Assembly: GCA_964590205.1 (NCBI GenBank) | Contig: CAZPVO010000001.1 | Location: 47,873 to 111,872 of the forward strand | Source: an uncultured Candidatus Saccharibacteria bacterium | GTDB taxonomy: Bacteria > Patescibacteriota > Saccharimonadia > Saccharimonadales > JAGQNJ01 | Length of the DNA: 64,000 nt | Direction of reading: 5' to 3' | Shown here: in pieces, positions 1 through 64,000 of the stretch | Numbering within the stretch: position 1 is the first letter of the stretch | Layout of the letters: every line of letters begins with the position of its first letter | Position numbers and translations under genes: made by a program | The notes under the pieces: model-generated | Seen by the model: the letters and a program-made list of their open reading frames with translations, nothing else | Told to the model about the DNA's origin: nothing | Database searches by the model: none

Positions 1-1
1 A

Positions 2-367
2 CTCATCGAAAGCTTGAGTAGTCTAGTTAAAGCCGAAAAAATTCCCAGCTGCTGGGTGAGTGGAATCGGCGGTGCATTGAGCGCACAGCTTGGCTTTTAC
101 GATTTAGATAAAAAAGAATATCAGTGGCGCGACATCGATGAGCTGACAGAAATTACTGGCCTGCAAGGAAACTTAGCCTGGGATGGGCAAGAACCCGTCT
201 GGCATATTCACGGGACATTAGCTAAAGCCGATGGTTCTGCGGTCGGTGGGCATGTTAAAGAATTAGTTGTTGGTGGTACCTGCGAAGTGCTGCTTCACAA
301 ATGGTATGCCGATAATTTGACACGTTCTGAAGACCCAGACGTTGGCCTTAAATTGATAGACCTATGA
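2..367 (+). CDS. PPC/DUF296-fold protein; the 5' end is probably outside the window
   Basis: The frame is open to the window edge, and the TTG at 14 is only the first in-window start. The pattern GIGGAL..A.LGFYD...HIHGTLA..DG...GGHV resembles the PPC (DUF296) domain. The stop overlaps the rsmA start (ATGA). Confidence 0.55.
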   Translation, partial: LIESLSSLVKAEKIPSCWVSGIGGALSAQLGFYDLDKKEYQWRDIDELTEITGLQGNLAWDGQEPVWHIHGTLAKADGSAVGGHVKELVVGGTCEVLLHKWYADNLTRSEDPDVGLKLIDL

Positions 368-1146
368 GCGAATTACCTTATGCCAAAAAAACTTTAGGCC
401 AACACTGGCTGACAGATAGGCCAACGCTTGAGTATATTTGTGATTTTGCCGAAGTTACGGAAAAAGATACGGTGCTCGAAATCGGCCCCGGCGTCGGTAC
501 GCTAACAGAGTATTTAAAGAACAGGGCAGGGCAGGTGATTGCTGTTGAGTACGATGAAAAACTGGCACTCGAGTTAGCTGCAAAATACGCAAACACTAAT
601 GTATCTATAAAATCTGAAGATATTCTGCAATTTGATCTGAGTAGTTTACCAAAAGGCTACAAAGTTGTTGCGAACATTCCGTATTATCTGACCAGCAATT
701 TGCTGCGAGTTTTGTGCGAAGCTGACAATCCACCAGCCAGTATGACACTGTTAGTGCAAAAAGAAGTGGGTGAGCGTATTGCGGCGAAAGCGGGCGATAT
801 GTCGTTGCTCAGCGTAAGTGTGCAGTTTTATTGCGAGGTACATTTAGGGGAAGTGGTGCAAGCGCATTTGTTTACTCCTCCACCGAAAGTCGATTCGCAA
901 GTAATCCGCTTGAACTATCGCAGCAAACCGTTATTCAAAGTTGATACTGACAAGTTTTTTAGAATTGTACGAGCTGGTTTTTCTGAGAGGCGAAAGATGT
1001 TACGCAGCAGTTTAAGTGGGGGGCTACAAATCAGTAAACCTGAGGCTGAAGAACTTTTGCATGAAGCCCATATTAGCCCCGATCAACGAGCCCAAGAGCT
1101 TTCACTCGATCAGTGGTATCAGTTGTACCAAATTATTTATTCGTAA
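364..1146 (+). CDS. rsmA: 16S rRNA (adenine1518/1519-N6)-dimethyltransferase RsmA/KsgA
   Basis: N-terminal KK.LGQHWL motif, SAM-binding VLEIGPGVGTLT and NIPYY motif; 260 aa is typical. Confidence 0.93.
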   Translation: MSELPYAKKTLGQHWLTDRPTLEYICDFAEVTEKDTVLEIGPGVGTLTEYLKNRAGQVIAVEYDEKLALELAAKYANTNVSIKSEDILQFDLSSLPKGYKVVANIPYYLTSNLLRVLCEADNPPASMTLLVQKEVGERIAAKAGDMSLLSVSVQFYCEVHLGEVVQAHLFTPPPKVDSQVIRLNYRSKPLFKVDTDKFFRIVRAGFSERRKMLRSSLSGGLQISKPEAEELLHEAHISPDQRAQELSLDQWYQLYQIIYS

Positions 1147-1166
1147 CTTCCCTGCTCTGCTCGCCA

Positions 1167-1199
1167 ATACTTGACTTGTTAAGTATCGATGTGTACACT
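1167..1199 (+). promoter_or_regulatory. Candidate sigma70-type promoter with an overlapping inverted repeat (possible MarR operator)
   Basis: TTGACT (1171-1176), a 17-nt spacer, then TACACT (1194-1199). The inverted repeat ATACTT (1167-1172) / AAGTAT (1181-1186) straddles the -35. Confidence 0.45.
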
Positions 1200-1224
1200 G
1201 TCCTTAAAGAAAGTAATTTTCACT

Positions 1225-1680
1225 ATGGACTATAAAAATAATCTTGGCTATTTGCTCCACCACATCGGCTTTGTTATGGACCGCCAATCTGACACGCTTT
1301 TGCAAGAACGCCTCGATATAGGGTTTTCGCAGTTTAAGATACTGATGGCACTCAAGTGGCACGCCAGCGTACAGCAGCGACAGATTGCTGACAAGTTAGG
1401 TCAGACCGAAGCTAGTGTCAGCCGACAAATTAAGCTGTTAAAAGAGGCAGGATTTTTAAATGTCACCACAAGTGAAAATAACAAGCGCGAACACATTACA
1501 ACGCTTACAACCAAAGGTGTGAATGTTGTCGACAAAGCTATTCGAGCGCTTAATGACTACTACGCACCAGCCTTCGACCGATTGAGCGCAGCTGAGCAAG
1601 AAGCATTCCGAAAATTATTACAAAATTTGCACCAAGAGTTGTGCAATAGCGATAAACCAGGCGCCTGTCATAAAGCATAG
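1225..1680 (+). CDS. MarR-family transcriptional regulator
   Basis: Winged-HTH pattern (FSQFKILMAL....QQRQIADKLGQTEASVSRQIKLL.EAGFL). The ATG at 1189 in the ORF track overlaps the predicted -10, so the ATG at 1225 (MDYKNNLGYLLHH) is preferred. Confidence 0.85.
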   Translation: MDYKNNLGYLLHHIGFVMDRQSDTLLQERLDIGFSQFKILMALKWHASVQQRQIADKLGQTEASVSRQIKLLKEAGFLNVTTSENNKREHITTLTTKGVNVVDKAIRALNDYYAPAFDRLSAAEQEAFRKLLQNLHQELCNSDKPGACHKA

Positions 1681-1699
1681 AAATTAAGGAGAAAGAAAT

Positions 1700-3361
1700 A
1701 TGGCTGAAATAGCTACTGAAGATATTCCCAAAAATGCGGCTGAATACAAAAAAGGCTTTCGTAAATGGCTGCCAATGGTTGTGCTCAGTATGGCGTTAAT
1801 GATTATTATCATCGATACAACCGTACTGAACGTTTCGCTTAAAGCTATTGTTAATGATCTGCACACTAATTTGCAGGGTATTCAGTGGGTGATCACTGGC
1901 TATGCACTGACTCTTGCGGCTTTTACGATTACTGGCGGACGACTCGGTGATCTGTTTGGGCGTCGCAAAATGTTCATGCTCGGCGCAGTGATTTTTGCCG
2001 TCGGCTCGTTTATTACGTCTATCAGTCATTCCATTGGTGTGATGCTCTCAGGTGAAGCAATTATTGAGGGAATTGGCGCGGCCATGATGATGCCAGCCAC
2101 AGCTTCCCTATTAGTCGCCAACTATAAGGGCCGAGATCGGGCGATTGCGTTTGGTCTGTGGGGAGGTATCGCAGGTGCTTCTTCAGCGATTGGTCCAATT
2201 ATTGGTGGTTATTTGACCACGGCATATAGCTGGCGTTGGGCGTTTCGAATTAACATTGTCGTGGCAATAGTATTACTTATTGGCGCCCTATTTATTGGAG
2301 AATCTCGAGACACGCAAGAAAAACAGGAACTGGATTTTGTAGGTGTTATCCTGTCATCTGCCGGATTGTTTGCATTCGTTTACGGCATTATTGAATCTGC
2401 TAGTTACGGCTGGTGGTTGGCCAAAGCGCCATTTGCTGTTTTGGCGCATAGTTTTAGCCCGGCTGGACTATCGATAACGCCGCTGGCTATCTTTGGCGGA
2501 GTTATTATTTTGATCTTTTTTGCACTGTGGGAAAATCGAGTTGAGAAAGCTGGTCACACACCGCTTGTATCACTTAAACTATTCAAAAACAGGCAATTTA
2601 CATCTGGTGCAAGTACAATTGGTTTAATGTCACTTGCCATGACAGGTACGATTTTTGCACTGCCAGTATTTTTCCAATCGGTACAAAATCTTGATGCATT
2701 GCATACCGGCTTTGCGCTTGTTCCAATGTCAATCGCTGTTCTTATAACCGCACCTCTTTCGGCCAAGCTGGTTAAACATTTCACTGCTAAACGCTTGATT
2801 CAAACAGGACTATTGATTGCAGCATTCGCAAGCGGTCTTATTTATTTCTTGATTACACCAACTGCAACACCTTGGCACATTGCACCAGGTTTGTTCTTGT
2901 TTGGTGCCGGCCTGGGTCTTGTATTTGCCCAAGCCAGCAACCTTACTTTGTCGGCCGTTCCGGTTTCGCAGTCTGGTGAGGCTTCCGGTGTGAACAACAC
3001 ACTGCGACAGGTTGGTGCTTCTTTTGGCTCTGCTATCATCGGCGCTGTTGTGCTCACAACGTTGGCAAGTAGTCTGGCTCGAGGGGTTACACAAAGCACA
3101 GTTATTCCTGACCAGGTTAAGGGTAAAATTGCCAGCTCTGTGTCTGGCCAAGCATCTAGCATTGAACTAAGTGGAACCGGTTCCGACAAAGACACAGCTG
3201 CTCTGCCACAACAAATCAAGCAAGAACTTGTTACCATTGCCCACCAAGCTTCGACTGACGGTAGCCGCAAAGCCATGCTCTACACCGGTGCTTTCTTACT
3301 GGGAGCGTATGGTGTTGCATTTGCCTTGCCTAACACTAAAGAGCTTGATCGCCACGGTTAA
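1700..3361 (+). CDS. MFS transporter, DHA2 (EmrB/QacA-like, 14-TMS) drug:H+ antiporter family
   Basis: GGRLGDLFGRRKMF motif; many hydrophobic segments across 553 aa; strong SD (AAGGAG) upstream; sits directly downstream of marR. Confidence 0.85.
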   Translation: MAEIATEDIPKNAAEYKKGFRKWLPMVVLSMALMIIIIDTTVLNVSLKAIVNDLHTNLQGIQWVITGYALTLAAFTITGGRLGDLFGRRKMFMLGAVIFAVGSFITSISHSIGVMLSGEAIIEGIGAAMMMPATASLLVANYKGRDRAIAFGLWGGIAGASSAIGPIIGGYLTTAYSWRWAFRINIVVAIVLLIGALFIGESRDTQEKQELDFVGVILSSAGLFAFVYGIIESASYGWWLAKAPFAVLAHSFSPAGLSITPLAIFGGVIILIFFALWENRVEKAGHTPLVSLKLFKNRQFTSGASTIGLMSLAMTGTIFALPVFFQSVQNLDALHTGFALVPMSIAVLITAPLSAKLVKHFTAKRLIQTGLLIAAFASGLIYFLITPTATPWHIAPGLFLFGAGLGLVFAQASNLTLSAVPVSQSGEASGVNNTLRQVGASFGSAIIGAVVLTTLASSLARGVTQSTVIPDQVKGKIASSVSGQASSIELSGTGSDKDTAALPQQIKQELVTIAHQASTDGSRKAMLYTGAFLLGAYGVAFALPNTKELDRHG

Positions 3362-3595
3362 AAACCAGTAGCTGGCCAATAAAATAAAGAACCTCCTTTC
3401 TAGGGAGTTGTTAAAGTTGATATGCAAACCGCGGACCTTGCGAGGATAGTCCGCGGCGCACAACAATTTAGACGACAAATCCCTTGATCCAGAGGAACCA
3501 AGGGCTTTGACAACCGCGATTCTACGAGCTTGGTTTTTGCATTGCAAGCACAAGCCCAACAAATTGCGCAATATTACAACAACTCGCCGTAGGGG

Positions 3596-3626
3596 TTGAC
3601 AAGAGGTGTAGCTTAAGCATTATAAT
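3596..3626 (+). promoter_or_regulatory. Candidate promoter for the 3675 gene
   Basis: TTGACA (3596-3601), then ATTATA after a 17-nt spacer or TATAAT (3621-3626) after a 19-nt spacer. Confidence 0.5.
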
Positions 3627-3674
3627 AAAGTTAATATGGTGAGAATAAAAACTACGAAAGTAAAGGCAGACTAA

Positions 3675-4391
3675 ATGAGAGAGCGACCTGTGGACACTCC
3701 CCAGGTCGAAAGTTTGCCGCCCTTTGAATTCCGCCTCAGAAAAATAGACCAGAGGATGCCCACGCCTGTTGATGATTTTGGCCGTGTAGATAAACTACAG
3801 TTAATTACTGATGTGAGAGCTACGCTCAGCGATACCTACGAAGTTCCTTTTGATCTAAACGACCACCACATATACTGGTCAAAAAATAGATTTATAAGCG
3901 TACCAATTATAAGGGGGCGTCTTCTGGCCAAGGAATTTCGTGATCTCCCGTCTAATAGAATGCGATTGCCAATAATCTTTCACAACTGGTTACATCGCAT
4001 TACTGAAAAAGCAATTGTGCCTGATGATGATGTCATGCATCACACGGTTGAAGCAGAAAAAACAGGGGAAGATATTCTCCATGGTATTTTTACCAAACCA
4101 GAATGGAAGCTTATCGAACGGCGACGATATTTAGAGAAAGAAAATAGACTCGTGCCAGACGATCCAAAAGTTATCACAATTGCTGCCATTGAAGAGATCA
4201 TCCTAAATAATCTGGTTCAAGTTAAAGATGAGCTAAAACAAATGGGCAAAATTCCAGAGGCATTTAGAACTGTTGAGCCAGATCTGCCGACGCTGCAACT
4301 TGTCAGGCAAATAGGACGGCTTGCCACACCTGACTCTCTTATGTTTGCCCGAATGGTAAACGAACCAGTTGAAGAAGCGCTCGCCGCATAA
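3675..4391 (+). CDS. Hypothetical protein (238 aa) with a weak His-Me/HNH-like motif
   Basis: Long ORF downstream of a near-consensus promoter, with no family recognised. The DHHIYW ... SNRMRLPIIFHNWLH spacing loosely resembles DHH..N..HN..H of HNH nucleases, but that is not conclusive. Confidence 0.6.
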   Translation: MRERPVDTPQVESLPPFEFRLRKIDQRMPTPVDDFGRVDKLQLITDVRATLSDTYEVPFDLNDHHIYWSKNRFISVPIIRGRLLAKEFRDLPSNRMRLPIIFHNWLHRITEKAIVPDDDVMHHTVEAEKTGEDILHGIFTKPEWKLIERRRYLEKENRLVPDDPKVITIAAIEEIILNNLVQVKDELKQMGKIPEAFRTVEPDLPTLQLVRQIGRLATPDSLMFARMVNEPVEEALAA

Positions 4392-4440
4392 AGACACAAC
4401 AGTTTTCCAAACACCGTTTTTATGAGTAAAATCTTAGAAA

Positions 4441-4620
4441 ATGAATAATTATTCCATATTTAATAAGCAGCCAATTATCGAACGGTTGGATTTGTTTGCG
4501 CCCGGGATGGCTCAGCATATTACGCCGATCAAATACGAGGTGATGTACTACTTAAGTGAAATGGCAGGCCAGCACAGCTTAAGGATTATTGAGCCCGAAC
4601 CAACAGCGGAACAAGCATAA
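4441..4620 (+). CDS. Possible small ORF (59 aa), unknown function
   Basis: ATG...TAA, below the ORF-track cutoff, with no clear SD. Its stop codon lies inside the GCATAAGC box. Confidence 0.25.
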   Translation: MNNYSIFNKQPIIERLDLFAPGMAQHITPIKYEVMYYLSEMAGQHSLRIIEPEPTAEQA

Positions 4621-4638
4621 GCTTCTTACGACAGTAGT
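4613..4638 (+). repeat. 26-nt direct repeat, copy 1 (AAGCATAAGCTTCTTACGACAGTAGT)
   Basis: 23/26 identical to 5315-5340 in the same orientation, 702 bp apart. Confidence 0.85.
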
Positions 4639-4649
4639 GTAAGCGTATC

Positions 4650-5237
4650 TTATTTATAAGTCAGCTTACTTGCTAGGGCTTGGTCACTCTCAAGTGTTGC
4701 ATTGGTTGGCGAGCCGGAATAACTGGTTATGATGTACCAGTTGCCGTTTTTCAGAACATTAAGTTGCTTATAGGTTGGGTTGTAATAGGCTTTTTCGCCC
4801 AGACCAGTAACATCTTGAACACCGGCTGGTTTTTTAGCACCAAATTGATCATTATTGGTCGCTGCACCAGTACTGGTTTTAGCTGAACGTACGAGGATGC
4901 TTACACCTTTAGTATTATTTGGCTTAGTGGCACTTGGATCGATTTTTACAGTGTAAACACAGTTTGTGACCGAAACATCATCACTTGAAGCATTCCCAGC
5001 CGAAGTGTCACCCTTGGTAGCTGTGGCGCCCAAGACTTCATTAGCAATGTTCTGCGTCAATACATCACAGGCATCAACATTAACAATTGCTGCCGAACCA
5101 GTTTTAACTTCTACGCTTTGTCCGGTATTGGTGTTAGTAACAGTTGCTTTATTATTGTTATGTAGGACTACATAAGTTCCGACGGCAGCTCCTACAACCA
5201 CAACACCACCGACAATTCCTAAAACTAGTTTGTTCAT
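4650..5237 (-). CDS. Membrane-anchored or secreted hypothetical protein (195 aa)
   Basis: GAGGAGG SD precedes the ATG at 5237 (MNKLVLGIVGGVVVVGAAVG signal anchor). The mature part is T/N/S-rich, and no family was recognised. Confidence 0.7.
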   Translation of the reverse strand: MNKLVLGIVGGVVVVGAAVGTYVVLHNNNKATVTNTNTGQSVEVKTGSAAIVNVDACDVLTQNIANEVLGATATKGDTSAGNASSDDVSVTNCVYTVKIDPSATKPNNTKGVSILVRSAKTSTGAATNNDQFGAKKPAGVQDVTGLGEKAYYNPTYKQLNVLKNGNWYIITSYSGSPTNATLESDQALASKLTYK

Positions 5238-5314
5238 AACTCCTCCTCTTTGCAAATTCTTACTTGTTTCTCAGTATAGGCTCGGTTTATAGACCTGACA
5301 AGAGTTACTTGTAG

Positions 5315-5340
5315 AAGCATAAGCTTCTTGCAAAAGTAGT
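5315..5340 (+). repeat. 26-nt direct repeat, copy 2 (AAGCATAAGCTTCTTGCAAAAGTAGT), overlapping the ssrA -35
   Basis: See copy 1. This copy contains TTGCAA at 5328-5333. Confidence 0.85.
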
Positions 5341-5356
5341 TCAAAAAGGATATAAT
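5328..5356 (+). promoter_or_regulatory. ssrA promoter
   Basis: TTGCAA (5328-5333), a 17-nt spacer, then TATAAT (5351-5356), ending 10 nt upstream of the tmRNA 5' GGGG. Confidence 0.65.
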
Positions 5357-5366
5357 ACTTCGTTAC

Positions 5367-5763
5367 GGGGCTGAATTTTAAGCTCGACGTGGGACATTTT
5401 TGGTTAGATAGCAGGTCGCTTATCAGCGTTATAGGTAAAACCAAGCAATTGCAAAATTACTTGATCGCGCAGTAGCATTTGTTGGTAACATGTTTAGTGT
5501 TCCACGATTGTCACTCGCAACAGCTAGTTTTAGATAACTAGCCGCGCCTCAATCGACGCCAGATAGACTGAGTGTGCGCCATATTTTCTGGACGCTCACT
5601 AATAAGTTGACTCCTTTTTAGTGCTAAGACTTTAGAGTCTGCAGAATTCGTTTTTTTGTCTGTTTAGAAGACGTATTCCCAAGACACCTTAAACAGACTA
5701 AACCTGTAGAATGCTAACTGATACATCTTGCGGACGTGGGTGCAATACCCACCAGCTCCACCA
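5367..5763 (+). ncRNA. ssrA: Transfer-messenger RNA (tmRNA, SsrA)
   Basis: The 5' GGGGCTG pairs with the 3' CAGCTCCACCA, giving a G3:U acceptor stem like tRNA-Ala. A T-arm-like GTGGGTGCAATACCCAC lies just before the 3' end. Length is about 397 nt. The internal tag frame is tentatively GGT AAA ACC AAG CAA TTG CAA AAT TAC TTG ATC GCG CAG TAG. Confidence 0.93.
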
Positions 5764-5768
5764 TAAAG

Positions 5769-5794
5769 GCTTGAACGAAAGTTCGAGCTTTTTT
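5769..5794 (+). terminator. Rho-independent terminator of ssrA
   Basis: Stem GCTTGAAC / GTTCGAGC (one G:U pair), GAAA loop, followed by TTTTTT. Confidence 0.8.
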
Positions 5795-5931
5795 GATCTT
5801 GACGCTTGAGGTAAATAGTGCTAATGTATAGTCAATATTGTTTCTTTTTGAATCCGAGAATTGTTTAGATATTACTTTGGCTTCACAGATGCAGTTAAAG
5901 TATTACTAAATAACAGAAGGATTCTTTTTTA

Positions 5932-7152
5932 ATGCCCTCATATCATTCATCGGGCCGTTCTAACTTTAGAGCTCGCTCAAATCGCACGCATAGTAATAAC
6001 CGTTTTGGCGGCGGAAATCGCCCACGTTCTAATCGCGGACCAGCAAAGCAATATATTGACCCTGCCAAGTTCGTCCAACAAGCGACTGTCCAGAGCGACG
6101 CTCCTTACGAACCAACGCATACTTTTAGCGACTTCGAGGTTCAACCGCTCATAAAAACCAACATTGCCCAAAAAGGCTTTGTGACACCTTCGCCTATTCA
6201 GGATCAGGCAATTCCACATATTCTGGAGGGCAGAGATGTTATTGGGGTTGCTAGCACCGGAACTGGTAAAACGGCTGCTTTTGGCATACCGATTTTGAGC
6301 AAACTACTTGCGCAGCCACGCAATAAAGTGCTTATTATGGCGCCAACCCGCGAACTTGCTCAACAAATTAATGAAGATTTTCGTTCGATTGCCAGTGGCG
6401 GCAGACTACGAAGTGCGCTATTAATTGGCGGCTCAAGTATTGGTCGGCAAATCCAGGATCTCCGGAGCAATCCCCAGATCATTATTGGTACACCTGGTCG
6501 TATCAAGGATCATATTAATCGCCGAACGCTTGCGACTCACACTATTAATTATGTTGTGCTCGATGAAGTCGATCGAATGCTCGACATGGGCTTTATTAAC
6601 GATATTCGCCAAATACTCGGAACTTTGCCTGAGCAGCGTCAATCGCTATTTTTCTCGGCAACTCTTGATGCCAAAGTCGCTGGTCTGATCCAGCAGTTTT
6701 CAAATGATCCTGTGACTGTGTCGGTAAAAACCAGCAACAGCAGCGAGAATGTCAACCAAGATGTGATAGCCTACAGTTCAAAACAAGATCAAATGGATAA
6801 GCTGCATAATTTGCTGATAAAGAATGATGTCGAAAAAATCATTGTGTTTGATGAAACACATCGCAGTGTTGATCGCTTGCATAAAGAACTCGTGGCTCGT
6901 GGCTTTTCAGCAGATTCAATTCACGGTGGTAAAACGCAGGGCCAGCGCAAGCGAGCTTTAGACAACTTTAAAACCAATCAGGTGAATATCTTAGTTGCAA
7001 CTGATGTTGCGGCTCGTGGAATTGATGTTAGTGACATTACCCATGTGGTTAACTACACGCTTCCGCAGTCATACGATGATTATATTCATCGGATTGGACG
7101 AGCTGGACGAGCTGGCAAAATTGGCTATGCTTTAACATTTATTTCTAACTAG
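5932..7152 (+). CDS. DEAD-box ATP-dependent RNA helicase (motif II variant DEVD) with an R/G/N-rich N-terminal extension
   Basis: Q-motif region, ASTGTGKTAAF (motif I), VLDEVDRML (motif II), SAT, and HRIGRAGRAG (motif VI). Confidence 0.92.
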   Translation: MPSYHSSGRSNFRARSNRTHSNNRFGGGNRPRSNRGPAKQYIDPAKFVQQATVQSDAPYEPTHTFSDFEVQPLIKTNIAQKGFVTPSPIQDQAIPHILEGRDVIGVASTGTGKTAAFGIPILSKLLAQPRNKVLIMAPTRELAQQINEDFRSIASGGRLRSALLIGGSSIGRQIQDLRSNPQIIIGTPGRIKDHINRRTLATHTINYVVLDEVDRMLDMGFINDIRQILGTLPEQRQSLFFSATLDAKVAGLIQQFSNDPVTVSVKTSNSSENVNQDVIAYSSKQDQMDKLHNLLIKNDVEKIIVFDETHRSVDRLHKELVARGFSADSIHGGKTQGQRKRALDNFKTNQVNILVATDVAARGIDVSDITHVVNYTLPQSYDDYIHRIGRAGRAGKIGYALTFISN

Positions 7153-7169
7153 CCTTACGAGCAAAGAAA

Positions 7170-8993
7170 ATGAACCAAGATCCAACTAAAATTCGAAACA
7201 TTGCGATTATCGCTCACGTTGACCACGGTAAAACAACCTTGGTGGATGGGCTGTTAAAACAATCTCAAACCTTCCGAGACAACCAGGCCGAGATGGGACA
7301 AGACCTGATTATGGACAGCGGCGACCAGGAAAAAGAGCGGGGCATTACCATTACTGCCAAGGTTACAGCGGTTCAGCACGGTGACTATCGTATAAACATT
7401 ATTGACACTCCAGGACACGCTGATTTTAGTGGCGAAGTAGAACGAACACTTAATATGGCTGATGGCTGCATTTTGATTGTTGATGCCCAGGAAGGCCCAA
7501 TGCCTCAAACCAAATTTGTTCTGAGTAAAGCACTGGCGAGTGAGCTAAAACCAATTGTGATTATCAACAAAATCGACAAGTCAGGCAGTCGAATTAAAGA
7601 GGTAGAAGACGAGCTAGCTGATTTGTTTTTAGAGCTGGCCGTGCACGAAGACCAACTTCACTACCCTGTTTATTACGCTGTTGGCCGCGCTGGTAAAGCC
7701 TGGCAGGAAATTCCAATCGACAGCGAGGCAGACGGAAACTTAGAGCCAATCTTCGACGCAATTGTTGAACATATCCCGGCTCCGACCATTGAAATTGATA
7801 AGCCATTTCAAATGCTCGTAACGGCGCTTGCTTGGGATAGTTTTAAGGGTAAATATGCAATTGGCCGAATTACGAGAGGCACAGTTAAGGCTGGTGATGT
7901 CGCCACACTTTGCAAAAAAGATGGATCGCTCGTAAAAACCAAAATCGATAAGGTTTATATGAGTCATGGAGTAAGCAAGTTTGAAGTCGAACAAGGAGTG
8001 GCGGGCGACATCGTACAGCTTACCGGAATTGCCGATGCACAAATTGGGGAGACAATTGCTGACGCTGAGAATCCAGAAGCTTTGCCTGTACTGGAAGTCG
8101 AAGCGCCAACGCTCAAAATTTACCTTGGCCCAAACACCTCACCATTCAAGGGTACAGAAGGTGAATTTAGCACATCCCGACAAATTGGCGACCGCTTGCA
8201 GAAAGAATTAGAAACTAATGTTGGCTTACGCGTAGAAGAACAGGGCATTGGCTTTTTAGTGTCTGGTCGTGGTGAGTTGCATCTGAGCGTGCTGATCGAA
8301 ACCATGCGCCGCGAAGGCTTTGAATTTGAAGTTGGCCGGCCGCAAGTAGTGACTAAAGAACAAGATGGCCAAACCGTAGAGCCAGTTGAAGAACTTATTA
8401 TCGAGGTTCCAGCCGAGCACGTTGGCACAGTTCAACAGGAACTTGGCGCTCGTCGAGCGACTCTTAAAGAACAGTTTGCTAGCCCCAAAGGTGTGACAAA
8501 ATTAGTATACGAAATACCAACTCGGGCCTTCCTAGGACTTCGCAATATTCTTATGACCAGCACTAAAGGAACAGTTATCATGAACAGCCTGATGGTTGGC
8601 TACGAACCACTCGGCCAGTCGCTCCAACAACTGCGAAACGGCGTATTAATTGCATACGAGACAGGCATAACAACACCGTATGCACTGCAAACTGCCGAGG
8701 AGCGAGGCACATGTTTTGTGGGCGCAGCTGAAAAGGTTTATGCCGGTCAGATTGTTGGGCTCAACAAGCGAGGTGATGATATGGAAATAAATGTTTGCAA
8801 AGCTAAACACCTGACAAATATGCGCAGCAGCTCGAGTGATGGCGTGGTTCAACTAACGCCGCCAACCATTTTTAGCCTGGAGCAATGCATTGATTTTATC
8901 GAAAACGATGAATTACTCGAGGTCACGCCAAAATCACTTCGACTGCGCAAAAAAGAACTAGACCCCAACAAGCGCAAACGTCTGAATAAATAA
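7170..8993 (+). CDS. typA: Translational GTPase TypA/BipA
   Basis: [32 protein letters not shown]; 607 aa; EF-G-like domain order without domain IV. Confidence 0.95.
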
Positions 8994-9110
8994 TTCTTTA
9001 GCGAAACGCTTATGTAGCAGCTATCTTTTTACATGGTGCTTTGAAATTTACAACATCCTGGCGTATAGTTATATCCAAGTAAACATTAGCATTTTGCAAA
9101 GGAAAAACAG

Positions 9111-9650
9111 ATGGCAAAGAAAAAAACGAATAGCGATAAGACACTTTATGCATTAGCAGTCGCAAGAATGTTGCTCGGACTTGTATTTATATGGGCATTT
9201 CTTGATAAATTACTCGGGCTTGGTTTTTCGACTTGTCGAGATGCCAAAACTAATGCTGTAACTACAATGTGTAGCAAAGCGTGGATTAACGGTGGTTCAC
9301 CGACCACAGGTTTTCTAAAACTTGCTACCAGAGGCCCGCTTGTTAATTTCTACCACGGCTTAGCTGGTAACGGCTTTGTTGATGTGTTATTTATGGCTGG
9401 CCTGCTCTTAATCGGGCTGGCGCTGTTTAGTGGTATTGGCATGAAGATTGCTACCGTAACAGGTTCGTTGCTGCTGCTTATGATGTATACGGCTGCATTG
9501 CCACCGACAACTCATCCGTTCCTTGATGATCATATTATCTATATAACGCTTTTGATGGCGTTGTTGTTCAGTAATTCTCAGCAAAAATGGGGACTACGCG
9601 ACTGGTGGGTTAAGCAATCTTTCGTGAAGCGAATGCCGATTTTGGAATAA
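9111..9650 (+). CDS. DoxX-family integral membrane protein
   Basis: Four hydrophobic segments. The N-terminal ALAVARMLLGLVFIWAFLDKLLG resembles the DoxX/DoxD signature helix. Confidence 0.5.
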   Translation: MAKKKTNSDKTLYALAVARMLLGLVFIWAFLDKLLGLGFSTCRDAKTNAVTTMCSKAWINGGSPTTGFLKLATRGPLVNFYHGLAGNGFVDVLFMAGLLLIGLALFSGIGMKIATVTGSLLLLMMYTAALPPTTHPFLDDHIIYITLLMALLFSNSQQKWGLRDWWVKQSFVKRMPILE

Positions 9651-9694
9651 TCAGCTTGAACAAACCATTAGCATTAGGTAACTTTTAAGTAAGT

Positions 9695-10870
9695 ATGAAA
9701 GTAGTTATTGTTGGTGGTGGGTTTGGTGGAGTGCGGGCAGCACTTGGTCTTGCCAACAAAACTGGCGTTGAAGTAACGCTTATTTCTAGTCAGCCTTATT
9801 TTCAATATTTCCCAGCATTGTACCGCACAGCAACTGGCCGTTCACCATTCGAAGCAATGGTGCCATTGAGTGATTTTTTTGAGTACGCCAAAAATATTAC
9901 GGTTCTTGAAGATATTATTGTTGATATTGATGCGAAAGGTAAAGCGGCAGTCAGTGCGGCTGGCTCACATTATAAATACGATGCACTTGTTTTGGCGCTC
10001 GGTAACGTAACAGCGTTCTTTGGCATAAAAGGTCTAGAAGATTATGCGTATGGAGTCAAAAACATCGAGGAAGCCTACAAACTGAAGCGTCATTTGCATG
10101 ATCAGTTGATGCATGATGAATCAGCAGAGCGTAACTATGTCGTTGTTGGTGCGGGAGCAAGTGGTGTAGAGCTGAGTGCCGAGCTAACGTACTACCTTAA
10201 AAAAATTCGCAAAAAACACAAAATCGACAGTAAGTTTACGATTGATCTTATCGAGGCGGCACCACGACCACTTGGGGCAATGCCTGAAAATTTTTCGGCG
10301 CAGGTTGATAAACGTCTCAAAAAACTAGGTATCAAAACTTATTACAATACCGCGGTAAAAGCCGAGAAAATTGATGAAATTGAACTGCCACGAGGTCCGA
10401 TTAGTTCGCACACCGTCATTTGGACGGCGGGCTTAACTAATAATCCATTTTTTGCTAAGTTCAAGAATCTTTTTGAGTTTGGCAAAGCTGGGCGAGTTGT
10501 TGTTGATGAGCATCTGCAAGCTGCACCTGACATTTACATTATTGGCGACAGTGCAGTTACTGAATTTAGTGGTATGGCTCAAACTGCCATGCATAACGCT
10601 TCATTTGTGGTTGATTGTATTCTTCGTACGGCGCACGGCCGCAAACTGCGCAAATATCATCCCAAACGGCCGGTGTATGCTATCCCAGTTGGTCCCTATT
10701 GGACAGCTGTACTGTGGGGTAAAGTGCAAATATTGGGTTTTCCCGGTTGGGTGTTAAGGCGTCTTGCAGACCTAAGACTGTATCTGACATTTTTGCCGCT
10801 TTCAAAAGCGTTCATCACCTGGCGCTACGGCTTTGTTGACGAAGAAGCCTGCCCAATCTGCAAGCAATAG
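9695..10870 (+). CDS. ndh: Type II NADH dehydrogenase (NDH-2)-like FAD-dependent pyridine nucleotide-disulfide oxidoreductase
   Basis: Two Rossmann GxGxxG motifs (VVIVGGGFGGV and VVVGAGASGVE) and an IYIIGD motif; 391 aa. Confidence 0.8.
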   Translation: MKVVIVGGGFGGVRAALGLANKTGVEVTLISSQPYFQYFPALYRTATGRSPFEAMVPLSDFFEYAKNITVLEDIIVDIDAKGKAAVSAAGSHYKYDALVLALGNVTAFFGIKGLEDYAYGVKNIEEAYKLKRHLHDQLMHDESAERNYVVVGAGASGVELSAELTYYLKKIRKKHKIDSKFTIDLIEAAPRPLGAMPENFSAQVDKRLKKLGIKTYYNTAVKAEKIDEIELPRGPISSHTVIWTAGLTNNPFFAKFKNLFEFGKAGRVVVDEHLQAAPDIYIIGDSAVTEFSGMAQTAMHNASFVVDCILRTAHGRKLRKYHPKRPVYAIPVGPYWTAVLWGKVQILGFPGWVLRRLADLRLYLTFLPLSKAFITWRYGFVDEEACPICKQ

Positions 10871-10924
10871 CAATTTGATTCTGGCGTGCTTATGCTACAA
10901 TTGTCTTTGCACATTAAGTTAACA

Positions 10925-11097
10925 ATCAAGTATCACGAGTGCAGCGAGAGAACTAGCTCTATGACCTGCCGGCAACCAGTCCGTAACTAACGAGACGAAC
11001 CAGGTGCCCCTTCTAGCCCAAGTGGAAAGATAGGTAAGTTCATATGCTCCTTTCTATTCCGCTCGAGCGGGGATGATACGAAAAAGGAGTATTTTTT
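10925..11097 (+). promoter_or_regulatory. SAM-I (S-box) riboswitch with a probable SD-sequestering expression platform
   Basis: TATCACGAG...GCGAGAGAACTAGCTCTATGACCTGCCGGCAACC...GGTGCCCCTTCTAGC...AGATAGG matches the conserved S-box core (ATCAAGAG / GAGGGA / ATGA..CC.GCAACC / GGTGC.AA.TCC). CTCCTTT (11047-11053) is complementary to the SD AAAGGAG (11083-11089). The element lies directly upstream of metK. Confidence 0.75.
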
Positions 11098-12069
11098 ATG
11101 TCACTAGCCCAAGAATCAATTCGAACAGCCGAGAGTGTTTCACCGAAACATCCTGATAAACTGTGCGACCAAATTTCTGACGCTGTGTTGGATGCGTACT
11201 TAAAACAAGATCCAAAATCTCGTGTGGCTGTTGAAGCACTTGGTGGTCACGGCAAAGTGTATGTTGTGGGCGAAGTTACCAGTAGTGGAAACGTTGAAGT
11301 TGAACCAATTGTGAAGCGACTGGCTGGTGATGTAGAAATTCAAGTGAATATTGTTAAGCAAAGTCCAGAAATTGCTCAAGGCGTTGACACTGGCGGTGCC
11401 GGTGACCAGGGAATTATGGTTGGCTATGCTTGTAGCGATACACCGGAACTTTTGCCGCTGGAGACAATTTTGGCTCGCAAACTTAACCGGTATCTTTATG
11501 AAAAATGGCCGTATGATGGTAAAACTCAAGTGACAATTCGTGACGGCAAAATCGAAGCTGTGGTGGCAAGTTTTCAGAATGCTCCAGCTGCCGAACTCGA
11601 AGCGGCAATTAATGATTGGCTCAAAGAAGTTGATCATTTAGACAAGGTTGCTATTCATGCGAACCCGGCGGGCGACTGGAACCAAGGTGGCTTTGACGCT
11701 GACACAGGCTTAACTGGTCGAAAACTCGTTGTCGATAACTACGGTCCAAGAATCCCAATTGGCGGCGGCTGTTTTAGTGGTAAAGATCCATCCAAAGTTG
11801 ACCGCTCAGCTGCCTACATGGCCCGCAAGATTGCTTGCGACTACCTGAAAAAGCGAAATGCAAAAGAAGTATTTTGTCACCTTGCCTACGCGATTGGCTA
11901 CGCACAACCACTTGAAGCAACAGTTACGGTTGATGGCAAACAAGAAGAAGTTGAAGGCTACGATTTAACACCAAATGGCATCATCGAAAGCTTGAACTTG
12001 CGCACCCCACAGTACGAAGTCACCGCTCAGTATGGTCACTTCGGCAACGATTTCCCTTGGGACAAATAG
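11098..12069 (+). CDS. metK: S-adenosylmethionine synthetase, compact form (323 aa)
   Basis: ESVSPKHPDKLCDQISDAVLDA, GAGDQGIMVGYA, GGGCFSGKDPSKVDRSAAY motifs. It is about 60 aa shorter than typical bacterial MetK. Confidence 0.9.
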   Translation: MSLAQESIRTAESVSPKHPDKLCDQISDAVLDAYLKQDPKSRVAVEALGGHGKVYVVGEVTSSGNVEVEPIVKRLAGDVEIQVNIVKQSPEIAQGVDTGGAGDQGIMVGYACSDTPELLPLETILARKLNRYLYEKWPYDGKTQVTIRDGKIEAVVASFQNAPAAELEAAINDWLKEVDHLDKVAIHANPAGDWNQGGFDADTGLTGRKLVVDNYGPRIPIGGGCFSGKDPSKVDRSAAYMARKIACDYLKKRNAKEVFCHLAYAIGYAQPLEATVTVDGKQEEVEGYDLTPNGIIESLNLRTPQYEVTAQYGHFGNDFPWDK

Positions 12070-12072
12070 TTA

Positions 12073-12366
12073 CTATCGAGGATATTTAGGCCAATCGGCA
12101 CTCAAGAGCGGATTTGGCATGGTAAAAATTGAAGCATTAACGTTTGCCGTCGGCGTGCCTTCTTGAGCAATACGCGCATGCATGTGCATATCTGGAATAA
12201 CACTTGAGTCGCGTTTGCTGCTACTCTTGTATGTATCAATGAGGCGTATAGCTCTTAGTAGTGGTAACTGACCACGTAGCATTCTGGCAGTAATTTCGCT
12301 TTCGCCTACTACTTCGGCGACTATAACTTCCGGTTTACTTTCTGGATTACTTGCACCTCTTGTCAT
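12073..12366 (-). CDS. Hypothetical protein (97 aa)
   Basis: The only long ORF in a 400-nt gap, convergent with metK. It has no SD, and an AT-rich -10-like sequence sits close to the ATG. No family was recognised. Confidence 0.35.
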   Translation of the reverse strand: MTRGASNPESKPEVIVAEVVGESEITARMLRGQLPLLRAIRLIDTYKSSSKRDSSVIPDMHMHARIAQEGTPTANVNASIFTMPNPLLSADWPKYPR

Positions 12367-12421
12367 AAACTCACGATAATATATCTTGCTTAAAACGTCA
12401 ATAGTATGAAATTGCTTATGC

Positions 12422-12450
12422 TTGCATTGGCGGTAAGGCAGAGTGATACT
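12422..12450 (+). promoter_or_regulatory. Candidate promoter of the PurO-like gene, abutting a GCTTATGC box
   Basis: GCTTATGC (12414-12421) is followed immediately by TTGCAT (12422-12427), a 17-nt spacer and GATACT (12445-12450). Confidence 0.45.
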
Positions 12451-12477
12451 AAGCCTAACAAGTAACTGGAGGGATAA

Positions 12478-13329
12478 ATGGTAGAACTTGATTTGTATCG
12501 TATGCAGGCAGAAATCGATGCCGGTCGGGAAACATTAGCGGCCAACGAGTACCCGGGGCGAGTAATTATCCAGGGCTTAAGTGAGGATGGCAAGCTTGGC
12601 TTGCAGGCCTATGCTCTAACAGGCCGTGGCGAGGGCTCTAAGCGAAGAATTTTTATTCAAGAAGGCGATACTATTCGAACTGTTGCACCTGGAATGACTC
12701 CAGAGGAAATGAATGCGGTGCCAAATGCAGCTTTAATTTACTACCGAGCCATGGAGAGTTTTCGGCGTGTACACGTTGTTTCCAATGGCGCTCAGACCGA
12801 ACACCTTATGACCGGTATTTTGGATGGTAAAACGCTTGAACAATCTTTGCGTGATGCACCAACAGTTACTGTAGACGGCCCGGATGGACCAGAAGAAATT
12901 GATCTTTCAAAGTACGAACCCGATGGTCCAAAAGACGGCCCAATGAATTACACTCCACGAATCAATGCAGTTATGGACCTAAGAAGATTTAATCCAGCTG
13001 GGTTTGGACTAACTATTGTGCGAAAAAATCCAGATAGCATGGATCCAATTTACGAGAGTTATCACGCACCTGGTGGACAATTTCCTCAAGGGACTGGTTT
13101 TGGTATTCAAACATACCTTGGTAACGGCACGCCATTACCTTCATACGATAAAGAGCCATTTGTCTTCCCACTTGGTGACTCTGCAAAAGAAGTTGCGCAA
13201 GATTTGTGGGATACACTTGCTGCTGATAAACGGGCAGCAGTTGTTGTAAAGGCAATTGATCTTGAGTCATGGGATGTTTTGCCACCTGTCTTTATCGACA
13301 ATTACGAGAATCCTCGCATCGCCGCTTAA
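12478..13329 (+). CDS. IMP cyclohydrolase-like (archaeal PurO family) protein with internal insertions
   Basis: N-terminal NEYPGRVIIQGLSEDGKLGLQAYALTGRGEGSKRRIF closely resembles the PurO-family signature (YPGRG.i.G...dG....vYa.tGRS..SrnR). GGAGGG SD upstream. Confidence 0.6.
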   Translation: MVELDLYRMQAEIDAGRETLAANEYPGRVIIQGLSEDGKLGLQAYALTGRGEGSKRRIFIQEGDTIRTVAPGMTPEEMNAVPNAALIYYRAMESFRRVHVVSNGAQTEHLMTGILDGKTLEQSLRDAPTVTVDGPDGPEEIDLSKYEPDGPKDGPMNYTPRINAVMDLRRFNPAGFGLTIVRKNPDSMDPIYESYHAPGGQFPQGTGFGIQTYLGNGTPLPSYDKEPFVFPLGDSAKEVAQDLWDTLAADKRAAVVVKAIDLESWDVLPPVFIDNYENPRIAA

Positions 13330-13353
13330 GCTTAAACGCTGTATAATTGGGTC

Positions 13354-14493
13354 ATGGATAATGATCTAAAACCCGTAAATAAGTCACAAGTGTCTCAAAC
13401 ACCAAAAGAAACGGCACCAAGTCCGACTCCGGCGGTTCCAGAAGTTTCACCCGAGGAAGAAAAAGCTAAAAAACGACGAAAGTTTGAGCTTTGGCTTTTG
13501 ATTGTATTTATTTTGCTTACGGCACTTACGGCAGCCTTTTGGTACTTTAGGGTGCGATCTAAGCCAGTGACCTCGCAACCACAACAGGCAACCACAACAC
13601 CTCAGCCAACGGTAGCGAAAAGCAGCAATTTAACGCTTGATCCCAACAAAAATTATGGCAATAAATACGCCAATGGATTATTGCCGGTTGGCGATAATAA
13701 ATATCAAGCCACTGGTGCCAAGAAGGGCTCGGTGTACGTTTGCAGTGGCTACGCTAATAATTTACAAGCTGGAGGCGGCGGAGCTGGCTCTCGTGGCCCG
13801 TGGTTTACCAACAACAACACACAGTACGACATTAATAAAAAAGCCAAAGTTAGTGGCAATGTCAGCTGGAAGGGCAATATTACCAACACAGTAGCAGGTG
13901 ATACGAGAACAATCACGAGCAATGACTTGCCTGTTGACCACACGACGGGCGTATTCCCAATCGATCGAACTGATGCTGCGGCGTATGCCTACGATAAAAA
14001 TCCAAATAGCATAAAATCTAAAAATAACACCTACGCACTGAGCGCTAATCCTACGTATGGTGATCCACAATGCCTGGGCGGACAAGTCGGTGTAATGCTC
14101 ACGGGCGTCGCGTTGTTTAACGGTTTTGACGCGGCCGGTCGAGACGCAGGCGCGTGGGAAGTACAAGACGATTGTAGTGGTCATCCGGAAAAGACCGGTG
14201 AATATCACTATCACACGCTCAGCGGCTGCATCAAAGACGTTTCGGTAAATACTGTAATTGGCTATGCACTCGATGGATTTCCAATAACTGGACCAAAAGT
14301 TGGCGATAATAATTTTCTGACAACAGATGATTTAGACGAATGCCACGGCATCACCAGTCAAGTTACGATTGATGGCAAAAAGGTAACAACCTATCACTAC
14401 GTGATGACACAAGATTTTCCATACTCAGCCAGTTGCTTTAGGGCCAAAGCAATCAACCCACCTGGACAACCAGCTCGAGGCGCGCAGCCGTAA
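13354..14493 (+). CDS. Membrane-anchored extracytoplasmic YHYH-domain protein
   Basis: One TM segment (LWLLIVFILLTALTAAFWYF). GEYHYHTLSGC and TYHYVMTQDFPYSASCF motifs are characteristic of the YHYH family. Confidence 0.65.
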   Translation: MDNDLKPVNKSQVSQTPKETAPSPTPAVPEVSPEEEKAKKRRKFELWLLIVFILLTALTAAFWYFRVRSKPVTSQPQQATTTPQPTVAKSSNLTLDPNKNYGNKYANGLLPVGDNKYQATGAKKGSVYVCSGYANNLQAGGGGAGSRGPWFTNNNTQYDINKKAKVSGNVSWKGNITNTVAGDTRTITSNDLPVDHTTGVFPIDRTDAAAYAYDKNPNSIKSKNNTYALSANPTYGDPQCLGGQVGVMLTGVALFNGFDAAGRDAGAWEVQDDCSGHPEKTGEYHYHTLSGCIKDVSVNTVIGYALDGFPITGPKVGDNNFLTTDDLDECHGITSQVTIDGKKVTTYHYVMTQDFPYSASCFRAKAINPPGQPARGAQP

Positions 14494-15002
14494 TGGCGAA
14501 TTACAAAGGTCACATCGCTGGCGCGGTTGGTGTGAACACGGTGTATGTTGGAGCTTTAGTTGTAGCGCCCGGCACAGTTATTGCGCATACGGCTGGGCTG
14601 CTGAGTAAATGGCAATTCGTTGCTGCATTATTTGTGGTGGCCATATTGTTTGGCTTGTTTCCAGATATAGATACGAACTCCAAAGGCCAGGACATTTTCT
14701 ACGGTGCGGCCATTATTATCGACGTGCTTTTAATTTGGCAACACTACTTGGAAGCTGCGGCCTATTTAGGTTTGCTAGCAATGACGCCGGTGCTCAGCAA
14801 GCATCGCGGCTGGACACACACCAAGCTTGCCATGTTGCTTGTGCCGCTCCCGATCATCGTGGTGCCGTATCTGTACCGCAAAAGTGTTTTGATTACGGCA
14901 CTCATTTTTTACGGCGCAGCGGTAGCCGGTTACTTTAGCCACTTATTATTAGACGGAAAAATTACGCGCCATATCCAAATCCACTGCCAAGGCGAATTCT
15001 AA
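14493..15002 (+). CDS. YdjM/DUF457-like membrane-bound metal-dependent hydrolase
   Basis: N-terminal YKGHIAGA, polytopic, with HRGWTHT and HLLLD motifs. The start overlaps the preceding stop (TAATG). Confidence 0.55.
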   Translation: MANYKGHIAGAVGVNTVYVGALVVAPGTVIAHTAGLLSKWQFVAALFVVAILFGLFPDIDTNSKGQDIFYGAAIIIDVLLIWQHYLEAAAYLGLLAMTPVLSKHRGWTHTKLAMLLVPLPIIVVPYLYRKSVLITALIFYGAAVAGYFSHLLLDGKITRHIQIHCQGEF

Positions 15003-15066
15003 ATCTTAAATTAAATCATTCGTACACTTGACTTGCATAGCATAAGCTAGTTAGGCTGGGTATACG

Positions 15067-16344
15067 ATGTTATCAATCAATAAAGAAACGGCTCTAAACC
15101 TGTTCACCTTCGGTCACAAGCATACTGACTTGACCGTTAAGGATGTTGAGCACGCGCGCGAATACATTGAAAACTATTGGCACAAACTCAAACGCTTTCA
15201 TCCCAAAGACGATGGCGTATTGGTTGGTCTGCCTAAGCCGTATTTGGTCCCGAGTTACGAAGAAGGTCACGAGTTTGACTTCAACGAGCTTTACTACTGG
15301 GACAGTTATTTTATGGCCCAGGGTTTATTAGATGAAGAGCACAAAGAGTTAGTTATCGGAATTCTCGACGATTTATTTTCGCTTTTCAATCGCTTCAAAA
15401 TTATTCCAAATGCTTCTCAGCTGTACTTTACCAGTCGCTCGCACCCGCCATTTTTAACATCGTTTATTTTTGATGTGTATGATCATTTTGGCAAAGATAC
15501 CAAGTGGCTCAAAAATGCCATTAGCGTAGCCGAGGCCGAATACGAAACAGTTTGGATGGGTGAGCGAAAGCCAAATGCCCGCCAGGTGTACCGGGGGCTC
15601 AGCCGCTACTACGACATTAACTATTTGAACGACATTGCCGAAACTGAGAGCGGTTGGGATATGACACCACGCTTTAACCGCAAAGCGCTCAATTATTTAC
15701 CGATTGATCTGAACGCCTTGCTGTATAAATACGAAACCGATTTTGCCCGAGCAGCTCAAATTATGGGCAAAAAAGATAAGGCTATTATGTGGTCGGAGCG
15801 TGCAGCTGCTCGTAAACTGACCATTGATGAATTGATGTGGAGCAACTCACGCAAGATGTATTTTGACTACAATTATGTCAAAGAACGTCGTGGGTCGGTC
15901 AGCTCGTTGGCAACTTTTTACCCAATGTGGGCAGGCATGGTCAGCGACGAACAGGCTGCTGATCTAGTAAAAAATCTCAAGAAATTTGATAACAAAGGCG
16001 GCTTGGCCACGACAGATCAACAGTTGAATATAAAAATGGCTACTGCTGGACTGGCGTCGACCATGCCAACACAATGGGCATATCCAAATGGCTGGGCACC
16101 ACTGCACTTTATTGTAGTGAAGGGTTTGCAGCGCTATGGCTATCACGATGACGCGCGGCGTATTGCCATGAAATGGCTTAAGACAAATCTGGATTGGTTC
16201 AAAAAACATCACATTTTCCTGGAAAAATATAATGTGGTGCAGCCAGAGAAACCACCGGCCAAGGGAATTTATCCATCACAAACTGGGTTTGGCTGGACTA
16301 ACTCCGTTTTTGAGCGCTTCTGCCGTGAATTCATTGATCACTAA
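15067..16344 (+). CDS. treA: Alpha,alpha-trehalase (GH37)
   Basis: ELYYWDSYF and QWAYPNGWAPL match the two GH37 trehalase signature regions; 425 aa, with no signal peptide seen. Confidence 0.85.
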   Translation: MLSINKETALNLFTFGHKHTDLTVKDVEHAREYIENYWHKLKRFHPKDDGVLVGLPKPYLVPSYEEGHEFDFNELYYWDSYFMAQGLLDEEHKELVIGILDDLFSLFNRFKIIPNASQLYFTSRSHPPFLTSFIFDVYDHFGKDTKWLKNAISVAEAEYETVWMGERKPNARQVYRGLSRYYDINYLNDIAETESGWDMTPRFNRKALNYLPIDLNALLYKYETDFARAAQIMGKKDKAIMWSERAAARKLTIDELMWSNSRKMYFDYNYVKERRGSVSSLATFYPMWAGMVSDEQAADLVKNLKKFDNKGGLATTDQQLNIKMATAGLASTMPTQWAYPNGWAPLHFIVVKGLQRYGYHDDARRIAMKWLKTNLDWFKKHHIFLEKYNVVQPEKPPAKGIYPSQTGFGWTNSVFERFCREFIDH

Positions 16345-16931
16345 ACTTCGTCAGCGAAAGAACTGATTGTGCGCTCAAAGCGTTGCAAGGTACCCATAAG
16401 AGCAAGGTTGACGCTTGTTCGCATTGCTTCCCAAAATAGCAAGGTGCTTGTAGGCTCGGCCTCTGACATGCTCAAGAAATCTTTAAAACCGTGATAATTT
16501 ATAGCGATCGCAGCATCCGCAACAGTATCAATTTTGTCGTAGTTTTTGGGCTTTTCTTCTTCATTTATATGATCGAACCAGCCATGCATTAAGTTATATC
16601 CTGCAACTGCTTCGCTAGCACAGATGAGTCCACCAACTTGCAAGGCCATTTCGGCTGGGTTCATATGTATTTTGCGCTCATCAAGCTCAGTCGTGGAAGC
16701 AGTTAAGGCAAGTTCGGCTAGGTTTCTGCCTTGCTGAAGATATAAATCCAAAGCCGAGTCAAAAGACTCGAGTCTAGAGGTTGGCTTATCATGAATCATA
16801 AGCCAGTAAACTTCGTAGCGAGAATATTCTGGCTCAACAAAATCTTCAAAAGCAAAACCATTCATTGCTACATCGGAGGTTACTAACGAAACCACCTCAG
16901 AAGCATCGTAACCGCCGTTACTTGCTGCCAT
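16341..16931 (-). CDS. Hypothetical protein (196 aa), third gene of an unknown three-gene cluster
   Basis: Long ORF whose ATG overlaps the upstream ORF by 14 nt. Its stop overlaps the trehalase stop tail-to-tail by 4 nt. Acidic and probably helical. Confidence 0.6.
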   Translation of the reverse strand: MAASNGGYDASEVVSLVTSDVAMNGFAFEDFVEPEYSRYEVYWLMIHDKPTSRLESFDSALDLYLQQGRNLAELALTASTTELDERKIHMNPAEMALQVGGLICASEAVAGYNLMHGWFDHINEEEKPKNYDKIDTVADAAIAINYHGFKDFLSMSEAEPTSTLLFWEAMRTSVNLALMGTLQRFERTISSFADEV

Positions 16932-17346
16932 AGTCTATCCCCATTTTCTTTAGAGGTAATCCCAAAGTTCGCGATTCGTGCAACGCTCGAAAGGCCTGAA
17001 ATGTTGCGCTGAATTCATCCTTTATTTGTGTATCCAGTGCTGACTTAATAGCTTCATCGACAATGCCTTTATGCTCGGTCATAAGTTTTTCTGCATAGAT
17101 CGAATGTGCATCCTCGGGCATTAACATATCTGGAATGTCACCTGACATAACATATGATCTAGTCAATAATTTACCAGGTGTATTCAACCGGCCAGGTGAT
17201 AAAGTAGCGTTTGCAATGAGCTGTCTCCACCATGAGGCGTTGTCAATATATGCTTCGGTTGCGGCGGCAAAATCAGTATCAATTTTTCCAATTCTAGTGG
17301 TTGCTTCTTGAGCGGCGACTCTCTTTGCGATACCTTTGTGAAGCAA
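16918..17346 (-). CDS. Hypothetical protein (142 aa), second gene of the cluster
   Basis: The TTG start lies 1 nt after the upstream TGA. This frame is open for a further 63 nt upstream without another start codon. Confidence 0.5.
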   Translation of the reverse strand: MLHKGIAKRVAAQEATTRIGKIDTDFAAATEAYIDNASWWRQLIANATLSPGRLNTPGKLLTRSYVMSGDIPDMLMPEDAHSIYAEKLMTEHKGIVDEAIKSALDTQIKDEFSATFQAFRALHESRTLGLPLKKMGIDYGSK

Positions 17347-17347
17347 G

Positions 17348-17647
17348 TCAAGAGTTGCTTCGCTGATCGGATGCTTCTTGGCCGTAATTTTTATAGAGTC
17401 TAAAAATATCTATTGCTTTGGCGAGACCGCTGTTTACTAGTTCAGCAGTCGATTTTGTATACACTTTTATGGCCTCTACACTGGCATCAATAGATCCTTG
17501 GTAAGCTTGTGGTGTTTGTGCGAGTCTAACTGTGCTGTCAATCACTTGCTGTCTTTGCAACTCATAATCAGTACCTTGAACAAAATAACCGCGTCCAACA
17601 CCGGCATTTAACGCTGCCTCTAATGAGTTTCCGAAAGCAACAGACAT
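17348..17647 (-). CDS. Hypothetical small protein (99 aa), first gene of the cluster
   Basis: ATG start after an AT-rich divergent promoter region. No TM segment and no family recognised. Confidence 0.55.
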   Translation of the reverse strand: MSVAFGNSLEAALNAGVGRGYFVQGTDYELQRQQVIDSTVRLAQTPQAYQGSIDASVEAIKVYTKSTAELVNSGLAKAIDIFRLYKNYGQEASDQRSNS

Positions 17648-17847
17648 GATTGTTAATTATATAATTTAAATGATTAAAAGTCAATAATTCATAAGCAGTT
17701 TTGTGCATCTTTGTTGTGTTTTTGTAAAAACCATATTCTTACCTGTTAATACCTAACTTTACAGAGACTAGAGTTGTATATTCCGCTTTTGCTTATGTAA
17801 TACTGTGTGCTTACTATGTAAAGATAAGCAAAGTCTCAGGAGGGTTT

Positions 17848-18639
17848 ATGTCCGCAGAACTTATTAGAGAAAGTCAAGAATTGCCACGTGACCATGCTAT
17901 TTTGGCGTTAGATCGCATGACTTGGAATCAGGCAACCGAATTAATGGATGAGGTTGGGCCATATATTGGGATGATAAAGGCTAACTCTATCGCTCAGCGA
18001 CAAGGATGGGATCATGCAAACGGTGTTGCCCACAGCTTTAACATGGAACTTATGGGAGATCCAAAATACCACGATACTGGGCGGACGATGGAAGATCATT
18101 TGTATGAACATACTATGAGCGGATCTCGCTTTATTACGCTCCATGCCCAAGAAGGTGTAGCCAACATGCAATCCGCCGTTAAAGGCCGCAATGCTGGTCG
18201 TAAAGAATTGGAAGAAGAAAAAGGATTTGGATACCCCCTTGTCGGCACATTACTGGGCATAACCATTTTGACTGGAGTGAGCGAAGAAGAAGCTCAACGA
18301 AAGTATGGTAAATCTGTCAGTGAAATGGTGAAAGAGTACGCGCTCGATGCTCGAACGGCTGGATTGGAGGGCACAGTTTCATCTGGTCACGAGCTGACAA
18401 TGCTTCAAGAAGATCCACGAACGAGGGGTATGTTAAAAGTTATTCCAGGAATTGTACTTGATAACTCAGGCCCATTACCAGAAGGTCAGCAAAGAGTCAT
18501 GACAGTATATGACGCAGTAAAAAATGGTGCTGACTTTGTGGTACTCGGTAGCGCTGTTACAAAAGCAGATGATCCTGTTGCTGCAGCTCAAGAAGCAAAT
18601 GAACAAATTGAAGCAGGCTTAAGAGATAGGGCAGCATAA
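17848..18639 (+). CDS. pyrF: Orotidine-5'-phosphate decarboxylase-like protein (divergent)
   Basis: ILALD, DPKYHD (D-x-K-x-x-D), ITLHA, IPGI, QQRV and ADFVVLGSAVTKADDP occur in the OMPDC order. The usual phosphate-binding GR is GS here. AGGAGGG SD upstream. Confidence 0.7.
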   Translation: MSAELIRESQELPRDHAILALDRMTWNQATELMDEVGPYIGMIKANSIAQRQGWDHANGVAHSFNMELMGDPKYHDTGRTMEDHLYEHTMSGSRFITLHAQEGVANMQSAVKGRNAGRKELEEEKGFGYPLVGTLLGITILTGVSEEEAQRKYGKSVSEMVKEYALDARTAGLEGTVSSGHELTMLQEDPRTRGMLKVIPGIVLDNSGPLPEGQQRVMTVYDAVKNGADFVVLGSAVTKADDPVAAAQEANEQIEAGLRDRAA

Positions 18640-18649
18640 GGGGGTAAAA

Positions 18650-19450
18650 ATGTCAGAAATAATAGGTGACGCACAAAAAGCAGAACTCGCAAATGGAATT
18701 TATAGAAACGGCGGTTTATTAACCTTTGGGAACGCTATTCTTCGCAATGGTAGTTGGTCGCCATTTTACATGGATGTCAGACCAATACCTTCAATCAGTG
18801 AAGACCTGGCTCGGACAGACATGACGTTTGAGGAACAGCTAACTTTTAGGCGCTCAGCTGTCGGTGCTTACGGGCTATTACTTGATTCAGTTGGCGATCA
18901 TCAACATATTATGTCGATACCTGAAGCAACAGATCATCTTGTTGGGATGATTGGGTTTGCAACTGATAGATCAGTTCTTAAACGTCGAGTGAAATCTAAA
19001 GAGCATGGTAAAAAAGCCGAAATACTAGGCTTTTATAAGCAGGGTGATGTAGCTGCATTTGTTGACGATGTTATTACTTCGTCTGACGCTAAGATTGAAG
19101 AAAAAGAACGAATTGAACAAGGTACAGCATTAGTAGTTAGCGACGACGGAGAAATAATTGAGCCTGGACTTGTTGTTAATGACGCAGCTATTTTAGTTGA
19201 TCGAGAACAAGGTGGGATTGAAGCAGCCAGAGCGCGCGGGTTAAACGTGGTTGCTGCACTAACAGTTAGCGAGTGTATTGAAATTCCGCACGAGGAAGGT
19301 GTAATGCCCGACGAAGCTTACGCAATTATCCAAGGATTCAGGAGTGGTCAAATTACAAGCTTTGCTGATGTTGATTACCCTACTTGGCCGTTAGAAAAGG
19401 ATCATGCTCTATACTTACCTCACGAGATTTTTGGGCGAACTGCTGCCTAG
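18650..19450 (+). CDS. pyrE: Orotate phosphoribosyltransferase-like type I PRTase with insertions
   Basis: FGNAILRNGSWSPFYMDVR (OPRT N-terminal motif), a PRPP loop VAAFVDDVITSSDA, and VDREQGG. At 266 aa it is longer than typical PyrE. Confidence 0.7.
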   Translation: MSEIIGDAQKAELANGIYRNGGLLTFGNAILRNGSWSPFYMDVRPIPSISEDLARTDMTFEEQLTFRRSAVGAYGLLLDSVGDHQHIMSIPEATDHLVGMIGFATDRSVLKRRVKSKEHGKKAEILGFYKQGDVAAFVDDVITSSDAKIEEKERIEQGTALVVSDDGEIIEPGLVVNDAAILVDREQGGIEAARARGLNVVAALTVSECIEIPHEEGVMPDEAYAIIQGFRSGQITSFADVDYPTWPLEKDHALYLPHEIFGRTAA

Positions 19451-19598
19451 AGACTAGAGACAAACTCTAACAGATACGCTATACTGGTGGTATGACACAG
19501 TTAGACCATTCGCACTGCATGTTCATCATGCCCGGTCGGGGCTAACTATTCTTTTCTCTTTAGATATTTTTATGGCAAACTAGATAGGTATACAAACT

Positions 19599-21080
19599 AT
19601 GGCAAATAATTATTACGTTACAACTTCAATCCCGTATGTAAACGGCGAGCCGCATATTGGCCACGCTCTAGAATTTCTATTGGCCGACGTTTTAGCTCGA
19701 ACAGCTCGCGGCAAAAAGCTCAACACCCTGTATAGCACGGGCACAGATGAGCATGGCGGCAAAATTGCCGAAAAAGCCAAAGAGTTGGGCTTAAAACCGC
19801 AGGAATTCGCCGATCAAATGAGCGCCAAATTCAGAGACCTGCAAAAGGAGCTCAATATCAGCAACGACCGGTTTATTCGCACCACCGATCCTGGCCATGA
19901 ACAGCGCGCTCAAATAATTTGGGAAAAACTGCAAAAAGATATTTACAAAGGCAGTTACGAGGGTTGGTACTGTACTGGCGACGAAGCCTTTTTTCCAGAG
20001 AAAACCGTCAAGGAAAACAAAGGTGTTTGTCCAAATCACAACCGACCGTACGAAAAAATCAAAGAAGATAACTACTTCTTTAAGCTCAGTGCCTACGCCC
20101 CAAAAATCAAAGAAGCTATCGAAAAAGGCACATTTAGAGTTATTCCAGCTACACGCAAACACGAAATCCTAAGTGTTATCAAAGAAGGTCTGGAAGACAT
20201 CAGCATCAGTCGACCAAAAGACAAGATTTCTTGGGGCATTCCGGTGCCCGGTGATGATACGCAGGTTATGTACGTTTGGTTTGAGGCGCTCATGAACTAT
20301 CTGACCGTACTTGGCTACCCTGAACACGAAGATTTTAAGAAGTTCTGGCCGGCAAATGTTCAAGTGATCGGCAAGGATATTATTCGTTTTCACGCTGCTA
20401 TTTGGCCTGGCATGCTGCTTGCGCTTGGTTTGCCCTTGCCGCAAACCTTGTATGTCCATGGTTTTATCACGGTTGACGACAAAAAAATGAGCAAAACGCT
20501 CGGTAATGTTATACCACCACACGAAATTATTAGTCGCTACGGTGTTGATCCGTTTCGATATTTCTTTTTGCGACACATTCCAAGCAGTGACGATGGTGAT
20601 TTTAGTTGGGAAAAACTTGATGCTGCCTATAACAACGAACTGGCTAACGAATTGGGTAACGGCGTTCAGCGCACAGTGGCCATGATTCAAAAATATCAAC
20701 AGGGGTTAATTGGTGAAATTCCGCCGTCCAAGCATGACCTCGCGCAGTACGAAAAAGCTGTTGAAGATTGCAAGTTTGACCGCGCTCTAGACGAAGTGTG
20801 GGAGCAAGTTCGCGGCCTTAATCAATACATTGACGAGGAAAAACCGTGGGCTGTGGCTAAAGCTGGCGACGAAGAACATTTGCGTGAAGTGCTAGCTTAC
20901 CAGGCTAGCTGCTTGTTGGAAATTGCTGATTTGCTTGAACCATTTATGCCAGAAACTGCTGTGAAAATTCGTCACGTATTTGAAGAAGGTGTGGTTCGAC
21001 CGATAGAAGGTACGCTTTTCCCTAAAGCCGAAGCGGCCAAAACTGAGCAAGCGCCACAAACTCCACCAAAACAGGGGTAA
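19599..21080 (+). CDS. metG: Methionyl-tRNA synthetase (compact, no C-terminal tRNA-binding domain)
   Basis: PYVNGEPHIGHA (HIGH) and KMSKTLGN (KMSKS) motifs. Confidence 0.93.
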   Translation: MANNYYVTTSIPYVNGEPHIGHALEFLLADVLARTARGKKLNTLYSTGTDEHGGKIAEKAKELGLKPQEFADQMSAKFRDLQKELNISNDRFIRTTDPGHEQRAQIIWEKLQKDIYKGSYEGWYCTGDEAFFPEKTVKENKGVCPNHNRPYEKIKEDNYFFKLSAYAPKIKEAIEKGTFRVIPATRKHEILSVIKEGLEDISISRPKDKISWGIPVPGDDTQVMYVWFEALMNYLTVLGYPEHEDFKKFWPANVQVIGKDIIRFHAAIWPGMLLALGLPLPQTLYVHGFITVDDKKMSKTLGNVIPPHEIISRYGVDPFRYFFLRHIPSSDDGDFSWEKLDAAYNNELANELGNGVQRTVAMIQKYQQGLIGEIPPSKHDLAQYEKAVEDCKFDRALDEVWEQVRGLNQYIDEEKPWAVAKAGDEEHLREVLAYQASCLLEIADLLEPFMPETAVKIRHVFEEGVVRPIEGTLFPKAEAAKTEQAPQTPPKQG

Positions 21081-21083
21081 GCT

Positions 21084-21899
21084 ATGCAATTTATTGATAC
21101 TCATTGCCATATTCATGAGGCCACTGCTAAGCTTGAAGGCGACGAATTTATGCATTCAAAATGGCATCAGGCTGGCAAAACTGATCCAGCTCAGATTATT
21201 GATGATGCGTGGGACGCTGGTGTAACCACGCTGCTGTGCGTGGGTACAACATTGGCTGATAGCAAACTCGCGGTTGAACTGGCCCAAAAATTCGATAACT
21301 GTTGGGCCACGATCGGTATTCATCCACACGAATCCGAGGATCATAACACCAACGAACATCTGGCAGAATTTGAAAAACTAGCAACTCAGCCAAAAGTTGT
21401 AGCGATTGGAGAGTGCGGGCTGGATTTTTACTACAATAATTCACCCAAAAAGCATCAATTAGAACTGTTGGAGTTCCAACTCCAGTTAGCTCAAAAACAT
21501 GATTTGCCCCTGGTTTTTCATGTTCGCGATGCATTCGATGACTTTTTTAGCGTTCTGGACCGCTTTCAGGGCATCAGAGGTGTTATCCACAGCTTTACTG
21601 CTAATCAGTCAATCCTTGACAAATGTTTGAGTCGAGGGCTTTATATTGGCCTAAATGGCATCATGACGTTCACCAAAGACCAAGAACAGCTTGCGGCTGC
21701 CAAGGCCGTTCCTCTCGAGAAATTGCTGATTGAAACAGATGCGCCTTTCTTGACTCCTGTACCGCACCGTGGTACAATCTGCGAGCCTAAGTATGTACGT
21801 GTTACAGCGGAGTTTTTAAGTCACTTGAGGGGCGAGCCCCTCGGTGAGTTTGCTGCTTCCACATCGCGGAATGCTAACAGGCTCTTCAAGCTAAAATAG
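21084..21899 (+). CDS. tatD: TatD-family metal-dependent hydrolase/DNase
   Basis: FIDTHCHI, IGECGLDFYY, VFHVRDA, VIHSF, ETDAPFL motifs. Confidence 0.9.
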   Translation: MQFIDTHCHIHEATAKLEGDEFMHSKWHQAGKTDPAQIIDDAWDAGVTTLLCVGTTLADSKLAVELAQKFDNCWATIGIHPHESEDHNTNEHLAEFEKLATQPKVVAIGECGLDFYYNNSPKKHQLELLEFQLQLAQKHDLPLVFHVRDAFDDFFSVLDRFQGIRGVIHSFTANQSILDKCLSRGLYIGLNGIMTFTKDQEQLAAAKAVPLEKLLIETDAPFLTPVPHRGTICEPKYVRVTAEFLSHLRGEPLGEFAASTSRNANRLFKLK

Positions 21900-21917
21900 G
21901 GAGTAACCACGCGCCAT

Positions 21918-22322
21918 ATGGCAACAACACAACAGCAGGATTATCAAGCTGAGAAAGCTTTTCAAGGGGATCGTGACCGAAACGTTGTTCACGAAGTAGC
22001 CGCACACCGAGAAGCTGAAATTATGGGAGCGTTGGTTTTTATAGAAACAGCTATTCGAGCTTTTGGTGCAACACCTGAAACTCTCAAGGAAATGGATAAA
22101 GTTCGCGAAGAGATGACGCAACTTGCAGCGCAAGAAGTGCCGACTACAGAGGCTGCTCGCCAAGCTGTCGAGCAAGCCGGATTGACGCCTGTTGAAGTAA
22201 CTCAGCCATCTGTAAAAACGAATGATGAATTAAGTGAAGCAGAGATGCTGGCTAAAGCTTACGCTGTGCATGACTCTGCGCCAGTGGACTTAAGCGGAAC
22301 TGACTATACGTTAGCAGCATAA
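21918..22322 (+). CDS. Hypothetical acidic protein (134 aa)
   Basis: ORF in the operon context between tatD and the next gene; no family recognised. Confidence 0.55.
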   Translation: MATTQQQDYQAEKAFQGDRDRNVVHEVAAHREAEIMGALVFIETAIRAFGATPETLKEMDKVREEMTQLAAQEVPTTEAARQAVEQAGLTPVEVTQPSVKTNDELSEAEMLAKAYAVHDSAPVDLSGTDYTLAA

Positions 22323-22331
22323 GGACAAGAC

Positions 22332-22700
22332 ATGATTAAGAAATTTATCCAAAGCCTCGTTCCTCAAAAGGAAGAAGATCGTCGTGCCAAATTACAGCGA
22401 GATTTTATGCATCACGAAGCAAAAATTGGTGGCCAATTGTTTGGCGAAGTCCCTGCAGGGCATCGCCGCGAATTCTTTTGTTTGGATCGCAACACCTGGG
22501 TATGGCACGAAGAATGGACTGACGAAACAGGCAATTATCGAATTATGACAACTCGTTACGATGTGCGCCCAACCGGTATATTAAAATCTCAAAATGGCAA
22601 CCACTACCAACACGTCACGCTGGAAGAAGCACAGCACTTATACCAAGCTGCGAATTTATACAACCAACGTGTGCGTAGCGAAATTTACGGCGCAGTGTAG
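22332..22700 (+). CDS. Hypothetical protein (122 aa)
   Basis: AAGGA SD upstream and a W/H-rich core (FFCLDRNTWVWHEEWTDETGNY); no family recognised. Confidence 0.6.
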   Translation: MIKKFIQSLVPQKEEDRRAKLQRDFMHHEAKIGGQLFGEVPAGHRREFFCLDRNTWVWHEEWTDETGNYRIMTTRYDVRPTGILKSQNGNHYQHVTLEEAQHLYQAANLYNQRVRSEIYGAV

Positions 22701-22712
22701 AATAGTCATCCA

Positions 22713-23849
22713 ATGAAGCGGACAATTTATCTGGATTATGCCGCTGCGACTCCTGTCGATCCAATAGTGTTAAAAGTTATGCAGCCATATTTTGTTGACG
22801 AATTTTATAATCCGTCAGCGCTGTACTTGAATTCTCAAAAAGTTTCTAAAGATTTGGAAAATGCTCGAACTTCAGTCGCTTCAATTCTTGGCGTCAAGCC
22901 AGCTGAAATTATCTTTACGGCTGGCGGCACGGAAGCGAATAATTTAGCAATTGTTGGCCTAATGATCCAACATCCGGAAGCTAACGTTGTGACTAGCGAA
23001 ATCGAGCACGATTCGGTTTTAAAACCCGCGCGCGAATTCAATCATCGAAAAGTTAAAACTCTACCAGATGGCTGCATTGATCTGAGCGATTTAGCCAAAA
23101 AGATCGATGATCAAACAGTATTGGTGAGTATCATGTACGCCAACAACGAAATTGGTACCATTCAACCAATCCGCGAAGTGGCTAAAATTGTTCAGAAGAT
23201 TCGCGAAGAGCGTCAAAAATCTGATAACAAATTACCATTGTATCTACACACCGATGCCTGTCAGGCGGCTAACTACTTAGACTTACATGTTCACCGTCTT
23301 GGTGTTGATTTGGTGACGATTAACGGCGGAAAAATTTATGGACCAAAACAGAGCGGTGCGTTGTTTGTCGCCGCAAATGTAAAACTGGAGCCAATCATTT
23401 TTGGTGGAGGGCAGGAGCTTGGACTTCGCTCAGGCACCGAAAATGTGGCTGGTGACATCGGCTTTGCTGAAGCCCTCAAGATTGCTCAAGACAAGAAAGA
23501 AGGCGAAGTTGCACGACTCCAAAAACTCCAACAACAGTTTATTGATGGCTTACAAAAGCTGCCAAACGTAACAATTAACGGCTCGCTAAAGAACCGCCTG
23601 CCCAACAACGTTCACGCTACGTTCACGGGTCAAGATAATGAGCGTTTGATTATGCAACTCGACGAGTTGGGCATAATGTGCGCGGCTGGATCAGCGTGTA
23701 GCGCCAGTAGTGAAGAAGTTTCACATGTGCTTCACGCTGTGGGTCTCTCTGATACTCAAGCTCAAAGCAGCTTGCGATTTACAATGGGCCAACAAACGGA
23801 CAGTGACGATATAAATTTTGTGCTAAAAACGCTCGCAAAACTGCTTTGA
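22713..23849 (+). CDS. Cysteine desulfurase (class V aminotransferase, NifS/IscS-like)
   Basis: FTAGGTEANN, HTDACQA, the PLP-lysine region INGGKIYGPK, and the catalytic-Cys loop AAGSACSA. Confidence 0.88.
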   Translation: MKRTIYLDYAAATPVDPIVLKVMQPYFVDEFYNPSALYLNSQKVSKDLENARTSVASILGVKPAEIIFTAGGTEANNLAIVGLMIQHPEANVVTSEIEHDSVLKPAREFNHRKVKTLPDGCIDLSDLAKKIDDQTVLVSIMYANNEIGTIQPIREVAKIVQKIREERQKSDNKLPLYLHTDACQAANYLDLHVHRLGVDLVTINGGKIYGPKQSGALFVAANVKLEPIIFGGGQELGLRSGTENVAGDIGFAEALKIAQDKKEGEVARLQKLQQQFIDGLQKLPNVTINGSLKNRLPNNVHATFTGQDNERLIMQLDELGIMCAAGSACSASSEEVSHVLHAVGLSDTQAQSSLRFTMGQQTDSDDINFVLKTLAKLL

Positions 23850-23917
23850 TTACCACTGTAATCGGGATATAATAAAACAGATTGTAGCCATAAGCTTTTA
23901 AGGTGGGCAAATAAAAC

Positions 23918-24583
23918 GTGGAAATCTGGCAGCTTGTTTTAATCGTTACGGTGTTAATTGCGGCAACTGCGGCCTTTGTCTGGAACGCACTGCGTATTAC
24001 GCACCACAACCAAAGTCACCAAAATGTGTTGTCGCATGACACACATGATCCTAAAAAACAGCCGACTGGCGCTGATGCCACGTTATATCAAGATACCGAA
24101 CACGACATAGAGCATATTTTCGATGACAAGTTCCGTGCTGAACTTCGAAACCGCGGCCGACTTCACTTTGAAAAAATCATTGGCGAAAATGCCATGTTTC
24201 TACAGCAAGACCTTCGTTTGACAACTTCGCAGTTGAACGAATACATGAAGCAGGAAATTAATAAAACCCTGCAAGAGGAATTTAGTAAGTACGAACAATC
24301 TATCAACGATGCCAAACAACTGGCAATTGAATCTATTGAAAAAACTCGAGCCGCAATTGATCAACAGCGTCAAATTTTGGGAGAACGCCTCGAAGCCGAA
24401 GTCAAAGCTGAGAAAGAACGCCTCATCGCACGGTTTGATAAAAACATGTCCGAAATCGTGAATCATTATGTTGTTGCTGCAATTGGCAATCAGATAGATT
24501 TGGAAGATCAGCTGGAATATATTCTGGGCGATCTTGAAGCAAATAAAAAAGCAATTTTAGAGGATGTAAAAAACGGGGCGTAG
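23918..24583 (+). CDS. atpF: F-type ATPase peripheral-stalk subunit b-like protein (long, 221 aa)
   Basis: GTG start, a single N-terminal TM segment, then a long charged coiled-coil. It sits immediately before the delta/alpha/gamma/beta/epsilon genes. A TATAAT at 23865-23870 lies upstream. Confidence 0.55.
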   Translation: MEIWQLVLIVTVLIAATAAFVWNALRITHHNQSHQNVLSHDTHDPKKQPTGADATLYQDTEHDIEHIFDDKFRAELRNRGRLHFEKIIGENAMFLQQDLRLTTSQLNEYMKQEINKTLQEEFSKYEQSINDAKQLAIESIEKTRAAIDQQRQILGERLEAEVKAEKERLIARFDKNMSEIVNHYVVAAIGNQIDLEDQLEYILGDLEANKKAILEDVKNGA

Positions 24584-24597
24584 GTCCCTGGGCCACT

Positions 24598-25089
24598 ATG
24601 GCAGACAAACAAATATTACCAGCATCAATAACCGGCCGAACAGATCTTACACGACTTTCGCATGATCTGCAGATGTTTGATGAGCAAATGCAGCAACAAG
24701 CCATCAAAAAAGTTGCCAAACAACCAACTCCCGAAATGTCGGAGTTGCTGCAAACGGTCAGTAATGATTTGAAGCTTGATTTGAAAAAATCCGAGGACCG
24801 CGACAGCCTGAAGCAACTGCTGGATGAAACATTAAAAAGTTCGCCGGCTATTCACATGAGCTTCGCAGCTGTACCGAGCCCGGCTTTTATGCAAAAAATT
24901 GTTGCTTGGTTTCGAAAAGAAATCCATCCAAGTGCGCTGATTCAGGTTGGTCTGCAACCAGACATTGCCGCTGGTTGTATTGTTCGCACCGCTAACAAAC
25001 AGTTTGATTTAAGTCTTCGCCAATCATTGCAAGCCAAGCAGGCCTTACTGATTCAATCCATTAGGGGGCAAGATGAGCAACCAAAGTAA
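24598..25089 (+). CDS. atpH: F-type ATPase subunit delta (OSCP)-like
   Basis: The position in the operon and the C-terminal [30 protein letters not shown] match the OSCP C-terminal motif. The N-terminus is divergent. Confidence 0.65.
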
Positions 25090-26499
25090 ACACTTTGAGC
25101 AACTTGTTGCGGGGGGCAATCCAGTTGGTGAAGTGATTGCCGTAAATCGCTTTTTGGTACGAGTGAAAGGCCTACACCCAGTTAGTGTGCGTTCATTGAT
25201 TATGTTTGAAGATGGTAGCAAAGGCATGGTGTACCACGTGCTGAGTGATTATGTGCTGATATTACACATGGGCACGTCTGAACTGCAGGTTGGTTCAGTA
25301 GCCGTTGTCCAGCATGGCGACTTGGTATGTAAAGTTGGTAAGAGTTTTATTGGCCGCGTTGTCTCTGTAAACGGTGAGGCACTTGACGGCAAGGGTCCGG
25401 TCACGCCAGATGACACAAAGCCAGTGTTTGCCGAAGCACCACCGATGAACACCCGCGAAATGTTGAGTGATCAGCTTGAAACAGGCGTCACCGTTATTGA
25501 TTCGGTATTTCCAATTGTAAAAGGTCAGCGTCTGGCGATTTTAGGTGATAGTAAATCAGGCAAGACCACGCTCGCTACACAGTTGGCCATCAGCCAAAAA
25601 GACAAAGGAGTTATTGTTATTTACGTTATGATTGGTAAGCGTAGAAGCGAAGTAAATACACTGCTCACTCGATTGCAAGAAACAGACTCACTTAAAAATA
25701 GCATTGTAATCGTCTCAACCATTTTTGATTCACTAATCACTGGTTATCTTGCGCCATACGTTGGTTGCGCCATGGCCGAATACCTTTGGAAAGACTGCAA
25801 TCAGGATTCAGTGATCGTGTACGATGATTTGACGACCCATGCGTATATGTACCGCGAAATTGCGTTGTTATCAGGTGTGAGCCCGGGGCGAGATTCGTAC
25901 CCAGGTGATATGTTCTACGCCCATTCTTCACTACTCGAGCGAGCTGGAAAGCTCAAAGAGAACCACAAAACGCTGTCGTCAGTGCCACTCGTCTTGGCCT
26001 CTGGTGGTGATATTACGGCATTTTTACCAACCAACATTATGTCTATTACCGACGGTCAGTGGATTATGGATATGGAAATTTTCCGTGAAGGCGTGCGCCC
26101 CGCGCTTAATGTAGGTCTAAGTGTTACGCGTGTTGGCGGACGTGGACATAACGATCGACAAAAAAAGATTGCAGCTCAAGTTTTGCAAGCTTTAGCCTCA
26201 TATCGTCAAGCCCAAGAGTTTGCTCATTTTGGTTCAGAACTCGCGCTCGAAACAAAACAGCAACTAGAAAAGGGTAAACATATTCTTTCAGTTCTCGAGC
26301 AGGGTCCAAAAGAGTTATTTAGCACAATGGCTCAGCAGCTGATGCTCGATATTATTTTGACGAGCGGCGAAGGGCAGGTACTGGATATTGCAGCACTCAA
26401 ACTGGCTGTCGCAGATTATGCCAAGCAGGTAAAAGATGATAAAGATTACCCTCAAGTTTTAGAGGCCCTGCGTAGTAAAAGCACCATGGAGATTAAGCG

Positions 26500-26503
<4 letters not shown>
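25073..26503 (+). CDS. atpA: F-type ATPase subunit alpha (476 aa, short)
   Basis: The P-loop is [11 protein letters not shown] (canonical GDRQTGKT). [21 protein letters not shown] is also present. The gene overlaps atpH by 17 nt. Confidence 0.9.
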
Positions 26504-28648
<2,145 letters not shown>

Positions 28649-28649
<1 letters not shown>

Positions 28650-28975
28650 TGGTAAAACGACAAGATGCCAGCACTGGTCAAATCGTTGATAACGGACAGC
28701 CGCCAGCTCCAGCAGCTCCAACCCCGCAACCAGTATCACTGCATATTAAGGTTCACTCGCCGTTCAAGATTTATTTTGAAGGTGAAGCTAGTAGCATCTC
28801 GGCAGTCAATAACACAGGACCATTTGATATTTTGCCGCTCCATCACAATTTTATTACGCTGTTAAACCCGTGCGATCTGGTGATACGCACTCAACAAGGT
28901 GAACAGCGCATTCGCATCACTCGAGGCGTCATGCACGTCAAAGCTAATTCGGTGAACGTTTTCCTCGACGTTTAG
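28649..28975 (+). CDS. atpC: F-type ATPase subunit epsilon, beta-sandwich domain only
   Basis: Last position in the operon. A roughly 78-aa beta-rich core follows a P/A/Q-rich N-terminal extension, with no C-terminal helical hairpin. Confidence 0.7.
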
Positions 28976-28986
28976 GCTTCCCTAAA
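28971..28986. terminator. Small hairpin shared by two convergent stop codons
   Basis: TTTAGG-cttc-CCTAAA. The TAG of atpC (28973-28975) and the TAG of the minus-strand gene (28982-28984) both lie in the stem arms. There is no U-tract. Confidence 0.25.
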
Positions 28987-29749
28987 GATATGCTGCCTGG
29001 TTGACATGCCCGCTATCTTCACCAAGTTGTGCTACTTCTTGCAAGGCATTTCCACCAAATCGTGCCCAGAGAGCTGCATCAGTTTTGCCACTTCTTTCTA
29101 TGAGCGCAAACGGCAAGCTGGCATTCGAGAATTCGATTAATGAGGGGCTTAAACGCTGCACCTGGAAAACAGATAAATCAGTTGGTCGTAACACGACGGC
29201 CTCACAAGGAACAAAGTCTAATACGCCATAGGCATTTTGGACAGACGAAGTACCAAGTCGTTGTATGATTGCCTGATACTTGCCTTGTAAAGCAGGATCA
29301 ACATTGAGGCGCTCATGTGTGGTATCAACTGCGTGTAAAACGGTAGTATGATCGCGGTCGAATAAACGGCCTATAATTGGGTAACTCTGCTTATTTACAT
29401 CACGTGCAATTGTCATTGCCATTTTACGGGCCGCAACGATTGGGCGAGATCTTACCTTTGAAAATATTGCATCTACTTCAACCCCAAAAACCGTTGAGGT
29501 ATTTTGTACGATATCTTCAATTGGTGTAAGCGGAGTTTCAAAATCAACACCCGGTTGAGATTTGGCTGACAAAAGTATCCCTGGCTTTTTAACGATTTCA
29601 ACCACACCTTCATCTTCGTGAAGGACAATAAAAGGGACGCGAGGAAACTGCGCTGCATTTTGTTGTGCTACGTCAAGAACGCCTTGCTTTATTGCTAAGT
29701 CGGACTCACTAATAGCAGTCTGCGGATCTACCTCAGTATTTTTAGTCAT
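28982..29749 (-). CDS. Stand-alone DnaA domain-IV (DnaA-box-binding HTH) protein with unique N- and C-terminal regions
   Basis: IFSKVRSRPIVAARKMAMTIARDVNKQSYPIIGRLFDRDHTTVLHAV aligns almost residue-for-residue with DnaA domain IV (SK.RSR.va.pRQiAMyLar.lt..S.p.IG..Fg.RDHTTVlHA). There is no AAA+ Walker motif. The ATG at 29749 is preferred over the TTG at 29758. Confidence 0.75.
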   Translation of the reverse strand: MTKNTEVDPQTAISESDLAIKQGVLDVAQQNAAQFPRVPFIVLHEDEGVVEIVKKPGILLSAKSQPGVDFETPLTPIEDIVQNTSTVFGVEVDAIFSKVRSRPIVAARKMAMTIARDVNKQSYPIIGRLFDRDHTTVLHAVDTTHERLNVDPALQGKYQAIIQRLGTSSVQNAYGVLDFVPCEAVVLRPTDLSVFQVQRLSPSLIEFSNASLPFALIERSGKTDAALWARFGGNALQEVAQLGEDSGHVNQAAYL

Positions 29750-29844
29750 ATTTGACAATCTTGCTACTGTTTGGCCTAATTTGCAAGCATAAGCAGCGCT
29801 TTACTCTGGCAAAACAGAGGTGAAAATGCTATAATCTGCAGACT

Positions 29845-30888
29845 ATGGCAAAAAAAGTTTTTGTCGGTATGTCCGGCGGAGTTGATAGCTCCGCAACCGC
29901 AGCGCTGCTAAAAGAGCAGGGCTATGACGTTACAGGTGTTTACATGAAAAACTGGTCGCAAGATCTGCCTGGTCATCACTGCCCATGGAAAGAAGATTTC
30001 CAGGATGCCAAGCGCGTGGCCGTACAACTTGGTATTGAGTTTAAAATGTACGACTTTGAGAAAGAATATCGGCACAAAGTTGTCGATTACATGATTGCCG
30101 AATACAAAGCTGGTCGCACACCAAATCCGGACATTATGTGCAATCAAGAAGTAAAGTTCAAACTGTTTTTGGAAACCTGCCTAGAAGATGGCGCAGACCT
30201 GATTGCAACCGGCCATTACGCACGCCTAAAAGATGGCAAACTACTGACGGCCAAGAATTTGGACAAAGACCAGACCTACTTTTTATACCGCGTAACCGAG
30301 GATGCGCTTAAGAAAAGTTTGATGCCAATCGGTGAATTCAAAACTAAGGATGAAGTTCGAGCCAAAGCAAAAGAGCTGGGCCTGGTTACGGCTGATAAAA
30401 AAGACAGCCAGGGTATCTGTTTTGTTGGCAAAGTCGGCATAAAAGACTTCTTGAGCAATTACGTGAAAACTAAACCCGGTGACATTAAAGATCAAACAGG
30501 GAAGGTTCTTGGCAAACATGACGGTGCAATTTTCTACACGCTTGGCCAGCGGCACGGTTTAGATGTTGGTGGGGGACTCCCCTATTACGTGGTAGGGAAG
30601 GATATGGACAAAAATGAAGTTTACGTTACGACCGATCTGGACGATGAAAACCTCTGGCATGATGAGCTTAAACTCACAGATGTTCACTGGATTAACTCTC
30701 CTTCTAAACTTAACAAGTTAAGCGTTCGCACAAGATACCGAGCTCCACTGATCGAATGCACAATCCAAGAAAAATCTAAAAATACTTTACTTGTTAAGCT
30801 TAAAGATCCAGTGCGAGCTCTCACTCCCGGTCAATCCGCTGTTTTTTATGACGGCGATCAATGCCTCGGCGGTGGGATTATTGTATAA
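29845..30888 (+). CDS. mnmA: tRNA-specific 2-thiouridylase MnmA
   Basis: VFVGMSGGVDSS PP-loop, CFVG, and typical length. Confidence 0.93.
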   Translation: MAKKVFVGMSGGVDSSATAALLKEQGYDVTGVYMKNWSQDLPGHHCPWKEDFQDAKRVAVQLGIEFKMYDFEKEYRHKVVDYMIAEYKAGRTPNPDIMCNQEVKFKLFLETCLEDGADLIATGHYARLKDGKLLTAKNLDKDQTYFLYRVTEDALKKSLMPIGEFKTKDEVRAKAKELGLVTADKKDSQGICFVGKVGIKDFLSNYVKTKPGDIKDQTGKVLGKHDGAIFYTLGQRHGLDVGGGLPYYVVGKDMDKNEVYVTTDLDDENLWHDELKLTDVHWINSPSKLNKLSVRTRYRAPLIECTIQEKSKNTLLVKLKDPVRALTPGQSAVFYDGDQCLGGGIIV

Positions 30889-30917
30889 CCCCTGTTTTTT
30901 GCTAAAATGTAACAGAT

Positions 30918-32810
30918 ATGAACGCACAGGAAATTCGTAAAGCCTATTTAGATTTTTTCAAAAACCGTGATCACGTCATTATCCCGCGGGCAAAGTTAGT
31001 GCCGGATAACGATCCAACTACGCTTTTTACTGGCTCGGGTATGCAGCCGCTATTGCCATATTTACTTGGTGAAAAACACCCTAGTGGTACAAGGTTGGCC
31101 GATAGTCAGACTGTTATTCGTGTACAAGACATTGAAGAGGTTGGTGATAATCGTCACGATACGTTATTCGAAATGCTAGGTAACTGGAGTTTGGGTGATT
31201 ACTTTAAGAAAGAACAAATTCCATGGTTTTGGGAATTCATGACTGATAAGGCAGGGCTGGATCCAAATCATCTATATGTAACTCTATTTATTGGTGATGA
31301 CACATATAAAATTCCAAGAGACACCGAAGCGGCAAATATTTGGAAAGAAGTTCTGTCAAAAGATAAAATTGATGCTAAAGAGGCCGACATGGGTAGCGAG
31401 GAAGACGCTGCCAAACGAGGTATGAAACCAGGCGAGAAGATTTTTTATTACGATGGTTCGAAAAACTGGTGGAGTAGAGCTGGTAAGCCTGAAAACATGC
31501 CACCAGGGGAGCCAGGCGGTCCAACTACAGAAATGTTTTATGAATTTGATTTTGTGGAGCATAACCCTGAATACGGCGAAAATTGCCATCCGAACTGTGA
31601 CTGCGGTCGGTTTGTAGAAGTTGGCAACTCCGTTTTTATGGAATATCTGAAAACCGAAAAAGGTATTGAGAAACTGCCAAAACAAAATGTTGACTGCGGC
31701 TGCGGCTTAGAGCGAATCGCCATGGCGGCGATTAATAGCCCGGATGTATTTAAGATCAGTATTTTGTGGCCAATTGTTGAAGCGCTCGAAAAACTGAGTG
31801 GCAAAACATATGATTCACACACCAATGCCATGCGGGTGGTTGCCGATCATTTGCGGGCAGCAACTTTCTTGGCTGTTGATGGTGTAAAGCCAAGCAATAA
31901 AGAACAGGGTTATGTAATGCGCCGGCTCCTTCGCCGCGCGATTCGTTTTGCATTTGATCTTGGAATTGAACAGAACTTCTTGCAAGACGTGGTGCCGGTT
32001 GTGGCTGAGCTTTATGAAGACGATTACCCAGAAGTCAAAAAGAACAAAGATGAAGTGATTGAAACTCTTGTGCGTGAGGAAAAAGTTTTCCGCCAGACCT
32101 TGCGAAAAGGTGTTCGTGAACTACAAAAAATGGGCAAGTCTGGTAAGCTTACGGGTGCGGATATCTTTACTCTTTATGACACCTATGGCTTCCCTGTTGA
32201 ACTGAGTGTTGAGGAAGCCACGATTCAAGGTGTAAGTGTGCCAGAAAAGTGGCAAGAAGAATTTGAAAAACATATGAAAGAGCAGCGTGAGCGTTCACAA
32301 ACTGCTGCCAAGGGAACATTTAAGGGCGGACTTGGTGGCCAAAAAGATATTCACAAAAAATACCACACAGCCACGCACTTGATGTATGAAAGCTTGCGCC
32401 GAACGCTTGGTGATCATGTAACTCAGCACGGCTCTAACATCACCGAAGAACGACTGCGTTTTGACTTTAGCCATCCCGAAAAAGTCACGCCGGAGCAACT
32501 CAAAAAAGTTGAAGATATGGTTAACGAACAAATTGACAATGATCTAACAGTGACGTTCGAAGAACATCCTAAAGAATATGCACTGAAAGAACTTAAACCA
32601 CTTGGTCATTTTGGTGATCGCTATGGTGATGTGATCAAAATCTACCGCATGCAGGGCAACGGTGATGACAAGCCATTTAGCTATGAAATTTGTGGCGGCC
32701 CGCATGTTGATCATACTGGAGAATTAGCAGCAGGCGGCAAAAAGTTCAAAATCAAAAAAGAAGAAGCGTCCTCTGCCGGCATTCGCCGCATCAAAGCTGT
32801 ACTCGAGTAG
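30918..32810 (+). CDS. alaS: Alanyl-tRNA synthetase, truncated architecture (630 aa, no C-Ala domain)
   Basis: The N-terminal FFKNRDHVIIPRAKLVP.NDPTTLFTGSGM and FEMLGNWSLGDYFK are class II AlaRS motifs. The editing-site motifs HTATHLM and CGGPHV are present, and the protein ends soon after them. Confidence 0.9.
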   Translation: MNAQEIRKAYLDFFKNRDHVIIPRAKLVPDNDPTTLFTGSGMQPLLPYLLGEKHPSGTRLADSQTVIRVQDIEEVGDNRHDTLFEMLGNWSLGDYFKKEQIPWFWEFMTDKAGLDPNHLYVTLFIGDDTYKIPRDTEAANIWKEVLSKDKIDAKEADMGSEEDAAKRGMKPGEKIFYYDGSKNWWSRAGKPENMPPGEPGGPTTEMFYEFDFVEHNPEYGENCHPNCDCGRFVEVGNSVFMEYLKTEKGIEKLPKQNVDCGCGLERIAMAAINSPDVFKISILWPIVEALEKLSGKTYDSHTNAMRVVADHLRAATFLAVDGVKPSNKEQGYVMRRLLRRAIRFAFDLGIEQNFLQDVVPVVAELYEDDYPEVKKNKDEVIETLVREEKVFRQTLRKGVRELQKMGKSGKLTGADIFTLYDTYGFPVELSVEEATIQGVSVPEKWQEEFEKHMKEQRERSQTAAKGTFKGGLGGQKDIHKKYHTATHLMYESLRRTLGDHVTQHGSNITEERLRFDFSHPEKVTPEQLKKVEDMVNEQIDNDLTVTFEEHPKEYALKELKPLGHFGDRYGDVIKIYRMQGNGDDKPFSYEICGGPHVDHTGELAAGGKKFKIKKEEASSAGIRRIKAVLE

Positions 32811-32856
32811 ATTCTCTTGTAATAACTAATAATGGTTGTATAATAGCTCTCCAGCA

Positions 32857-33213
32857 ATGAGTAGAGCCAGAGTGTTTACGCCCAGTTTGAAACACATTTA
32901 CGAAGATGCCTGCGAAAGGCATCTTGACCATAGTCCACACGCTCGTGTAGCTGAACTATATGGTGATCTCGATCCATCGAAGTTAACTGTAGATATTCAT
33001 TGGGTATCTCAGGGTAGGGATTTCGAGAATTTTGAGTATTTTACTCGCGAGCGTCTCTTTTTGCCGAGTCTAGACGTGTTTAGCCATAGGCATAATCTTG
33101 GTCTTGTACCTGCACTCGGTCCCTTTAAATCAACTCGAGTTTCAACTTTCGCTATTGAGCCCGCGCATTTACTTGATATTTTGGCTGAAGTCGTCCAAAT
33201 GCCGCCCGAATAA
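32857..33213 (+). CDS. Hypothetical protein (118 aa)
   Basis: The ORF-track TTG at 32836 overlaps a TATAAT (32839-32844), so the ATG at 32857 would give a very short leader. No family recognised. Confidence 0.45.
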   Translation: MSRARVFTPSLKHIYEDACERHLDHSPHARVAELYGDLDPSKLTVDIHWVSQGRDFENFEYFTRERLFLPSLDVFSHRHNLGLVPALGPFKSTRVSTFAIEPAHLLDILAEVVQMPPE

Positions 33214-33257
33214 ACGGCGGTTATCATACGCCTTGCTATGCTATAATCAAAGAAGTT

Positions 33258-34541
33258 ATGCTTGAAAAATTGAAGAGCTTGAAACCAGACAAGTCTAATA
33301 GCAAGTCCAAAAATGACCGCTACATGGTGGCACTCGATATCGGCACCGAATTTGTCAAAGCTTTGATTGCTAAATTCGATGGTAAAAGTGCTGAAATTAT
33401 CGGTGTTGGCAGAGCTCATCAAAAGCTGGGTGACATGCAGGCTGGTGCTATTGCTGATATTACTGGTGTAGTTGCTAATTGCGATAAGGCATTGAATGAA
33501 GCCGAGCAGCAAGCCGGTGTGAGTGCGCGCACGGTTGTGATTGGAATCGCCGGCGAACTTGTTAAAGGCACGACCACAACTGTCAGATGTCGTCGCAGTA
33601 ACTCGGAAAAACCACTATCTATTGAAGAAGTCGAAAAAATTATTCGCTTAGTGCAGGAAAAAGCCGAAAAGAAAGCTCGACAGCAATTGGCGTGGGAACT
33701 TGGTGGCAAGCAAGTTGATATTCGTTTGGTGAACAGCGCTCTAGTTGGTATCGACATCGATGGCTACAAAGTAACCAATCCAATTGGTTTTCAGGGGCGA
33801 GATGTGGTTGTGCAGCTCTACACCGCATTTGCGCCGCTTATTCACATTGGTGCGCTGGAGCGTACGGCACAGGAACTCGATTTAGACCTGTTAGCCGTGG
33901 CAGCTGAACCATTTGCCGTCGCCCGGTCCGTCATTGGTGATGACAGTGGCTCGAGTATGAGCGCCATTCTCATGGACGTTGGTGGTGGAACCACTGACAT
34001 CGCTGTTATTAACGATGGTGGTGTGCAAGGCACGAAAATGTTTGGCATTGGCGGGCGGGCATACACTCGATCAGTTGAGCGTGAACTGGGCACTGATTTT
34101 GACAAGGCTGAAGAATACAAACTAGGACTCTCTACCCATAAAATTCCGCAGGAACAAATTAAGCCAACTCGCGATGCTCTTCGAAAAACTCTTGATGTTT
34201 GGATTAGTGGCGTGGAGCTTGCGCTCAGCGAATTCGACCAACTTGATCATTTGCCGAATCGACTCTTGCTGTGTGGTGGTGGTTCAAGTCTTGATATGCT
34301 CATGGAAAAACTCGAAGCCGAAGCGTGGCACAAAGAATTGCCATTTACGCGCAAGCCTGTTGTACAACACATTCAGCCAAACCAAGTCGTTGGCATTGTT
34401 GATAAAACAGACACAATCAACGACCACACATATATCACAGCTATGGGGCTGATTCGGGTCGGGCTTGATACAATGCAAGCAGGCTCTGATAAAGATTCAA
34501 CTTCTATCAGAGAACGAATAGATAGGATGCTGAAAGTATAA
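33258..34541 (+). CDS. ftsA: Actin-like ATPase, FtsA family cell-division protein
   Basis: ALDIGTEFVKAL (phosphate 1), DVGGGTTDIAV (phosphate 2), LCGGGS (adenosine motif); 427 aa. Confidence 0.8.
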   Translation: MLEKLKSLKPDKSNSKSKNDRYMVALDIGTEFVKALIAKFDGKSAEIIGVGRAHQKLGDMQAGAIADITGVVANCDKALNEAEQQAGVSARTVVIGIAGELVKGTTTTVRCRRSNSEKPLSIEEVEKIIRLVQEKAEKKARQQLAWELGGKQVDIRLVNSALVGIDIDGYKVTNPIGFQGRDVVVQLYTAFAPLIHIGALERTAQELDLDLLAVAAEPFAVARSVIGDDSGSSMSAILMDVGGGTTDIAVINDGGVQGTKMFGIGGRAYTRSVERELGTDFDKAEEYKLGLSTHKIPQEQIKPTRDALRKTLDVWISGVELALSEFDQLDHLPNRLLLCGGGSSLDMLMEKLEAEAWHKELPFTRKPVVQHIQPNQVVGIVDKTDTINDHTYITAMGLIRVGLDTMQAGSDKDSTSIRERIDRMLKV

Positions 34542-36217
34542 TGCCGACGCCAACTGATAAAGACACTATTTATATCGATGTTGATGACGAAATTACGGCC
34601 ATCATTGATAAAGTTCAGGCCAGCCCTGGCAAGCTTGTAGCGCTTGTGCTACCAAAGCGGGCGACGGTACTGCAAAGCATCGTGAATATGAAGCTGCTTA
34701 AGCGCGCGGCCGCGAGCGCACATAAGAATTTAGTACTTGTTACCTCTGAGGCTGGATTATTACCACTAGCCGGTGCTGCTGGTATGCATGTAGCTAAAAA
34801 TTTGCAGTCAAAGCCTGAAATTCCAGAGGAACCAAAAGTGGGCCAGCATGATGAGGAAGAAGTTGCGGCAGATGTTGATGATGAAGGTGGATCTGAGTCA
34901 GAAGCTGATGCCAGTAAATCAGTTGGTGCGTTGGCCACAAAAAGCTCAACTCAAAAGCCAAAAGCCGAAGAAACAATCGATGTTGATAATGATACGCCGG
35001 CCGAAGCAACTGCGGCTGGTGCGGCCAAAAAAGCCAAAAAGAAGTCTAAGAAAGACAAGAACAAAGTTCCAAATTTTGATAAATTCCGTAAGCGTTTGCT
35101 TATTGGTGGCGCAGTTCTACTTGGCTTGATTGTCTTTTGGTATTTTGCGATGTTTCGCTTGCCAAAAGCTACCATTACCATAAAAACAGATACTACAAAT
35201 AAAACGGCAAGTGCTACTTTTACGGCCAGTCCTGGAGCACCGGCTGTCGATGTTAATTCGAGTATTGTTCCAGCCAAAGCGGCCGAGTCTCCAAAATCTG
35301 ATCAACAGAGTGCACCAGCCACTGGCCAAAAAGACAATGGGGCCAAAGCAACAGGTACGGCAACCATGACGGCCAAAAACTGCTCGAGTTTAGCAACACC
35401 AGCAAGTGTCCCCGCTGGCACGACGCTTTCGTCAGGCAATGTTTCGTATACAACCGACGGCAGTGCAACATTTGTCTTCGACAACATATCTGGTGGTTGT
35501 ATTAACTTTAAAGCAAACTCGGTCAATATTACTTCTCAGAATCCTGGACCTGCTTCGAATATAAATGGTGTCAGTTTAGCTGTTGCTGGGCGAAGTGATG
35601 TCTCTGCAAGTGGGACGGCAAGTGGCGGAACGACTCAAATAGTAAAGGTTGTCAATCAATCAGATGTTGATGCTGCTAAAGCCAAATTTGCTAACAATGA
35701 TGACACGGTTAAAGATCAGCTCAAGAAAAATCTGCAAGATCAGGGCTACTTACCGCTGGTTGACTCATTTACCGTAAAAGGTGCCCAAACCACTGTTTCG
35801 CCGGATGTTGGGCAACAGGGCGATCAAGTAACTGTTACCACCAAAGGCACCTATCATATGCTGGGTGTCAAAGAGAATGATCTGCACCAAATTATCGATC
35901 AAGCTATGAGTGGCGATATTGACAAGGACAAGCAGCAAATTCAAGATTATGGATTACAGAATGCCACATTTAAGGTTGTCAAAACCAACAACGACAATGT
36001 CACAATGACTGTTGATACCCAGGTAGCAGTAGGACCAAAGATAAATCAGGATGATCTCAAGAAACAAATCGCTGGCCAGAAAAAAGGCGACACCGAAAAT
36101 ACCATCAAAGCTCTTCCTGGCGTCAAAGATGTGACTGTCAAATACAGCCCATTCTGGGTCAGCAAAACACCGAAAAATACCTCTAAGATAACCCTGAAGT
36201 TTGAAAAGGCGGATTGA
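34541..36217 (+). CDS. Bitopic membrane protein of unknown function (558 aa), translationally coupled to ftsA
   Basis: TAATG overlap with the ftsA stop. It has an N-terminal soluble domain of about 95 aa, an acidic then K-rich linker (AKKAKKKSKKDKNK), one TM segment (LLIGGAVLLGLIVFWYFAMF), and an S/T/G/N-rich external part of about 350 aa. Confidence 0.7.
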   Translation: MPTPTDKDTIYIDVDDEITAIIDKVQASPGKLVALVLPKRATVLQSIVNMKLLKRAAASAHKNLVLVTSEAGLLPLAGAAGMHVAKNLQSKPEIPEEPKVGQHDEEEVAADVDDEGGSESEADASKSVGALATKSSTQKPKAEETIDVDNDTPAEATAAGAAKKAKKKSKKDKNKVPNFDKFRKRLLIGGAVLLGLIVFWYFAMFRLPKATITIKTDTTNKTASATFTASPGAPAVDVNSSIVPAKAAESPKSDQQSAPATGQKDNGAKATGTATMTAKNCSSLATPASVPAGTTLSSGNVSYTTDGSATFVFDNISGGCINFKANSVNITSQNPGPASNINGVSLAVAGRSDVSASGTASGGTTQIVKVVNQSDVDAAKAKFANNDDTVKDQLKKNLQDQGYLPLVDSFTVKGAQTTVSPDVGQQGDQVTVTTKGTYHMLGVKENDLHQIIDQAMSGDIDKDKQQIQDYGLQNATFKVVKTNNDNVTMTVDTQVAVGPKINQDDLKKQIAGQKKGDTENTIKALPGVKDVTVKYSPFWVSKTPKNTSKITLKFEKAD

Positions 36218-36648
36218 TGAGCGATCAAGGCTCGTTCTTAGCTCTGGATGTGGGCGAGCGTCGCATTGGGGTAGCACTCGCAGATTCTGTGGCTAAAATT
36301 GCCAGTCCGCTGCAAACTCTCAGCAACGATAAGGAAGTCCTTGATACAATAGTAAATCTGGTAGACGAACACGCTGCGCAAGTAGTGGTCGTAGGTTTAC
36401 CAAGAGGGCTCGAAGGACAGGAAACTAGCCAAACAAAATCTGTCCGTCAATTTGCCGAGAAGTTAGAAAAGAAACTTAAAAAGCCTATACAATTTCAAGA
36501 TGAGGCACTCAGTTCCATTCGAGCCGAGGAAAAACTAAAGAGCCATAAAGATTCGTATGTAAAAGAAGATATTGATATGTACGCAGCAGCATATATTTTG
36601 CAAGAGTATTTGGATTATCTAACTGCCCAAGGAGCAACAAATGGCTAA
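36214..36648 (+). CDS. ruvX: YqgF/RuvX-family putative pre-16S rRNA nuclease / Holliday junction resolvase-like
   Basis: LALDVGERRIGVALAD motif; ATGA overlap with the upstream gene. Confidence 0.85.
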   Translation: MMSDQGSFLALDVGERRIGVALADSVAKIASPLQTLSNDKEVLDTIVNLVDEHAAQVVVVGLPRGLEGQETSQTKSVRQFAEKLEKKLKKPIQFQDEALSSIRAEEKLKSHKDSYVKEDIDMYAAAYILQEYLDYLTAQGATNG

Positions 36649-37687
36649 ACATCTCAGTAAACGATCATGGGTGGCTCGTCTTATTGTGGTGGCATTGATA
36701 ATACTTGCTGTATTAGTATCTGCAACAGTGGTTGTGCGACAGGCCTATTACAATAATCTTAAGCCAGTTAGCAAGTCTCAGACACAAAAATTGATTACTG
36801 TACCGCAAGGTGCTTCGGTCCAAGAAATTGCCCAAGATCTTAAAGATGCTGGTCTTATTCGACAAACCTGGTCGTTTGAGTGGTATGTTCGGAGTAATGA
36901 TCTTCGTGATAACCTCAAAGCCGGTACTTATTCTTTTAGTCCGAGCCAAAGTACTCCGGATATTGCAGCAGTTATCGCTAAGGGCGAAGTCGCCACCGCT
37001 CTCGTTACTATTTTGCCGGGCTCAAGGCTTGATCAAGTGCGCGCCACGCTTATTAATAGTGGCTTTAAACCGGCCGACGTCGACGCCGCTCTTAAACCCG
37101 AAAACTATGCTAATCATCCGGCGTTGGTAGACAAGCCGGCTGGTGCAAGTTTAGAAGGTTATTTATATCCTGAATCGTTCCAGAAAACTGATGCGACAAC
37201 GCCTGGGCAAATTGTAAAAGCTAGTTTAGATGAAATGCAAAAACGTCTGACACCAGCGGTCAGAGCAGGCATCGTCAAACAAGGTCTCACCGTCCACGAA
37301 GGTGTAACGCTCGCTTCAATTATTGAAAAAGAAGTGAGTAACCCTGATGATAAAGCTCAAGTGGCCCAAGTTTTCTTGAATCGCTTGCATCAAGGCATGA
37401 AACTGCAATCTAATGTAACGGTCATTTATGGCGCCGTCCTACAAAATATAGACAATCCTGATCTTTCGCTTGATTCTCCTTATAACACCTATTTGCACAC
37501 CGGTTTGCCGCCAGGTCCGATCAGCAATGTTACGGATAGTTCGCTTAACGCTGTTGTGAATCCAGCGCCATCTGATAATTTGTATTTTGTAGCTGGCGAC
37601 GATGGTAAGACGTACTTTGCAACTAATGACGCTGATCATCAGGCGCAAGTTAAGCAATATTGCCAAAAGAAGTGTCAACAACTCTGA
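36641..37687 (+). CDS. mltG: Endolytic murein transglycosylase MltG (YceG-like)
   Basis: N-terminal TM anchor, a LysM-like fold region, LASIIEKE and GLPPGPI motifs. Confidence 0.88.
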   Translation: MAKHLSKRSWVARLIVVALIILAVLVSATVVVRQAYYNNLKPVSKSQTQKLITVPQGASVQEIAQDLKDAGLIRQTWSFEWYVRSNDLRDNLKAGTYSFSPSQSTPDIAAVIAKGEVATALVTILPGSRLDQVRATLINSGFKPADVDAALKPENYANHPALVDKPAGASLEGYLYPESFQKTDATTPGQIVKASLDEMQKRLTPAVRAGIVKQGLTVHEGVTLASIIEKEVSNPDDKAQVAQVFLNRLHQGMKLQSNVTVIYGAVLQNIDNPDLSLDSPYNTYLHTGLPPGPISNVTDSSLNAVVNPAPSDNLYFVAGDDGKTYFATNDADHQAQVKQYCQKKCQQL

Positions 37688-37739
37688 GTTGGTGCTCAAG
37701 TGTGAAGCTCAGAACAGAGGTCAAACTGCTTAGAAAAAG

Positions 37740-37768
37740 TTGTTGAAAAGCTAACATTTTGGTATAAT
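37740..37768 (+). promoter_or_regulatory. Candidate extended -10 promoter for the long leader of the LysM/CHAP gene
   Basis: TTGTTG (37740-37745), a 17-nt spacer ending in TGG, then TATAAT (37763-37768). Confidence 0.45.
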
Positions 37769-38030
37769 CTTGTTCAGCAACTTATGCCTTTGCTATAGGG
37801 GTATAACAGAGGTCAGGAGTTGCGCTTTAGCTGTCGATTACAATAAATCAAGAGGTCGATTTCTTGAAAAAGTCATTAACCAACGCTAAAGTTTCGGTGC
37901 TCCCTCTATAATTGTTTGCACCGGGAGAATTTGTATTAGTAGTTCACCTCAAACTCTTAACCGAGAGGTTTCCGCTCGTTTAGGAGAATTACAATCTGAT
38001 CTTAAGCAACGCCAGTGGTATCGCCGTGCG

Positions 38031-39086
38031 TTGTCTAAGAAGAATCGCAAGCGTACTATTCGTTATAGTTTGCTGGCCGCCAATCTGGTAGTTTTGGTAA
38101 TGGCGATCGTTTTTGTAACGCATCAGTCAAGCCCAAATCAACCTGTTAATTCAAGCGTGCTAGCCTCACCAAATAACGAAGTTGCTGCTAATCCACTTGA
38201 TCAATTATCATCTGCTGATATTGCTGTGCATGTTGCTCGCGCAACTGGTTTGCCTGAGTCTACCTCTGTTGTTAACAAGGCTGACACCGAGAATGCGCAG
38301 CTCAATATCACCGAATCAAACAACGTGGTTACTTCTAAGCCACAAGTTATTGCTACCGGACTAAAATCACGTCGAGATATTCAAAAATATGTAACCCAGC
38401 CAGGTGATACAGTTTCTAGTATTGCCGCTAAATTTGGTATAACGTCAGATACAATTTTGTGGTCTAACAACCTTAAAAGTGACAGCGTGGCACCCGGCAA
38501 GGAGTTAATCATTTCGCCAATTAACGGTGTTGTATATCAGGTTAAACCTGGTGATACGGCTGATAGCGTGGCTGCAAAATTCCATGGTCAAAAAGATCAA
38601 ATCGTTGCATTTAACGACACTGAGCTGACTGGTTTGCCAGTTGGCGAATATATTGTTATTCCAAATGGTCAGCCTGGTGGAACTGGTGGAAATGCGGCCC
38701 TTGCTAATGTTGCCTCAGCCAGTGGTTTTGCATGGGGTGGTGGTGGCGCAGTTTATAGTGGTAACGGCTATGATTATGGTTACTGTACTTGGTGGGCTGC
38801 AAACCGCCGTGCTCAGATTGGCCGACCAATTCCTAGCAACTTAGGTAACGCCAGTACATGGAAAATCCTTGCTCAACGGGCTGGTTTTGGCGTTGGTAAC
38901 GCACCGCAACCCGGCGCGGTTATCTGGACACCGCCACATGATTATTACGGACATGTTGGATTTGTTGAATCTGTAAATCCAGATGGTAGTGTTGTTGTAT
39001 CGGAGATGAACGTTGTTGGTTGGGGCCGAGTGGATACGAAGACGCTTTCTCCAGAGCAAGCTGCCGGTTACGGCTACATCTATTAG
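38031..39086 (+). CDS. Secreted or membrane-anchored peptidoglycan hydrolase with 2x LysM and a C-terminal CHAP domain
   Basis: TTG is the first possible start in the frame. K/R-rich N-terminus plus a TM segment. Two LysM repeats (YVTQPGDTVSSIAAKFG.., YQVKPGDTADSVAAKF..). The CHAP motifs are YGYCTWWAANRR (catalytic Cys) and YGHVGFVESV (His). Confidence 0.85.
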   Translation: MSKKNRKRTIRYSLLAANLVVLVMAIVFVTHQSSPNQPVNSSVLASPNNEVAANPLDQLSSADIAVHVARATGLPESTSVVNKADTENAQLNITESNNVVTSKPQVIATGLKSRRDIQKYVTQPGDTVSSIAAKFGITSDTILWSNNLKSDSVAPGKELIISPINGVVYQVKPGDTADSVAAKFHGQKDQIVAFNDTELTGLPVGEYIVIPNGQPGGTGGNAALANVASASGFAWGGGGAVYSGNGYDYGYCTWWAANRRAQIGRPIPSNLGNASTWKILAQRAGFGVGNAPQPGAVIWTPPHDYYGHVGFVESVNPDGSVVVSEMNVVGWGRVDTKTLSPEQAAGYGYIY

Positions 39087-39209
39087 GCTGCGCTTCGCTG
39101 GCCCCTAAGACAAACCTACGGTTTTTCTCATCGCGCCGAAGAGTCGAATGAATCGTCTCTGTGGGCTTCTCTTTTCCCTTAGGACGTCACCTCTGTTATA
39201 ATTTGGGTA

Positions 39210-40493
39210 ATGTTTGTTGATGTTGCAAAAGTAAAAGTCGAGGCTGGAAATGGCGGCAATGGTGTCGTTAGTTTTCGGCATGAAATTTATGTTGATCGTG
39301 GTGGCCCGGATGGTGGTGACGGCGGTAATGGCGGCAGCGTTATTATGCAGGCTAGTCGAAACCAAAATACGCTGGCCTCGTTTCGCTATCAAAAACTTGT
39401 GAAAGCTACTGATGGTGGTGCGGGCAGCAAACGTAAAAAACATGGTAAAAGCGGTCAAGACTTGATTGTTGCTGTGCCCGTTGGCACCATGATCATTCGT
39501 TTGGATGATAATGAAGTTCTTGCCGATCTAACAGAGGACGGCCAACAGGCGATTATAGCAGCAGGTGGTAAAGGTGGTTTTGGCAATGCTCATTTTACGA
39601 GCTCGGTTCGCCAAGCGCCAAAAGTTGCTGAAAAAGGTGAAAAAGGCGAGCAACTCGAAGTTGTTCTGGAACTAAAAATGATTGCCGATGTGGGGTTGGT
39701 CGGTTTGCCTAATGCGGGCAAATCTACGCTTTTAGCCAGCATTAGCAATGCTCGGCCGGAAATCGCTAATTATCCATTTACCACGCTTACGCCAAATCTT
39801 GGGGTAGTTGATGTCGATAAAAAACATAGTTTACTTGTAGCGGATATCCCTGGCTTAATCGAAGGTGCGAGCGAGGGCAAAGGTCTTGGCGATGAATTCT
39901 TGAGGCATGTCGAACGTACAAGTGTACTTGTTCATCTAATTGATACCTACAACGATGATGTAGCAGCTGTATATAAGACTATTCAGCAAGAACTTAGAGA
40001 TTATGAAACTGATTTAACTAAGCGTCCGCAAGTTGTTGTACTGACTAAAATCGAAGGATTAGACAAGCAGATTATTGATGATCAGATGAAAAGCCTCAAA
40101 AAAGTATTGCCAGCGCGAACGCCGCTGTTCGCTATCTCGGCAAAAAGCCATGAAGGCGTTGCGGAATTACTATATGCAGTTGACAAACTAGTCCAGAAAC
40201 AACGCGCCAAACAAGCCGAGCAAATTAAAAGTAATCCAACTTTGCCGGTTATTCGTCTGACTAATGAAGATGACGCCTGGAACATCACAAAAAAAGGTAA
40301 AGACTACGTTATTACAGGGGTAAAGATTGAACGCTTTGCTCAACGAACTGATTTTGAAAATCCACATGGCGTACAGCGACTACGCGATATTATGCGTAAA
40401 ATGGGAATTCTGCATGAGCTTGAGCGCAAAAAAGTCGATCCTGGGCAGAAAATTATTATTGGCGATCCAGCGATCGGTGAGCTAGAGTATTGA
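39210..40493 (+). CDS. obg: GTPase Obg/CgtA
   Basis: MFVD.AKV.V.AGNGGNG glycine-rich Obg fold, GLPNAGKST, DIPGLIEGA, and a C-terminal OCT-like domain. Confidence 0.93.
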   Translation: MFVDVAKVKVEAGNGGNGVVSFRHEIYVDRGGPDGGDGGNGGSVIMQASRNQNTLASFRYQKLVKATDGGAGSKRKKHGKSGQDLIVAVPVGTMIIRLDDNEVLADLTEDGQQAIIAAGGKGGFGNAHFTSSVRQAPKVAEKGEKGEQLEVVLELKMIADVGLVGLPNAGKSTLLASISNARPEIANYPFTTLTPNLGVVDVDKKHSLLVADIPGLIEGASEGKGLGDEFLRHVERTSVLVHLIDTYNDDVAAVYKTIQQELRDYETDLTKRPQVVVLTKIEGLDKQIIDDQMKSLKKVLPARTPLFAISAKSHEGVAELLYAVDKLVQKQRAKQAEQIKSNPTLPVIRLTNEDDAWNITKKGKDYVITGVKIERFAQRTDFENPHGVQRLRDIMRKMGILHELERKKVDPGQKIIIGDPAIGELEY

Positions 40494-40524
40494 CAGTATT
40501 TTCATTCTATGGTATTATTGTTAA

Positions 40525-41166
40525 ATGATTAGAGTTGATGGATTAGATTTTGAAATCCCAACACCTGTGGTTAGAGAGATCGAAAGTGGTCAAACACAGC
40601 ATTTTTCTCCATCAAAGCCATTAATACCCATGCCGGCAATGGCCTTAGAGGTAGGCATTGGTTTAGACTTAATTGCGGTGCTTCGACCCCATGAAGTTTT
40701 TAGTAGTGAATCAGAGCGATCTGAGAATGATCGCAATCTTTATGTACTAGCTGATAGTGGTAAATTTCGAGAGGTTGAAGCGTATGGTTTTGACGATGGT
40801 GATAGAATGAAGGATTATTATCTCAATCAAAATACCTACCCAACTTTCCTAGATGCTGAAATGCGAATGCGAGCAGACAGGCAGCCACTTACAATTTTGC
40901 CTTTTAAATGTGCGTACCTAGCGATTAATGAGGCTCAACTAAGACAGCAGTGGCTCAACCGCGAAAATAGAGACATGACTCGGAGAGAAGCCGTGGATGG
41001 CGCCGAAATGCTTCAAATTGTGACGACAGAGGTAACACCAATTTATGAAGGTTTTTGGGAACTTAAGGACGCGCCGAGATTAACTTCACGTGCTTCCTCA
41101 GACGAGGGTAACCTTATCGTTACAAACAACGGCACTTCTTCAATAAGCGTTGTAAGCGCACAATAA
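40525..41166 (+). CDS. Hypothetical protein (213 aa)
   Basis: Long ORF on the same strand as its neighbours; no family recognised. Confidence 0.6.
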   Translation: MIRVDGLDFEIPTPVVREIESGQTQHFSPSKPLIPMPAMALEVGIGLDLIAVLRPHEVFSSESERSENDRNLYVLADSGKFREVEAYGFDDGDRMKDYYLNQNTYPTFLDAEMRMRADRQPLTILPFKCAYLAINEAQLRQQWLNRENRDMTRREAVDGAEMLQIVTTEVTPIYEGFWELKDAPRLTSRASSDEGNLIVTNNGTSSISVVSAQ

Positions 41167-41209
41167 ACCAGAGCCTATTCAAAAATTAATGTCATGTTAA
41201 ACTTCAGGC

Positions 41210-42637
41210 ATGACGTTTTTCTTTTATGATCTTGAAACTTCCGGGTTTAGTCCCAGGTCTGCTCGAATTATGCAGTTTGCCGGTCAACGTACCGACATGA
41301 ATTTAAAGCCAATCGGTGAGCCAGTTAATATTTTGATTAAAATGACTGATGACATTTTGCCTGATCCAGGTGCGATTTTGGTAACTGGCATTACACCACA
41401 GCAGACAATTGCCGATGGTATGACCGAAGCCGAGTTCTTAAAAATCTTCGCCAGTGAGGTTTCCACGCCTGGCACAATTTTTGTGGGCTTTAACTCGATT
41501 CGTTTTGACGATGAATTTATGCGTTTTTTACAGTACCGAAATTATTATGATGCTTACGAGTGGCAGTGGAAAGATGATCGTTCACGTTGGGATCTGCTCG
41601 ATGTTGTGCGCATGACGCGTGCACTTCGGCCCGATGGAATCAAATGGCCAGTTGATAGTGAGGGCAAACCGGCCAATCGGCTGACAATGCTGAGCGCAAT
41701 TAACGGGCTGGACCATGAAAATGCTCATGATGCGCTGAGCGATGTAAATGCTACGATTGCTCTCGCGCAGTTGCTAAAAGAAAAGCAACCAAAACTCTTT
41801 GACTACTTGCTCACGATGCGTGATAAAAAAGAGGTCGCTAAATTAGTCGAAGGTGGCCAGGCATTTGTGTACGCTAGTGGTAAATACTCGAGTGATTATG
41901 AGAAAGCTGCCGTGGTAGTGAGAATTGCGGCACATACTGAGCAAGGGGGTGCACTGGTGTATGATCTACGATACGATCCAACAGAATTTTTAGATTTAAC
42001 TCCTGAAAAGCTGGTGGAATACTGGACTCGAGCTTGGGACGATCCTGGCCCTCGACTGCCCATTAAAACACTCAAGTATAATCGCTGTCCGGCTGTAGCA
42101 CCACTTGGTGTGCTGGATAAATCAAGCCAAGAGCGGCTGAAGATTGATTTAGCTCAGGTAGAAAAACATGCCGAAACACTTACTAAAAATCCAGAGTTCG
42201 TAAAAAATGTTCTAAAAGCGCTCGAAATTCTAAACAAAAAACAACAAGTGTCGATGCTGGCCAACGAGCAGCAAGTTGACGCTCAACTTTATGATGGCTT
42301 TATTGGGGATCAAGACCGAAAGCTCATGGTTAAAGTTCACGAAGCTGACATAAATGAAGCAGATAATCTAGTTAAAGAATTTTCTGACAAACGGCTAAAA
42401 GCACTTTGGCCACTGTATAAAGCTCGAAATTTTCCAAAACAATTAACAGATGAAGAAAAAACAATTTGGGAAACGTATCGAACTCAAAAACTAGTTAATG
42501 AAAAAGATAATCGCTTAATGCAATATTTTTCACAAATAGATGAAGCTGCTCAAAGACCGGGACTCACTAAAAATCAGCAATATCTACTCGAGGAACTTAA
42601 ACTGTACGGCGAAAGCATTGCGCCAGATTACGCGTGA
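41210..42637 (+). CDS. sbcB: Exodeoxyribonuclease I (SbcB)
   Basis: FFFYDLETSG (Exo I), FNSIRFDDEF (Exo II), HDALSDV (Exo III, DEDDh); 475 aa. Confidence 0.88.
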   Translation: MTFFFYDLETSGFSPRSARIMQFAGQRTDMNLKPIGEPVNILIKMTDDILPDPGAILVTGITPQQTIADGMTEAEFLKIFASEVSTPGTIFVGFNSIRFDDEFMRFLQYRNYYDAYEWQWKDDRSRWDLLDVVRMTRALRPDGIKWPVDSEGKPANRLTMLSAINGLDHENAHDALSDVNATIALAQLLKEKQPKLFDYLLTMRDKKEVAKLVEGGQAFVYASGKYSSDYEKAAVVVRIAAHTEQGGALVYDLRYDPTEFLDLTPEKLVEYWTRAWDDPGPRLPIKTLKYNRCPAVAPLGVLDKSSQERLKIDLAQVEKHAETLTKNPEFVKNVLKALEILNKKQQVSMLANEQQVDAQLYDGFIGDQDRKLMVKVHEADINEADNLVKEFSDKRLKALWPLYKARNFPKQLTDEEKTIWETYRTQKLVNEKDNRLMQYFSQIDEAAQRPGLTKNQQYLLEELKLYGESIAPDYA

Positions 42638-42810
42638 CGCGGGCGAACGACTTCAACTTTTTTGGTTGTTTTTGCTTTTAAGCTCTTGCGTGAGCGATGA
42701 ACTTTGTAATCGACCCAGAGTACTCCAAATAACAGAATAACCACACACCAGGCGAATGTGATTTGAAGATGTGTGCCAGGTATCTGGCCCAAAACTATGA
42801 ACTCTAGCAT
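42628..42810 (-). CDS. Possible small membrane protein (60 aa)
   Basis: GGAG lies 9-10 nt upstream of the ATG. It has one clear TM helix followed by a K/R-rich tail, and it overlaps the sbcB 3' end by 10 nt. Confidence 0.4.
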   Translation of the reverse strand: MLEFIVLGQIPGTHLQITFAWCVVILLFGVLWVDYKVHRSRKSLKAKTTKKVEVVRPRHA

Positions 42811-42969
42811 TATAGAACTCCACGCTTAGATTTAAATTCATAATAAACCTCTTATTGCATGTATGTCAAGAAAATTGTATTGCGCTTATGCCTGTTGCAG
42901 CCTTTTGGGCGATGCATAAGAGTCATAGGCTAGAAAAACTCCCATAAAATCTGTATAATAGATCAGCTT

Positions 42970-45780
42970 ATGGCAGAGGAAATTATTGTTAAAGGAGCGC
43001 GCGAACACAACCTGAAAAACGTTGATGTTGTGATCCCACGCGGCAAATTGGTGGTGATTACTGGGTTGTCTGGATCAGGAAAGTCGAGCTTGGCTTTTGA
43101 CACCATTTACGCCGAAGGCCAACGTCGCTATGTTGAATCACTCAGTTCTTACGCGCGTCAATTCCTCGGTCTGATGGAAAAACCGGACGTTGATCAGATT
43201 GATGGACTCTCGCCTGCAATTAGTATTGATCAAAAATCGACATCACGAAATCCTCGCTCAACAGTTGCAACCGTGACCGAAATTTATGATTATATGCGTC
43301 TTTTATTTGCGCGCATTGGTGTGCCACACTGTCCAATTTGTGGTAAGCCGGTCGCTCGGCAAACAACGCAGGCTATTGTTGATCAGGCTGCTGCTTATAA
43401 CAAGGACACCAAATTAATTATTCTCGCACCAGTCGTTATTGATAAAAAAGGTGCTTTTGAACATATTCCTGAGCAATATATGCGGGCTGGTTTTGCACGA
43501 GCTCGAGTCGACGGAGTTATTTATGCACTTGATGAATTTCCAGAGCTCGATAAAGCAAAGAAGCATACCATTGAAATTGTGGTTGATCGGTTAGTCAATA
43601 ACGAAGAAAGCTTGGGACGACTCACGCAGTCTGTCGAACAAACACTTGATATTGCTGAAGGAAAAATGACTATTCATGATGCCGAAAAGAAATCAGATGC
43701 CAGCTATAGCTTAATGTATGCCTGCGTTGATCATCCTGATGTGGCAATTCCAGAGCTTGAGCCGCGGACGTTTAGTTTTAACTCCCCACACGGCGCGTGT
43801 CCAACTTGTACTGGATTAGGTAGTCGGCTTGAAGTGGATCCAGAACTCGTCATTCCAAATGGTCGTCTCACGATTGCCGAAGGTGCGATTCGACCATTCA
43901 ACCGGGTGAATACCGACGCGTGGTATATGAAAAAAATGCAGGCTGTCGCTGATCGATATAAATTTAGTTTGCACGTACCAACTAGCGAACTTAGCCAAGA
44001 TGCACTTGATAAAATTTTACACGGTACAGGTAATGAAAAATATGCCGTTAAACTTGGCATGGGCCGTTATTTTGATACAACGTATGAAGGTGTAATTCCA
44101 AATTTGGAGCGTCGGCATAAAGAAACTGAGAGTGATTTTATGCGTCGTGATATTGAGCGCTTTATGCGCGAGCGACCTTGTCAATCTTGCCATGGACGTC
44201 GACTGAAGCCAGAGGTTTTAGCAGTCACGATTGCCAACAAATCAATAATGGATATTTGTGAACTATCAATTGATGATGCACTGGCTTATATTAACGGTCT
44301 AAAATTGAATGATAAAGAGCTACACATTGCTAAACAAATTTTAAAAGAAGTAAACGCTCGTCTGAGTTTTTTGGTTGATGTTGGCCTGAACTATTTATCG
44401 CTGGCTCGAAGCGCGGTAACACTTTCGGGCGGTGAAGCGCAGCGAATTCGATTGGCCACTCAAATTGGTTCAGGGCTCATGGGAGTACTCTACGTTTTGG
44501 ACGAACCATCAATTGGTTTACACCAGCGTGATAACGATCGATTGATTAATACACTTAAACACCTGCGTGATTTAGGGAATACCGTGATTGTGGTTGAGCA
44601 CGATGAAGAAACAATTAGGACTGCGGATCATCTTATAGACATTGGCCCGGGTGCTGGTGTGCGCGGTGGTCACATCGTCGCCGAAGGTAAACCTGATGCG
44701 GTCGCTAAAGTGAAAGATAGCATTACAGGGCAATACTTAAGAGGCGAAAAAGAAATTGCAGTCCCAAAAAAGCGCCGAACTGGCAACGGCAAAGAACTGG
44801 TTATCAAAGGTGCCGCCGAGCACAACTTGGCAGGCATTGATGTAACGATTCCACTTGGCGAGTTGGTAGTTATCAGTGGTGTGTCGGGCTCAGGCAAATC
44901 ATCACTCATTAATGACATATTAGCTAAAGAACTCACGGCTCGTTTGCATCGAGCCAACACAGTTCCGGGCAAGCACGAAGAAATCCAAGGTATTGAGCAC
45001 CTGGATAAAGCCATTATTATTGATCAATCACCAATTGGGCGAACGCCTCGCTCCAACCCAGCCACCTATACAGGACTTTTTACGCCAATTCGTGAATTGT
45101 TTGCGCAGGTACCCGAGGCCAAAGTCCGCGGTTACTCTCCAGGACGGTTTAGTTTTAATGTTAAAGGTGGTCGCTGTGAAAACTGCGCCGGTGATGGCAT
45201 TATCAAAATTGAAATGCACTTTTTACCAGACGTTTACGTGCCGTGTGAAGAATGTAAAGGTAAACGCTATAACCGTGAAGCACTCGAAATTCATTACAAG
45301 GGCAAAACAATTAGCGATGTGTTGGAGATGACCTGCGAGCAGGCGCTGGAGTTTTTTGCCAACGTGCCAAGCATTGCTCGCAAACTACAGACGCTGGTTG
45401 ATGTAGGGCTGGGTTACATCGGTCTTGGCCAGCCAGCCACAACACTGAGTGGTGGTGAGGCGCAGCGCATTAAACTGGCTAGTGAATTATCGCGTCGTCC
45501 AACAGACCGAACATTGTACATTTTAGACGAACCAACAACTGGACTTCATATGGCAGATGTTGACAAGTTACTGCACGTTTTGCACGCTTTAGTTGAAACG
45601 GGTAACAGCATGATAATCATTGAGCACAACCTAGATGTTATTAAATCTGCCGATCATTTAATTGATATGGGACCAGAAGGTGGCGCTGGTGGAGGCATGA
45701 TTATTGCGAAGGGGACACCAGAACAGGTTGCCAAAATTAAGAAATCATACACTGGCCAATATTTGAAAAAAATGCTATAA
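42970..45780 (+). CDS. uvrA: Excinuclease ABC subunit A
   Basis: Two ABC modules ([14 protein letters not shown] and [13 protein letters not shown]), zinc-finger cysteines and LSGGEAQR signatures; 936 aa. Confidence 0.96.
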
Positions 45781-45787
45781 TATATAT

Positions 45788-47371
45788 ATGACGAAGCATG
45801 AGGCTTTGGAAGCTAAACCCGACTTTTCTGAAAACGATGCTGGGCTGGTAAAGATATGTATCATGGCAGATGATGCTGCAGCTGAGCTAGTGAAGCTCGA
45901 GAATGAGGAAATAACACCGGCAACCTATTTTAAAGTACATAAGAAGGTGGATTTTGCAAAAAATGTTACGAATATAATTGAAAATCCAAGCATTGAGAAC
46001 ATCGAACAACTGGCTGAAAATCATGCATCGCTCGCTTTTGCCCAAATAACCAAAGATAGTCAGCGGCAAGGTGATTCCACGCATGGGCTAATGACAAGAC
46101 TTGCTTATATGACAACTTATGAAGCGTTTCTTGTCGATCGCTTCCGTGTTAATAAGTATACAACTGGCAATATAAGTGCAACACGGGCTTTTAGTGAGAG
46201 ATTTATAACAAATATGGCTATGCACACAGCAAATTATTTGTATGGGAGGCCTGATCGTAAGGATATACTGGGCGAACTGGCAAGATTAAGTACATTGACA
46301 CTTGATCAGCCAGCACCTGGTACCGAATGGGCAGCATTTAAGGTTAGTGAATATTATCAGGAAGTCGGAGAAGCATTTTCGGTACTCGAATTATTGATGG
46401 AACAGTCGGCGGATGACAACGCTGAAACGGCAGAACTGCGCGAAGCCGGTGATAATTTATGGCAAGAAGCAGCCGTGTTAAGACGTTTTAGTTTAAAACC
46501 GGCAATTGCGCCAACAAATTTGCCTGGCCTAACTAACATTTACATGCGTCCAGGTTTTGAGGTTGTGGAGGAGCTCGAAGAGGTTAGCGCAAGAATTAAT
46601 CCAGTTAAAACTGCTCAAGCTGACCCAGAGCCATGTAAATATACACTCGATGATGCTGTGGCGGTCACGATGCTTAGTGACTTGCCGTTTTCAAGAAAAC
46701 CAGCGGAGTATAAACTCCTACAAGGTTCAGAAGAGGACAGAAGTTTTGGCGCGTATGTACCATTCAGTAAGATTTTGGATACGACGCAAGAAGATTTGAA
46801 TGGGGTAAGCATAAATCACATTATGGCTATTTTCCAGTTGCGTGATGATGGAGAGCTTTACACTTTACATGGTGTGCCAATACGCGATTGGGCAAAGCAG
46901 CTTGGTGCCGAAGTTGCATATCAGCAAGTACGTTTGGAACAATTAGCACTCTATTATGACCTAGTTGTTCCAGTGTACGTTACAAAATTAATCAAAGATG
47001 GTTTGGCCAGGCAGCCAGTTCCAGCAACACCAACTGACAGATTACACGAGATGACAATTGCAAGAACAAAGTATTTGCGTCAAAACCAACAAACAGTAGT
47101 GAGTGAGTTAGAAAAAGAGGAATCTGAAGCAAGTTATGAATACACAGGAGAAAAACGTCCTGTGGTAGGTCATCCGAGATCAGTGCCATCAGATTTTAGT
47201 GCAGACATTCAGACACGTGAGCGAGCCTTAAGAGAAGGTCGGTATGTACTAGCCGACTTTGGCGAAACGTGGGTGCGATATCATCAACGCGGCACGAGAG
47301 GCCGTGCTGACACAGTTTATGCAAAGCCAGTAAGAGGAAAGTACAAAGAAAGACAGCGCGTGCGAAAATGA
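45788..47371 (+). CDS. Hypothetical protein (527 aa) tightly linked to uvrA
   Basis: The ATG lies 7 nt after the uvrA stop. No TM segment, a basic C-terminal tail (RGKYKERQRVRK), and no family recognised. Confidence 0.7.
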   Translation: MTKHEALEAKPDFSENDAGLVKICIMADDAAAELVKLENEEITPATYFKVHKKVDFAKNVTNIIENPSIENIEQLAENHASLAFAQITKDSQRQGDSTHGLMTRLAYMTTYEAFLVDRFRVNKYTTGNISATRAFSERFITNMAMHTANYLYGRPDRKDILGELARLSTLTLDQPAPGTEWAAFKVSEYYQEVGEAFSVLELLMEQSADDNAETAELREAGDNLWQEAAVLRRFSLKPAIAPTNLPGLTNIYMRPGFEVVEELEEVSARINPVKTAQADPEPCKYTLDDAVAVTMLSDLPFSRKPAEYKLLQGSEEDRSFGAYVPFSKILDTTQEDLNGVSINHIMAIFQLRDDGELYTLHGVPIRDWAKQLGAEVAYQQVRLEQLALYYDLVVPVYVTKLIKDGLARQPVPATPTDRLHEMTIARTKYLRQNQQTVVSELEKEESEASYEYTGEKRPVVGHPRSVPSDFSADIQTRERALREGRYVLADFGETWVRYHQRGTRGRADTVYAKPVRGKYKERQRVRK

Positions 47372-47748
47372 CCAGCTTTTACCGACCCTTTATTGATGCC
47401 ACTGCTGAAACGTTAGTCGGGGGAGAGCATGCCCTTGATCGACGAGGAGTAATTACTGCGCATCGAAACTTAGCATTAATTTGTCAGATCGTTGCTATTG
47501 ATGAAAAACATCCAGAGATTGCGAAGGATTTATACGACGAGGCTTTGGTAGAAGCTGGCGCGATTACACGGGGTGATATTCATACCGACAATTGGCCACA
47601 CTCTGTAGAACAGTTAGCTTCAAAGTTAAAGCGAGGTTGGGAAGAAACAGATGAGCTAGTTTCGAGCATAGCCATAAGCAATCACCATGAAGATATAGCC
47701 GTTCGTTCACACCCTTCCGGCTGGGGCACGACTACGCTTTTCGGTTGA
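47368..47748 (+). CDS. Hypothetical protein (126 aa), coupled to the 527-aa gene
   Basis: ATGA overlap with the upstream gene; no family recognised. Confidence 0.6.
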   Translation: MTSFYRPFIDATAETLVGGEHALDRRGVITAHRNLALICQIVAIDEKHPEIAKDLYDEALVEAGAITRGDIHTDNWPHSVEQLASKLKRGWEETDELVSSIAISNHHEDIAVRSHPSGWGTTTLFG

Positions 47749-48382
47749 GCTTATCTTTTTTGCCGATATTTTTAATTCGCTTTACTAGCAGCTGGCGGTT
47801 TTTCTTTTCTTTAAATAAATGGGCGAATGAAATAGCGATACTGCCAACAACCACGGCCAGTAGTACCCATTCAATATATTTATCGAGCTGCGGTATCTTG
47901 CTACCTAAGTAGTAACCAAGTAGCACCATTGTGGTGGTCCATAAAATCCCGCCGACAATATTGAACGACATAAAGCGCTTACGAGGCATTTTACCGATTC
48001 CGGCGACGACAGGTGCAAAGGTTCTCACGATTGGCGTAAATCGAGCCATAATAATTGTTTTTCCACCATGTTTTTCGTAGAAAGCTTCAGCCCGAGCAAT
48101 GTGCTCTTGCTGGAAGAATAAACTTTCCTTCTTTTTGAAGAGTCTTGGTCCAGTTCGATGACCTATGCTATACCCGACGTTGTCGCCAATAATCGCAGCA
48201 ACCGAGAATAAGACAATGGATAGTACCAAAGGTAGTCGTCCTTGAGATGCGGCAAGTCCGGCCGCAAACAACAGTGTATCGCCGGGTAAAAAGAAGCCAA
48301 CTAGCAATCCTGACTCAGCAAAAATGATAAATGCAACTAGTAAAATGCCGCCGCTCTGAATGATTGAATCCGGATTGAACAT
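47732..48382 (-). CDS. dedA: DedA/VTT-domain membrane protein
   Basis: LPGDTLLFAAG and RFTPIVRTFAPVVAG motifs, polytopic. Confidence 0.85.
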   Translation of the reverse strand: MFNPDSIIQSGGILLVAFIIFAESGLLVGFFLPGDTLLFAAGLAASQGRLPLVLSIVLFSVAAIIGDNVGYSIGHRTGPRLFKKKESLFFQQEHIARAEAFYEKHGGKTIIMARFTPIVRTFAPVVAGIGKMPRKRFMSFNIVGGILWTTTMVLLGYYLGSKIPQLDKYIEWVLLAVVVGSIAISFAHLFKEKKNRQLLVKRIKNIGKKDKLNRKA

Positions 48383-48465
48383 GTCTACGTATTATACACG
48401 AGCATTTTTTCGCAAAAAGTGTTATACTAACGTGAGCAAATTACAGATAAGCGGAGGCTTAAATT

Positions 48466-49152
48466 TTGAGTCAAGATAGTATTACATTGTCGTTAACCAA
48501 ACGTGAAGTTGTCGGTAAAGGGCTAAATCAATTCCGACGAGACGGTCAAACACCGGCAGTTATTCATAATCACGGTCAAGAATCAGTTGTTGTCAGCGGC
48601 CCATACCTTGATTTGCTCAGGGTTTATCAAAAAGCTGGTAAAACTTCACCAGTTAACCTGAATGTTGGTGATCAAAAATACATGGCACTTATTAAGCAGG
48701 TTGATTTTGATCCTAAAAAGAATCTACTGCGACATGTTGTCTTTAACGCAATTCGCCAAGACGAAAAGCAAAAAACTGAAGTGCCGGTTCACTTTGTGGA
48801 AGACGCTGAAATTCCAGCCGAAAAAGCTGGCCTGATGGTGATTCGTCAACTTGATGTTGTTGAAATCGAAGCCTTGCCGAAAGACTTAGTCGATGAACTA
48901 ACAGTTGATCCAAGTGGTCTTGCTGAAATCGGCGACAAAATTACCGTCGCTGATATTAAAGTTCCTGAAGGTGTAGAAATTTTGACTGAAGCTGAACACC
49001 CAATCGCAACTGTTGAAGAAACCAAAGCTCAAATGTCTGAGGAAGCTGAAGAAGAAGCTACTGAAGGCGAAGAAGGCGCTGAGGGCGAATCTGCTGAGGG
49101 TGATGAATCAGCTGAAGGCGAATCTAAAGAATCTGAAGATAAACCAGAATAG
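48466..49152 (+). CDS. rplY: Ribosomal protein L25, Ctc (general stress) form, with an acidic C-terminal tail
   Basis: TTG start 8 nt after GGAGG. RR.G..PAV..G...... pattern, with two domains followed by an E/G/A-rich tail. Confidence 0.88.
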   Translation: MSQDSITLSLTKREVVGKGLNQFRRDGQTPAVIHNHGQESVVVSGPYLDLLRVYQKAGKTSPVNLNVGDQKYMALIKQVDFDPKKNLLRHVVFNAIRQDEKQKTEVPVHFVEDAEIPAEKAGLMVIRQLDVVEIEALPKDLVDELTVDPSGLAEIGDKITVADIKVPEGVEILTEAEHPIATVEETKAQMSEEAEEEATEGEEGAEGESAEGDESAEGESKESEDKPE

Positions 49153-49180
49153 CTTTCCATTCTTAAAAAGAACATAAACC

Positions 49181-49204
49181 ATTACTTTGGACCGCCAAAG
49201 TAAT
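49181..49204. terminator. Perfect 10-bp hairpin after rplY (possible terminator, strand unclear)
   Basis: ATTACTTTGG-accg-CCAAAGTAAT. There is no U-tract on the + strand, and a T-rich run follows on the - strand. Confidence 0.35.
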
Positions 49205-49550
49205 CAAAACTCTTGGGTGCTCTCGCTCACACATATATCTGTTGATAGAAATCAGGCTCGCTGCGGAACTCCTCTCTTAAGTGCCACTGGCACTTCTGTT
49301 CGTCAATCAGTCCTCGCGCCCAAGGGCGCCTGATTTCCACAACATCTATTCTGTACACTCGAGATACCCAGAAGGATATAAACCCGGCTCGAGAAAACTG
49401 AGGAAGATTGTCAGGCTTGAACTGAGTAACTGCAGAGGACTTCTGGAGCGAAGCGGAATCCGCAGGCTGTTGTTGACTTTGACAGTGAGTAGTCACGAAA
49501 AAACGTAGCCCAGCAGTTTTTGATTCTTTTTGCTGACAAAAAGAATAGAG

Positions 49551-51365
49551 TTACTTGTAGCCCTCAGCTTGTTTGCTGAAGAGGTCGTGGTACAGACCTT
49601 TATTTTTCATAAGTTCTTCATGGGTGCCTTGTTCAATAAGCTGACCTTCATCTAGAACAATAATTCTATCAGCACGACGCACCGTACTAAAGCGGTGGCT
49701 TACGATCAAAGCTGTTTTGTTTTTGTAATGCTCAAAGATGGAGTTAAAAATTTCATACTCGGCTTTGGCATCAATGGCTGATGTCGGCTCATCTAAAATA
49801 ATCATATTTGCATCGCGGTAAAAAGCTCGGGCAATCGCTACACGTTGCCATTGACCACCGCTCGGTTCGACACCCTTTTTAAAACTGCTGTCGAGTACTG
49901 TCTCCCAGCCATGCTCGTAGCTTTCCACCATTTCATCAACTTCACCAAATTTGGCAGCACGCTCAAGAAGTTTTTTATCTTGAGGCTTAGTTGATCGACC
50001 AATGGAAATGTTTTCTTCAATTGGCAGTGGGTAGGAGTTAAACTCTTGAAATAATGTTGACAGTTGTGCATACCAGGATTCAATATCGACTTCTTGTAGA
50101 TCAACTCCATCAACTAAAATACGTCCGTTTGTTGGTTTGTAAAAGCGCAGCAATAATTTTATGAGTGTTGTTTTGCCAGCACCATTTTCGCCCACAAGTG
50201 CGACGTGCTCCCCGGATTTTATCGATAAACTCAGATCCTTGAATATTGCTTTGTCTTGGTCGGGGTAGGTGAATGAAACGTTTTCAAATGTAATTTCTGG
50301 AATTTTTTTAGTTGTTAGCTCAATAGCGTTTTTGCTGTTAACAATTGTTGGCTTAGCATCAACTAAGTTAAAGTAACTATCGGCAAATAACAAGCCTTCT
50401 TGCATGCGAGTTAGCGTTCCAAAAATTGTGTTTATAGAACCACCAATTCGCAGCAATGCTCCAGCCAGGAAAAAATATCGATCCAAAGATATCGATCGAG
50501 CTAATAATTGCTTAACCAGTACTATTTCGCCAATTGCCGTACCTGCAACTTCCAGCATCTTTGTCGATACCAGTGCCCGCGTTGCACCTTTGTATTTAGC
50601 GCGCTGCTCATCATAAAATTTTACGTTCATGTTATCGATTTTTTTCAGTAGATAATGTGAAGCTTGCGTACTGCGAATTTCCATCTGAGCCTTAGCACGT
50701 CTAAAAATATTTTCGAGGCCAAAAAATATATGCCGCTCATCACCCTTGGCATTCCAAACAAACCATTGCATTTTGGCAATGCGACTTTCCGCAATCAAAC
50801 TTGGAATTAGGAACAACGCAATCAATGGCACAATCCACCACGTAATCTGCGAAACAACAGCTGTGATAGCTATGAAGCGGATAATTCCGTACAGCAAATC
50901 CAGGTTAGCATCAGACAGGTTTGGAATTTGCCAAATGTATGCACCACTGACTTTATTGATTTCGTTGCGCATCTCTTGATCGTAAAAATCGGCAATATCA
51001 ATTCGGGCAATTGAACCGAGCAGACTATTTATTGACCAACGCACCAGCGAAAAGTACAGCATGCGCTTGCCATAACTCATAGCAAAAAATCCAAGACCAG
51101 TAATGGCAGAGGAAATAATATCAATTGCTACCCACATCCAGATGTAATCAGTTTGGCCAGAGACAATAAAATGCGCTAAAAGTGCACCAATCTTTGCAGT
51201 GGCATAAATAGTAGCAATGGAGCCGCCGATTTCTAAAAATGAGCCAAGAAAGAAAATAGCAACCGCAGAAGGCCGGACGCTTAAAGCAACTTTAAATAAT
51301 CTAAAGCCAAGCCGTGCATTTTTTTTGAACGGTAGTTTAGATGTTGTGTCGTCCGCTTTGGCCAT
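49551..51365 (-). CDS. ABC exporter, fused permease-ATPase (type I exporter), third of three
   Basis: GENGAGKTTL Walker A, PSGGQWQRVAIARA signature, ILDEPTSAID Walker B. The ATG at 51365 (MAKADD..) shares its A with the upstream TAA (TAATG). Confidence 0.9.
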   Translation of the reverse strand: MAKADDTTSKLPFKKNARLGFRLFKVALSVRPSAVAIFFLGSFLEIGGSIATIYATAKIGALLAHFIVSGQTDYIWMWVAIDIISSAITGLGFFAMSYGKRMLYFSLVRWSINSLLGSIARIDIADFYDQEMRNEINKVSGAYIWQIPNLSDANLDLLYGIIRFIAITAVVSQITWWIVPLIALFLIPSLIAESRIAKMQWFVWNAKGDERHIFFGLENIFRRAKAQMEIRSTQASHYLLKKIDNMNVKFYDEQRAKYKGATRALVSTKMLEVAGTAIGEIVLVKQLLARSISLDRYFFLAGALLRIGGSINTIFGTLTRMQEGLLFADSYFNLVDAKPTIVNSKNAIELTTKKIPEITFENVSFTYPDQDKAIFKDLSLSIKSGEHVALVGENGAGKTTLIKLLLRFYKPTNGRILVDGVDLQEVDIESWYAQLSTLFQEFNSYPLPIEENISIGRSTKPQDKKLLERAAKFGEVDEMVESYEHGWETVLDSSFKKGVEPSGGQWQRVAIARAFYRDANMIILDEPTSAIDAKAEYEIFNSIFEHYKNKTALIVSHRFSTVRRADRIIVLDEGQLIEQGTHEELMKNKGLYHDLFSKQAEGYK

Positions 51366-53128
51366 TATTCCTCCAAAAAGCCGCCGGACTGGTGGGCCCA
51401 CAGCTTGGCATATGCACCTTTTTTGTCGAGCAATTCCTGGTGCGTGCCTTGCTCAATTATTGTACCTTTATCCATAACCACAATTCTATCCATTTGTCGC
51501 AAGGTAGACAAACGATGAGCGATAGCGATAACGGTCTTGTCGTGCCATAAATTCTCCAAGGCTTGTTGAACTAAGACTTCACTTTCACTATCCAGGGCAC
51601 TGGTGGCTTCATCCAAAATTAAGATTGGCTTGTCATCTAAGAAGGCACGAGCGATGGCGATTCGCTGCCGCTGGCCAGCTGATAGTTTTACGCCGCGTTC
51701 ACCAACAAGTGCTTCGTAGCCGTCTTTAATTTGGGCAATGAACTCGTCGGCATGAGCCTGCTTTGCTGCCTTTACGATATCCACTTGTGTGTAAGAGCGC
51801 TCAGTCGCGTAAGCAATGTTCTCAGAAATAGTACGATGAAACAGACTAGTGTCTTGCGGTACAAAGGAAATCAATTTGGAGATTTGCGCTGGAGTGCATT
51901 CTTTACCATCCAAACTAAATGGTTCGCTGCTAACGTTGTAATAATCCAGCAATATTTTGGTTAGGGTTGTTTTGCCACTTCCGCTTTTGCCAACAATACC
52001 AATTTTTTCGCCTTTTTTAATAGCAAGGTTAATACCAGAGAGCACAGTAACATCAACTTTATCTGGGTAGGCGAAGCTAAGATTTGAAAGGCTAAGATTT
52101 TCTTTGAACTCAACATTAGAACCATTTTCAGACTTTACACCTACCTCATTAAGTAGTTTTGGACCAAACAAGTAGTTGTGTGCTTCTTCAGCACGCGCCA
52201 TTTTAAGATTGAACTGCGAGATAAACCACAGTGCATCCCAAATTGTTGTGGTGAAGAGTAGAATTGCTGAAAGTAGCGTCGCAAACTGAGCAATATTAAG
52301 CTGGCCATGCAAGAACAAGTAAACGTTCAAAATAATTGTAGCTGGCCAAATAAAATCGCGTACAAAGAATGACATCGTCATCCAAAAAATAACATCAGCG
52401 TTGAAAGATTTGCCGGCACTTTTTATCATCCTATCTTGTTCTTGCTTTATGGTTTGAATTTCAGAGGCTTCTTTTTTGAATGATTTTACGTTTACAAAGT
52501 TGGCCATCGTGTCGACAATCTTGCCATTTTTGGTAGACTTCACATCGGCAACGATTCGCTCTTTGTCAAACGCGTTCCGCATGGCGTGACGGCCAACAAG
52601 AAGCATGCACAGCAAACCAGTAATAAAAATGGCGCCCGTCTGCCAATTGATTGCAGCTAAAATTACGATCAGCGCAATAATGCTGACAATTTGAGCAACA
52701 TAGTTGAAGAACACACTGTCAAGAAAGTCATGATACTCCTGAGAGATCGTATTAATGTAAGAAGAAAGCTTACCAGTGAACTTATCCACGAAGTATGGGT
52801 ATGGCTGACGGATAGTTTTTTCGAACAGGATATTTTCATACTGATAAGAGAGCGGCAGAATAAAACGTAAGTAAAGCTGTTCACTCAGTCGCCAGATCAA
52901 ATTATGCCCAGTACTCAACAGAATTAATACAATCGTAAATACAATGGCGCCATGGCGATTCACTGGATTTGCAGCGAGAGCACCGGTTAGTTTACCAATA
53001 AAAATAGGCATAAGAGCGAGCAGTGTATCTGAAATCAAAAAGCTAGATGCAACAATAGCTGCGCCGCGTTTATGTTTGAGTAAGTGCGCAATAAATGAAC
53101 GTAACGCTGGGTGACTCGATTTACTCAT
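51365..53128 (-). CDS. ABC exporter, fused permease-ATPase, second of three
   Basis: GKSGSGKTTL, LSAGQRQRIAIARA, ILDEATSALD. The ATG at 53128 (MSKSSHPALR) overlaps the upstream stop in ATGAGTAA. Confidence 0.9.
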   Translation of the reverse strand: MSKSSHPALRSFIAHLLKHKRGAAIVASSFLISDTLLALMPIFIGKLTGALAANPVNRHGAIVFTIVLILLSTGHNLIWRLSEQLYLRFILPLSYQYENILFEKTIRQPYPYFVDKFTGKLSSYINTISQEYHDFLDSVFFNYVAQIVSIIALIVILAAINWQTGAIFITGLLCMLLVGRHAMRNAFDKERIVADVKSTKNGKIVDTMANFVNVKSFKKEASEIQTIKQEQDRMIKSAGKSFNADVIFWMTMSFFVRDFIWPATIILNVYLFLHGQLNIAQFATLLSAILLFTTTIWDALWFISQFNLKMARAEEAHNYLFGPKLLNEVGVKSENGSNVEFKENLSLSNLSFAYPDKVDVTVLSGINLAIKKGEKIGIVGKSGSGKTTLTKILLDYYNVSSEPFSLDGKECTPAQISKLISFVPQDTSLFHRTISENIAYATERSYTQVDIVKAAKQAHADEFIAQIKDGYEALVGERGVKLSAGQRQRIAIARAFLDDKPILILDEATSALDSESEVLVQQALENLWHDKTVIAIAHRLSTLRQMDRIVVMDKGTIIEQGTHQELLDKKGAYAKLWAHQSGGFLEE

Positions 53129-54902
53129 CGATGAATCCTCCCGATTGATGAGCCCACAGTTTTGCGTACAAACCCTTTCGATTACGAAGTTGGTGATGAT
53201 CACCCTGCTCAACAATTTTGCCTTTGTCTAAAACAATAATGCGATCCATGTGTTGAATGGTACTGAGTCTGTGAGCAATAACAAGTGTGGTACGGCCTTC
53301 CATTAATTTCCAAAGGGCATCTTGAATTAGCTTTTCGCTGCCACTATCCAGGGCACTGGTTGCCTCATCAAGAACCAAAATCGGAGCGTCTTTAAGCATG
53401 GCGCGCGCAATTGCAACGCGCTGTCTCTGTCCACCAGAAAGCTTGATACCTCGCTCGCCAACCAAAGTGTTGTAGCCATCCGACAATTCTTTAATAAAAT
53501 CATGTGCATGAGCTAATTTGGCAACAGCTTCAATCTCAGCCTGAGTAGCCTCGGGTTTACCATAGCGAATGTTATCGGCAATTGAACGGTGGAACATCAG
53601 CGGATCTTGCGGCACATAGGCGATATGATTGCGTAAATCAGTTTGAGCAATATGAGCAATATCTTGACCGTCAATTTTGATTGAACCCTTTTGGATGTCC
53701 ACAAAACGCTGCAATAAACTGGTGATAGTTGTTTTACCGCCACCACTTGGTCCAACCAGCCCAATTTTTTCACCGCCTTTTATTTCAAAGTTTAAGTTTT
53801 TAAAAACTGGCGACAGGCTATCCTTATAGCTAAACGTAACATCATTAAAAGCAATAGATCCTTCCTGGATGGCTAGTTTGTCCGGATTATCAAGATCACG
53901 AATCTCGGGTTCAATATTTAAAATCTCAGCCATTTCAGATGCATCACCGAGTGCGCGGTTGATGTTGCGCATATTTCGGCGAGCTTCCCACAGGTGATTA
54001 ACAATTGTCATCGTGTAGCTAACTGCCAAATACAGCGCACCAGCTGGAGCCTTGAGAGTTGTAACCGCAAGCACACCTGTAGTGAAGGCCAAAATATTAA
54101 TCATAGCCGTACCAGAATGAGCAATCATATCGTTTTTTGCTGCGATATGAAAAAGATCAAAATACTTTTTACTGGTTGTGGAAGCTTGTTCGTGGAACAG
54201 ATCGGCCTCTTGCATTTCACCAGCGTAAGCTCTTACGGTTGAAACATTGGTAATATTGTCGGCAATCTTAGCTGTGCGATCACTTTCGCTTATGGCCAGT
54301 TTTCGGTCATACGGAAATTGCTTCTTCAGGCGATGATACATGACGAAGAAGTAAAGGAGACTGACAAGCAGTAGTGTAAATGCATAGAGAGGGTTAACAA
54401 TAAACAAAATAACAATCGAGGCAACGAAGCTTGTAAAATGCGGAACTATCGCCCACATAAAATCATCCATAATTCGCTCATAGCCGTTAATAAACTTATT
54501 TACTTGAGAAACTAGCGCTCCACCAAAGCGATTGGCATGAAAGGCGCTACTTTGATGCTGAATATGGTTAAAAACTTTCTCAACCATTCGCTGCATTGAG
54601 CGAACTTCAAAAGTCCAGGTTATGACGACTTGTGCACGCCAAATCAAAAAGCCGATAATGCTTAAGATAATGTAGCCAACAAGATAGGGCATAAAAATCT
54701 TAAAATCTAGTGGTTGATGGGTAGCGTAGAGTGCCTGCAAACGGTTAAAGGCTCGTGCCACAATAAGCTGAGGGATAACATTTTGAATAAGCACAGCAGA
54801 ACTAGCACCAAAAAGGCTGGTGATAAATAACTTCTTATCCGGCCGTGTAAATTGCCAAAACTGTCTAAGAATATCCTTATTGATATTGCTTTTCTTACTC
54901 AT
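53121..54902 (-). CDS. ABC exporter, fused permease-ATPase, first of three
   Basis: GPSGGGKTTI, LSGGQRQRVAIARA, VLDEATSALD. The C-terminus (YAKLWAHQSGGFIDE) is nearly identical to that of the second gene (YAKLWAHQSGGFLEE). Confidence 0.9.
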   Translation of the reverse strand: MSKKSNINKDILRQFWQFTRPDKKLFITSLFGASSAVLIQNVIPQLIVARAFNRLQALYATHQPLDFKIFMPYLVGYIILSIIGFLIWRAQVVITWTFEVRSMQRMVEKVFNHIQHQSSAFHANRFGGALVSQVNKFINGYERIMDDFMWAIVPHFTSFVASIVILFIVNPLYAFTLLLVSLLYFFVMYHRLKKQFPYDRKLAISESDRTAKIADNITNVSTVRAYAGEMQEADLFHEQASTTSKKYFDLFHIAAKNDMIAHSGTAMINILAFTTGVLAVTTLKAPAGALYLAVSYTMTIVNHLWEARRNMRNINRALGDASEMAEILNIEPEIRDLDNPDKLAIQEGSIAFNDVTFSYKDSLSPVFKNLNFEIKGGEKIGLVGPSGGGKTTITSLLQRFVDIQKGSIKIDGQDIAHIAQTDLRNHIAYVPQDPLMFHRSIADNIRYGKPEATQAEIEAVAKLAHAHDFIKELSDGYNTLVGERGIKLSGGQRQRVAIARAMLKDAPILVLDEATSALDSGSEKLIQDALWKLMEGRTTLVIAHRLSTIQHMDRIIVLDKGKIVEQGDHHQLRNRKGLYAKLWAHQSGGFIDE

Positions 54903-54976
54903 GTGCTTACCTGCGACTTTTTGTCGTCTTACTTATATAGTAAAGTGTTTTTGCTTATTTTGGTTTAAAAAGAGGA

Positions 54977-55036
54977 TTAAAGGCAGCTGTCGCTGATAGG
55001 AGCGATCGTCTTGCCGGTCGTTTTTGTAATTCTCAT
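54977..55036 (-). CDS. Candidate 19-aa leader or small-peptide ORF (MRITKTTGKTIAPISDSCL) upstream of the ABC genes
   Basis: AAGGAAAGGAG lies 8 nt upstream of the ATG, giving an SD as strong as those of most genes here. The ORF sits in a 218-nt spacer. Confidence 0.25.
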   Translation of the reverse strand: MRITKTTGKTIAPISDSCL

Positions 55037-55120
55037 GATGTTCGCTCCTTTCCTTTACTTTGACAATTCGAATATTGTACCACCTTTTGTCAACAGATAG
55101 CAAACGAGCAATACGTATAC

Positions 55121-55819
55121 TTAAAAATCGTGATACTGCCGAGTAACTTTCCAAACGTCGACACTTCTGCCTGTTTGCTTAGAAAGCACGCGATAAGAAA
55201 CTGTCACAGGAGCTTTCCCGCCAATTGGTACGAATGCTCGATAGTCAGTGACGCGATTGGCAGTTTTCCCATTGTCAGAAATCACGACAGTGCTACAGTT
55301 TCTCAAATATCCATAAGTACTAACTTGTCCCCACGGATCGTAAGGCTGATGACCAATTGTGTTTTGCTTGAAGGGAGCCTTGAGCAAGACATCAGTTGTC
55401 TCAGCACTCGCGGTAACAGGTTTGTAGTATATACAGAACTGCACATCCTTATGGGGCACACCCTTTGCGTTTTCGAACTGCAATTGCATATCAACTGAAA
55501 CATCGGCACCTGCTATTGTGTTACCGTCTCGGGGGTATACAAATTTAACTTGTTTGTTTTGACTTCCTAGGTTGTAATCGATATAAGGTGCTACTGTAGA
55601 GCCGCTCACACCAGTTACTTTTAGTTCCGAGTCGGCAGCTGTCCATGTTGCTACTGTGGTCGCTGCATAGCTTTTATATGCGAAATAGCCGGCTCCAACA
55701 ATTAAGAACACTGCCACGAAAACAAAAAACTTGGCTCGGCTATCGAGCGCTCGTAATGTACTAATTTGAAAAGATTTAGAAGGTTTCTTGGAAGTTGTTT
55801 GTTTCTTAGTTTTTGGCAT
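55121..55819 (-). CDS. Membrane-anchored or secreted hypothetical protein (232 aa)
   Basis: K-rich N-terminus, one TM segment (FFVFVAVFLIVGAGYFAY) and a beta-rich external part; no family recognised. Confidence 0.7.
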   Translation of the reverse strand: MPKTKKQTTSKKPSKSFQISTLRALDSRAKFFVFVAVFLIVGAGYFAYKSYAATTVATWTAADSELKVTGVSGSTVAPYIDYNLGSQNKQVKFVYPRDGNTIAGADVSVDMQLQFENAKGVPHKDVQFCIYYKPVTASAETTDVLLKAPFKQNTIGHQPYDPWGQVSTYGYLRNCSTVVISDNGKTANRVTDYRAFVPIGGKAPVTVSYRVLSKQTGRSVDVWKVTRQYHDF

Positions 55820-55894
55820 TATTGAACCTTTTTGTTTTAGAGATGTATTACTTTAATATATACTACAAAGCATAAGCTGAGTCAAAACAAAGAG

Positions 55895-56521
55895 ATGGCT
55901 GAAAATAACACACAAACTCACGAACTACGCAGGTTTTTGCTGCCTTCCTGGTTTAACATCGGTGCGTATACTCTTATGGCTGTCGTCGTACTAGTTACCG
56001 TGAATGCTCAAAAACTATGGAATGATTTATTCAATGGTGCACTGAAGAGTCAAGATGTCACTGCAGTTGATCCATCACAAATTGTTGAACAGTCTAAGTA
56101 CCAATCTGCTATCGGTACAATTTCGGTCTTATTATTTTGGGCGGCGGTAGCAAGCGCGGTCTATATGCTCATTTGGCTGACTCAGAATTCATTGAGCGAA
56201 GTAAAACGAGAGGTTGGTTCCCAACAAATTAGCGGTGACATGGTTAAGCGCAGGTATCTGGACTCAGTGTTGGCTCATTATGCGTTTTTTATAGCATTAA
56301 CTGCAGTAACACTAATCTCACTTTTCTTTACATTTTTGTATGTGTTGCCTGTTGTCGGCTCGGCTTTCTACGGTGTAAGTGTTAATCTTGGACAATTTAG
56401 TATAATGAATATTCTTCTTGGTTTGGGTTGCATATTTGTATTGATGGTTGTAATTCATGCGCTGAAATTATTGATGCAAATATACACGCGTTTCTGGCGT
56501 ATGTATATCAAGGCCCAATAA
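55895..56521 (+). CDS. Polytopic membrane protein of unknown function (208 aa)
   Basis: About four hydrophobic segments; no family recognised. Confidence 0.65.
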   Translation: MAENNTQTHELRRFLLPSWFNIGAYTLMAVVVLVTVNAQKLWNDLFNGALKSQDVTAVDPSQIVEQSKYQSAIGTISVLLFWAAVASAVYMLIWLTQNSLSEVKREVGSQQISGDMVKRRYLDSVLAHYAFFIALTAVTLISLFFTFLYVLPVVGSAFYGVSVNLGQFSIMNILLGLGCIFVLMVVIHALKLLMQIYTRFWRMYIKAQ

Positions 56522-56539
56522 TTGTTTTAATCTGTTATA

Positions 56540-57448
56540 ATGGCTGCGACAATGAAGAAAGTAATACTTTATTACAAGTTTGTGCCAGTAAGTGATCCTA
56601 ACATTACAATGCGCTGGCAAAAAGAGTTGTGCAGTCGACTTGGTTTGAAAGGTCGCGTGATAATCTCACCGCATGGCATTAACGGCACGCTTGGTGGCGA
56701 TATCGAGTCTTTGCGCGAATACAAGCGCGAAATGAACCGCTCACTCCTGTTCAAAGGCATTATGTACAAATGGAGTGATGGAATTGGCAAAGAATTTCCG
56801 CGCTTATCAGTTAAAGTTCGCTCTGAGCTCGTTACTTTCCATGCCGAAGATGAACTAAAAGTAGATGAAAACGGTGTTGTTGACGGCGGAAAACATCTTA
56901 AACCCGCCGCACTGCATAAATTAGTCAGCGAGCGGGGTGATGATGTGATATTTTTTGATGGCCGAAATTCTTATGAAGCGGCCGTCGGTAAGTTTAAAAA
57001 CGCTGTTGTGCCGGAAACGCAGAATACGCGTGACTTTAAAAAAGAGCTGGAAAGCGACAAATACAACGATATCAAAGACAAGCCAGTTGTCACGTACTGC
57101 ACTGGCGGTATTCGCTGCGAAGTGCTTAGCAGTATGATGAAAAAACGCGGGTTTAAAGAGGTGTATCAAATTGATGGCGGCATTGTAAAATACGGCGAAA
57201 AATATAAGGACGACGGACTATGGGAAGGCTCGCTCTACATTTTTGATGATCGCATGAGTCACAAATTTTCAGATAAATCTAAAGATATTGCCAACTGTAT
57301 TCACTGCGGTGCAAAAACCAGTAATTATGAAAACTGTGCCAATATTGCTTGTAATCGTTTAGTGTTATTATGTAAGCAGTGCGTGGAACAAAAAAGCTAT
57401 TGCAACGACCCCAGTTGCAAGTCAGCAAAAACTCTTGTAAAAAATTAA
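56540..57448 (+). CDS. trhO: Rhodanese-domain tRNA uridine(34) hydroxylase TrhO (UPF0176/YceA family)
   Basis: ILYYKF...GR.I....GINGT N-terminus, rhodanese loop YCTGGIRCE, and a C-terminal Cys-rich tail. Confidence 0.85.
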   Translation: MAATMKKVILYYKFVPVSDPNITMRWQKELCSRLGLKGRVIISPHGINGTLGGDIESLREYKREMNRSLLFKGIMYKWSDGIGKEFPRLSVKVRSELVTFHAEDELKVDENGVVDGGKHLKPAALHKLVSERGDDVIFFDGRNSYEAAVGKFKNAVVPETQNTRDFKKELESDKYNDIKDKPVVTYCTGGIRCEVLSSMMKKRGFKEVYQIDGGIVKYGEKYKDDGLWEGSLYIFDDRMSHKFSDKSKDIANCIHCGAKTSNYENCANIACNRLVLLCKQCVEQKSYCNDPSCKSAKTLVKN

Positions 57449-57470
57449 GAAAAGTGTTATAATACTCCCT

Positions 57471-58235
57471 ATGATCGAACTTAACCCAGAAGTTGATCCT
57501 CTAGACGTTCCAACAGATCCTAGCCCAACAATAGTGACGTTGGAAGATTTTGAAGTGCAGCAGGTTGCCGGCGATGTCCGCCCATCATCTAAAAGGCGAC
57601 ACAATGCCACGAAGCGTGCGTTTGCAAAGGTGGCTAAAGCGTCAGATAAGTATGAACTCGATGACGCTGCATTAGTGCTACAAGAGCACTTATCTAGTGA
57701 AGTCTTAAATGCTGAAACGGAAGAAGACTTTGAGTTTGTTGGTTCTGTAATCCAGCGCTTCATGAGCGAATGCCCAGATGTTCAACCAACCAATATTGCG
57801 GCAACTCCAAAAGCATTTATTGCAATAAGTGATAATGATACAGCGGCGAGTTATATTGAAATTATGCTCAGCGGGGATAATCCTTTTGATCACTGGGCTC
57901 CAATTATTGACTGGGATGCCTTAGTTGAGTTTGGTGGGGTTGATAAATTGCAGCCTGGTGACGCGCACAATAAAGATTTGCAACATATGAAGCAGTGGGC
58001 GTACAGATTAAATGATTATGGGATTGGTCAAGAAATAGCGCTGGCCCTAAAGCAAGTCGATGCTAACTTGTTTGAGTCAGAATTAAAAGAATTTAGCGCG
58101 GCTGACGCAGTTAGTGCATTACAAAAACAACGATGGATGCGAGGAATGGCTGAGCGCAAATGGCTAGAAGAAACCGCAGATCCGAATACCAATATGGTTG
58201 GTTATCCTTACATGGGACTTGGCAATTTTTCATAG
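57471..58235 (+). CDS. Hypothetical acidic protein (254 aa)
   Basis: Long ORF on the same strand as its neighbours, between trhO and uvrC; no family recognised. Confidence 0.6.
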   Translation: MIELNPEVDPLDVPTDPSPTIVTLEDFEVQQVAGDVRPSSKRRHNATKRAFAKVAKASDKYELDDAALVLQEHLSSEVLNAETEEDFEFVGSVIQRFMSECPDVQPTNIAATPKAFIAISDNDTAASYIEIMLSGDNPFDHWAPIIDWDALVEFGGVDKLQPGDAHNKDLQHMKQWAYRLNDYGIGQEIALALKQVDANLFESELKEFSAADAVSALQKQRWMRGMAERKWLEETADPNTNMVGYPYMGLGNFS

Positions 58236-58312
58236 CCAGACTTGCAATTCAAAGCGTAAACTAGAAAGACAGCCCGCAACTGGTGGGCGAAATATGGAAG
58301 ACCAGATGGATT

Positions 58313-59755
58313 ATGATGACACCCAGTGTTGAAAAGAAGCTAGCTGAGCTACCAAAGGAGCCGGGCGTTTATTTGTACAAAAACCGGGCGCGGCAGATTA
58401 TTTATGTGGGCAAGGCGGCCGTTTTGCGTAACCGCGTGCGACAGTATTTTCAAAAAAGTCGACCGCTTGATCCTAAAACCGAAGCACTGGTGGCCGAAAT
58501 TGCTGATGTCGATTGGATAACAGTCGAGACAGAGCTTGATGCACTGTTTTTAGAAGCTGAGCTAGTGCGGCGCTATCAGCCACGTTACAACATTTTACTT
58601 CGAGATGATAAAAGCACGGCTTACGTACGCATAAATTATTCTAGTGATCACCCGACTGTTACGATTACACGTCGACCGCTTGATGATGGCGCAAAATATT
58701 TTGGCCCGTACTTTAATGCCAATAGTGTAAAAAAAGCCTTGCATTATTTACGGCGGGCTTTTCCTTATTCCACACACACGGGCACGATCCCTCGCCGAGC
58801 ATGCTTACAATATCATCTGGGACTTTGCCCGGGGCTGGAGGAAAACAAAACTAGGCTGACTGACTATAGAATAAATCTCAAAAAATTAATCCAGTACTTA
58901 AAAGGTGAACGCGTAAAGCTACTCAAGCAAATTGAGAAAGAAATGAACCAGGCAGCCAAAAAATCACAATTTGAGCAGGCAGCAAAATTGCGCAATCAAC
59001 TTTTTGCGCTTAAAGGTCTGACTCGACAGATTGTGTTTAGTGACCGTGAATTTATGGATATTAGTAAGGACGAAGGCTTAGTTGGCTTGGCTGAACTGCT
59101 CGGGCTTGAAAAACCACCTCGTCGTATCGAAGGTTACGACATTTCGCACATGAGTGGCACGGACACTGTCGCCAGTATGGTGGTTTTTACAAACGGTCTG
59201 CCACACAAAGCTGAATACCGAAAATTCAAAATGCGTATCCCTGGTAATGATGATTTTGCGCACATGCGCGAGGCGATTTCTCGAAGGCTGAGTGAAAGCA
59301 ATGTCAAAGATTGGGGTTTACCTGATCTATTTTTGATTGACGGCGGTAAAGGACAGGTGAGCTCAGCATTATCTGCCATGCAAGATGCCGGATTTGGCAT
59401 TCCAATGATTGGCCTTGCCAAACGTGAGGAAGAAATTATCATTCCGGTTGCAGATGGCTTTAAAGTTGTAGCCTTACCACATAGTTCGCATGTGGTGAAG
59501 TTGCTGCAACGAATCCGCGATGAGTCGCATCGTTTTGCCGTGAGTTATCACACGGTGCTTAAAAGACAGCGCCAAACCAGTAGCATGCTTGATGATATTC
59601 CAACTATTGGGCCAATAACACGCAAAAAACTGCTCAAGACTTTTGGCTCAATGAAAGGCATTACACAAGCTCGTCAGCAAGATCTCGAGCAACTGCTTGG
59701 AACAAAAAAAGCTACAATTCTGCGCCAATACATTCGTGCTTATAAGAAGCAATAA
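58313..59755 (+). CDS. uvrC: Excinuclease ABC subunit C (compact, about 480 aa)
   Basis: GIY-YIG (PGVYLYKN...IIYVGKA), a UVR motif (FEQAAKLRNQLFAL), an RNase H-like endonuclease region, and C-terminal HhH motifs. The ATG at 58313 is preferred over the GTG at 58283. Confidence 0.9.
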   Translation: MMTPSVEKKLAELPKEPGVYLYKNRARQIIYVGKAAVLRNRVRQYFQKSRPLDPKTEALVAEIADVDWITVETELDALFLEAELVRRYQPRYNILLRDDKSTAYVRINYSSDHPTVTITRRPLDDGAKYFGPYFNANSVKKALHYLRRAFPYSTHTGTIPRRACLQYHLGLCPGLEENKTRLTDYRINLKKLIQYLKGERVKLLKQIEKEMNQAAKKSQFEQAAKLRNQLFALKGLTRQIVFSDREFMDISKDEGLVGLAELLGLEKPPRRIEGYDISHMSGTDTVASMVVFTNGLPHKAEYRKFKMRIPGNDDFAHMREAISRRLSESNVKDWGLPDLFLIDGGKGQVSSALSAMQDAGFGIPMIGLAKREEEIIIPVADGFKVVALPHSSHVVKLLQRIRDESHRFAVSYHTVLKRQRQTSSMLDDIPTIGPITRKKLLKTFGSMKGITQARQQDLEQLLGTKKATILRQYIRAYKKQ

Positions 59756-59774
59756 GTGGTATCATGAGTCGAAT

Positions 59775-61013
59775 ATGAGTCAGAATTTTCCGAGCACGTT
59801 TTTTAAGGGCAACCGTAAGTGGCTGCTCAAAAATGTGGAGACGAAATTAATTGTTATTACCGCTAATAACGAGTTGCAGCGCAGTGGTGACGGTAGTTTT
59901 CCCTTCCGACAGGATAGTAACTTTTGGTACTTAACAGGAATTGATGAACCGAATTTTATTTTGGTCATTACAGAGCGGGAAGAGTACCTCATTAAGCCTA
60001 ATCGGCACTGGGTGAAGGACATTTTTGACGGCGCCATAAGCGATAAAGACTTGGCAAAATCTTCTGGTATTAGTCAGATTTTGGAGAACCGCAAAGGTTG
60101 GCAAAAGCTCACCAAACAACTGAATGTGAATAAAAAAGTCAGTACCCTGTTTCCGATGCAAGATCGACATTTTAATATCACAGCAAATCCAGCACGCCGG
60201 CAACTTATTAATAAAATGCGCCGTCGCGTACCGGCGATGCACATGGATGATATTCGCTTAGTTATGGCTAGGCAACGTATGGTTAAGCAAGACCCAGAAT
60301 TAAAAGTAATTCAAAAATCTATTGATATTACTTGCGATTCGCTGTTAGAAGTTTTTAGTAAAAAGTGGCAAGGTGAGTATGTATTTGAATATGAACTCGA
60401 AGCTGATATTAATGCAGGCTTTCGGAAACGTGGTGCAGAAACAGTGGCCTTCCCTACAATTTTGGCTGTTGGTAAAGAAGCCTGCCAAATTCATCCCATG
60501 AAGAATGACAAAAAGCTAAAAACTGGTGAACTTTTATTGTTTGATCTTGGCGCAGAGTACTCAAACTATGGTGCTGACATTTCCCGCACGTTGCCAATTA
60601 ACGGCAAAATGTCGACTCGCCAAAAAGAAGTTTTTGACGGGGTTTACGAAGTTTATAGTTTTGCCCTCGATCAACTGAAGCCTGGTGTACTAATAAGAGA
60701 GTATGAACAGACGATTGAGGCTAAAATGGGCGAAGTACTAAAGCGACTCGGTGTTATCAAAAAACTCGACCGCAAGCATATTCGCAAACATTTCCCACAT
60801 GCCACGTCACATATGCTCGGTCTGGACACACACGATGCAGCTGATTATGCTCATCCCCTGGAGGAGAATATGGTTATGACCGTTGAGCCAGGTATTTATT
60901 TGCCGGGCGAAAACATTGGAGTTCGTATTGAAGATGACGTTGTTATTACTAAAACTGGCGTCAAGGTTTTAAGTGCCGACTTGCCGATCCGCCTCGGCCA
61001 GACTAAAATGTAG
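59775..61013 (+). CDS. pepP: Xaa-Pro aminopeptidase (M24B)
   Basis: Metal ligands in FDLGAEYSNYGADISR, HATSHMLGLDTHD, VMTVEPGIY and VRIEDDVVIT. The ATG at 59775 avoids overlap with uvrC. Confidence 0.85.
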   Translation: MSQNFPSTFFKGNRKWLLKNVETKLIVITANNELQRSGDGSFPFRQDSNFWYLTGIDEPNFILVITEREEYLIKPNRHWVKDIFDGAISDKDLAKSSGISQILENRKGWQKLTKQLNVNKKVSTLFPMQDRHFNITANPARRQLINKMRRRVPAMHMDDIRLVMARQRMVKQDPELKVIQKSIDITCDSLLEVFSKKWQGEYVFEYELEADINAGFRKRGAETVAFPTILAVGKEACQIHPMKNDKKLKTGELLLFDLGAEYSNYGADISRTLPINGKMSTRQKEVFDGVYEVYSFALDQLKPGVLIREYEQTIEAKMGEVLKRLGVIKKLDRKHIRKHFPHATSHMLGLDTHDAADYAHPLEENMVMTVEPGIYLPGENIGVRIEDDVVITKTGVKVLSADLPIRLGQTKM

Positions 61014-61028
61014 AGAAGCATTACAATT

Positions 61029-61403
61029 ATGAGAAATCCACTCGTTCGGTTTATTATTCGTGTTTTTGTCTGTGCTGGCGGCCTTTGGCTGGCGGCGGCT
61101 ATATTAGGTGCTAATCGTATTAGCTACAATGATCAACTCAGCGTTATTATTATTGGCGGTTTTATTCTGGCATTGATTAACACAATTATTAAGCCAATTG
61201 TAGTGATTTTCTCATTACCAGCCCTGTTATTTAGCTTGGGGCTGTTCATGATTGTCATTAACGGACTAATGCTTTTACTGGTAAGCTGGCTCTACGCTCC
61301 GCTAAAAATTAACAACTTTGGTGCTGCAATGGTTGCAGGGATGATAATCGGCCTGATAAACTATGTAGTAACCAGAGTGTTGGAGAAAGATGACGATATA
61401 TAA
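61029..61403 (+). CDS. Phage-holin-4_2 (YvlD-like) family small membrane protein
   Basis: Four-TMS pattern with the LINTIIKPIVVIFSLPALLFSLGLF motif typical of that family. Confidence 0.7.
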   Translation: MRNPLVRFIIRVFVCAGGLWLAAAILGANRISYNDQLSVIIIGGFILALINTIIKPIVVIFSLPALLFSLGLFMIVINGLMLLLVSWLYAPLKINNFGAAMVAGMIIGLINYVVTRVLEKDDDI

Positions 61404-61602
61404 CTACATTACAATTATTTCCGCAGTGTTAATGGCTCTGCTTATTTTGGTGCAAACTCGTGGCGCTTCATTAGGCGCTGGTTTTGGTGGGGGTACAGAA
61501 GTTAATACCGTGCGTCGAGGCTCCGACAAAACCATTTTCCAATTGACGGTTATTGTGGCATTCATATTCGCCACATCAATTATTCTTGGCATTGTTGCCT
61601 AG
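61390..61602 (+). CDS. secG: Preprotein translocase subunit SecG
   Basis: 70 aa with two TM helices separated by the glycine-rich GASLGAGFGGG loop. GGAG SD upstream. Overlaps the upstream gene by 14 nt. Confidence 0.8.
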   Translation: MTIYNYITIISAVLMALLILVQTRGASLGAGFGGGTEVNTVRRGSDKTIFQLTVIVAFIFATSIILGIVA

Positions 61603-61616
61603 ATTTTTATTACGAT

Positions 61617-63398
61617 ATGGTTGATAGAGCTACTAAACTGCGTTGGCGACGACGCTTTAAACGCAGTCAAAAACATGTTGAAAATATTGGCACTCAGGCC
61701 GAACAAGGTCTAGAGCAGCACTTCTTTTTACGCTTAAACCGACTGGTTGGTGTTCGACGTTTTGTTGTTGGCTGGATAGCACTCTTTGTGTTGCTAATTA
61801 TTGGCGTGGTTGTGCAAACAAGGGCTCTCGCACCGCATTTTACAACTCTTAAACCAGTACCAGGTGGCGTTTTTACTGAAGGAATCACCGGCTCATTTAC
61901 CAATGCAAATCCACTGTACGCTACAGATGCTGTAGATACGGCCGTGTCGAAATTGGTTTTCTCCGGCCTCATGAAGTACGATTCAAATAATCAGTTGGTC
62001 GGTGACTTAGCACAAAGCGTTCAGCCTGATCCACGCTCAGCAATTTATACGGTAACGCTGAGACCGGGGCTGAAGTGGCACGACGGCAAACCACTGACAG
62101 CTGAAGATGTTGTATTCACATATAAGACTATTCAGAATGCAGATGCCAAATCACCGCTTTTTGCTAACTGGGAAGGTGTGAAGATTGAAGCTAAAGATGA
62201 TCGCACCATTGTATTTACGTTGCCTCACGGCTTAGCCTCCTTCCCACACTCGCTAACCAATGGCATTGTACCGAAGCATCTATTAGATAATATTCCAGCA
62301 AGCCAGCTCCGCTCGGTTGCTTTTAACACAGCAAAGCCCATCGGTTCCGGGCCATTCATGTGGGACGCTGTTCAGGTTCAGGGTAGTACGCCAGACGAGC
62401 GTGAAGAGCGCATTGGTTTGGTGCCAAATCCCAATTATTACTTTGGGGAACCAAAACTCGGAGCCTTTATTATTCGAGCATTTCACGATGAAAGTCATAT
62501 GACCCAGAGTTTCAGGAAACAGGAGTTATCCGCCATGGCCGGTCTTGAGACATTACCAGCAGATTTGGCCGACAACCCAGATAAAATCGATTATGATGTG
62601 CCACTGACCGGTGAAGTCATGGTTTTCTTCCGTAACTCTCAGGAAATTTTGCAGGATAAACAAGTTCGATTGGCACTTGTTCAAGCCACAAACACGCCAG
62701 ATATCATTGCCGGACTCGGCTATCCAGTTATTCCAGCTAATAGTCCCCTGCTCAAATCGCACATTGGTTACGACAAAAACATCACCCAACTGCCGTTTAA
62801 TCAGGCTATAGCCAGTAAATTGCTTGATGACGACGGCTGGAAGATGGGCGCGAATGGCATTCGTACGAAGAATGGCTTACCACTGACTATTCATTTGTTC
62901 TCTCAAAGCAACAGTCAATATTCATATGTGACGCAGGCTTTGCAAAAGCAGTGGCGAGCTGTAGGCGTTGATGCGCAGGTTGTATTGCAGCCGGAAAGTG
63001 ACTTGCAATCGACGATTTCACTGCATAATTACGACGCATTGTTGTTTGGTATCTCGCTTGGACCGGATCCAGATGTTTTTGCTTACTGGCACAGTTCACA
63101 AGCTGATCCGCGTTCGCCAAATCGACTTAATTTATCTGAGTTTAAAAATTCAGCCGCTGACCAGTCTCTAGAAGGTGGCCGAGCCCGCAGTGATCCAACT
63201 CTGAGAGCCATAAAGTACCGGGGATTTTTGCAAGCTTGGCGCGACGATGCACCCGCGATTGCACTGTATCAACCACGCTTTTTGTACGTTAGTAGGGGAG
63301 CGATCTATAATTTCAACCCGACAATTATGAATTCGCCTACCGATCGCTATGCCGATGTCGAAAAGTGGATGACCCGCGAATCACGACAAGGCAACTAA
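61617..63398 (+). CDS. ABC-transporter substrate-binding protein, family 5 (peptide/nickel, OppA/DppA-like), TM-anchored
   Basis: R/K-rich N-terminus plus a TM anchor. SBP_bac_5-like motifs (WHDGKPLTAEDVVFTY, GSGPF). No permease or ATPase genes are adjacent. Confidence 0.85.
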   Translation: MVDRATKLRWRRRFKRSQKHVENIGTQAEQGLEQHFFLRLNRLVGVRRFVVGWIALFVLLIIGVVVQTRALAPHFTTLKPVPGGVFTEGITGSFTNANPLYATDAVDTAVSKLVFSGLMKYDSNNQLVGDLAQSVQPDPRSAIYTVTLRPGLKWHDGKPLTAEDVVFTYKTIQNADAKSPLFANWEGVKIEAKDDRTIVFTLPHGLASFPHSLTNGIVPKHLLDNIPASQLRSVAFNTAKPIGSGPFMWDAVQVQGSTPDEREERIGLVPNPNYYFGEPKLGAFIIRAFHDESHMTQSFRKQELSAMAGLETLPADLADNPDKIDYDVPLTGEVMVFFRNSQEILQDKQVRLALVQATNTPDIIAGLGYPVIPANSPLLKSHIGYDKNITQLPFNQAIASKLLDDDGWKMGANGIRTKNGLPLTIHLFSQSNSQYSYVTQALQKQWRAVGVDAQVVLQPESDLQSTISLHNYDALLFGISLGPDPDVFAYWHSSQADPRSPNRLNLSEFKNSAADQSLEGGRARSDPTLRAIKYRGFLQAWRDDAPAIALYQPRFLYVSRGAIYNFNPTIMNSPTDRYADVEKWMTRESRQGN

Positions 63399-63408
63399 TA
63401 CAAATTCT

Positions 63409-63448
63409 TTAATTAAGTATTGACTTAATTAAGTCAGAGCTTTATTAT
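63409..63448 (+). promoter_or_regulatory. arsR promoter with a perfect 10-bp inverted-repeat operator
   Basis: TTAATTAAGT-attg-ACTTAATTAA (63409-63432) overlaps TTGACT (63420-63425). A 17-nt spacer then leads to TATTAT (63443-63448). Confidence 0.55.
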
Positions 63449-63454
63449 TGAGCT

Positions 63455-63784
63455 ATGGTAAAGTTTGATAAATTTTACGCTCTCTCAGCGCCAGTTCGGC
63501 GAGAAATTATTAATCTACTGTCTGACGGCAAGCAACTCACGGCCACCGCAATTGCCGATAAGTTTAAAGTGAGCCCACCGGCAATTTCGCAGCATCTAAA
63601 GGTGCTTTTAAATAGTGATTTACTAGAAGTTCACAAAGAAGCACAACAACGCATCTATCAACTCAATTCTGCCGCAATTAAAGAGCTCGAGTCGTGGGCT
63701 AGCGAAATAGCTAATCAGCTCGATAAAGTAGGAAAAGTTGTCGAGAATCAAGTAACAAAACCTTCAAAGGAGGCAAACAAATAG
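63455..63784 (+). CDS. ArsR/SmtB-family transcriptional regulator
   Basis: ALSAPVRREIINLL....LTATAIADKFKVSPPAISQHLKVL is the ArsR winged-HTH core. Confidence 0.88.
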   Translation: MVKFDKFYALSAPVRREIINLLSDGKQLTATAIADKFKVSPPAISQHLKVLLNSDLLEVHKEAQQRIYQLNSAAIKELESWASEIANQLDKVGKVVENQVTKPSKEANK

Positions 63785-64000
63785 TGCGTAGCGCTACTGC
63801 AAGTATTGAAACGTCAGCTGAACAAAAAGGTGCTCATAAATTTTTCGACCAAAAAAGTCCGGCTCGCCCGGAACAAATCTGTGGAGTTGATACAGATGCA
63901 ATACTGCGCGTCGGTCGTGCAGCGTTGGACCTCGGAGTATTGTCACCCAAGGTAAACCTTGGTCTCATTACGTTGCCTAATGTAACGCGACTGGTGCCTC
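63784..64000 (+). CDS. Open reading frame running off the window end (unknown, 3' partial)
   Basis: The GTG overlaps the arsR stop (TAGTG), and the frame stays open for 72 codons to the window edge. No family recognised. Confidence 0.3.
   Translation, partial: MRSATASIETSAEQKGAHKFFDQKSPARPEQICGVDTDAILRVGRAALDLGVLSPKVNLGLITLPNVTRLVP

Follow-up and report, generated by a model that had tools for sequence, protein, structure and literature searches.

The closest described systems are the extended -10 or '-16 region' of sigma-70-type promoters (TGn, TRTG), the UP element, class II activator sites and SlyA/MarR-type operators. UP elements are A/T-rich and degenerate, with a proximal subsite at about -46 to -38 that is contacted by the alpha C-terminal domain, which binds A/T-rich sites. 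Class II activator sites, such as those of CRP and FNR, are centred near -41.5 and abut or overlap the -35; they are dyads of 16–22 bp bound by known dimers, usually at promoters with a poor -35. SlyA/MarR-type operators (e.g. TTAGCAAGCTAA) have half-sites, (T/A)AGC ... GCT(A/T), which we take to resemble the word described here, as a lead only. The literature searched names no such element, in line with the first-pass annotation, which could not assign it to a known regulon.

The window, that is, the whole 64-kb stretch of DNA analysed, belongs to a Saccharibacteria (TM7) genome for which a close sequenced relative was not found. It contains nine exact copies of GCATAAGC/GCTTATGC, compared with 3.49 ± 1.72 per shuffle, and 0 of 100 shuffles reached nine. 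Eight of the nine lie in spacers, which in the ORF-based gene map make up 4625 nt, or 7.2% of the window; composition predicts 0.11 spacer copies, and 1000 dinucleotide-preserving shuffles of the spacers gave a mean of ~0.23 and a maximum of 3 (overall, ~0.1–0.2 expected). GCATAAGC ranks first among all spacer 8-mers of the window, and in none of the 1000 spacer shuffles did any 8-mer that has at least three G/C exceed six copies. Related words behave similarly: AGCATAAGC has seven spacer copies, AAGCATAAGC five in spacers and none in coding sequence, and the 7-base core CATAAGC has 12 spacer copies versus 0.56 expected and is found in five of the six divergent spacers. The exact copies are as follows:

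4615..4622, GCATAAGC on the plus strand: shares bases with the TAA (4618-4620) that ends a small leaderless-type ORF (4441-4620), 28 nt beyond the stop of the convergent gene 4650-5237 (minus strand); read on the minus strand, flush with TTGTTC, 18 nt and AATAAT (4614-4585), by its hexamers a possible antisense promoter.
5317..5324, GCATAAGC on the plus strand: 3 nt 5' of the -35 of the predicted tmRNA promoter (TTGCAA 5328-5333, 17-nt spacer, -10 TATAAT 5351-5356; tmRNA 5367-5763) and 15 nt upstream of a divergent -35, TTGTCA (5301-5296).
10888..10895, minus strand (GCTTATGC on the plus strand): flush with the metK -10 TACAAT (10896-10901), its TGC forming the TGn extension; at about -20 to -13, the transcript start being fixed just downstream by a SAM-I riboswitch (10927-11036).
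12414..12427, plus strand: composite of GCTTATGC and TTGCAT, the box flush with the -35 of a PurO-like gene (predicted TTGCAT, 17 nt, -10 GATACT 12445-12450, ATG 12478) and 12 nt upstream of a divergent leaderless promoter, TTGACG-17-TATCGT (12401-12373; ATG 12366).
15040..15047, GCATAAGC on the plus strand: 19 nt 5' of the ATG of the trehalase gene (15067); TTGACT (15028-15033) and TTGCAT (15033-15038) stand ahead of the box, but a convincing -10 was found in neither position, which leaves the copy without an assigned placement.
29781..29794, minus strand: perfect 14-mer GCTTATGCTTGCAA (8-mer GCATAAGC on the plus strand at 29787), the box flush with the -35 of a DnaA-domain-IV gene of predicted leaderless layout (TTGCAA, 17 nt, CAAGAT 29763-29758, 8 nt, ATG 29749); on the plus strand, 4 nt past a TAATTT hexamer and at about -54 to -47 relative to the mnmA extended -10 TGCTATAAT (29827-29835).
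42884..42921, plus strand: uvrA box unit of GCTTATGC (42884-42891), 3 nt, TTGCAG (42895-42900) and an imperfect inverted partner GCATAAGA (42914-42921), ~60 nt upstream of the extended -10 TGTATAAT (42952-42959), itself 10 nt before the ATG.
55870..55877, GCATAAGC on the plus strand: in a 75-nt divergent spacer, between the hexamers, 17 nt apart, of the minus-strand promoter TTGACT (55885-55880)...TATATA (55862-55857) and 5 nt past the plus-strand -10 TATACT (55859-55864), at the predicted start of the 55895 transcript.
26787..26794, minus strand (GCTTATGC on the plus strand): the sole coding copy, inside atpG (Pfam ATP-synt gamma match); probably a chance occurrence outside the element set, since ~3 coding copies are expected by chance.

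These coordinates reproduce the eight spacer copies of the first-pass annotation (4615, 5317, 15040, 29787 and 55870 for GCATAAGC; 10888, 12414 and 42884 for GCTTATGC) and its claim that they are concentrated in spacers beyond chance; its single genic copy in atpG was also found, with the start at 26787 rather than 26786. The near-copies that it listed exist as well, namely GCATAAGA above and five of the words below, where the variant copies of the window are given:

3542..3555, minus strand: composite of GCTTGTGC and TTGCAA, 17 nt, TAGAAT (3524-3519); promoter-like, without a downstream ORF.
9008..9015, plus strand: one-off copy GCTTATGT, 15 nt past the typA/bipA stop codon.
17689-17696: TCATAAGC, in the divergent spacer upstream of pyrF.
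17785..17804, plus strand: GCTTTTGC at 17785 and GCTTATGT at 17791 in the same spacer, the latter flush with AATACT (17799-17804) as an extended-10-type unit.
23888..23895, plus strand: one-off copy CCATAAGC in the atp operon leader, 4 nt before the Shine-Dalgarno AAGGTGGG.
37780: near-copy ACTTATGC.

The consensus of the copies, cAAGCATAAGC, is rigid, with few internal one-off variants. The eight exact spacer copies compare with ~10 one-off variants in total, out of 24 possible one-off words, and the changes in these variants fall almost all at one of the two end positions or at position 5 or 6; one-off copies are only weakly enriched, the 9-mer with at most one mismatch giving 25 matches window-wide versus 19.9 expected. 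The flanks of the eight sites are unrelated, the sole exception being a pair of 26-nt direct repeats, 88% identical (4613-4638 and 5315-5340), which carry boxes 4615 and 5317 and lie around a single ORFan gene.

The link to TTGCA hexamers proposed earlier is confirmed: 5/8 boxes have TTGCA or TGCAA no more than 4 nt away, versus 4.3% of random spacer positions (binomial p = 7.7e-6). The first-pass annotation read this hexamer as a -35 at three sites, and this holds for the PurO-like and DnaA-IV genes, each with a 17-nt spacer and a -10, but not for uvrA, where TTGCAG is not the -35 of the best promoter, TGTATAAT, because the two are ~50 nt apart. It had correctly described the ssrA box as inverted and 3 nt before TTGCAA, and the metK box as directly before TACAAT. 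Position and orientation relative to the core hexamers vary among the eight copies, and since 4615 lies between convergent genes, one promoter position cannot account for all of them.

The comparison set consisted of ~2 Mb of distant relatives, all sampled around metK. The word occurs in spacers of the relatives, but it is only ~5-fold enriched there, with 0.2 copies per kb of spacer compared with 1.7 in the window. It takes two fixed, directional positions. In one, as at metK in the window, it is flush with the -10, to which its TGC supplies the TGn extension; TRTGn extensions of a -10 hexamer make up ~12 of 32 spacer copies, GCTTATGC standing directly before TAnnnT 12 times and GCATAAGC never. 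The other position is flush with a TTGCAA-type -35 (4/32 copies, none in the opposite orientation), and here a leaderless ATG follows 42–45 nt from the word, so that the word falls at -44 to -37, the layout of the PurO-like and DnaA-IV genes in the window. The looser form GCTNNTGC flush with TTGCAA recurs at this unchanged position in distant Saccharibacteria. The cis element, which had been called genome-specific, is not purely so; it is real, not random, spacer-restricted and tied to promoters and TTGCA hexamers. GCTNNTGCTTGCA occurs at 11 distinct sites in the window and relatives, compared with 0–3, all coding, for eight scrambled controls; the 14-mer GCTTATGCTTGCAA with at most one mismatch has ten spacer and four 'coding' matches, spacers being 11% of the sequence. 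At least two of these four 'coding' matches look like promoter regions mis-called by the ORF map.

Among 16 composite sites (at most two mismatches), an ATG opening a long ORF lies 42–45 nt from the word start in eight, the distance expected for box, -35, 17 nt, -10, 6–8 nt and a leaderless start, and two further sites have the ATG at 47 and 49 nt. In three lineages (the window, L011 and L013), the tmRNA promoter has GCNTNAGC upstream of both hexamers, at a distance of exactly 26 nt from the -10 and 3 nt from the -35; the copies in L011 (GCATTAGC) and L013 (GCGTAAGC) keep the distance seen in the window, and the word is inverted, at -46 to -39. Box-flanked predicted promoters have T at -12 in 3/8 cases versus 96/109 TTGACW promoters, and a TG extension in 0/8 versus 51/109; a leaderless ATG follows 5/8 of them versus 96/848 other TTGNNN matches. 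Only ~1/4 of the TTGCAA promoters in relatives carry the box. It was found in none of 48 tRNA upstream regions of relatives, so it is not a general strong-promoter element. The genes downstream, among them ThrC, Pup ligase and many ORFans, have no function in common, as would be expected of a promoter-type element more than of a pathway regulon.

Compared with the described systems, the word resembles each of them in part. Like the extended -10, it ends in a TGn that abuts the 5' side of the -10 both at metK (10888) and at variant 17791, with T-A-T-G at -18 to -15 in each, and the pooled profile of the relatives is T(-17), R(-16), T, G, C(-13); however, seven of the eight spacer copies of the window have no -10 hexamer after the box, and its GCT (about -20 to -18) falls outside the described motif, even if these positions show a mild enrichment of GC. 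Like a proximal UP subsite, it lies just upstream of the -35 at the tmRNA, PurO-like, DnaA-IV and 3548 promoters and goes with weak -10 promoters. It is nevertheless not a classical UP element, contrary to the UP-like reading offered earlier: it is a rigid word with 50% G+C, the TTGACA promoters of the relatives have the usual A-rich upstream flank instead, and it is absent upstream of the 48 tRNA genes. Class II activator sites share its centre (about -40 to -42.5), its fixed spacing from the -35 and its weak partner -10 elements, and in divergent spacers the box is common to two back-to-back promoters; unlike CRP/FNR sites, it spans 8–11 bp with arms of at most 5 bp, and the -35 (TTGCAA) is good and seemingly part of the motif. 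The SlyA/MarR-type half-sites are spaced by 2 nt rather than the 4 nt of the box, and upstream of the window's one MarR gene, which shares an operon with an MFS transporter, lies a palindrome of another kind.

The 8-mer is probably an undescribed promoter-control element located beside or inside promoters, and its best reading, to which we give a probability of roughly 0.4, is that of an operator or promoter-upstream element adjoining the -35 which this lineage has multiplied. A possible but doubtful alternative is that a DNA-binding regulator or nucleoid protein, global and lineage-specific, uses the box as its operator; its 10–12 bp site, cAAGCATAAGC(tt), would be bound anywhere in promoter regions, repressing where it overlaps the spacer, -10 or transcript start and activating where it lies upstream, with no required position relative to polymerase. 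The rigidity of the word, its lineage-specific amplification, the two orientations and many positions in the window, and partial dyad symmetry at 4/8 sites (AAGC-ATAA-GCTT or TAGC-ATAA-GCTA) are consistent with this, as is the operator-like placement of (C)ATAAGCA at the transcript start, between -10 and Shine-Dalgarno, conserved upstream of gene 9111 orthologues in five other lineages. The strong directionality in relatives, flush with either hexamer, is not predicted by a symmetric operator; the dyad arms are only 3–5 bp and missing at half of the sites, the flanking genes show no common regulon logic, and the genes of the window's two transcription factors, of MarR and ArsR types, are preceded by long palindromes of their own. 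We consider it unlikely that the word has no single function and is the sum of unrelated promoter-region preferences with common sub-words (TTATGC in extended -10 elements of TRTGn type, the surroundings of TTGCAA-type -35 hexamers, and ATAAGC just 5' of Shine-Dalgarno sequences) plus the local duplication of 4615 and 5317. Such preferences are visible in the 12/32 copies flush with the -10 in relatives, where TATGCTATA is a top spacer 9-mer, in the GC enrichment at -20/-19 of TnRTGC-type extended -10 promoters (17/102), and in ATAAGC shortly before Shine-Dalgarno at 23888, 17824, 48447 and 55870. They do not readily produce a full 8- to 10-mer exact at eight independent sites, about as often as all one-off variants together; the extended -10 type contributes only one window copy, and no spacer shuffle came near eight.

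Two further explanations have far less in their favour. It is very improbable that the word is the binding site of the DnaA-domain-IV-only protein (28982-29749, minus strand), a paralogue re-used as a transcription factor, for which the lone perfect 14-mer would be its own promoter (autoregulation). The sole zero-mismatch GCTTATGCTTGCAA does lie directly upstream of this gene, the protein has the Bac_DnaA_C helix-turn-helix domain, and TTATGC in the box fits positions 1 to 6 of the relaxed DnaA box, TTWTNCACA. However, alignment to E. coli DnaA domain IV (PDB 1j1v) indicates that the equivalents of R399, P423, D433, H434, T435 and H439 are kept. These residues were reportedly assigned as base contacts in a 2003 co-crystal structure; their retention predicts canonical CACA-containing boxes as the target, while GCTTATGC lacks CACA, and DnaA boxes are neither enriched nor clustered in the window. 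Least probable of all is that the box serves as a DNA uptake sequence, or that it was left behind or is targeted by a small mobile repeat. The word is exact, lineage-specific and present in both orientations, one pair forms direct repeats around an ORFan gene, and Saccharibacteria are naturally transformable (PMC10633639). Genes show no over-representation (one coding copy), the whole 64 kb has just nine copies, which, that one pair excepted, have neither flanks nor a hairpin nor terminal repeats in common beyond ~11 nt, and a tight tie to promoter hexamers is unexpected for either kind of element.

Several points count against the preferred reading, the promoter-upstream element next to the -35: only 3–4 of the eight exact copies lie at -46 to -37, the tmRNA copy has the opposite orientation to the flush ones, the box with its 50% G+C is unlike the A/T-rich sites of the alpha C-terminal domain, most TTGCAA promoters and all 48 tRNA upstream regions of the relatives lack it, and the sites are few; promoters and transcript starts are all predicted. 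From the positions we infer contact with polymerase or a factor, as well as the direction of effect. GCTTATGC, read towards the transcribed gene, would be a double-stranded-DNA promoter element that resides mainly at about -46 to -37, where it adjoins the upstream side of a TTGCAA-type -35 hexamer. Its reader would most likely be a protein that recognises this sequence while sitting next to sigma region 4 or the alpha C-terminal domain and that acts like a class II activator; polymerase itself is a less likely reader, and no candidate reader protein was found. The metK copy would act in another way, by extending a -10 hexamer as TRTGn. In this lineage, the word may have been multiplied to roughly one copy per three promoter-bearing spacers, where it would help or control RNA polymerase at promoters that depend on their -35 region because the -10 is weak (no TG extension, -12 usually not T), and many of these promoters would drive leaderless mRNAs.

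The first-pass annotation had claimed nine exact copies of the 8-mer GCTTATGC (the box; GCATAAGC on the other strand) in the window, and all nine were found where it had placed them, the coding copy to within one base; the near-copies it named all exist as well. Dinucleotide shuffles of the window contain 3.49 ± 1.72 copies, and none of 100 shuffles reached nine. On an ORF-based gene map, in which spacers (gene-free stretches between ORFs) amount to 4625 nt or 7.2% of the window, the proposed confinement to spacers was borne out: spacers hold eight copies where their composition predicts about 0.11, and the sole coding copy, at 26787, lies inside a gene matching ATP synthase gamma. The box ranks first among all 8-mers of the window spacers and averages about 0.23 copies in 1000 dinucleotide-preserving spacer shuffles, in any of which 8-mers with at least three G/C reached six copies at most. 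Similarly, the 9-mer AGCATAAGC has seven copies in window spacers, the 10-mer AAGCATAAGC has five in spacers and none in genes, and the 7-mer CATAAGC has 12 in spacers against 0.56 expected. Chance or composition is ruled out by the window shuffles, the spacer shuffles and the ranking against all k-mers, for a count that covers the 64-kb window of the genome and rests on small site numbers.

When the sites are aligned in one orientation, the conserved information amounts to about 11 bp, cAAGCATAAGC(t); the base preceding the 8-mer is A in seven of eight sites, and conservation ends there. The word is unusually rigid: the spacers hold eight exact copies against about ten one-off copies, nearly all of which vary at one of the two end bases or at positions 5 and 6, and window-wide the 9-mer has no more one-mismatch copies than chance would give. 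Short inverted arms of 3–5 bp (AAGC-ATAA-GCTT or TAGC-ATAA-GCTA) occur in only four of the eight sites, and a search within 40 nt of the boxes for a second half-site or partner motif found none. The core CATAAGC is present in five of the six divergent spacers, four of them with the exact 8-mer, and the sixth has ATAAGC only. The association with TTGCA put forward earlier withstands counting, since five of the eight boxes have TTGCA or TGCAA no more than 4 nt away, compared with 4.3% of random spacer positions (p = 7.7e-6). The sole long-range likeness between sites links 4613-4638 with 5315-5340, a pair of 26-nt direct repeats (88% identical) that each begin with the box and together flank one ORFan gene (4650-5237, minus strand; a predicted secreted or membrane protein) beside the tmRNA promoter; the pair may stem from duplication of a promoter segment or be a scar left by a small insertion.

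Every promoter and transcript start given here is predicted, with coordinates re-checked on the sequence. The copies, named by window start coordinate, and the two RNA features beside them are placed as follows.

Copies of the box relative to predicted promoters of the window, with neighbouring RNA features
3548 (variant): GCTTGTGC flush with TTGCAA, 17 nt, TAGAAT
4615: between convergent genes, overlapping the stop codon of a 59-aa ORF
5317 (tmRNA): box, 3 nt, TTGCAA, 17 nt, TATAAT; box at about -46 to -39
5367-5763: tmRNA, full-length Rfam match, 86 bits
10888 (metK): box flush with TACAAT, the TGC of the box forming the TGn extension
10927-11036, plus strand: SAM-I riboswitch in the metK leader, Rfam 39.3 bits, E = 8.5e-8
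12414 (PurO-like gene): GCTTATGC flush with TTGCAT, 17 nt, GATACT; the -35 of a divergent leaderless promoter, that of a 97-aa gene, is 12 nt away
15040: no promoter placement given
29787 (gene for a protein with DnaA domain IV only, 28982-29749, minus strand): perfect 14-mer GCTTATGCTTGCAA, 17 nt, CAAGAT, 8 nt, ATG at 29749
42884 (uvrA): box, 3 nt, TTGCAG; about 60 nt from the best predicted uvrA promoter, TGTATAAT, which lies 10 nt upstream of the ATG
55870: between the hexamers TTGACT...TATATA (17-nt spacer) of one strand; 5 nt past TATACT on the other

About half of the copies lie directly at or beside a TTGCA-type -35. It had been proposed that the box precedes a -35-like TTGCA at three sites; this stands for the PurO-like gene and the DnaA-domain-IV gene and falls for uvrA, whose best promoter is distant from the box. 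A constant distance to the -10 or -35 was sought in both orientations for all eight copies, and no single position fits. The metK promoter is supported by the riboswitch immediately downstream. This riboswitch is missed by a standard scan because its score is below the Rfam gathering score of 44.4; the SAM-I leader is conserved in most of the Saccharibacteria metK loci fetched, and the MetK of the window is unusually short (323 aa). ARAGORN reports no tmRNA in the window, in contrast to the Rfam match. At the 3548 variant, no more than about 15 nt and no ORF separate the -35/-10-like unit from a terminator-like hairpin (3504-3481) downstream; the whole stretch (3481-3547, minus strand), in a 313-nt spacer, may represent an attenuator or encode a very small RNA.

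Close relatives and a genome-wide count were unavailable, and distant relatives were therefore used instead. The window MetK is at most 78–80% identical to any match in the genome and metagenome collections, the titled genome-collection matches all being Saccharibacteria or Patescibacteria MAGs; the PurO-like protein has one exact copy on an NCBI contig, and its next relative is 56% identical. Look-ups of window proteins gave no more than short Logan contigs, of which two fall inside the window and one extends about 1 kb beyond its right end; one look-up gave no match. The window belongs to an uncultivated member of the Saccharibacteria (TM7, Patescibacteria) whose G+C content is 44%, and gene order is not conserved. 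The comparison set, about 2 Mb of distantly related sequence in 160 loci, was sampled entirely around metK; because some lineages are represented by more than one locus, only distinct sequence contexts were counted. In the first 80 loci, the 8-mer has a density of 0.22 per kb in spacers versus 0.04 per kb in genes, about fivefold, and the 7-mer keeps the same ratio across all 160. The window spacers have 1.7 copies per kb compared with the 0.22 of relatives, so the strong amplification is specific to this lineage. The earlier description of a genome-specific element is thus right as to amplification but too narrow otherwise, as the spacer enrichment and flush placement are also found in distant relatives.

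Two placements recur among the 32 distinct spacer copies of relatives. Twelve have GCTTATGC directly before TAnnnT, a position in which GCATAAGC never occurs, and these are TRTGn extended -10 elements; the pooled profile at the extended -10 of relatives reads T(-17), R(-16), T, G, C(-13), with GC mildly enriched at -20/-19 (17 of 102 sites). Four of the 32 lie flush with a TTGNNN-17-(-10) promoter, where about 1% would be expected to do so. GCTNNTGCTTGCA occurs at 11 distinct sites in the window and relatives together, compared with 0–3 for eight scrambled controls, and, with one mismatch allowed, the spacer density of the 14-mer is about 100 times its density in genes. In eight of the 16 composites examined (box flush with a TTGCAA-type -35, at most two mismatches), the ATG of a long ORF lies 42–45 nt from the word start, and in two more at 47 and 49 nt; since 42–45 nt is what box, -35, 17 nt, -10, 6–8 nt and a leaderless start should span, the box falls at -44 to -37. 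Box-flanked promoters have T at -12 in three of eight and no TG extension in any; TTGACW promoters have T at -12 in 96 of 109 and the extension in 51 of 109. The downstream genes are functionally unrelated (threonine synthase, a Pup-ligase homologue, many ORFans). The tmRNA promoters of two loci of relatives, L011 (GCATTAGC) and L013 (GCGTAAGC), have a box variant whose distance to the -10 is 26 nt, as in the window, and upstream of the gene 9111 orthologues of five other lineages a conserved (C)ATAAGCA sits after the -10 and before the Shine-Dalgarno sequence. The box is present at only about a quarter of TTGCAA promoters, and a general strong-promoter element is rejected, as GCNTNAGC lies upstream of none of 48 tRNA genes in relatives.

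Several observations accompany this comparison. An ATG lies 6–8 nt past a -10 hexamer at several window genes (12366, minus; 29749, minus; 4441, plus), and 543 extended -10 sites of relatives show an A-T-G signal exactly 7–9 nt past the hexamer; leaderless gene starts look common. A 'promoter' at position 955 of locus L129 was dropped, its sequence resembling the metK terminator hairpin. Other Saccharibacteria loci have their own clustered spacer repeats, unrelated to the box (L082:718-820; L040:9872-9900 and 20096-20220; L051:988-1050 and 3146-3210), namely CCTCTCAC arrays, GAATATGG arrays and a duplicated segment of about 60 nt; their recurrent 8-mers were rejected as dispersed words, being local tandem or paired repeats instead.

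Among known promoter elements, the extended -10 (TGn/TRTG) is matched in the window only at 10888 (GCTTATGC followed by TACAAT) and at the variant 17791 (GCTTATGT followed by AATACT); the next bases at the other seven spacer copies are TTGCAT, TTGCAA, CTGTTG, TTCTAC, TTGTTC, TATGCA and TTTGTA, and with one exact copy and one variant the extended -10 fails to account for the whole set. UP elements lie at about -38 to -60, are A/T-rich and degenerate with A- and T-tracts, and are bound by the C-terminal domain of the alpha subunit, stimulating transcription without other factors. Compared with these, the box may have the same place in some copies and has the wrong composition: relative to predicted promoters, 5317, 12414, 29787 and 3548 would fall within -38 to -60, and 10888, 55870 and 4615 outside; GCTTATGC is not A/T-rich and degenerate, having 50% G+C and almost no internal variants, and A-rich flanks are found upstream of TTGACW promoters instead. 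Class II activator sites are centred at about -41.5, abutting or overlapping the -35 with fixed spacing. Such placement and spacing are found in a subset of copies only, namely the flush composites and the tmRNA promoters of three lineages (box at -46 to -39), but size and symmetry are wrong, as a dimer dyad spans 16–22 bp whereas the box has about 11 bp of information and arms in half of its sites. A cognate DNA-binding protein was sought and no candidate found. In the literature searched, no paper with the word was found, nor any description of leaderless promoters or promoter architecture in Saccharibacteria. We rate the box a candidate promoter-proximal control element, previously undescribed in that literature.

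Other identities are less suitable. DnaA boxes (TTWTNCACA) are usually clustered; the box, with TTATGC, agrees at six of nine positions but lacks CACA. Matches to the DnaA box TTATCCACA with at most one mismatch number 19 in the window versus 15.6 expected, with no cluster and none at boxes. A site for the neighbouring DnaA-domain-IV paralogue is unlikely, given the missing CACA and the lack of DnaA-box enrichment; aligned to PDB 1j1v, this paralogue keeps the equivalents of R399, P423, D433, H434, T435 and H439, whose role we take to be that of the DnaA co-crystal work. The MarR and ArsR regulators of the window are unlikely readers, each gene being preceded by a different long palindrome, and for these two proteins and the DnaA-domain-IV protein the predicted sites are other than the box. 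The MarR-type gene (1189-1680), which shares its operon with an MFS transporter, has ATACTT-N8-AAGTAT upstream (1147-1188), and the ArsR-type gene (63455-63784) has two ACTTAATTAAGT copies just upstream (63399-63454); these palindromes are likely autoregulatory operators. DNA uptake sequences are massively over-represented genome-wide, genes included; the box is unlikely to be one, with one coding copy against about three expected and nine copies in all in 64 kb. REP/MITE-type repeats have conserved flanks or a hairpin-capable imperfect palindrome of tens of bases; a dispersed repeat or mobile remnant is unlikely, as flanks are unrelated past about 11 nt except in the pair 4613/5315. Sigma-54 promoters carry GG at -24 and GC at -12 (TGGCAC-N5-TTGCW), and this identity is rejected, since the sites have no GG 10 nt upstream of TTGCA. 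A hairpin or terminator is rejected, since only half of the sites have arms, none longer than 5 bp, and a terminator scan of the window gave nothing at boxes. The tmRNA copy lies upstream of its promoter, so the box is not transcribed there; this, with the occurrence of both orientations, makes an RNA element unlikely. Small ORFs starting at the ATG in GCTTATGC are rejected too, giving frames of 4–30 codons with nothing shared.

The window also contains a second word, AACAGAGGT, with five copies against 0.45 expected; spacers hold four of the five. A frequent form of it is TATAACAGAGGT[C/G], in which TATAAC, resembling a -10, runs straight into AGAGGT, resembling a Shine-Dalgarno sequence. For two of the copies, the distance to a box or a variant of it is about 20 nt.

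Copies of AACAGAGGT in the window
29813-29821, plus strand
37713-37721, plus strand
37805-37813, plus strand
38262-38270, minus strand
39189-39197, minus strand

The spacers 37688-38030 (343 nt) and 49153-49550 (398 nt) contain no ORF of at least 100 aa and no Rfam match at gathering thresholds; the former holds two AACAGAGGT words and a box variant. On the minus strand, 49551-54902 carries three tandem paralogous genes of about 600 aa each, with a conserved 61-nt block in common, and lies in the sole stretch with flattened GC skew.

The reading preferred here, with a probability of about 0.4, is that the box is a promoter element just upstream of the -35. The word would be read on double-stranded DNA within promoter regions, its main window context being directly upstream of a TTGCAA-type -35, at about -46 to -37, in promoters with a weak -10. 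In E. coli, such location with fixed spacing is that of a class-II-type activator site or a proximal UP subsite, and from this likeness we infer that the box may recruit or regulate RNA polymerase. The most likely route would be a sequence-specific protein beside sigma region 4 or the alpha C-terminal domain, direct polymerase contact being less likely, and the metK-type copies would act via the known TGn contact. A protein reader is favoured by the G+C content, the rigidity, the inverted tmRNA copies, the lineage-specific multiplication and the copies elsewhere; a polymerase-linked element is favoured by the strict directional flush placement across distant lineages and the lack of regulon logic downstream.

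A position-independent global operator, which would accommodate the inverted tmRNA copies and those away from any -35, is rather unlikely beside that strict directional placement. A heterogeneous origin with no single function, to which the extended -10 copies of relatives lend something, is slightly less probable still, given the rigidity of the word. A bolder form of the promoter-element reading holds that GCTNRTGC flush with TTGCAA is a new basal 'extended -35', defining a -35-dependent, TG-less, mostly leaderless promoter class across Saccharibacteria and perhaps wider Patescibacteria; the reader would be the housekeeping sigma/polymerase or a group-specific polymerase-associated factor, and this lineage would have made a near-invariant word of it in a third of its promoter regions. 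We consider this bolder form improbable.

To our knowledge, almost nothing is known of transcription start and its control in the ultra-small, host-dependent Patescibacteria, whose genomes encode few regulators; no Patescibacteria promoter maps were found in the literature searched. If the box is only a lineage-specific operator, it would be an ordinary, though previously undescribed, regulon signal. As a promoter element, it would offer a concrete handle, being a short, exact and easily mutated word whose position next to the -35 of leaderless promoters is kept across distant Saccharibacteria. It would predict transcript starts and is open to testing in those few strains that can be grown and transformed; it may be usable for building and tuning expression cassettes in such strains, and it may serve as bait for a global regulator or a group-specific polymerase contact.

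Follow-up and report, generated by a model that had tools for sequence, protein, structure and literature searches.

The window, that is, the whole 64-kb stretch of DNA that was analysed, carries rplY (L25/Ctc; Pfam PF01386 and PF14693, L25p and TL5_C) at 48466-49152 on the '+' strand, with its stop codon at 49150-49152. Convergent with rplY is an ABC transporter gene at 49551-51401 on the '-' strand, with its stop codon at 49551-49553 (TTA on '+'). An earlier, sequence-only reading of this DNA took the spacer between the two genes for the longest convergent spacer in the window, which holds once a spurious 89-aa ORF is set aside, the other convergent gaps measuring 258, 6, 3, -4 and -17 nt. 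Saccharibacteria and other CPR bacteria have tiny, densely packed genomes. To our knowledge, hardly any non-coding RNAs have been described in CPR bacteria, Saccharibacteria included, besides tmRNA, RNase P and SRP.

The spacer contains two elements in opposite orientation, which are listed part by part in Table 1. The left one, at 49153-49375, is an intact element of about 225 nt, designated type A, in which two hairpins by the rplY stop codon, H0 and H1, are followed by an imperfect rod of about 170 nt. The right one, at about 49382-49550, is a partial copy of a second type, type B, without its 5' basal strand. The sequence-only reading had proposed one unassigned ncRNA candidate with dense secondary structure. 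The candidate is upheld as a structured RNA element, since homologous copies show heavy compensatory covariation, and it is indeed unassigned, since no Rfam family matches it. It is not a single RNA, however, but two inverted elements, of which the left is an intact type A and the right a truncated type B. Dense structure is likewise a property of the left 226 nt, which folded better than dinucleotide shuffles (z = -4.9 on '-' and -5.5 on '+', with 0 of 200 shuffles as good on either strand), and not of the right 171 nt, whose stability was ordinary (z = -0.6).

Every hairpin and motif listed in that reading was found in the spacer at the position given for it. The perfect 10-bp hairpin at 49181-49204 is H1, a helix which also covaries in homologues. 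The long-range pairing of AAATCAGGC with GCCTGATTT lies within 49241-49257/49328-49343 and is helix P2 of the left rod. Also present were the hairpins GTGCC-act-GGCAC (49281-49293), GCGCC-caag-GGCGC (49316-49329), GCGG-aat-CCGC (49453-49463) and the A/U hairpin (49523-49546), as well as the CTCGAG 6-mers at 49358 and 49388 and the 9-mer AACCCGGCT at 49381-49389. The suggested pairing of the two CTCGAG motifs with each other had to be given up, as the first takes part in a helix at the base of the left element and the second belongs to a motif that is shared with locus L051, upstream of its type-B rod.

Table 1. Features of the spacer between rplY and the ABC transporter gene, in window coordinates.
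Feature	Position	Strand	Remarks
Left AGAATAG (7-bp direct repeat)	49146-49152		Last rplY codons and stop; bounds the insert
H0 hairpin, TTCTT-aaa-AAGAA	49160-49172	-	Outermost part of the type-A element
H1, perfect 10-bp hairpin	49181-49204	-	Followed on '-' by U-rich GGUUUAUGUUCUUUUU; terminator scan match on '-'
Type-A rod, imperfect hairpin of ~170 nt	49205-49375	-	From nhmmer, RNAalifold, pair counts and CM
P1	49213-49218/49366-49371	-	Rod helix
Pa	49221-49225/49359-49364	-	Rod helix
P2	49241-49257/49328-49343	-	Rod helix
P3	49263-49268/49310-49317	-	Rod helix
Internal loop, 3' strand, GAGGAG on '-' (CTCCTC on '+')	49269-49274	-	Nearly invariant in 7 copies
P4	49279-49295	-	Apical rod helix
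Internal loop, 5' strand, UGACGA on '-' (TCGTCA on '+')	49300-49305	-	Nearly invariant; anchor of the metagenome pattern
Small hairpin	49316-49329	-	Within the rod
CTCGAGAAAACTGA	49388-49401	+	Also in L051, just upstream of its type-B rod
Partial type-B rod	49410-49520	+	From profile match, alignment with L045/L046/L051 and inverted repeats
GUCAGG pairing with CUUUGAC	49410-49415/49477-49483	+	Includes two G.U pairs
AGAGGACTTCTGGAGCGA	49434-49451	+	Within the type-B rod
Hairpin GCGG-aau-CCGC	49453-49463	+	Within the type-B rod
CCGCAGGCTGTTG	49460-49472	+	Within the type-B rod
Orphan 3' strand of P1, GCCCAG	49508-49513	+	Partner absent; about 30 nt of the 5' basal strand missing
Terminal 10-bp A/U hairpin, counterpart of H1/H0	49523-49546	+	5 nt from the ABC stop; paired with left H1 by inverted repeat I1 (own repeat: I7)
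Right AGAATAG (7-bp direct repeat)	49542-49548		Followed by AG, then the ABC stop

The right element was recognized in several ways. A type-B profile built without the window copy matched 49459-49543 on '+' (E = 4.5e-4), and 49421-49452 matched the apical 5' segment of type B. In addition, a repeat finder reported three inverted repeats (I1-I3) that connect the two halves of the spacer. The right half is not a type-A core, because the type-A CM R1, run with filters off, matched only 49221-49362 in the whole window (on '-', at 112 bits, the window copy itself being included in the model). It is probably a truncated, inverted and decaying type-B copy, and CTCGAGAAAACTGA may be its 5' leader or promoter region. 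A further copy elsewhere in the 64-kb window was sought with blastn, nhmmer, the CM with filters off and the H0 pattern, and only the rplY/ABC spacer was returned. A second TTCTT..AAGAA hairpin was also sought in the window, and there was none besides H0.

The scan of both strands against Rfam that had been proposed with the sequence-only reading matched no family in the spacer. At gathering thresholds, Rfam 15 identified only the tmRNA at 5367-5763 in the whole window. A permissive scan (E <= 10) of 49050-49650 gave noise only, the best match scoring 17 bits against a gathering score of 50, and a permissive scan (E <= 5) of six other loci with copies gave nothing that overlapped the element. 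The families covered included RNase P, 6S, SRP, raiA, ROOL/GOLLD, HEARO and others. A tRNA/tmRNA scan found none inside the spacer. The ORFs within the spacer (89, 75 and 48 aa), the first two of which the earlier reading had called implausible in composition, had no Pfam match, were not conserved and were broken by stops and indels in homologues. Two further candidates were rejected. A type I toxin-antitoxin or small protein gene was set aside because there was no start codon within 15 nt of GAGGAG, ORF length and frame varied among copies, and no Pfam match was found. A retron, with short hairpins followed by a long hairpin, was set aside because there was no reverse transcriptase nearby. 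A literature search on small RNAs, 6S RNA and MITEs or repeats in Saccharibacteria found nothing relevant beyond the lysM-TM7 motif.

Homologous copies and covariation of the fold

The rplY locus set consisted of 71 L25/Ctc relatives from species-representative genomes, with 6.5 kb taken around each rplY. All 71 came from contigs deposited as Saccharibacteria/Saccharimonadales or from closely binned MAGs, and the top relative had 83% amino-acid identity. The sole other contig with an identical rplY protein carries an identical spacer. When the spacer was used as an nhmmer query against the 71 loci, only L033 was found, with two matches in opposite orientations (E = 1e-8 and 2e-7), both of which cover spacer positions of about 14-188. 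L033, which belongs to a distant genome, has the layout seen in the window: rplY, two inverted copies and a convergent ABC gene. Metagenome contigs were searched with a pattern made from two conserved blocks, with the UGACGA loop strand as anchor, and the matches were then filtered with nhmmer. This search identified four more true type-A copies (L153, L163, L164 and L182). The genome set also contained a type-A copy at L034, which is the best-scoring one. Thus, at least 7 type-A copies are known beyond the window (L033a, L033b, L034, L153, L163, L164 and L182), all in Saccharibacteria MAGs and metagenome contigs. CM R1 also matched L045 and L051 weakly, in the basal rod only, about 90 apical nucleotides being different. 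Type B is defined by L045, L046 and L051, together with a fragment in L047.

The genes beside the copies are rplY, two kinds of ABC gene, nusA, an FtsX-like permease gene, a DedA-like (DedA/VTT-domain) gene, uvrC and a NUDIX-like ORF. Among the rplY-centred 6.5-kb loci, a copy is present in 5 of 71, and four different placements with respect to the neighbours occur. Pairs of type-A copies are 48-65% identical. Copies within one genome are 53-58% identical; for example, L033a and L033b share 58% and have kept the same fold. Identity among type-B copies at different loci is 69-78%, and among the rplY genes of the same genomes 57-70%. For the copies in L051 and L046 the figure is 78%, and 69.5% for rplY of the same genomes.

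Type-A elements follow a general plan. Read on the strand of the adjacent gene, H0 (GTTCTTttccaAAGAAC-like) lies 0-10 nt past the stop codon, followed by H1, a 10-bp hairpin similar to ACTTTGG..CCAAAGT, and then by the rod. The order within the rod is P1, Pa, P2, a 2-bp mini-hairpin, P3, the conserved internal loop and a variable apical P4 of 10-11 bp. The rod of ~170 nt is, as a whole, an imperfect palindrome whose two ends form the base. Homologues of H0 (GTTCTTttccaAAGAAC or CTTCTTttccaAAGAAG hairpins) were found at L163, L153, L033a and L051, beside unrelated genes.

Alignment of the homologous copies, which the sequence-only reading had also proposed, revealed helices that covary across relatives. 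In the core alignment of 7 sequences, 41 pairs were evaluated, of which 91.4% of cells were paired and 34 pairs had changed on both sides. None of 500 shuffles reached this, and slid controls gave 39-45% paired with 5-14 pairs changed on both sides. The full-length alignment of 6 sequences, analyzed with RNAalifold, contained 62 pairs, 89% paired and 46 of them compensatory; again 0 of 500 shuffles reached this, while slid controls gave 38-46% paired with 8-20 pairs changed on both sides. H1 (helix 7) showed a change on both sides in 5 of its 10 pairs. P4 differs in sequence in every copy and yet is always paired which, together with the pair counts, is strong evidence for selection on the fold. 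The structured element is real and conserved, with a defined fold and boundaries and a patchy distribution as an insertion. An element of about 225 nt whose roughly 60 base pairs have outlasted dozens of compensatory changes very likely has a function. In a palindromic element, some of the covariation could also be imitated by template-switch correction of the DNA. The large invariant non-complementary loops would not survive such correction.

The two strands of the internal loop, UGACGA and GAGGAG, would face each other as U.G, G.A, A.G, C-G, G.A and A.G when aligned antiparallel. We read this as two tandem G.A steps, a common motif in RNA. On the opposite strand the loop reads UCGUCA/CUCCUC, which cannot pair. 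In L033a one G.A of the loop is changed to A.C, and the loop sequence pattern has no 3-nt bulge.

Insertion status and spread

The spacer is an insertion that is missing from most orthologous sites. Five relatives have orthologous rplY/ABC pairs. In four of these (L004, L008, L025 and L066, with ABC 59-78% identical) only 1-6 nt lie between the stops, and the fifth, L001, has an unrelated palindromic insert of ~150 nt at the same site. In most other relatives the spacer measures 4-60 nt, and in some it contains a small terminator hairpin rich in A/T. In the window, the 7-bp direct repeat AGAATAG bounds the two-copy insert, and this suggests a target-site duplication. It does not prove one, as the right repeat partly overlaps the terminal hairpin. 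Only 'AG' remains between the right repeat and the ABC stop, which resembles GAG TAG AC TTA in L008. No flanking direct repeat was evident at L033, L153 or L163, and no conserved target site was found at the junctions. The insertion boundaries at L051 were sought by protein homology, and the upstream proteins proved not to be homologous.

Since copies are found behind differing genes at differing positions, repeated moves or losses of the element must have occurred. With type-A pairs only 48-65% identical, the two in L033 included, the copies are old and do not show the pattern of a recently bursting MITE. The mode of spread that we infer is relocation or duplication among gene-end spacers over evolutionary time. 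The element has been kept in genomes in which neighbouring genes otherwise abut or overlap.

Transcribed strand and explanations of the element

The sequence-only reading named no strand. The more likely transcribed strands are '-' for the left copy and '+' for the right copy, and in general we consider it rather likely that the strand opposite the adjacent gene is the one transcribed, for several reasons. First, the tandem G.A pairing of the loop forms only on that strand. Secondly, a U-rich tract follows H1 only there, in 6 of 7 copies, and the terminator scan flagged 49204->49181 on '-'. H1 with its U-rich tail is a probable terminator of the left RNA, because U-rich GGUUUAUGUUCUUUUU follows it on '-'. 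The hairpin examined as a terminator has a stem of 10 bp and the '-' tail GGUUUAUGUU, in which the U tract is interrupted and not canonical. Third, in the proposed orientation G exceeds C in 12 of 12 copies (G-C skew of +0.10 to +0.27). Both opposite copies in the window are included, so an effect of replication skew is ruled out. Lastly, the rod of L034, flanked by uvrC and a membrane-protein/secG gene array, is co-directional with these genes only in the proposed orientation; the alternative is antisense to both.

Other measures spoke less directly to the strand. On pairs predicted for both strands, G.U and A.C combinations numbered 12 and 8, which did not decide the strand. For 6 of 6 type-A copies the proposed strand had the lower MFE, a difference that is largely compositional, as z-scores are equal on both strands. 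Two observations count against the proposed strand. A sigma-70-like promoter was sought upstream of the rod in nine copies, and no consistent -35/-10 pair was found, although inspection by eye showed weak -10-like boxes. Secondly, H0/H1 lies 0-10 nt past the stop codon of the gene opposite the proposed RNA strand in 11 of 12 copies. That a gene ends at H0/H1 so regularly is fitted equally by a 3'-UTR reading, which has no need of a promoter.

The best explanation, which we place at about even, is that these are structured small RNA genes, each a rod with a terminator hairpin, transcribed towards the 3' end of the neighbour and with the internal loop as the functional site. Under this explanation the insertion would comprise two members, placed back to back, of a hitherto undescribed family of structured RNAs specific to Saccharibacteria. 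In each member, a rod of ~170 nt would precede one or two short hairpins rich in A/U (H1 and H0), which lie 0-10 nt from the stop of the neighbour; the whole would be one small RNA gene, about 215-230 nt long and read towards the neighbouring gene. The left RNA would run from 49375 to 49153 on '-' and the right RNA from about 49388 to 49550 on '+', each ending at H1 and its U-rich tail. The invariant, purine-rich loop UGACGA/GAGGAG near the apex, which is K-turn/loop-E-like, would most plausibly be a protein-binding site of a stable RNA. The right copy has lost the 5' strand of its basal helices. The transcribed strand, termination at H1, the binding of a protein and the way the family spread are our inferences. 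Our best guess is thus a family of protein-binding small RNAs that has been relocated among gene-end spacers. The element could be the sign of a hitherto unrecognised RNA-protein system in episymbiotic bacteria, and the movement of structured RNA genes in reduced genomes could be studied on it as a model. It is a candidate for a new Rfam family.

The main rival, possible but less likely, is a MITE/ERIC-like palindromic repeat within the 3' UTR of the adjacent gene (the rplY strand on the left, the ABC strand on the right). It would be co-transcribed by read-through and would act as a 3' mRNA stabiliser, a terminator or an insulator separating the convergent genes. The position of H0/H1 just past a same-strand stop in those 11 copies (behind rplY, ABC, nusA, FtsX-like and DedA-like genes) agrees with such a repeat, which would need no promoter of its own, and none was found. 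The differing presence and absence at orthologous sites, the 7-bp direct repeat around the window insert, the different palindromic insert of L001 at the same site and folding that is equal on both strands relative to shuffles also agree with it. However, in L034 this orientation would be antisense to both flanking genes, and on the gene strand the sequence after the hairpins is A-rich and not U-rich. Conservation is highest in the apical internal loop instead of the termini, and UCGUCA/CUCCUC cannot pair there. Also, 53-58% identity within one genome indicates no recent burst, there is one locus only in 64 kb, and the junctions are without a conserved target site. Even if the element were merely an ERIC-like repeat, it would still be the first such family described for the phylum.

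A further possibility, which we regard as doubtful, retains the small RNA genes but makes them self-propagating: rod RNA genes of ~220 nt, each with its own terminator and a K-turn-like double G.A loop, would colonise zero-length convergent spacers. Types A and B would then be modular forms whose apical domains can be exchanged, and the RNA might regulate in the manner of 6S RNA or of a sponge, or serve as the partner RNA in a so far unrecognised RNA-guided system of these reduced genomes.

It is improbable that the element acts as DNA, whether as a single-stranded hairpin for a transposase or recombinase or as a replication signal, with its palindrome kept by template-switch correction. An imperfect palindrome with helices on both strands, weak G.U evidence for selection at the RNA level, and a patchy distribution at differing positions all speak for such an element. 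Correction would nevertheless erase the invariant non-complementary loops, which are present in all copies, and the excess of G over C in 12 of 12 copies is independent of the genomic strand. No transposase, recombinase or RAYT-like gene was seen adjoining any copy. There were also no matches in mobile DNA: blastn against phage and plasmid collections returned nothing similar to the element, and the 47 pattern matches in IMG/VR viral contigs were all due to chance by nhmmer.

A highly diverged housekeeping RNA (RNase P, 6S, SRP or similar) that the Rfam models missed is very improbable. The 9-mer AACCCGGCT does resemble the 3' strand of RNase P P4, a match that the sequence-only reading had noted while remarking that the partner motif was missing. 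A search for both P4 strands (GAGGAAAGUCC... and ...ACAGAACCCGGCUUA) found only this 9-mer at 49381-49389, so the partner is indeed absent. RNase P RNA was rejected, as there is no Rfam match at E <= 10 and the 9-mer is neither part of the conserved element nor conserved in the other copies. The rod shape and the size of ~180 nt recall 6S RNA. That candidate was rejected as well, because no model matched, the element is absent at most orthologous sites, and the main internal loop (6x6, near the apex) can be closed by non-canonical G.A pairs and is no open central bubble. Furthermore, two or more diverged copies are unlike a single-copy gene, and the six other loci gave no Rfam match at E <= 5. 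Lastly, a decayed protein-coding gene or chance secondary structure has a practically negligible probability, since the ORFs of 89, 75 and 48 aa that overlap the spacer are interrupted in homologues, and the variation is compensatory in helices rather than codon-like, with z about -5.

Comparison with known systems

Several known systems share features with the preferred reading of a structured small RNA family. ERIC/MITE-like repeats (ERIC, RUP, Correia and REPIN) are likewise imperfect palindromes of 100-250 nt that form a long hairpin in gene-end spacers. They also vary in presence and absence at orthologous sites, form variants that differ in their internal segments (here types A and B) and have a short flanking direct repeat, which the window insert may carry. 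Unlike these repeats, the copies of the element are few and old (53-65% identity, also within one genome), and the apical loop rather than the termini is most conserved. In addition, the two extra hairpins stand on a single side, neither a cognate transposase nor a RAYT was seen, and the fold has been kept by extensive compensatory change.

6S RNA (RF00013 and relatives) is also a rod of about 170-190 nt with paired 5' and 3' ends and conserved internal loops, and it has two paralogues in some bacteria. The element, in contrast, has no Rfam 6S match and no large open central bubble, is patchy and variable in location, and has an apical arm of only about 27 nt past its main loop. Sibling small RNAs with intrinsic terminators, such as OmrA/B and PrrF1/2, resemble it in that two related genes lie in one intergenic region, each with a hairpin and then a U-rich end. 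The copies of the element, however, are inverted and divergent instead of tandem, and far more structured, being rods. No consistent promoter was found upstream of the rod in nine copies.

CPR bacteria have been reported to carry stem-loop guide (TIGR) arrays, in which array units with variable loops adjoin a Tas gene (PMC12045711). TIGR stem-loop units and IS110 bridge RNAs (PMC12045711) were rejected as candidates, because the loop strands of the element are invariant, it forms no array of repeat units, and no Nop-domain (Tas) or IS110 gene is its neighbour; an L7Ae-like gene was not seen beside the copies either. Tandem-G.A modules of the K-turn or box C/D-like kind share with the element a loop inside a long stem, with flanking helices and invariant GA on both strands. 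The loop sequence differs from that of a canonical K-turn in having no 3-nt bulge. We classify the element as a new family within known kinds, namely structured small RNAs and palindromic intergenic elements. Its unusual traits are the modular apical types, the terminator-like hairpins on one side and the deep covariation in a minimal genome.

tmRNA and protein genes of the window

A full-length tmRNA was identified with Rfam at 5367-5763 on the plus strand (86 bits, E 5e-32), although ARAGORN, which was run across the whole 64-kb window, reported neither a tmRNA nor a tRNA. The three successive ABC transporter genes next to the structured-RNA element's spacer (49551-54902, minus strand) are apparently paralogues. 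No Pfam domain was identified in either protein of the window's ORF pair at 45788-47748, and the 126-aa gene of this pair shares 17 nt with the DedA/VTT gene that converges on it. A comparable pair (539 aa and 124 aa) was observed upstream of the DedA-like gene in L051, a locus with the type-B (sister) form of the element; the two smaller proteins, of 124 aa there and 126 aa in the window, are not homologues.

Protein-coding features of the window
Feature	Position	Strand	Remarks
ABC transporter gene 1	49551-51401	-	~600 aa
ABC transporter gene 2	51365-53215	-	~600 aa; overlaps gene 1
ABC transporter gene 3	53121-54902	-	~600 aa; overlaps gene 2
ORF pair	45788-47748	+	527 aa and 126 aa

Surroundings of the element and inserts in relatives

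The rplY/ABC spacers of two sister genomes are about 1 kb long (L045, region 3709-4500; L046, region 3946-4290), and both contain a type-B element together with additional small ORFs. In L045, visual inspection showed a long ORF at about 3815-4280, and GC-rich hairpins lie near 4340-4460. The ORF in the L046 spacer is at least 80 aa long, and its end abuts the 5' end of the type-B rod.

The metagenome contig L163 carries a type-A copy, the form found intact in the window. In the region 4102-5640, about 400 nt of non-coding DNA adjoins this copy, followed by what looks like a toxin-antitoxin pair of 258 aa and 124 aa, the larger protein having a candidate N-terminal helix-turn-helix region as read from its sequence.

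Palindromic inserts seem to accumulate at convergent gene ends in the Saccharibacteria lineage of the window and its closest relative, L001 (rplY identity 83%). The L001 rplY/ABC junction holds an insert of about 150 nt (3664-3815), which contains a long inverted repeat (TAGTTTTAGCAG...CTGCTAAAACTA) and is unrelated to the window's insert at the equivalent junction.

Hairpin of the native short spacers

An A/T-rich hairpin (TACTTAAC..GTTAAGTA) recurs in the short native rplY/ABC spacers of five relatives (L027, L040, L043, L047 and L060). This hairpin looks like the customary bidirectional terminator of the lineage and is alike in style to H1, the 10-bp hairpin of the type-A element beside the rplY stop.
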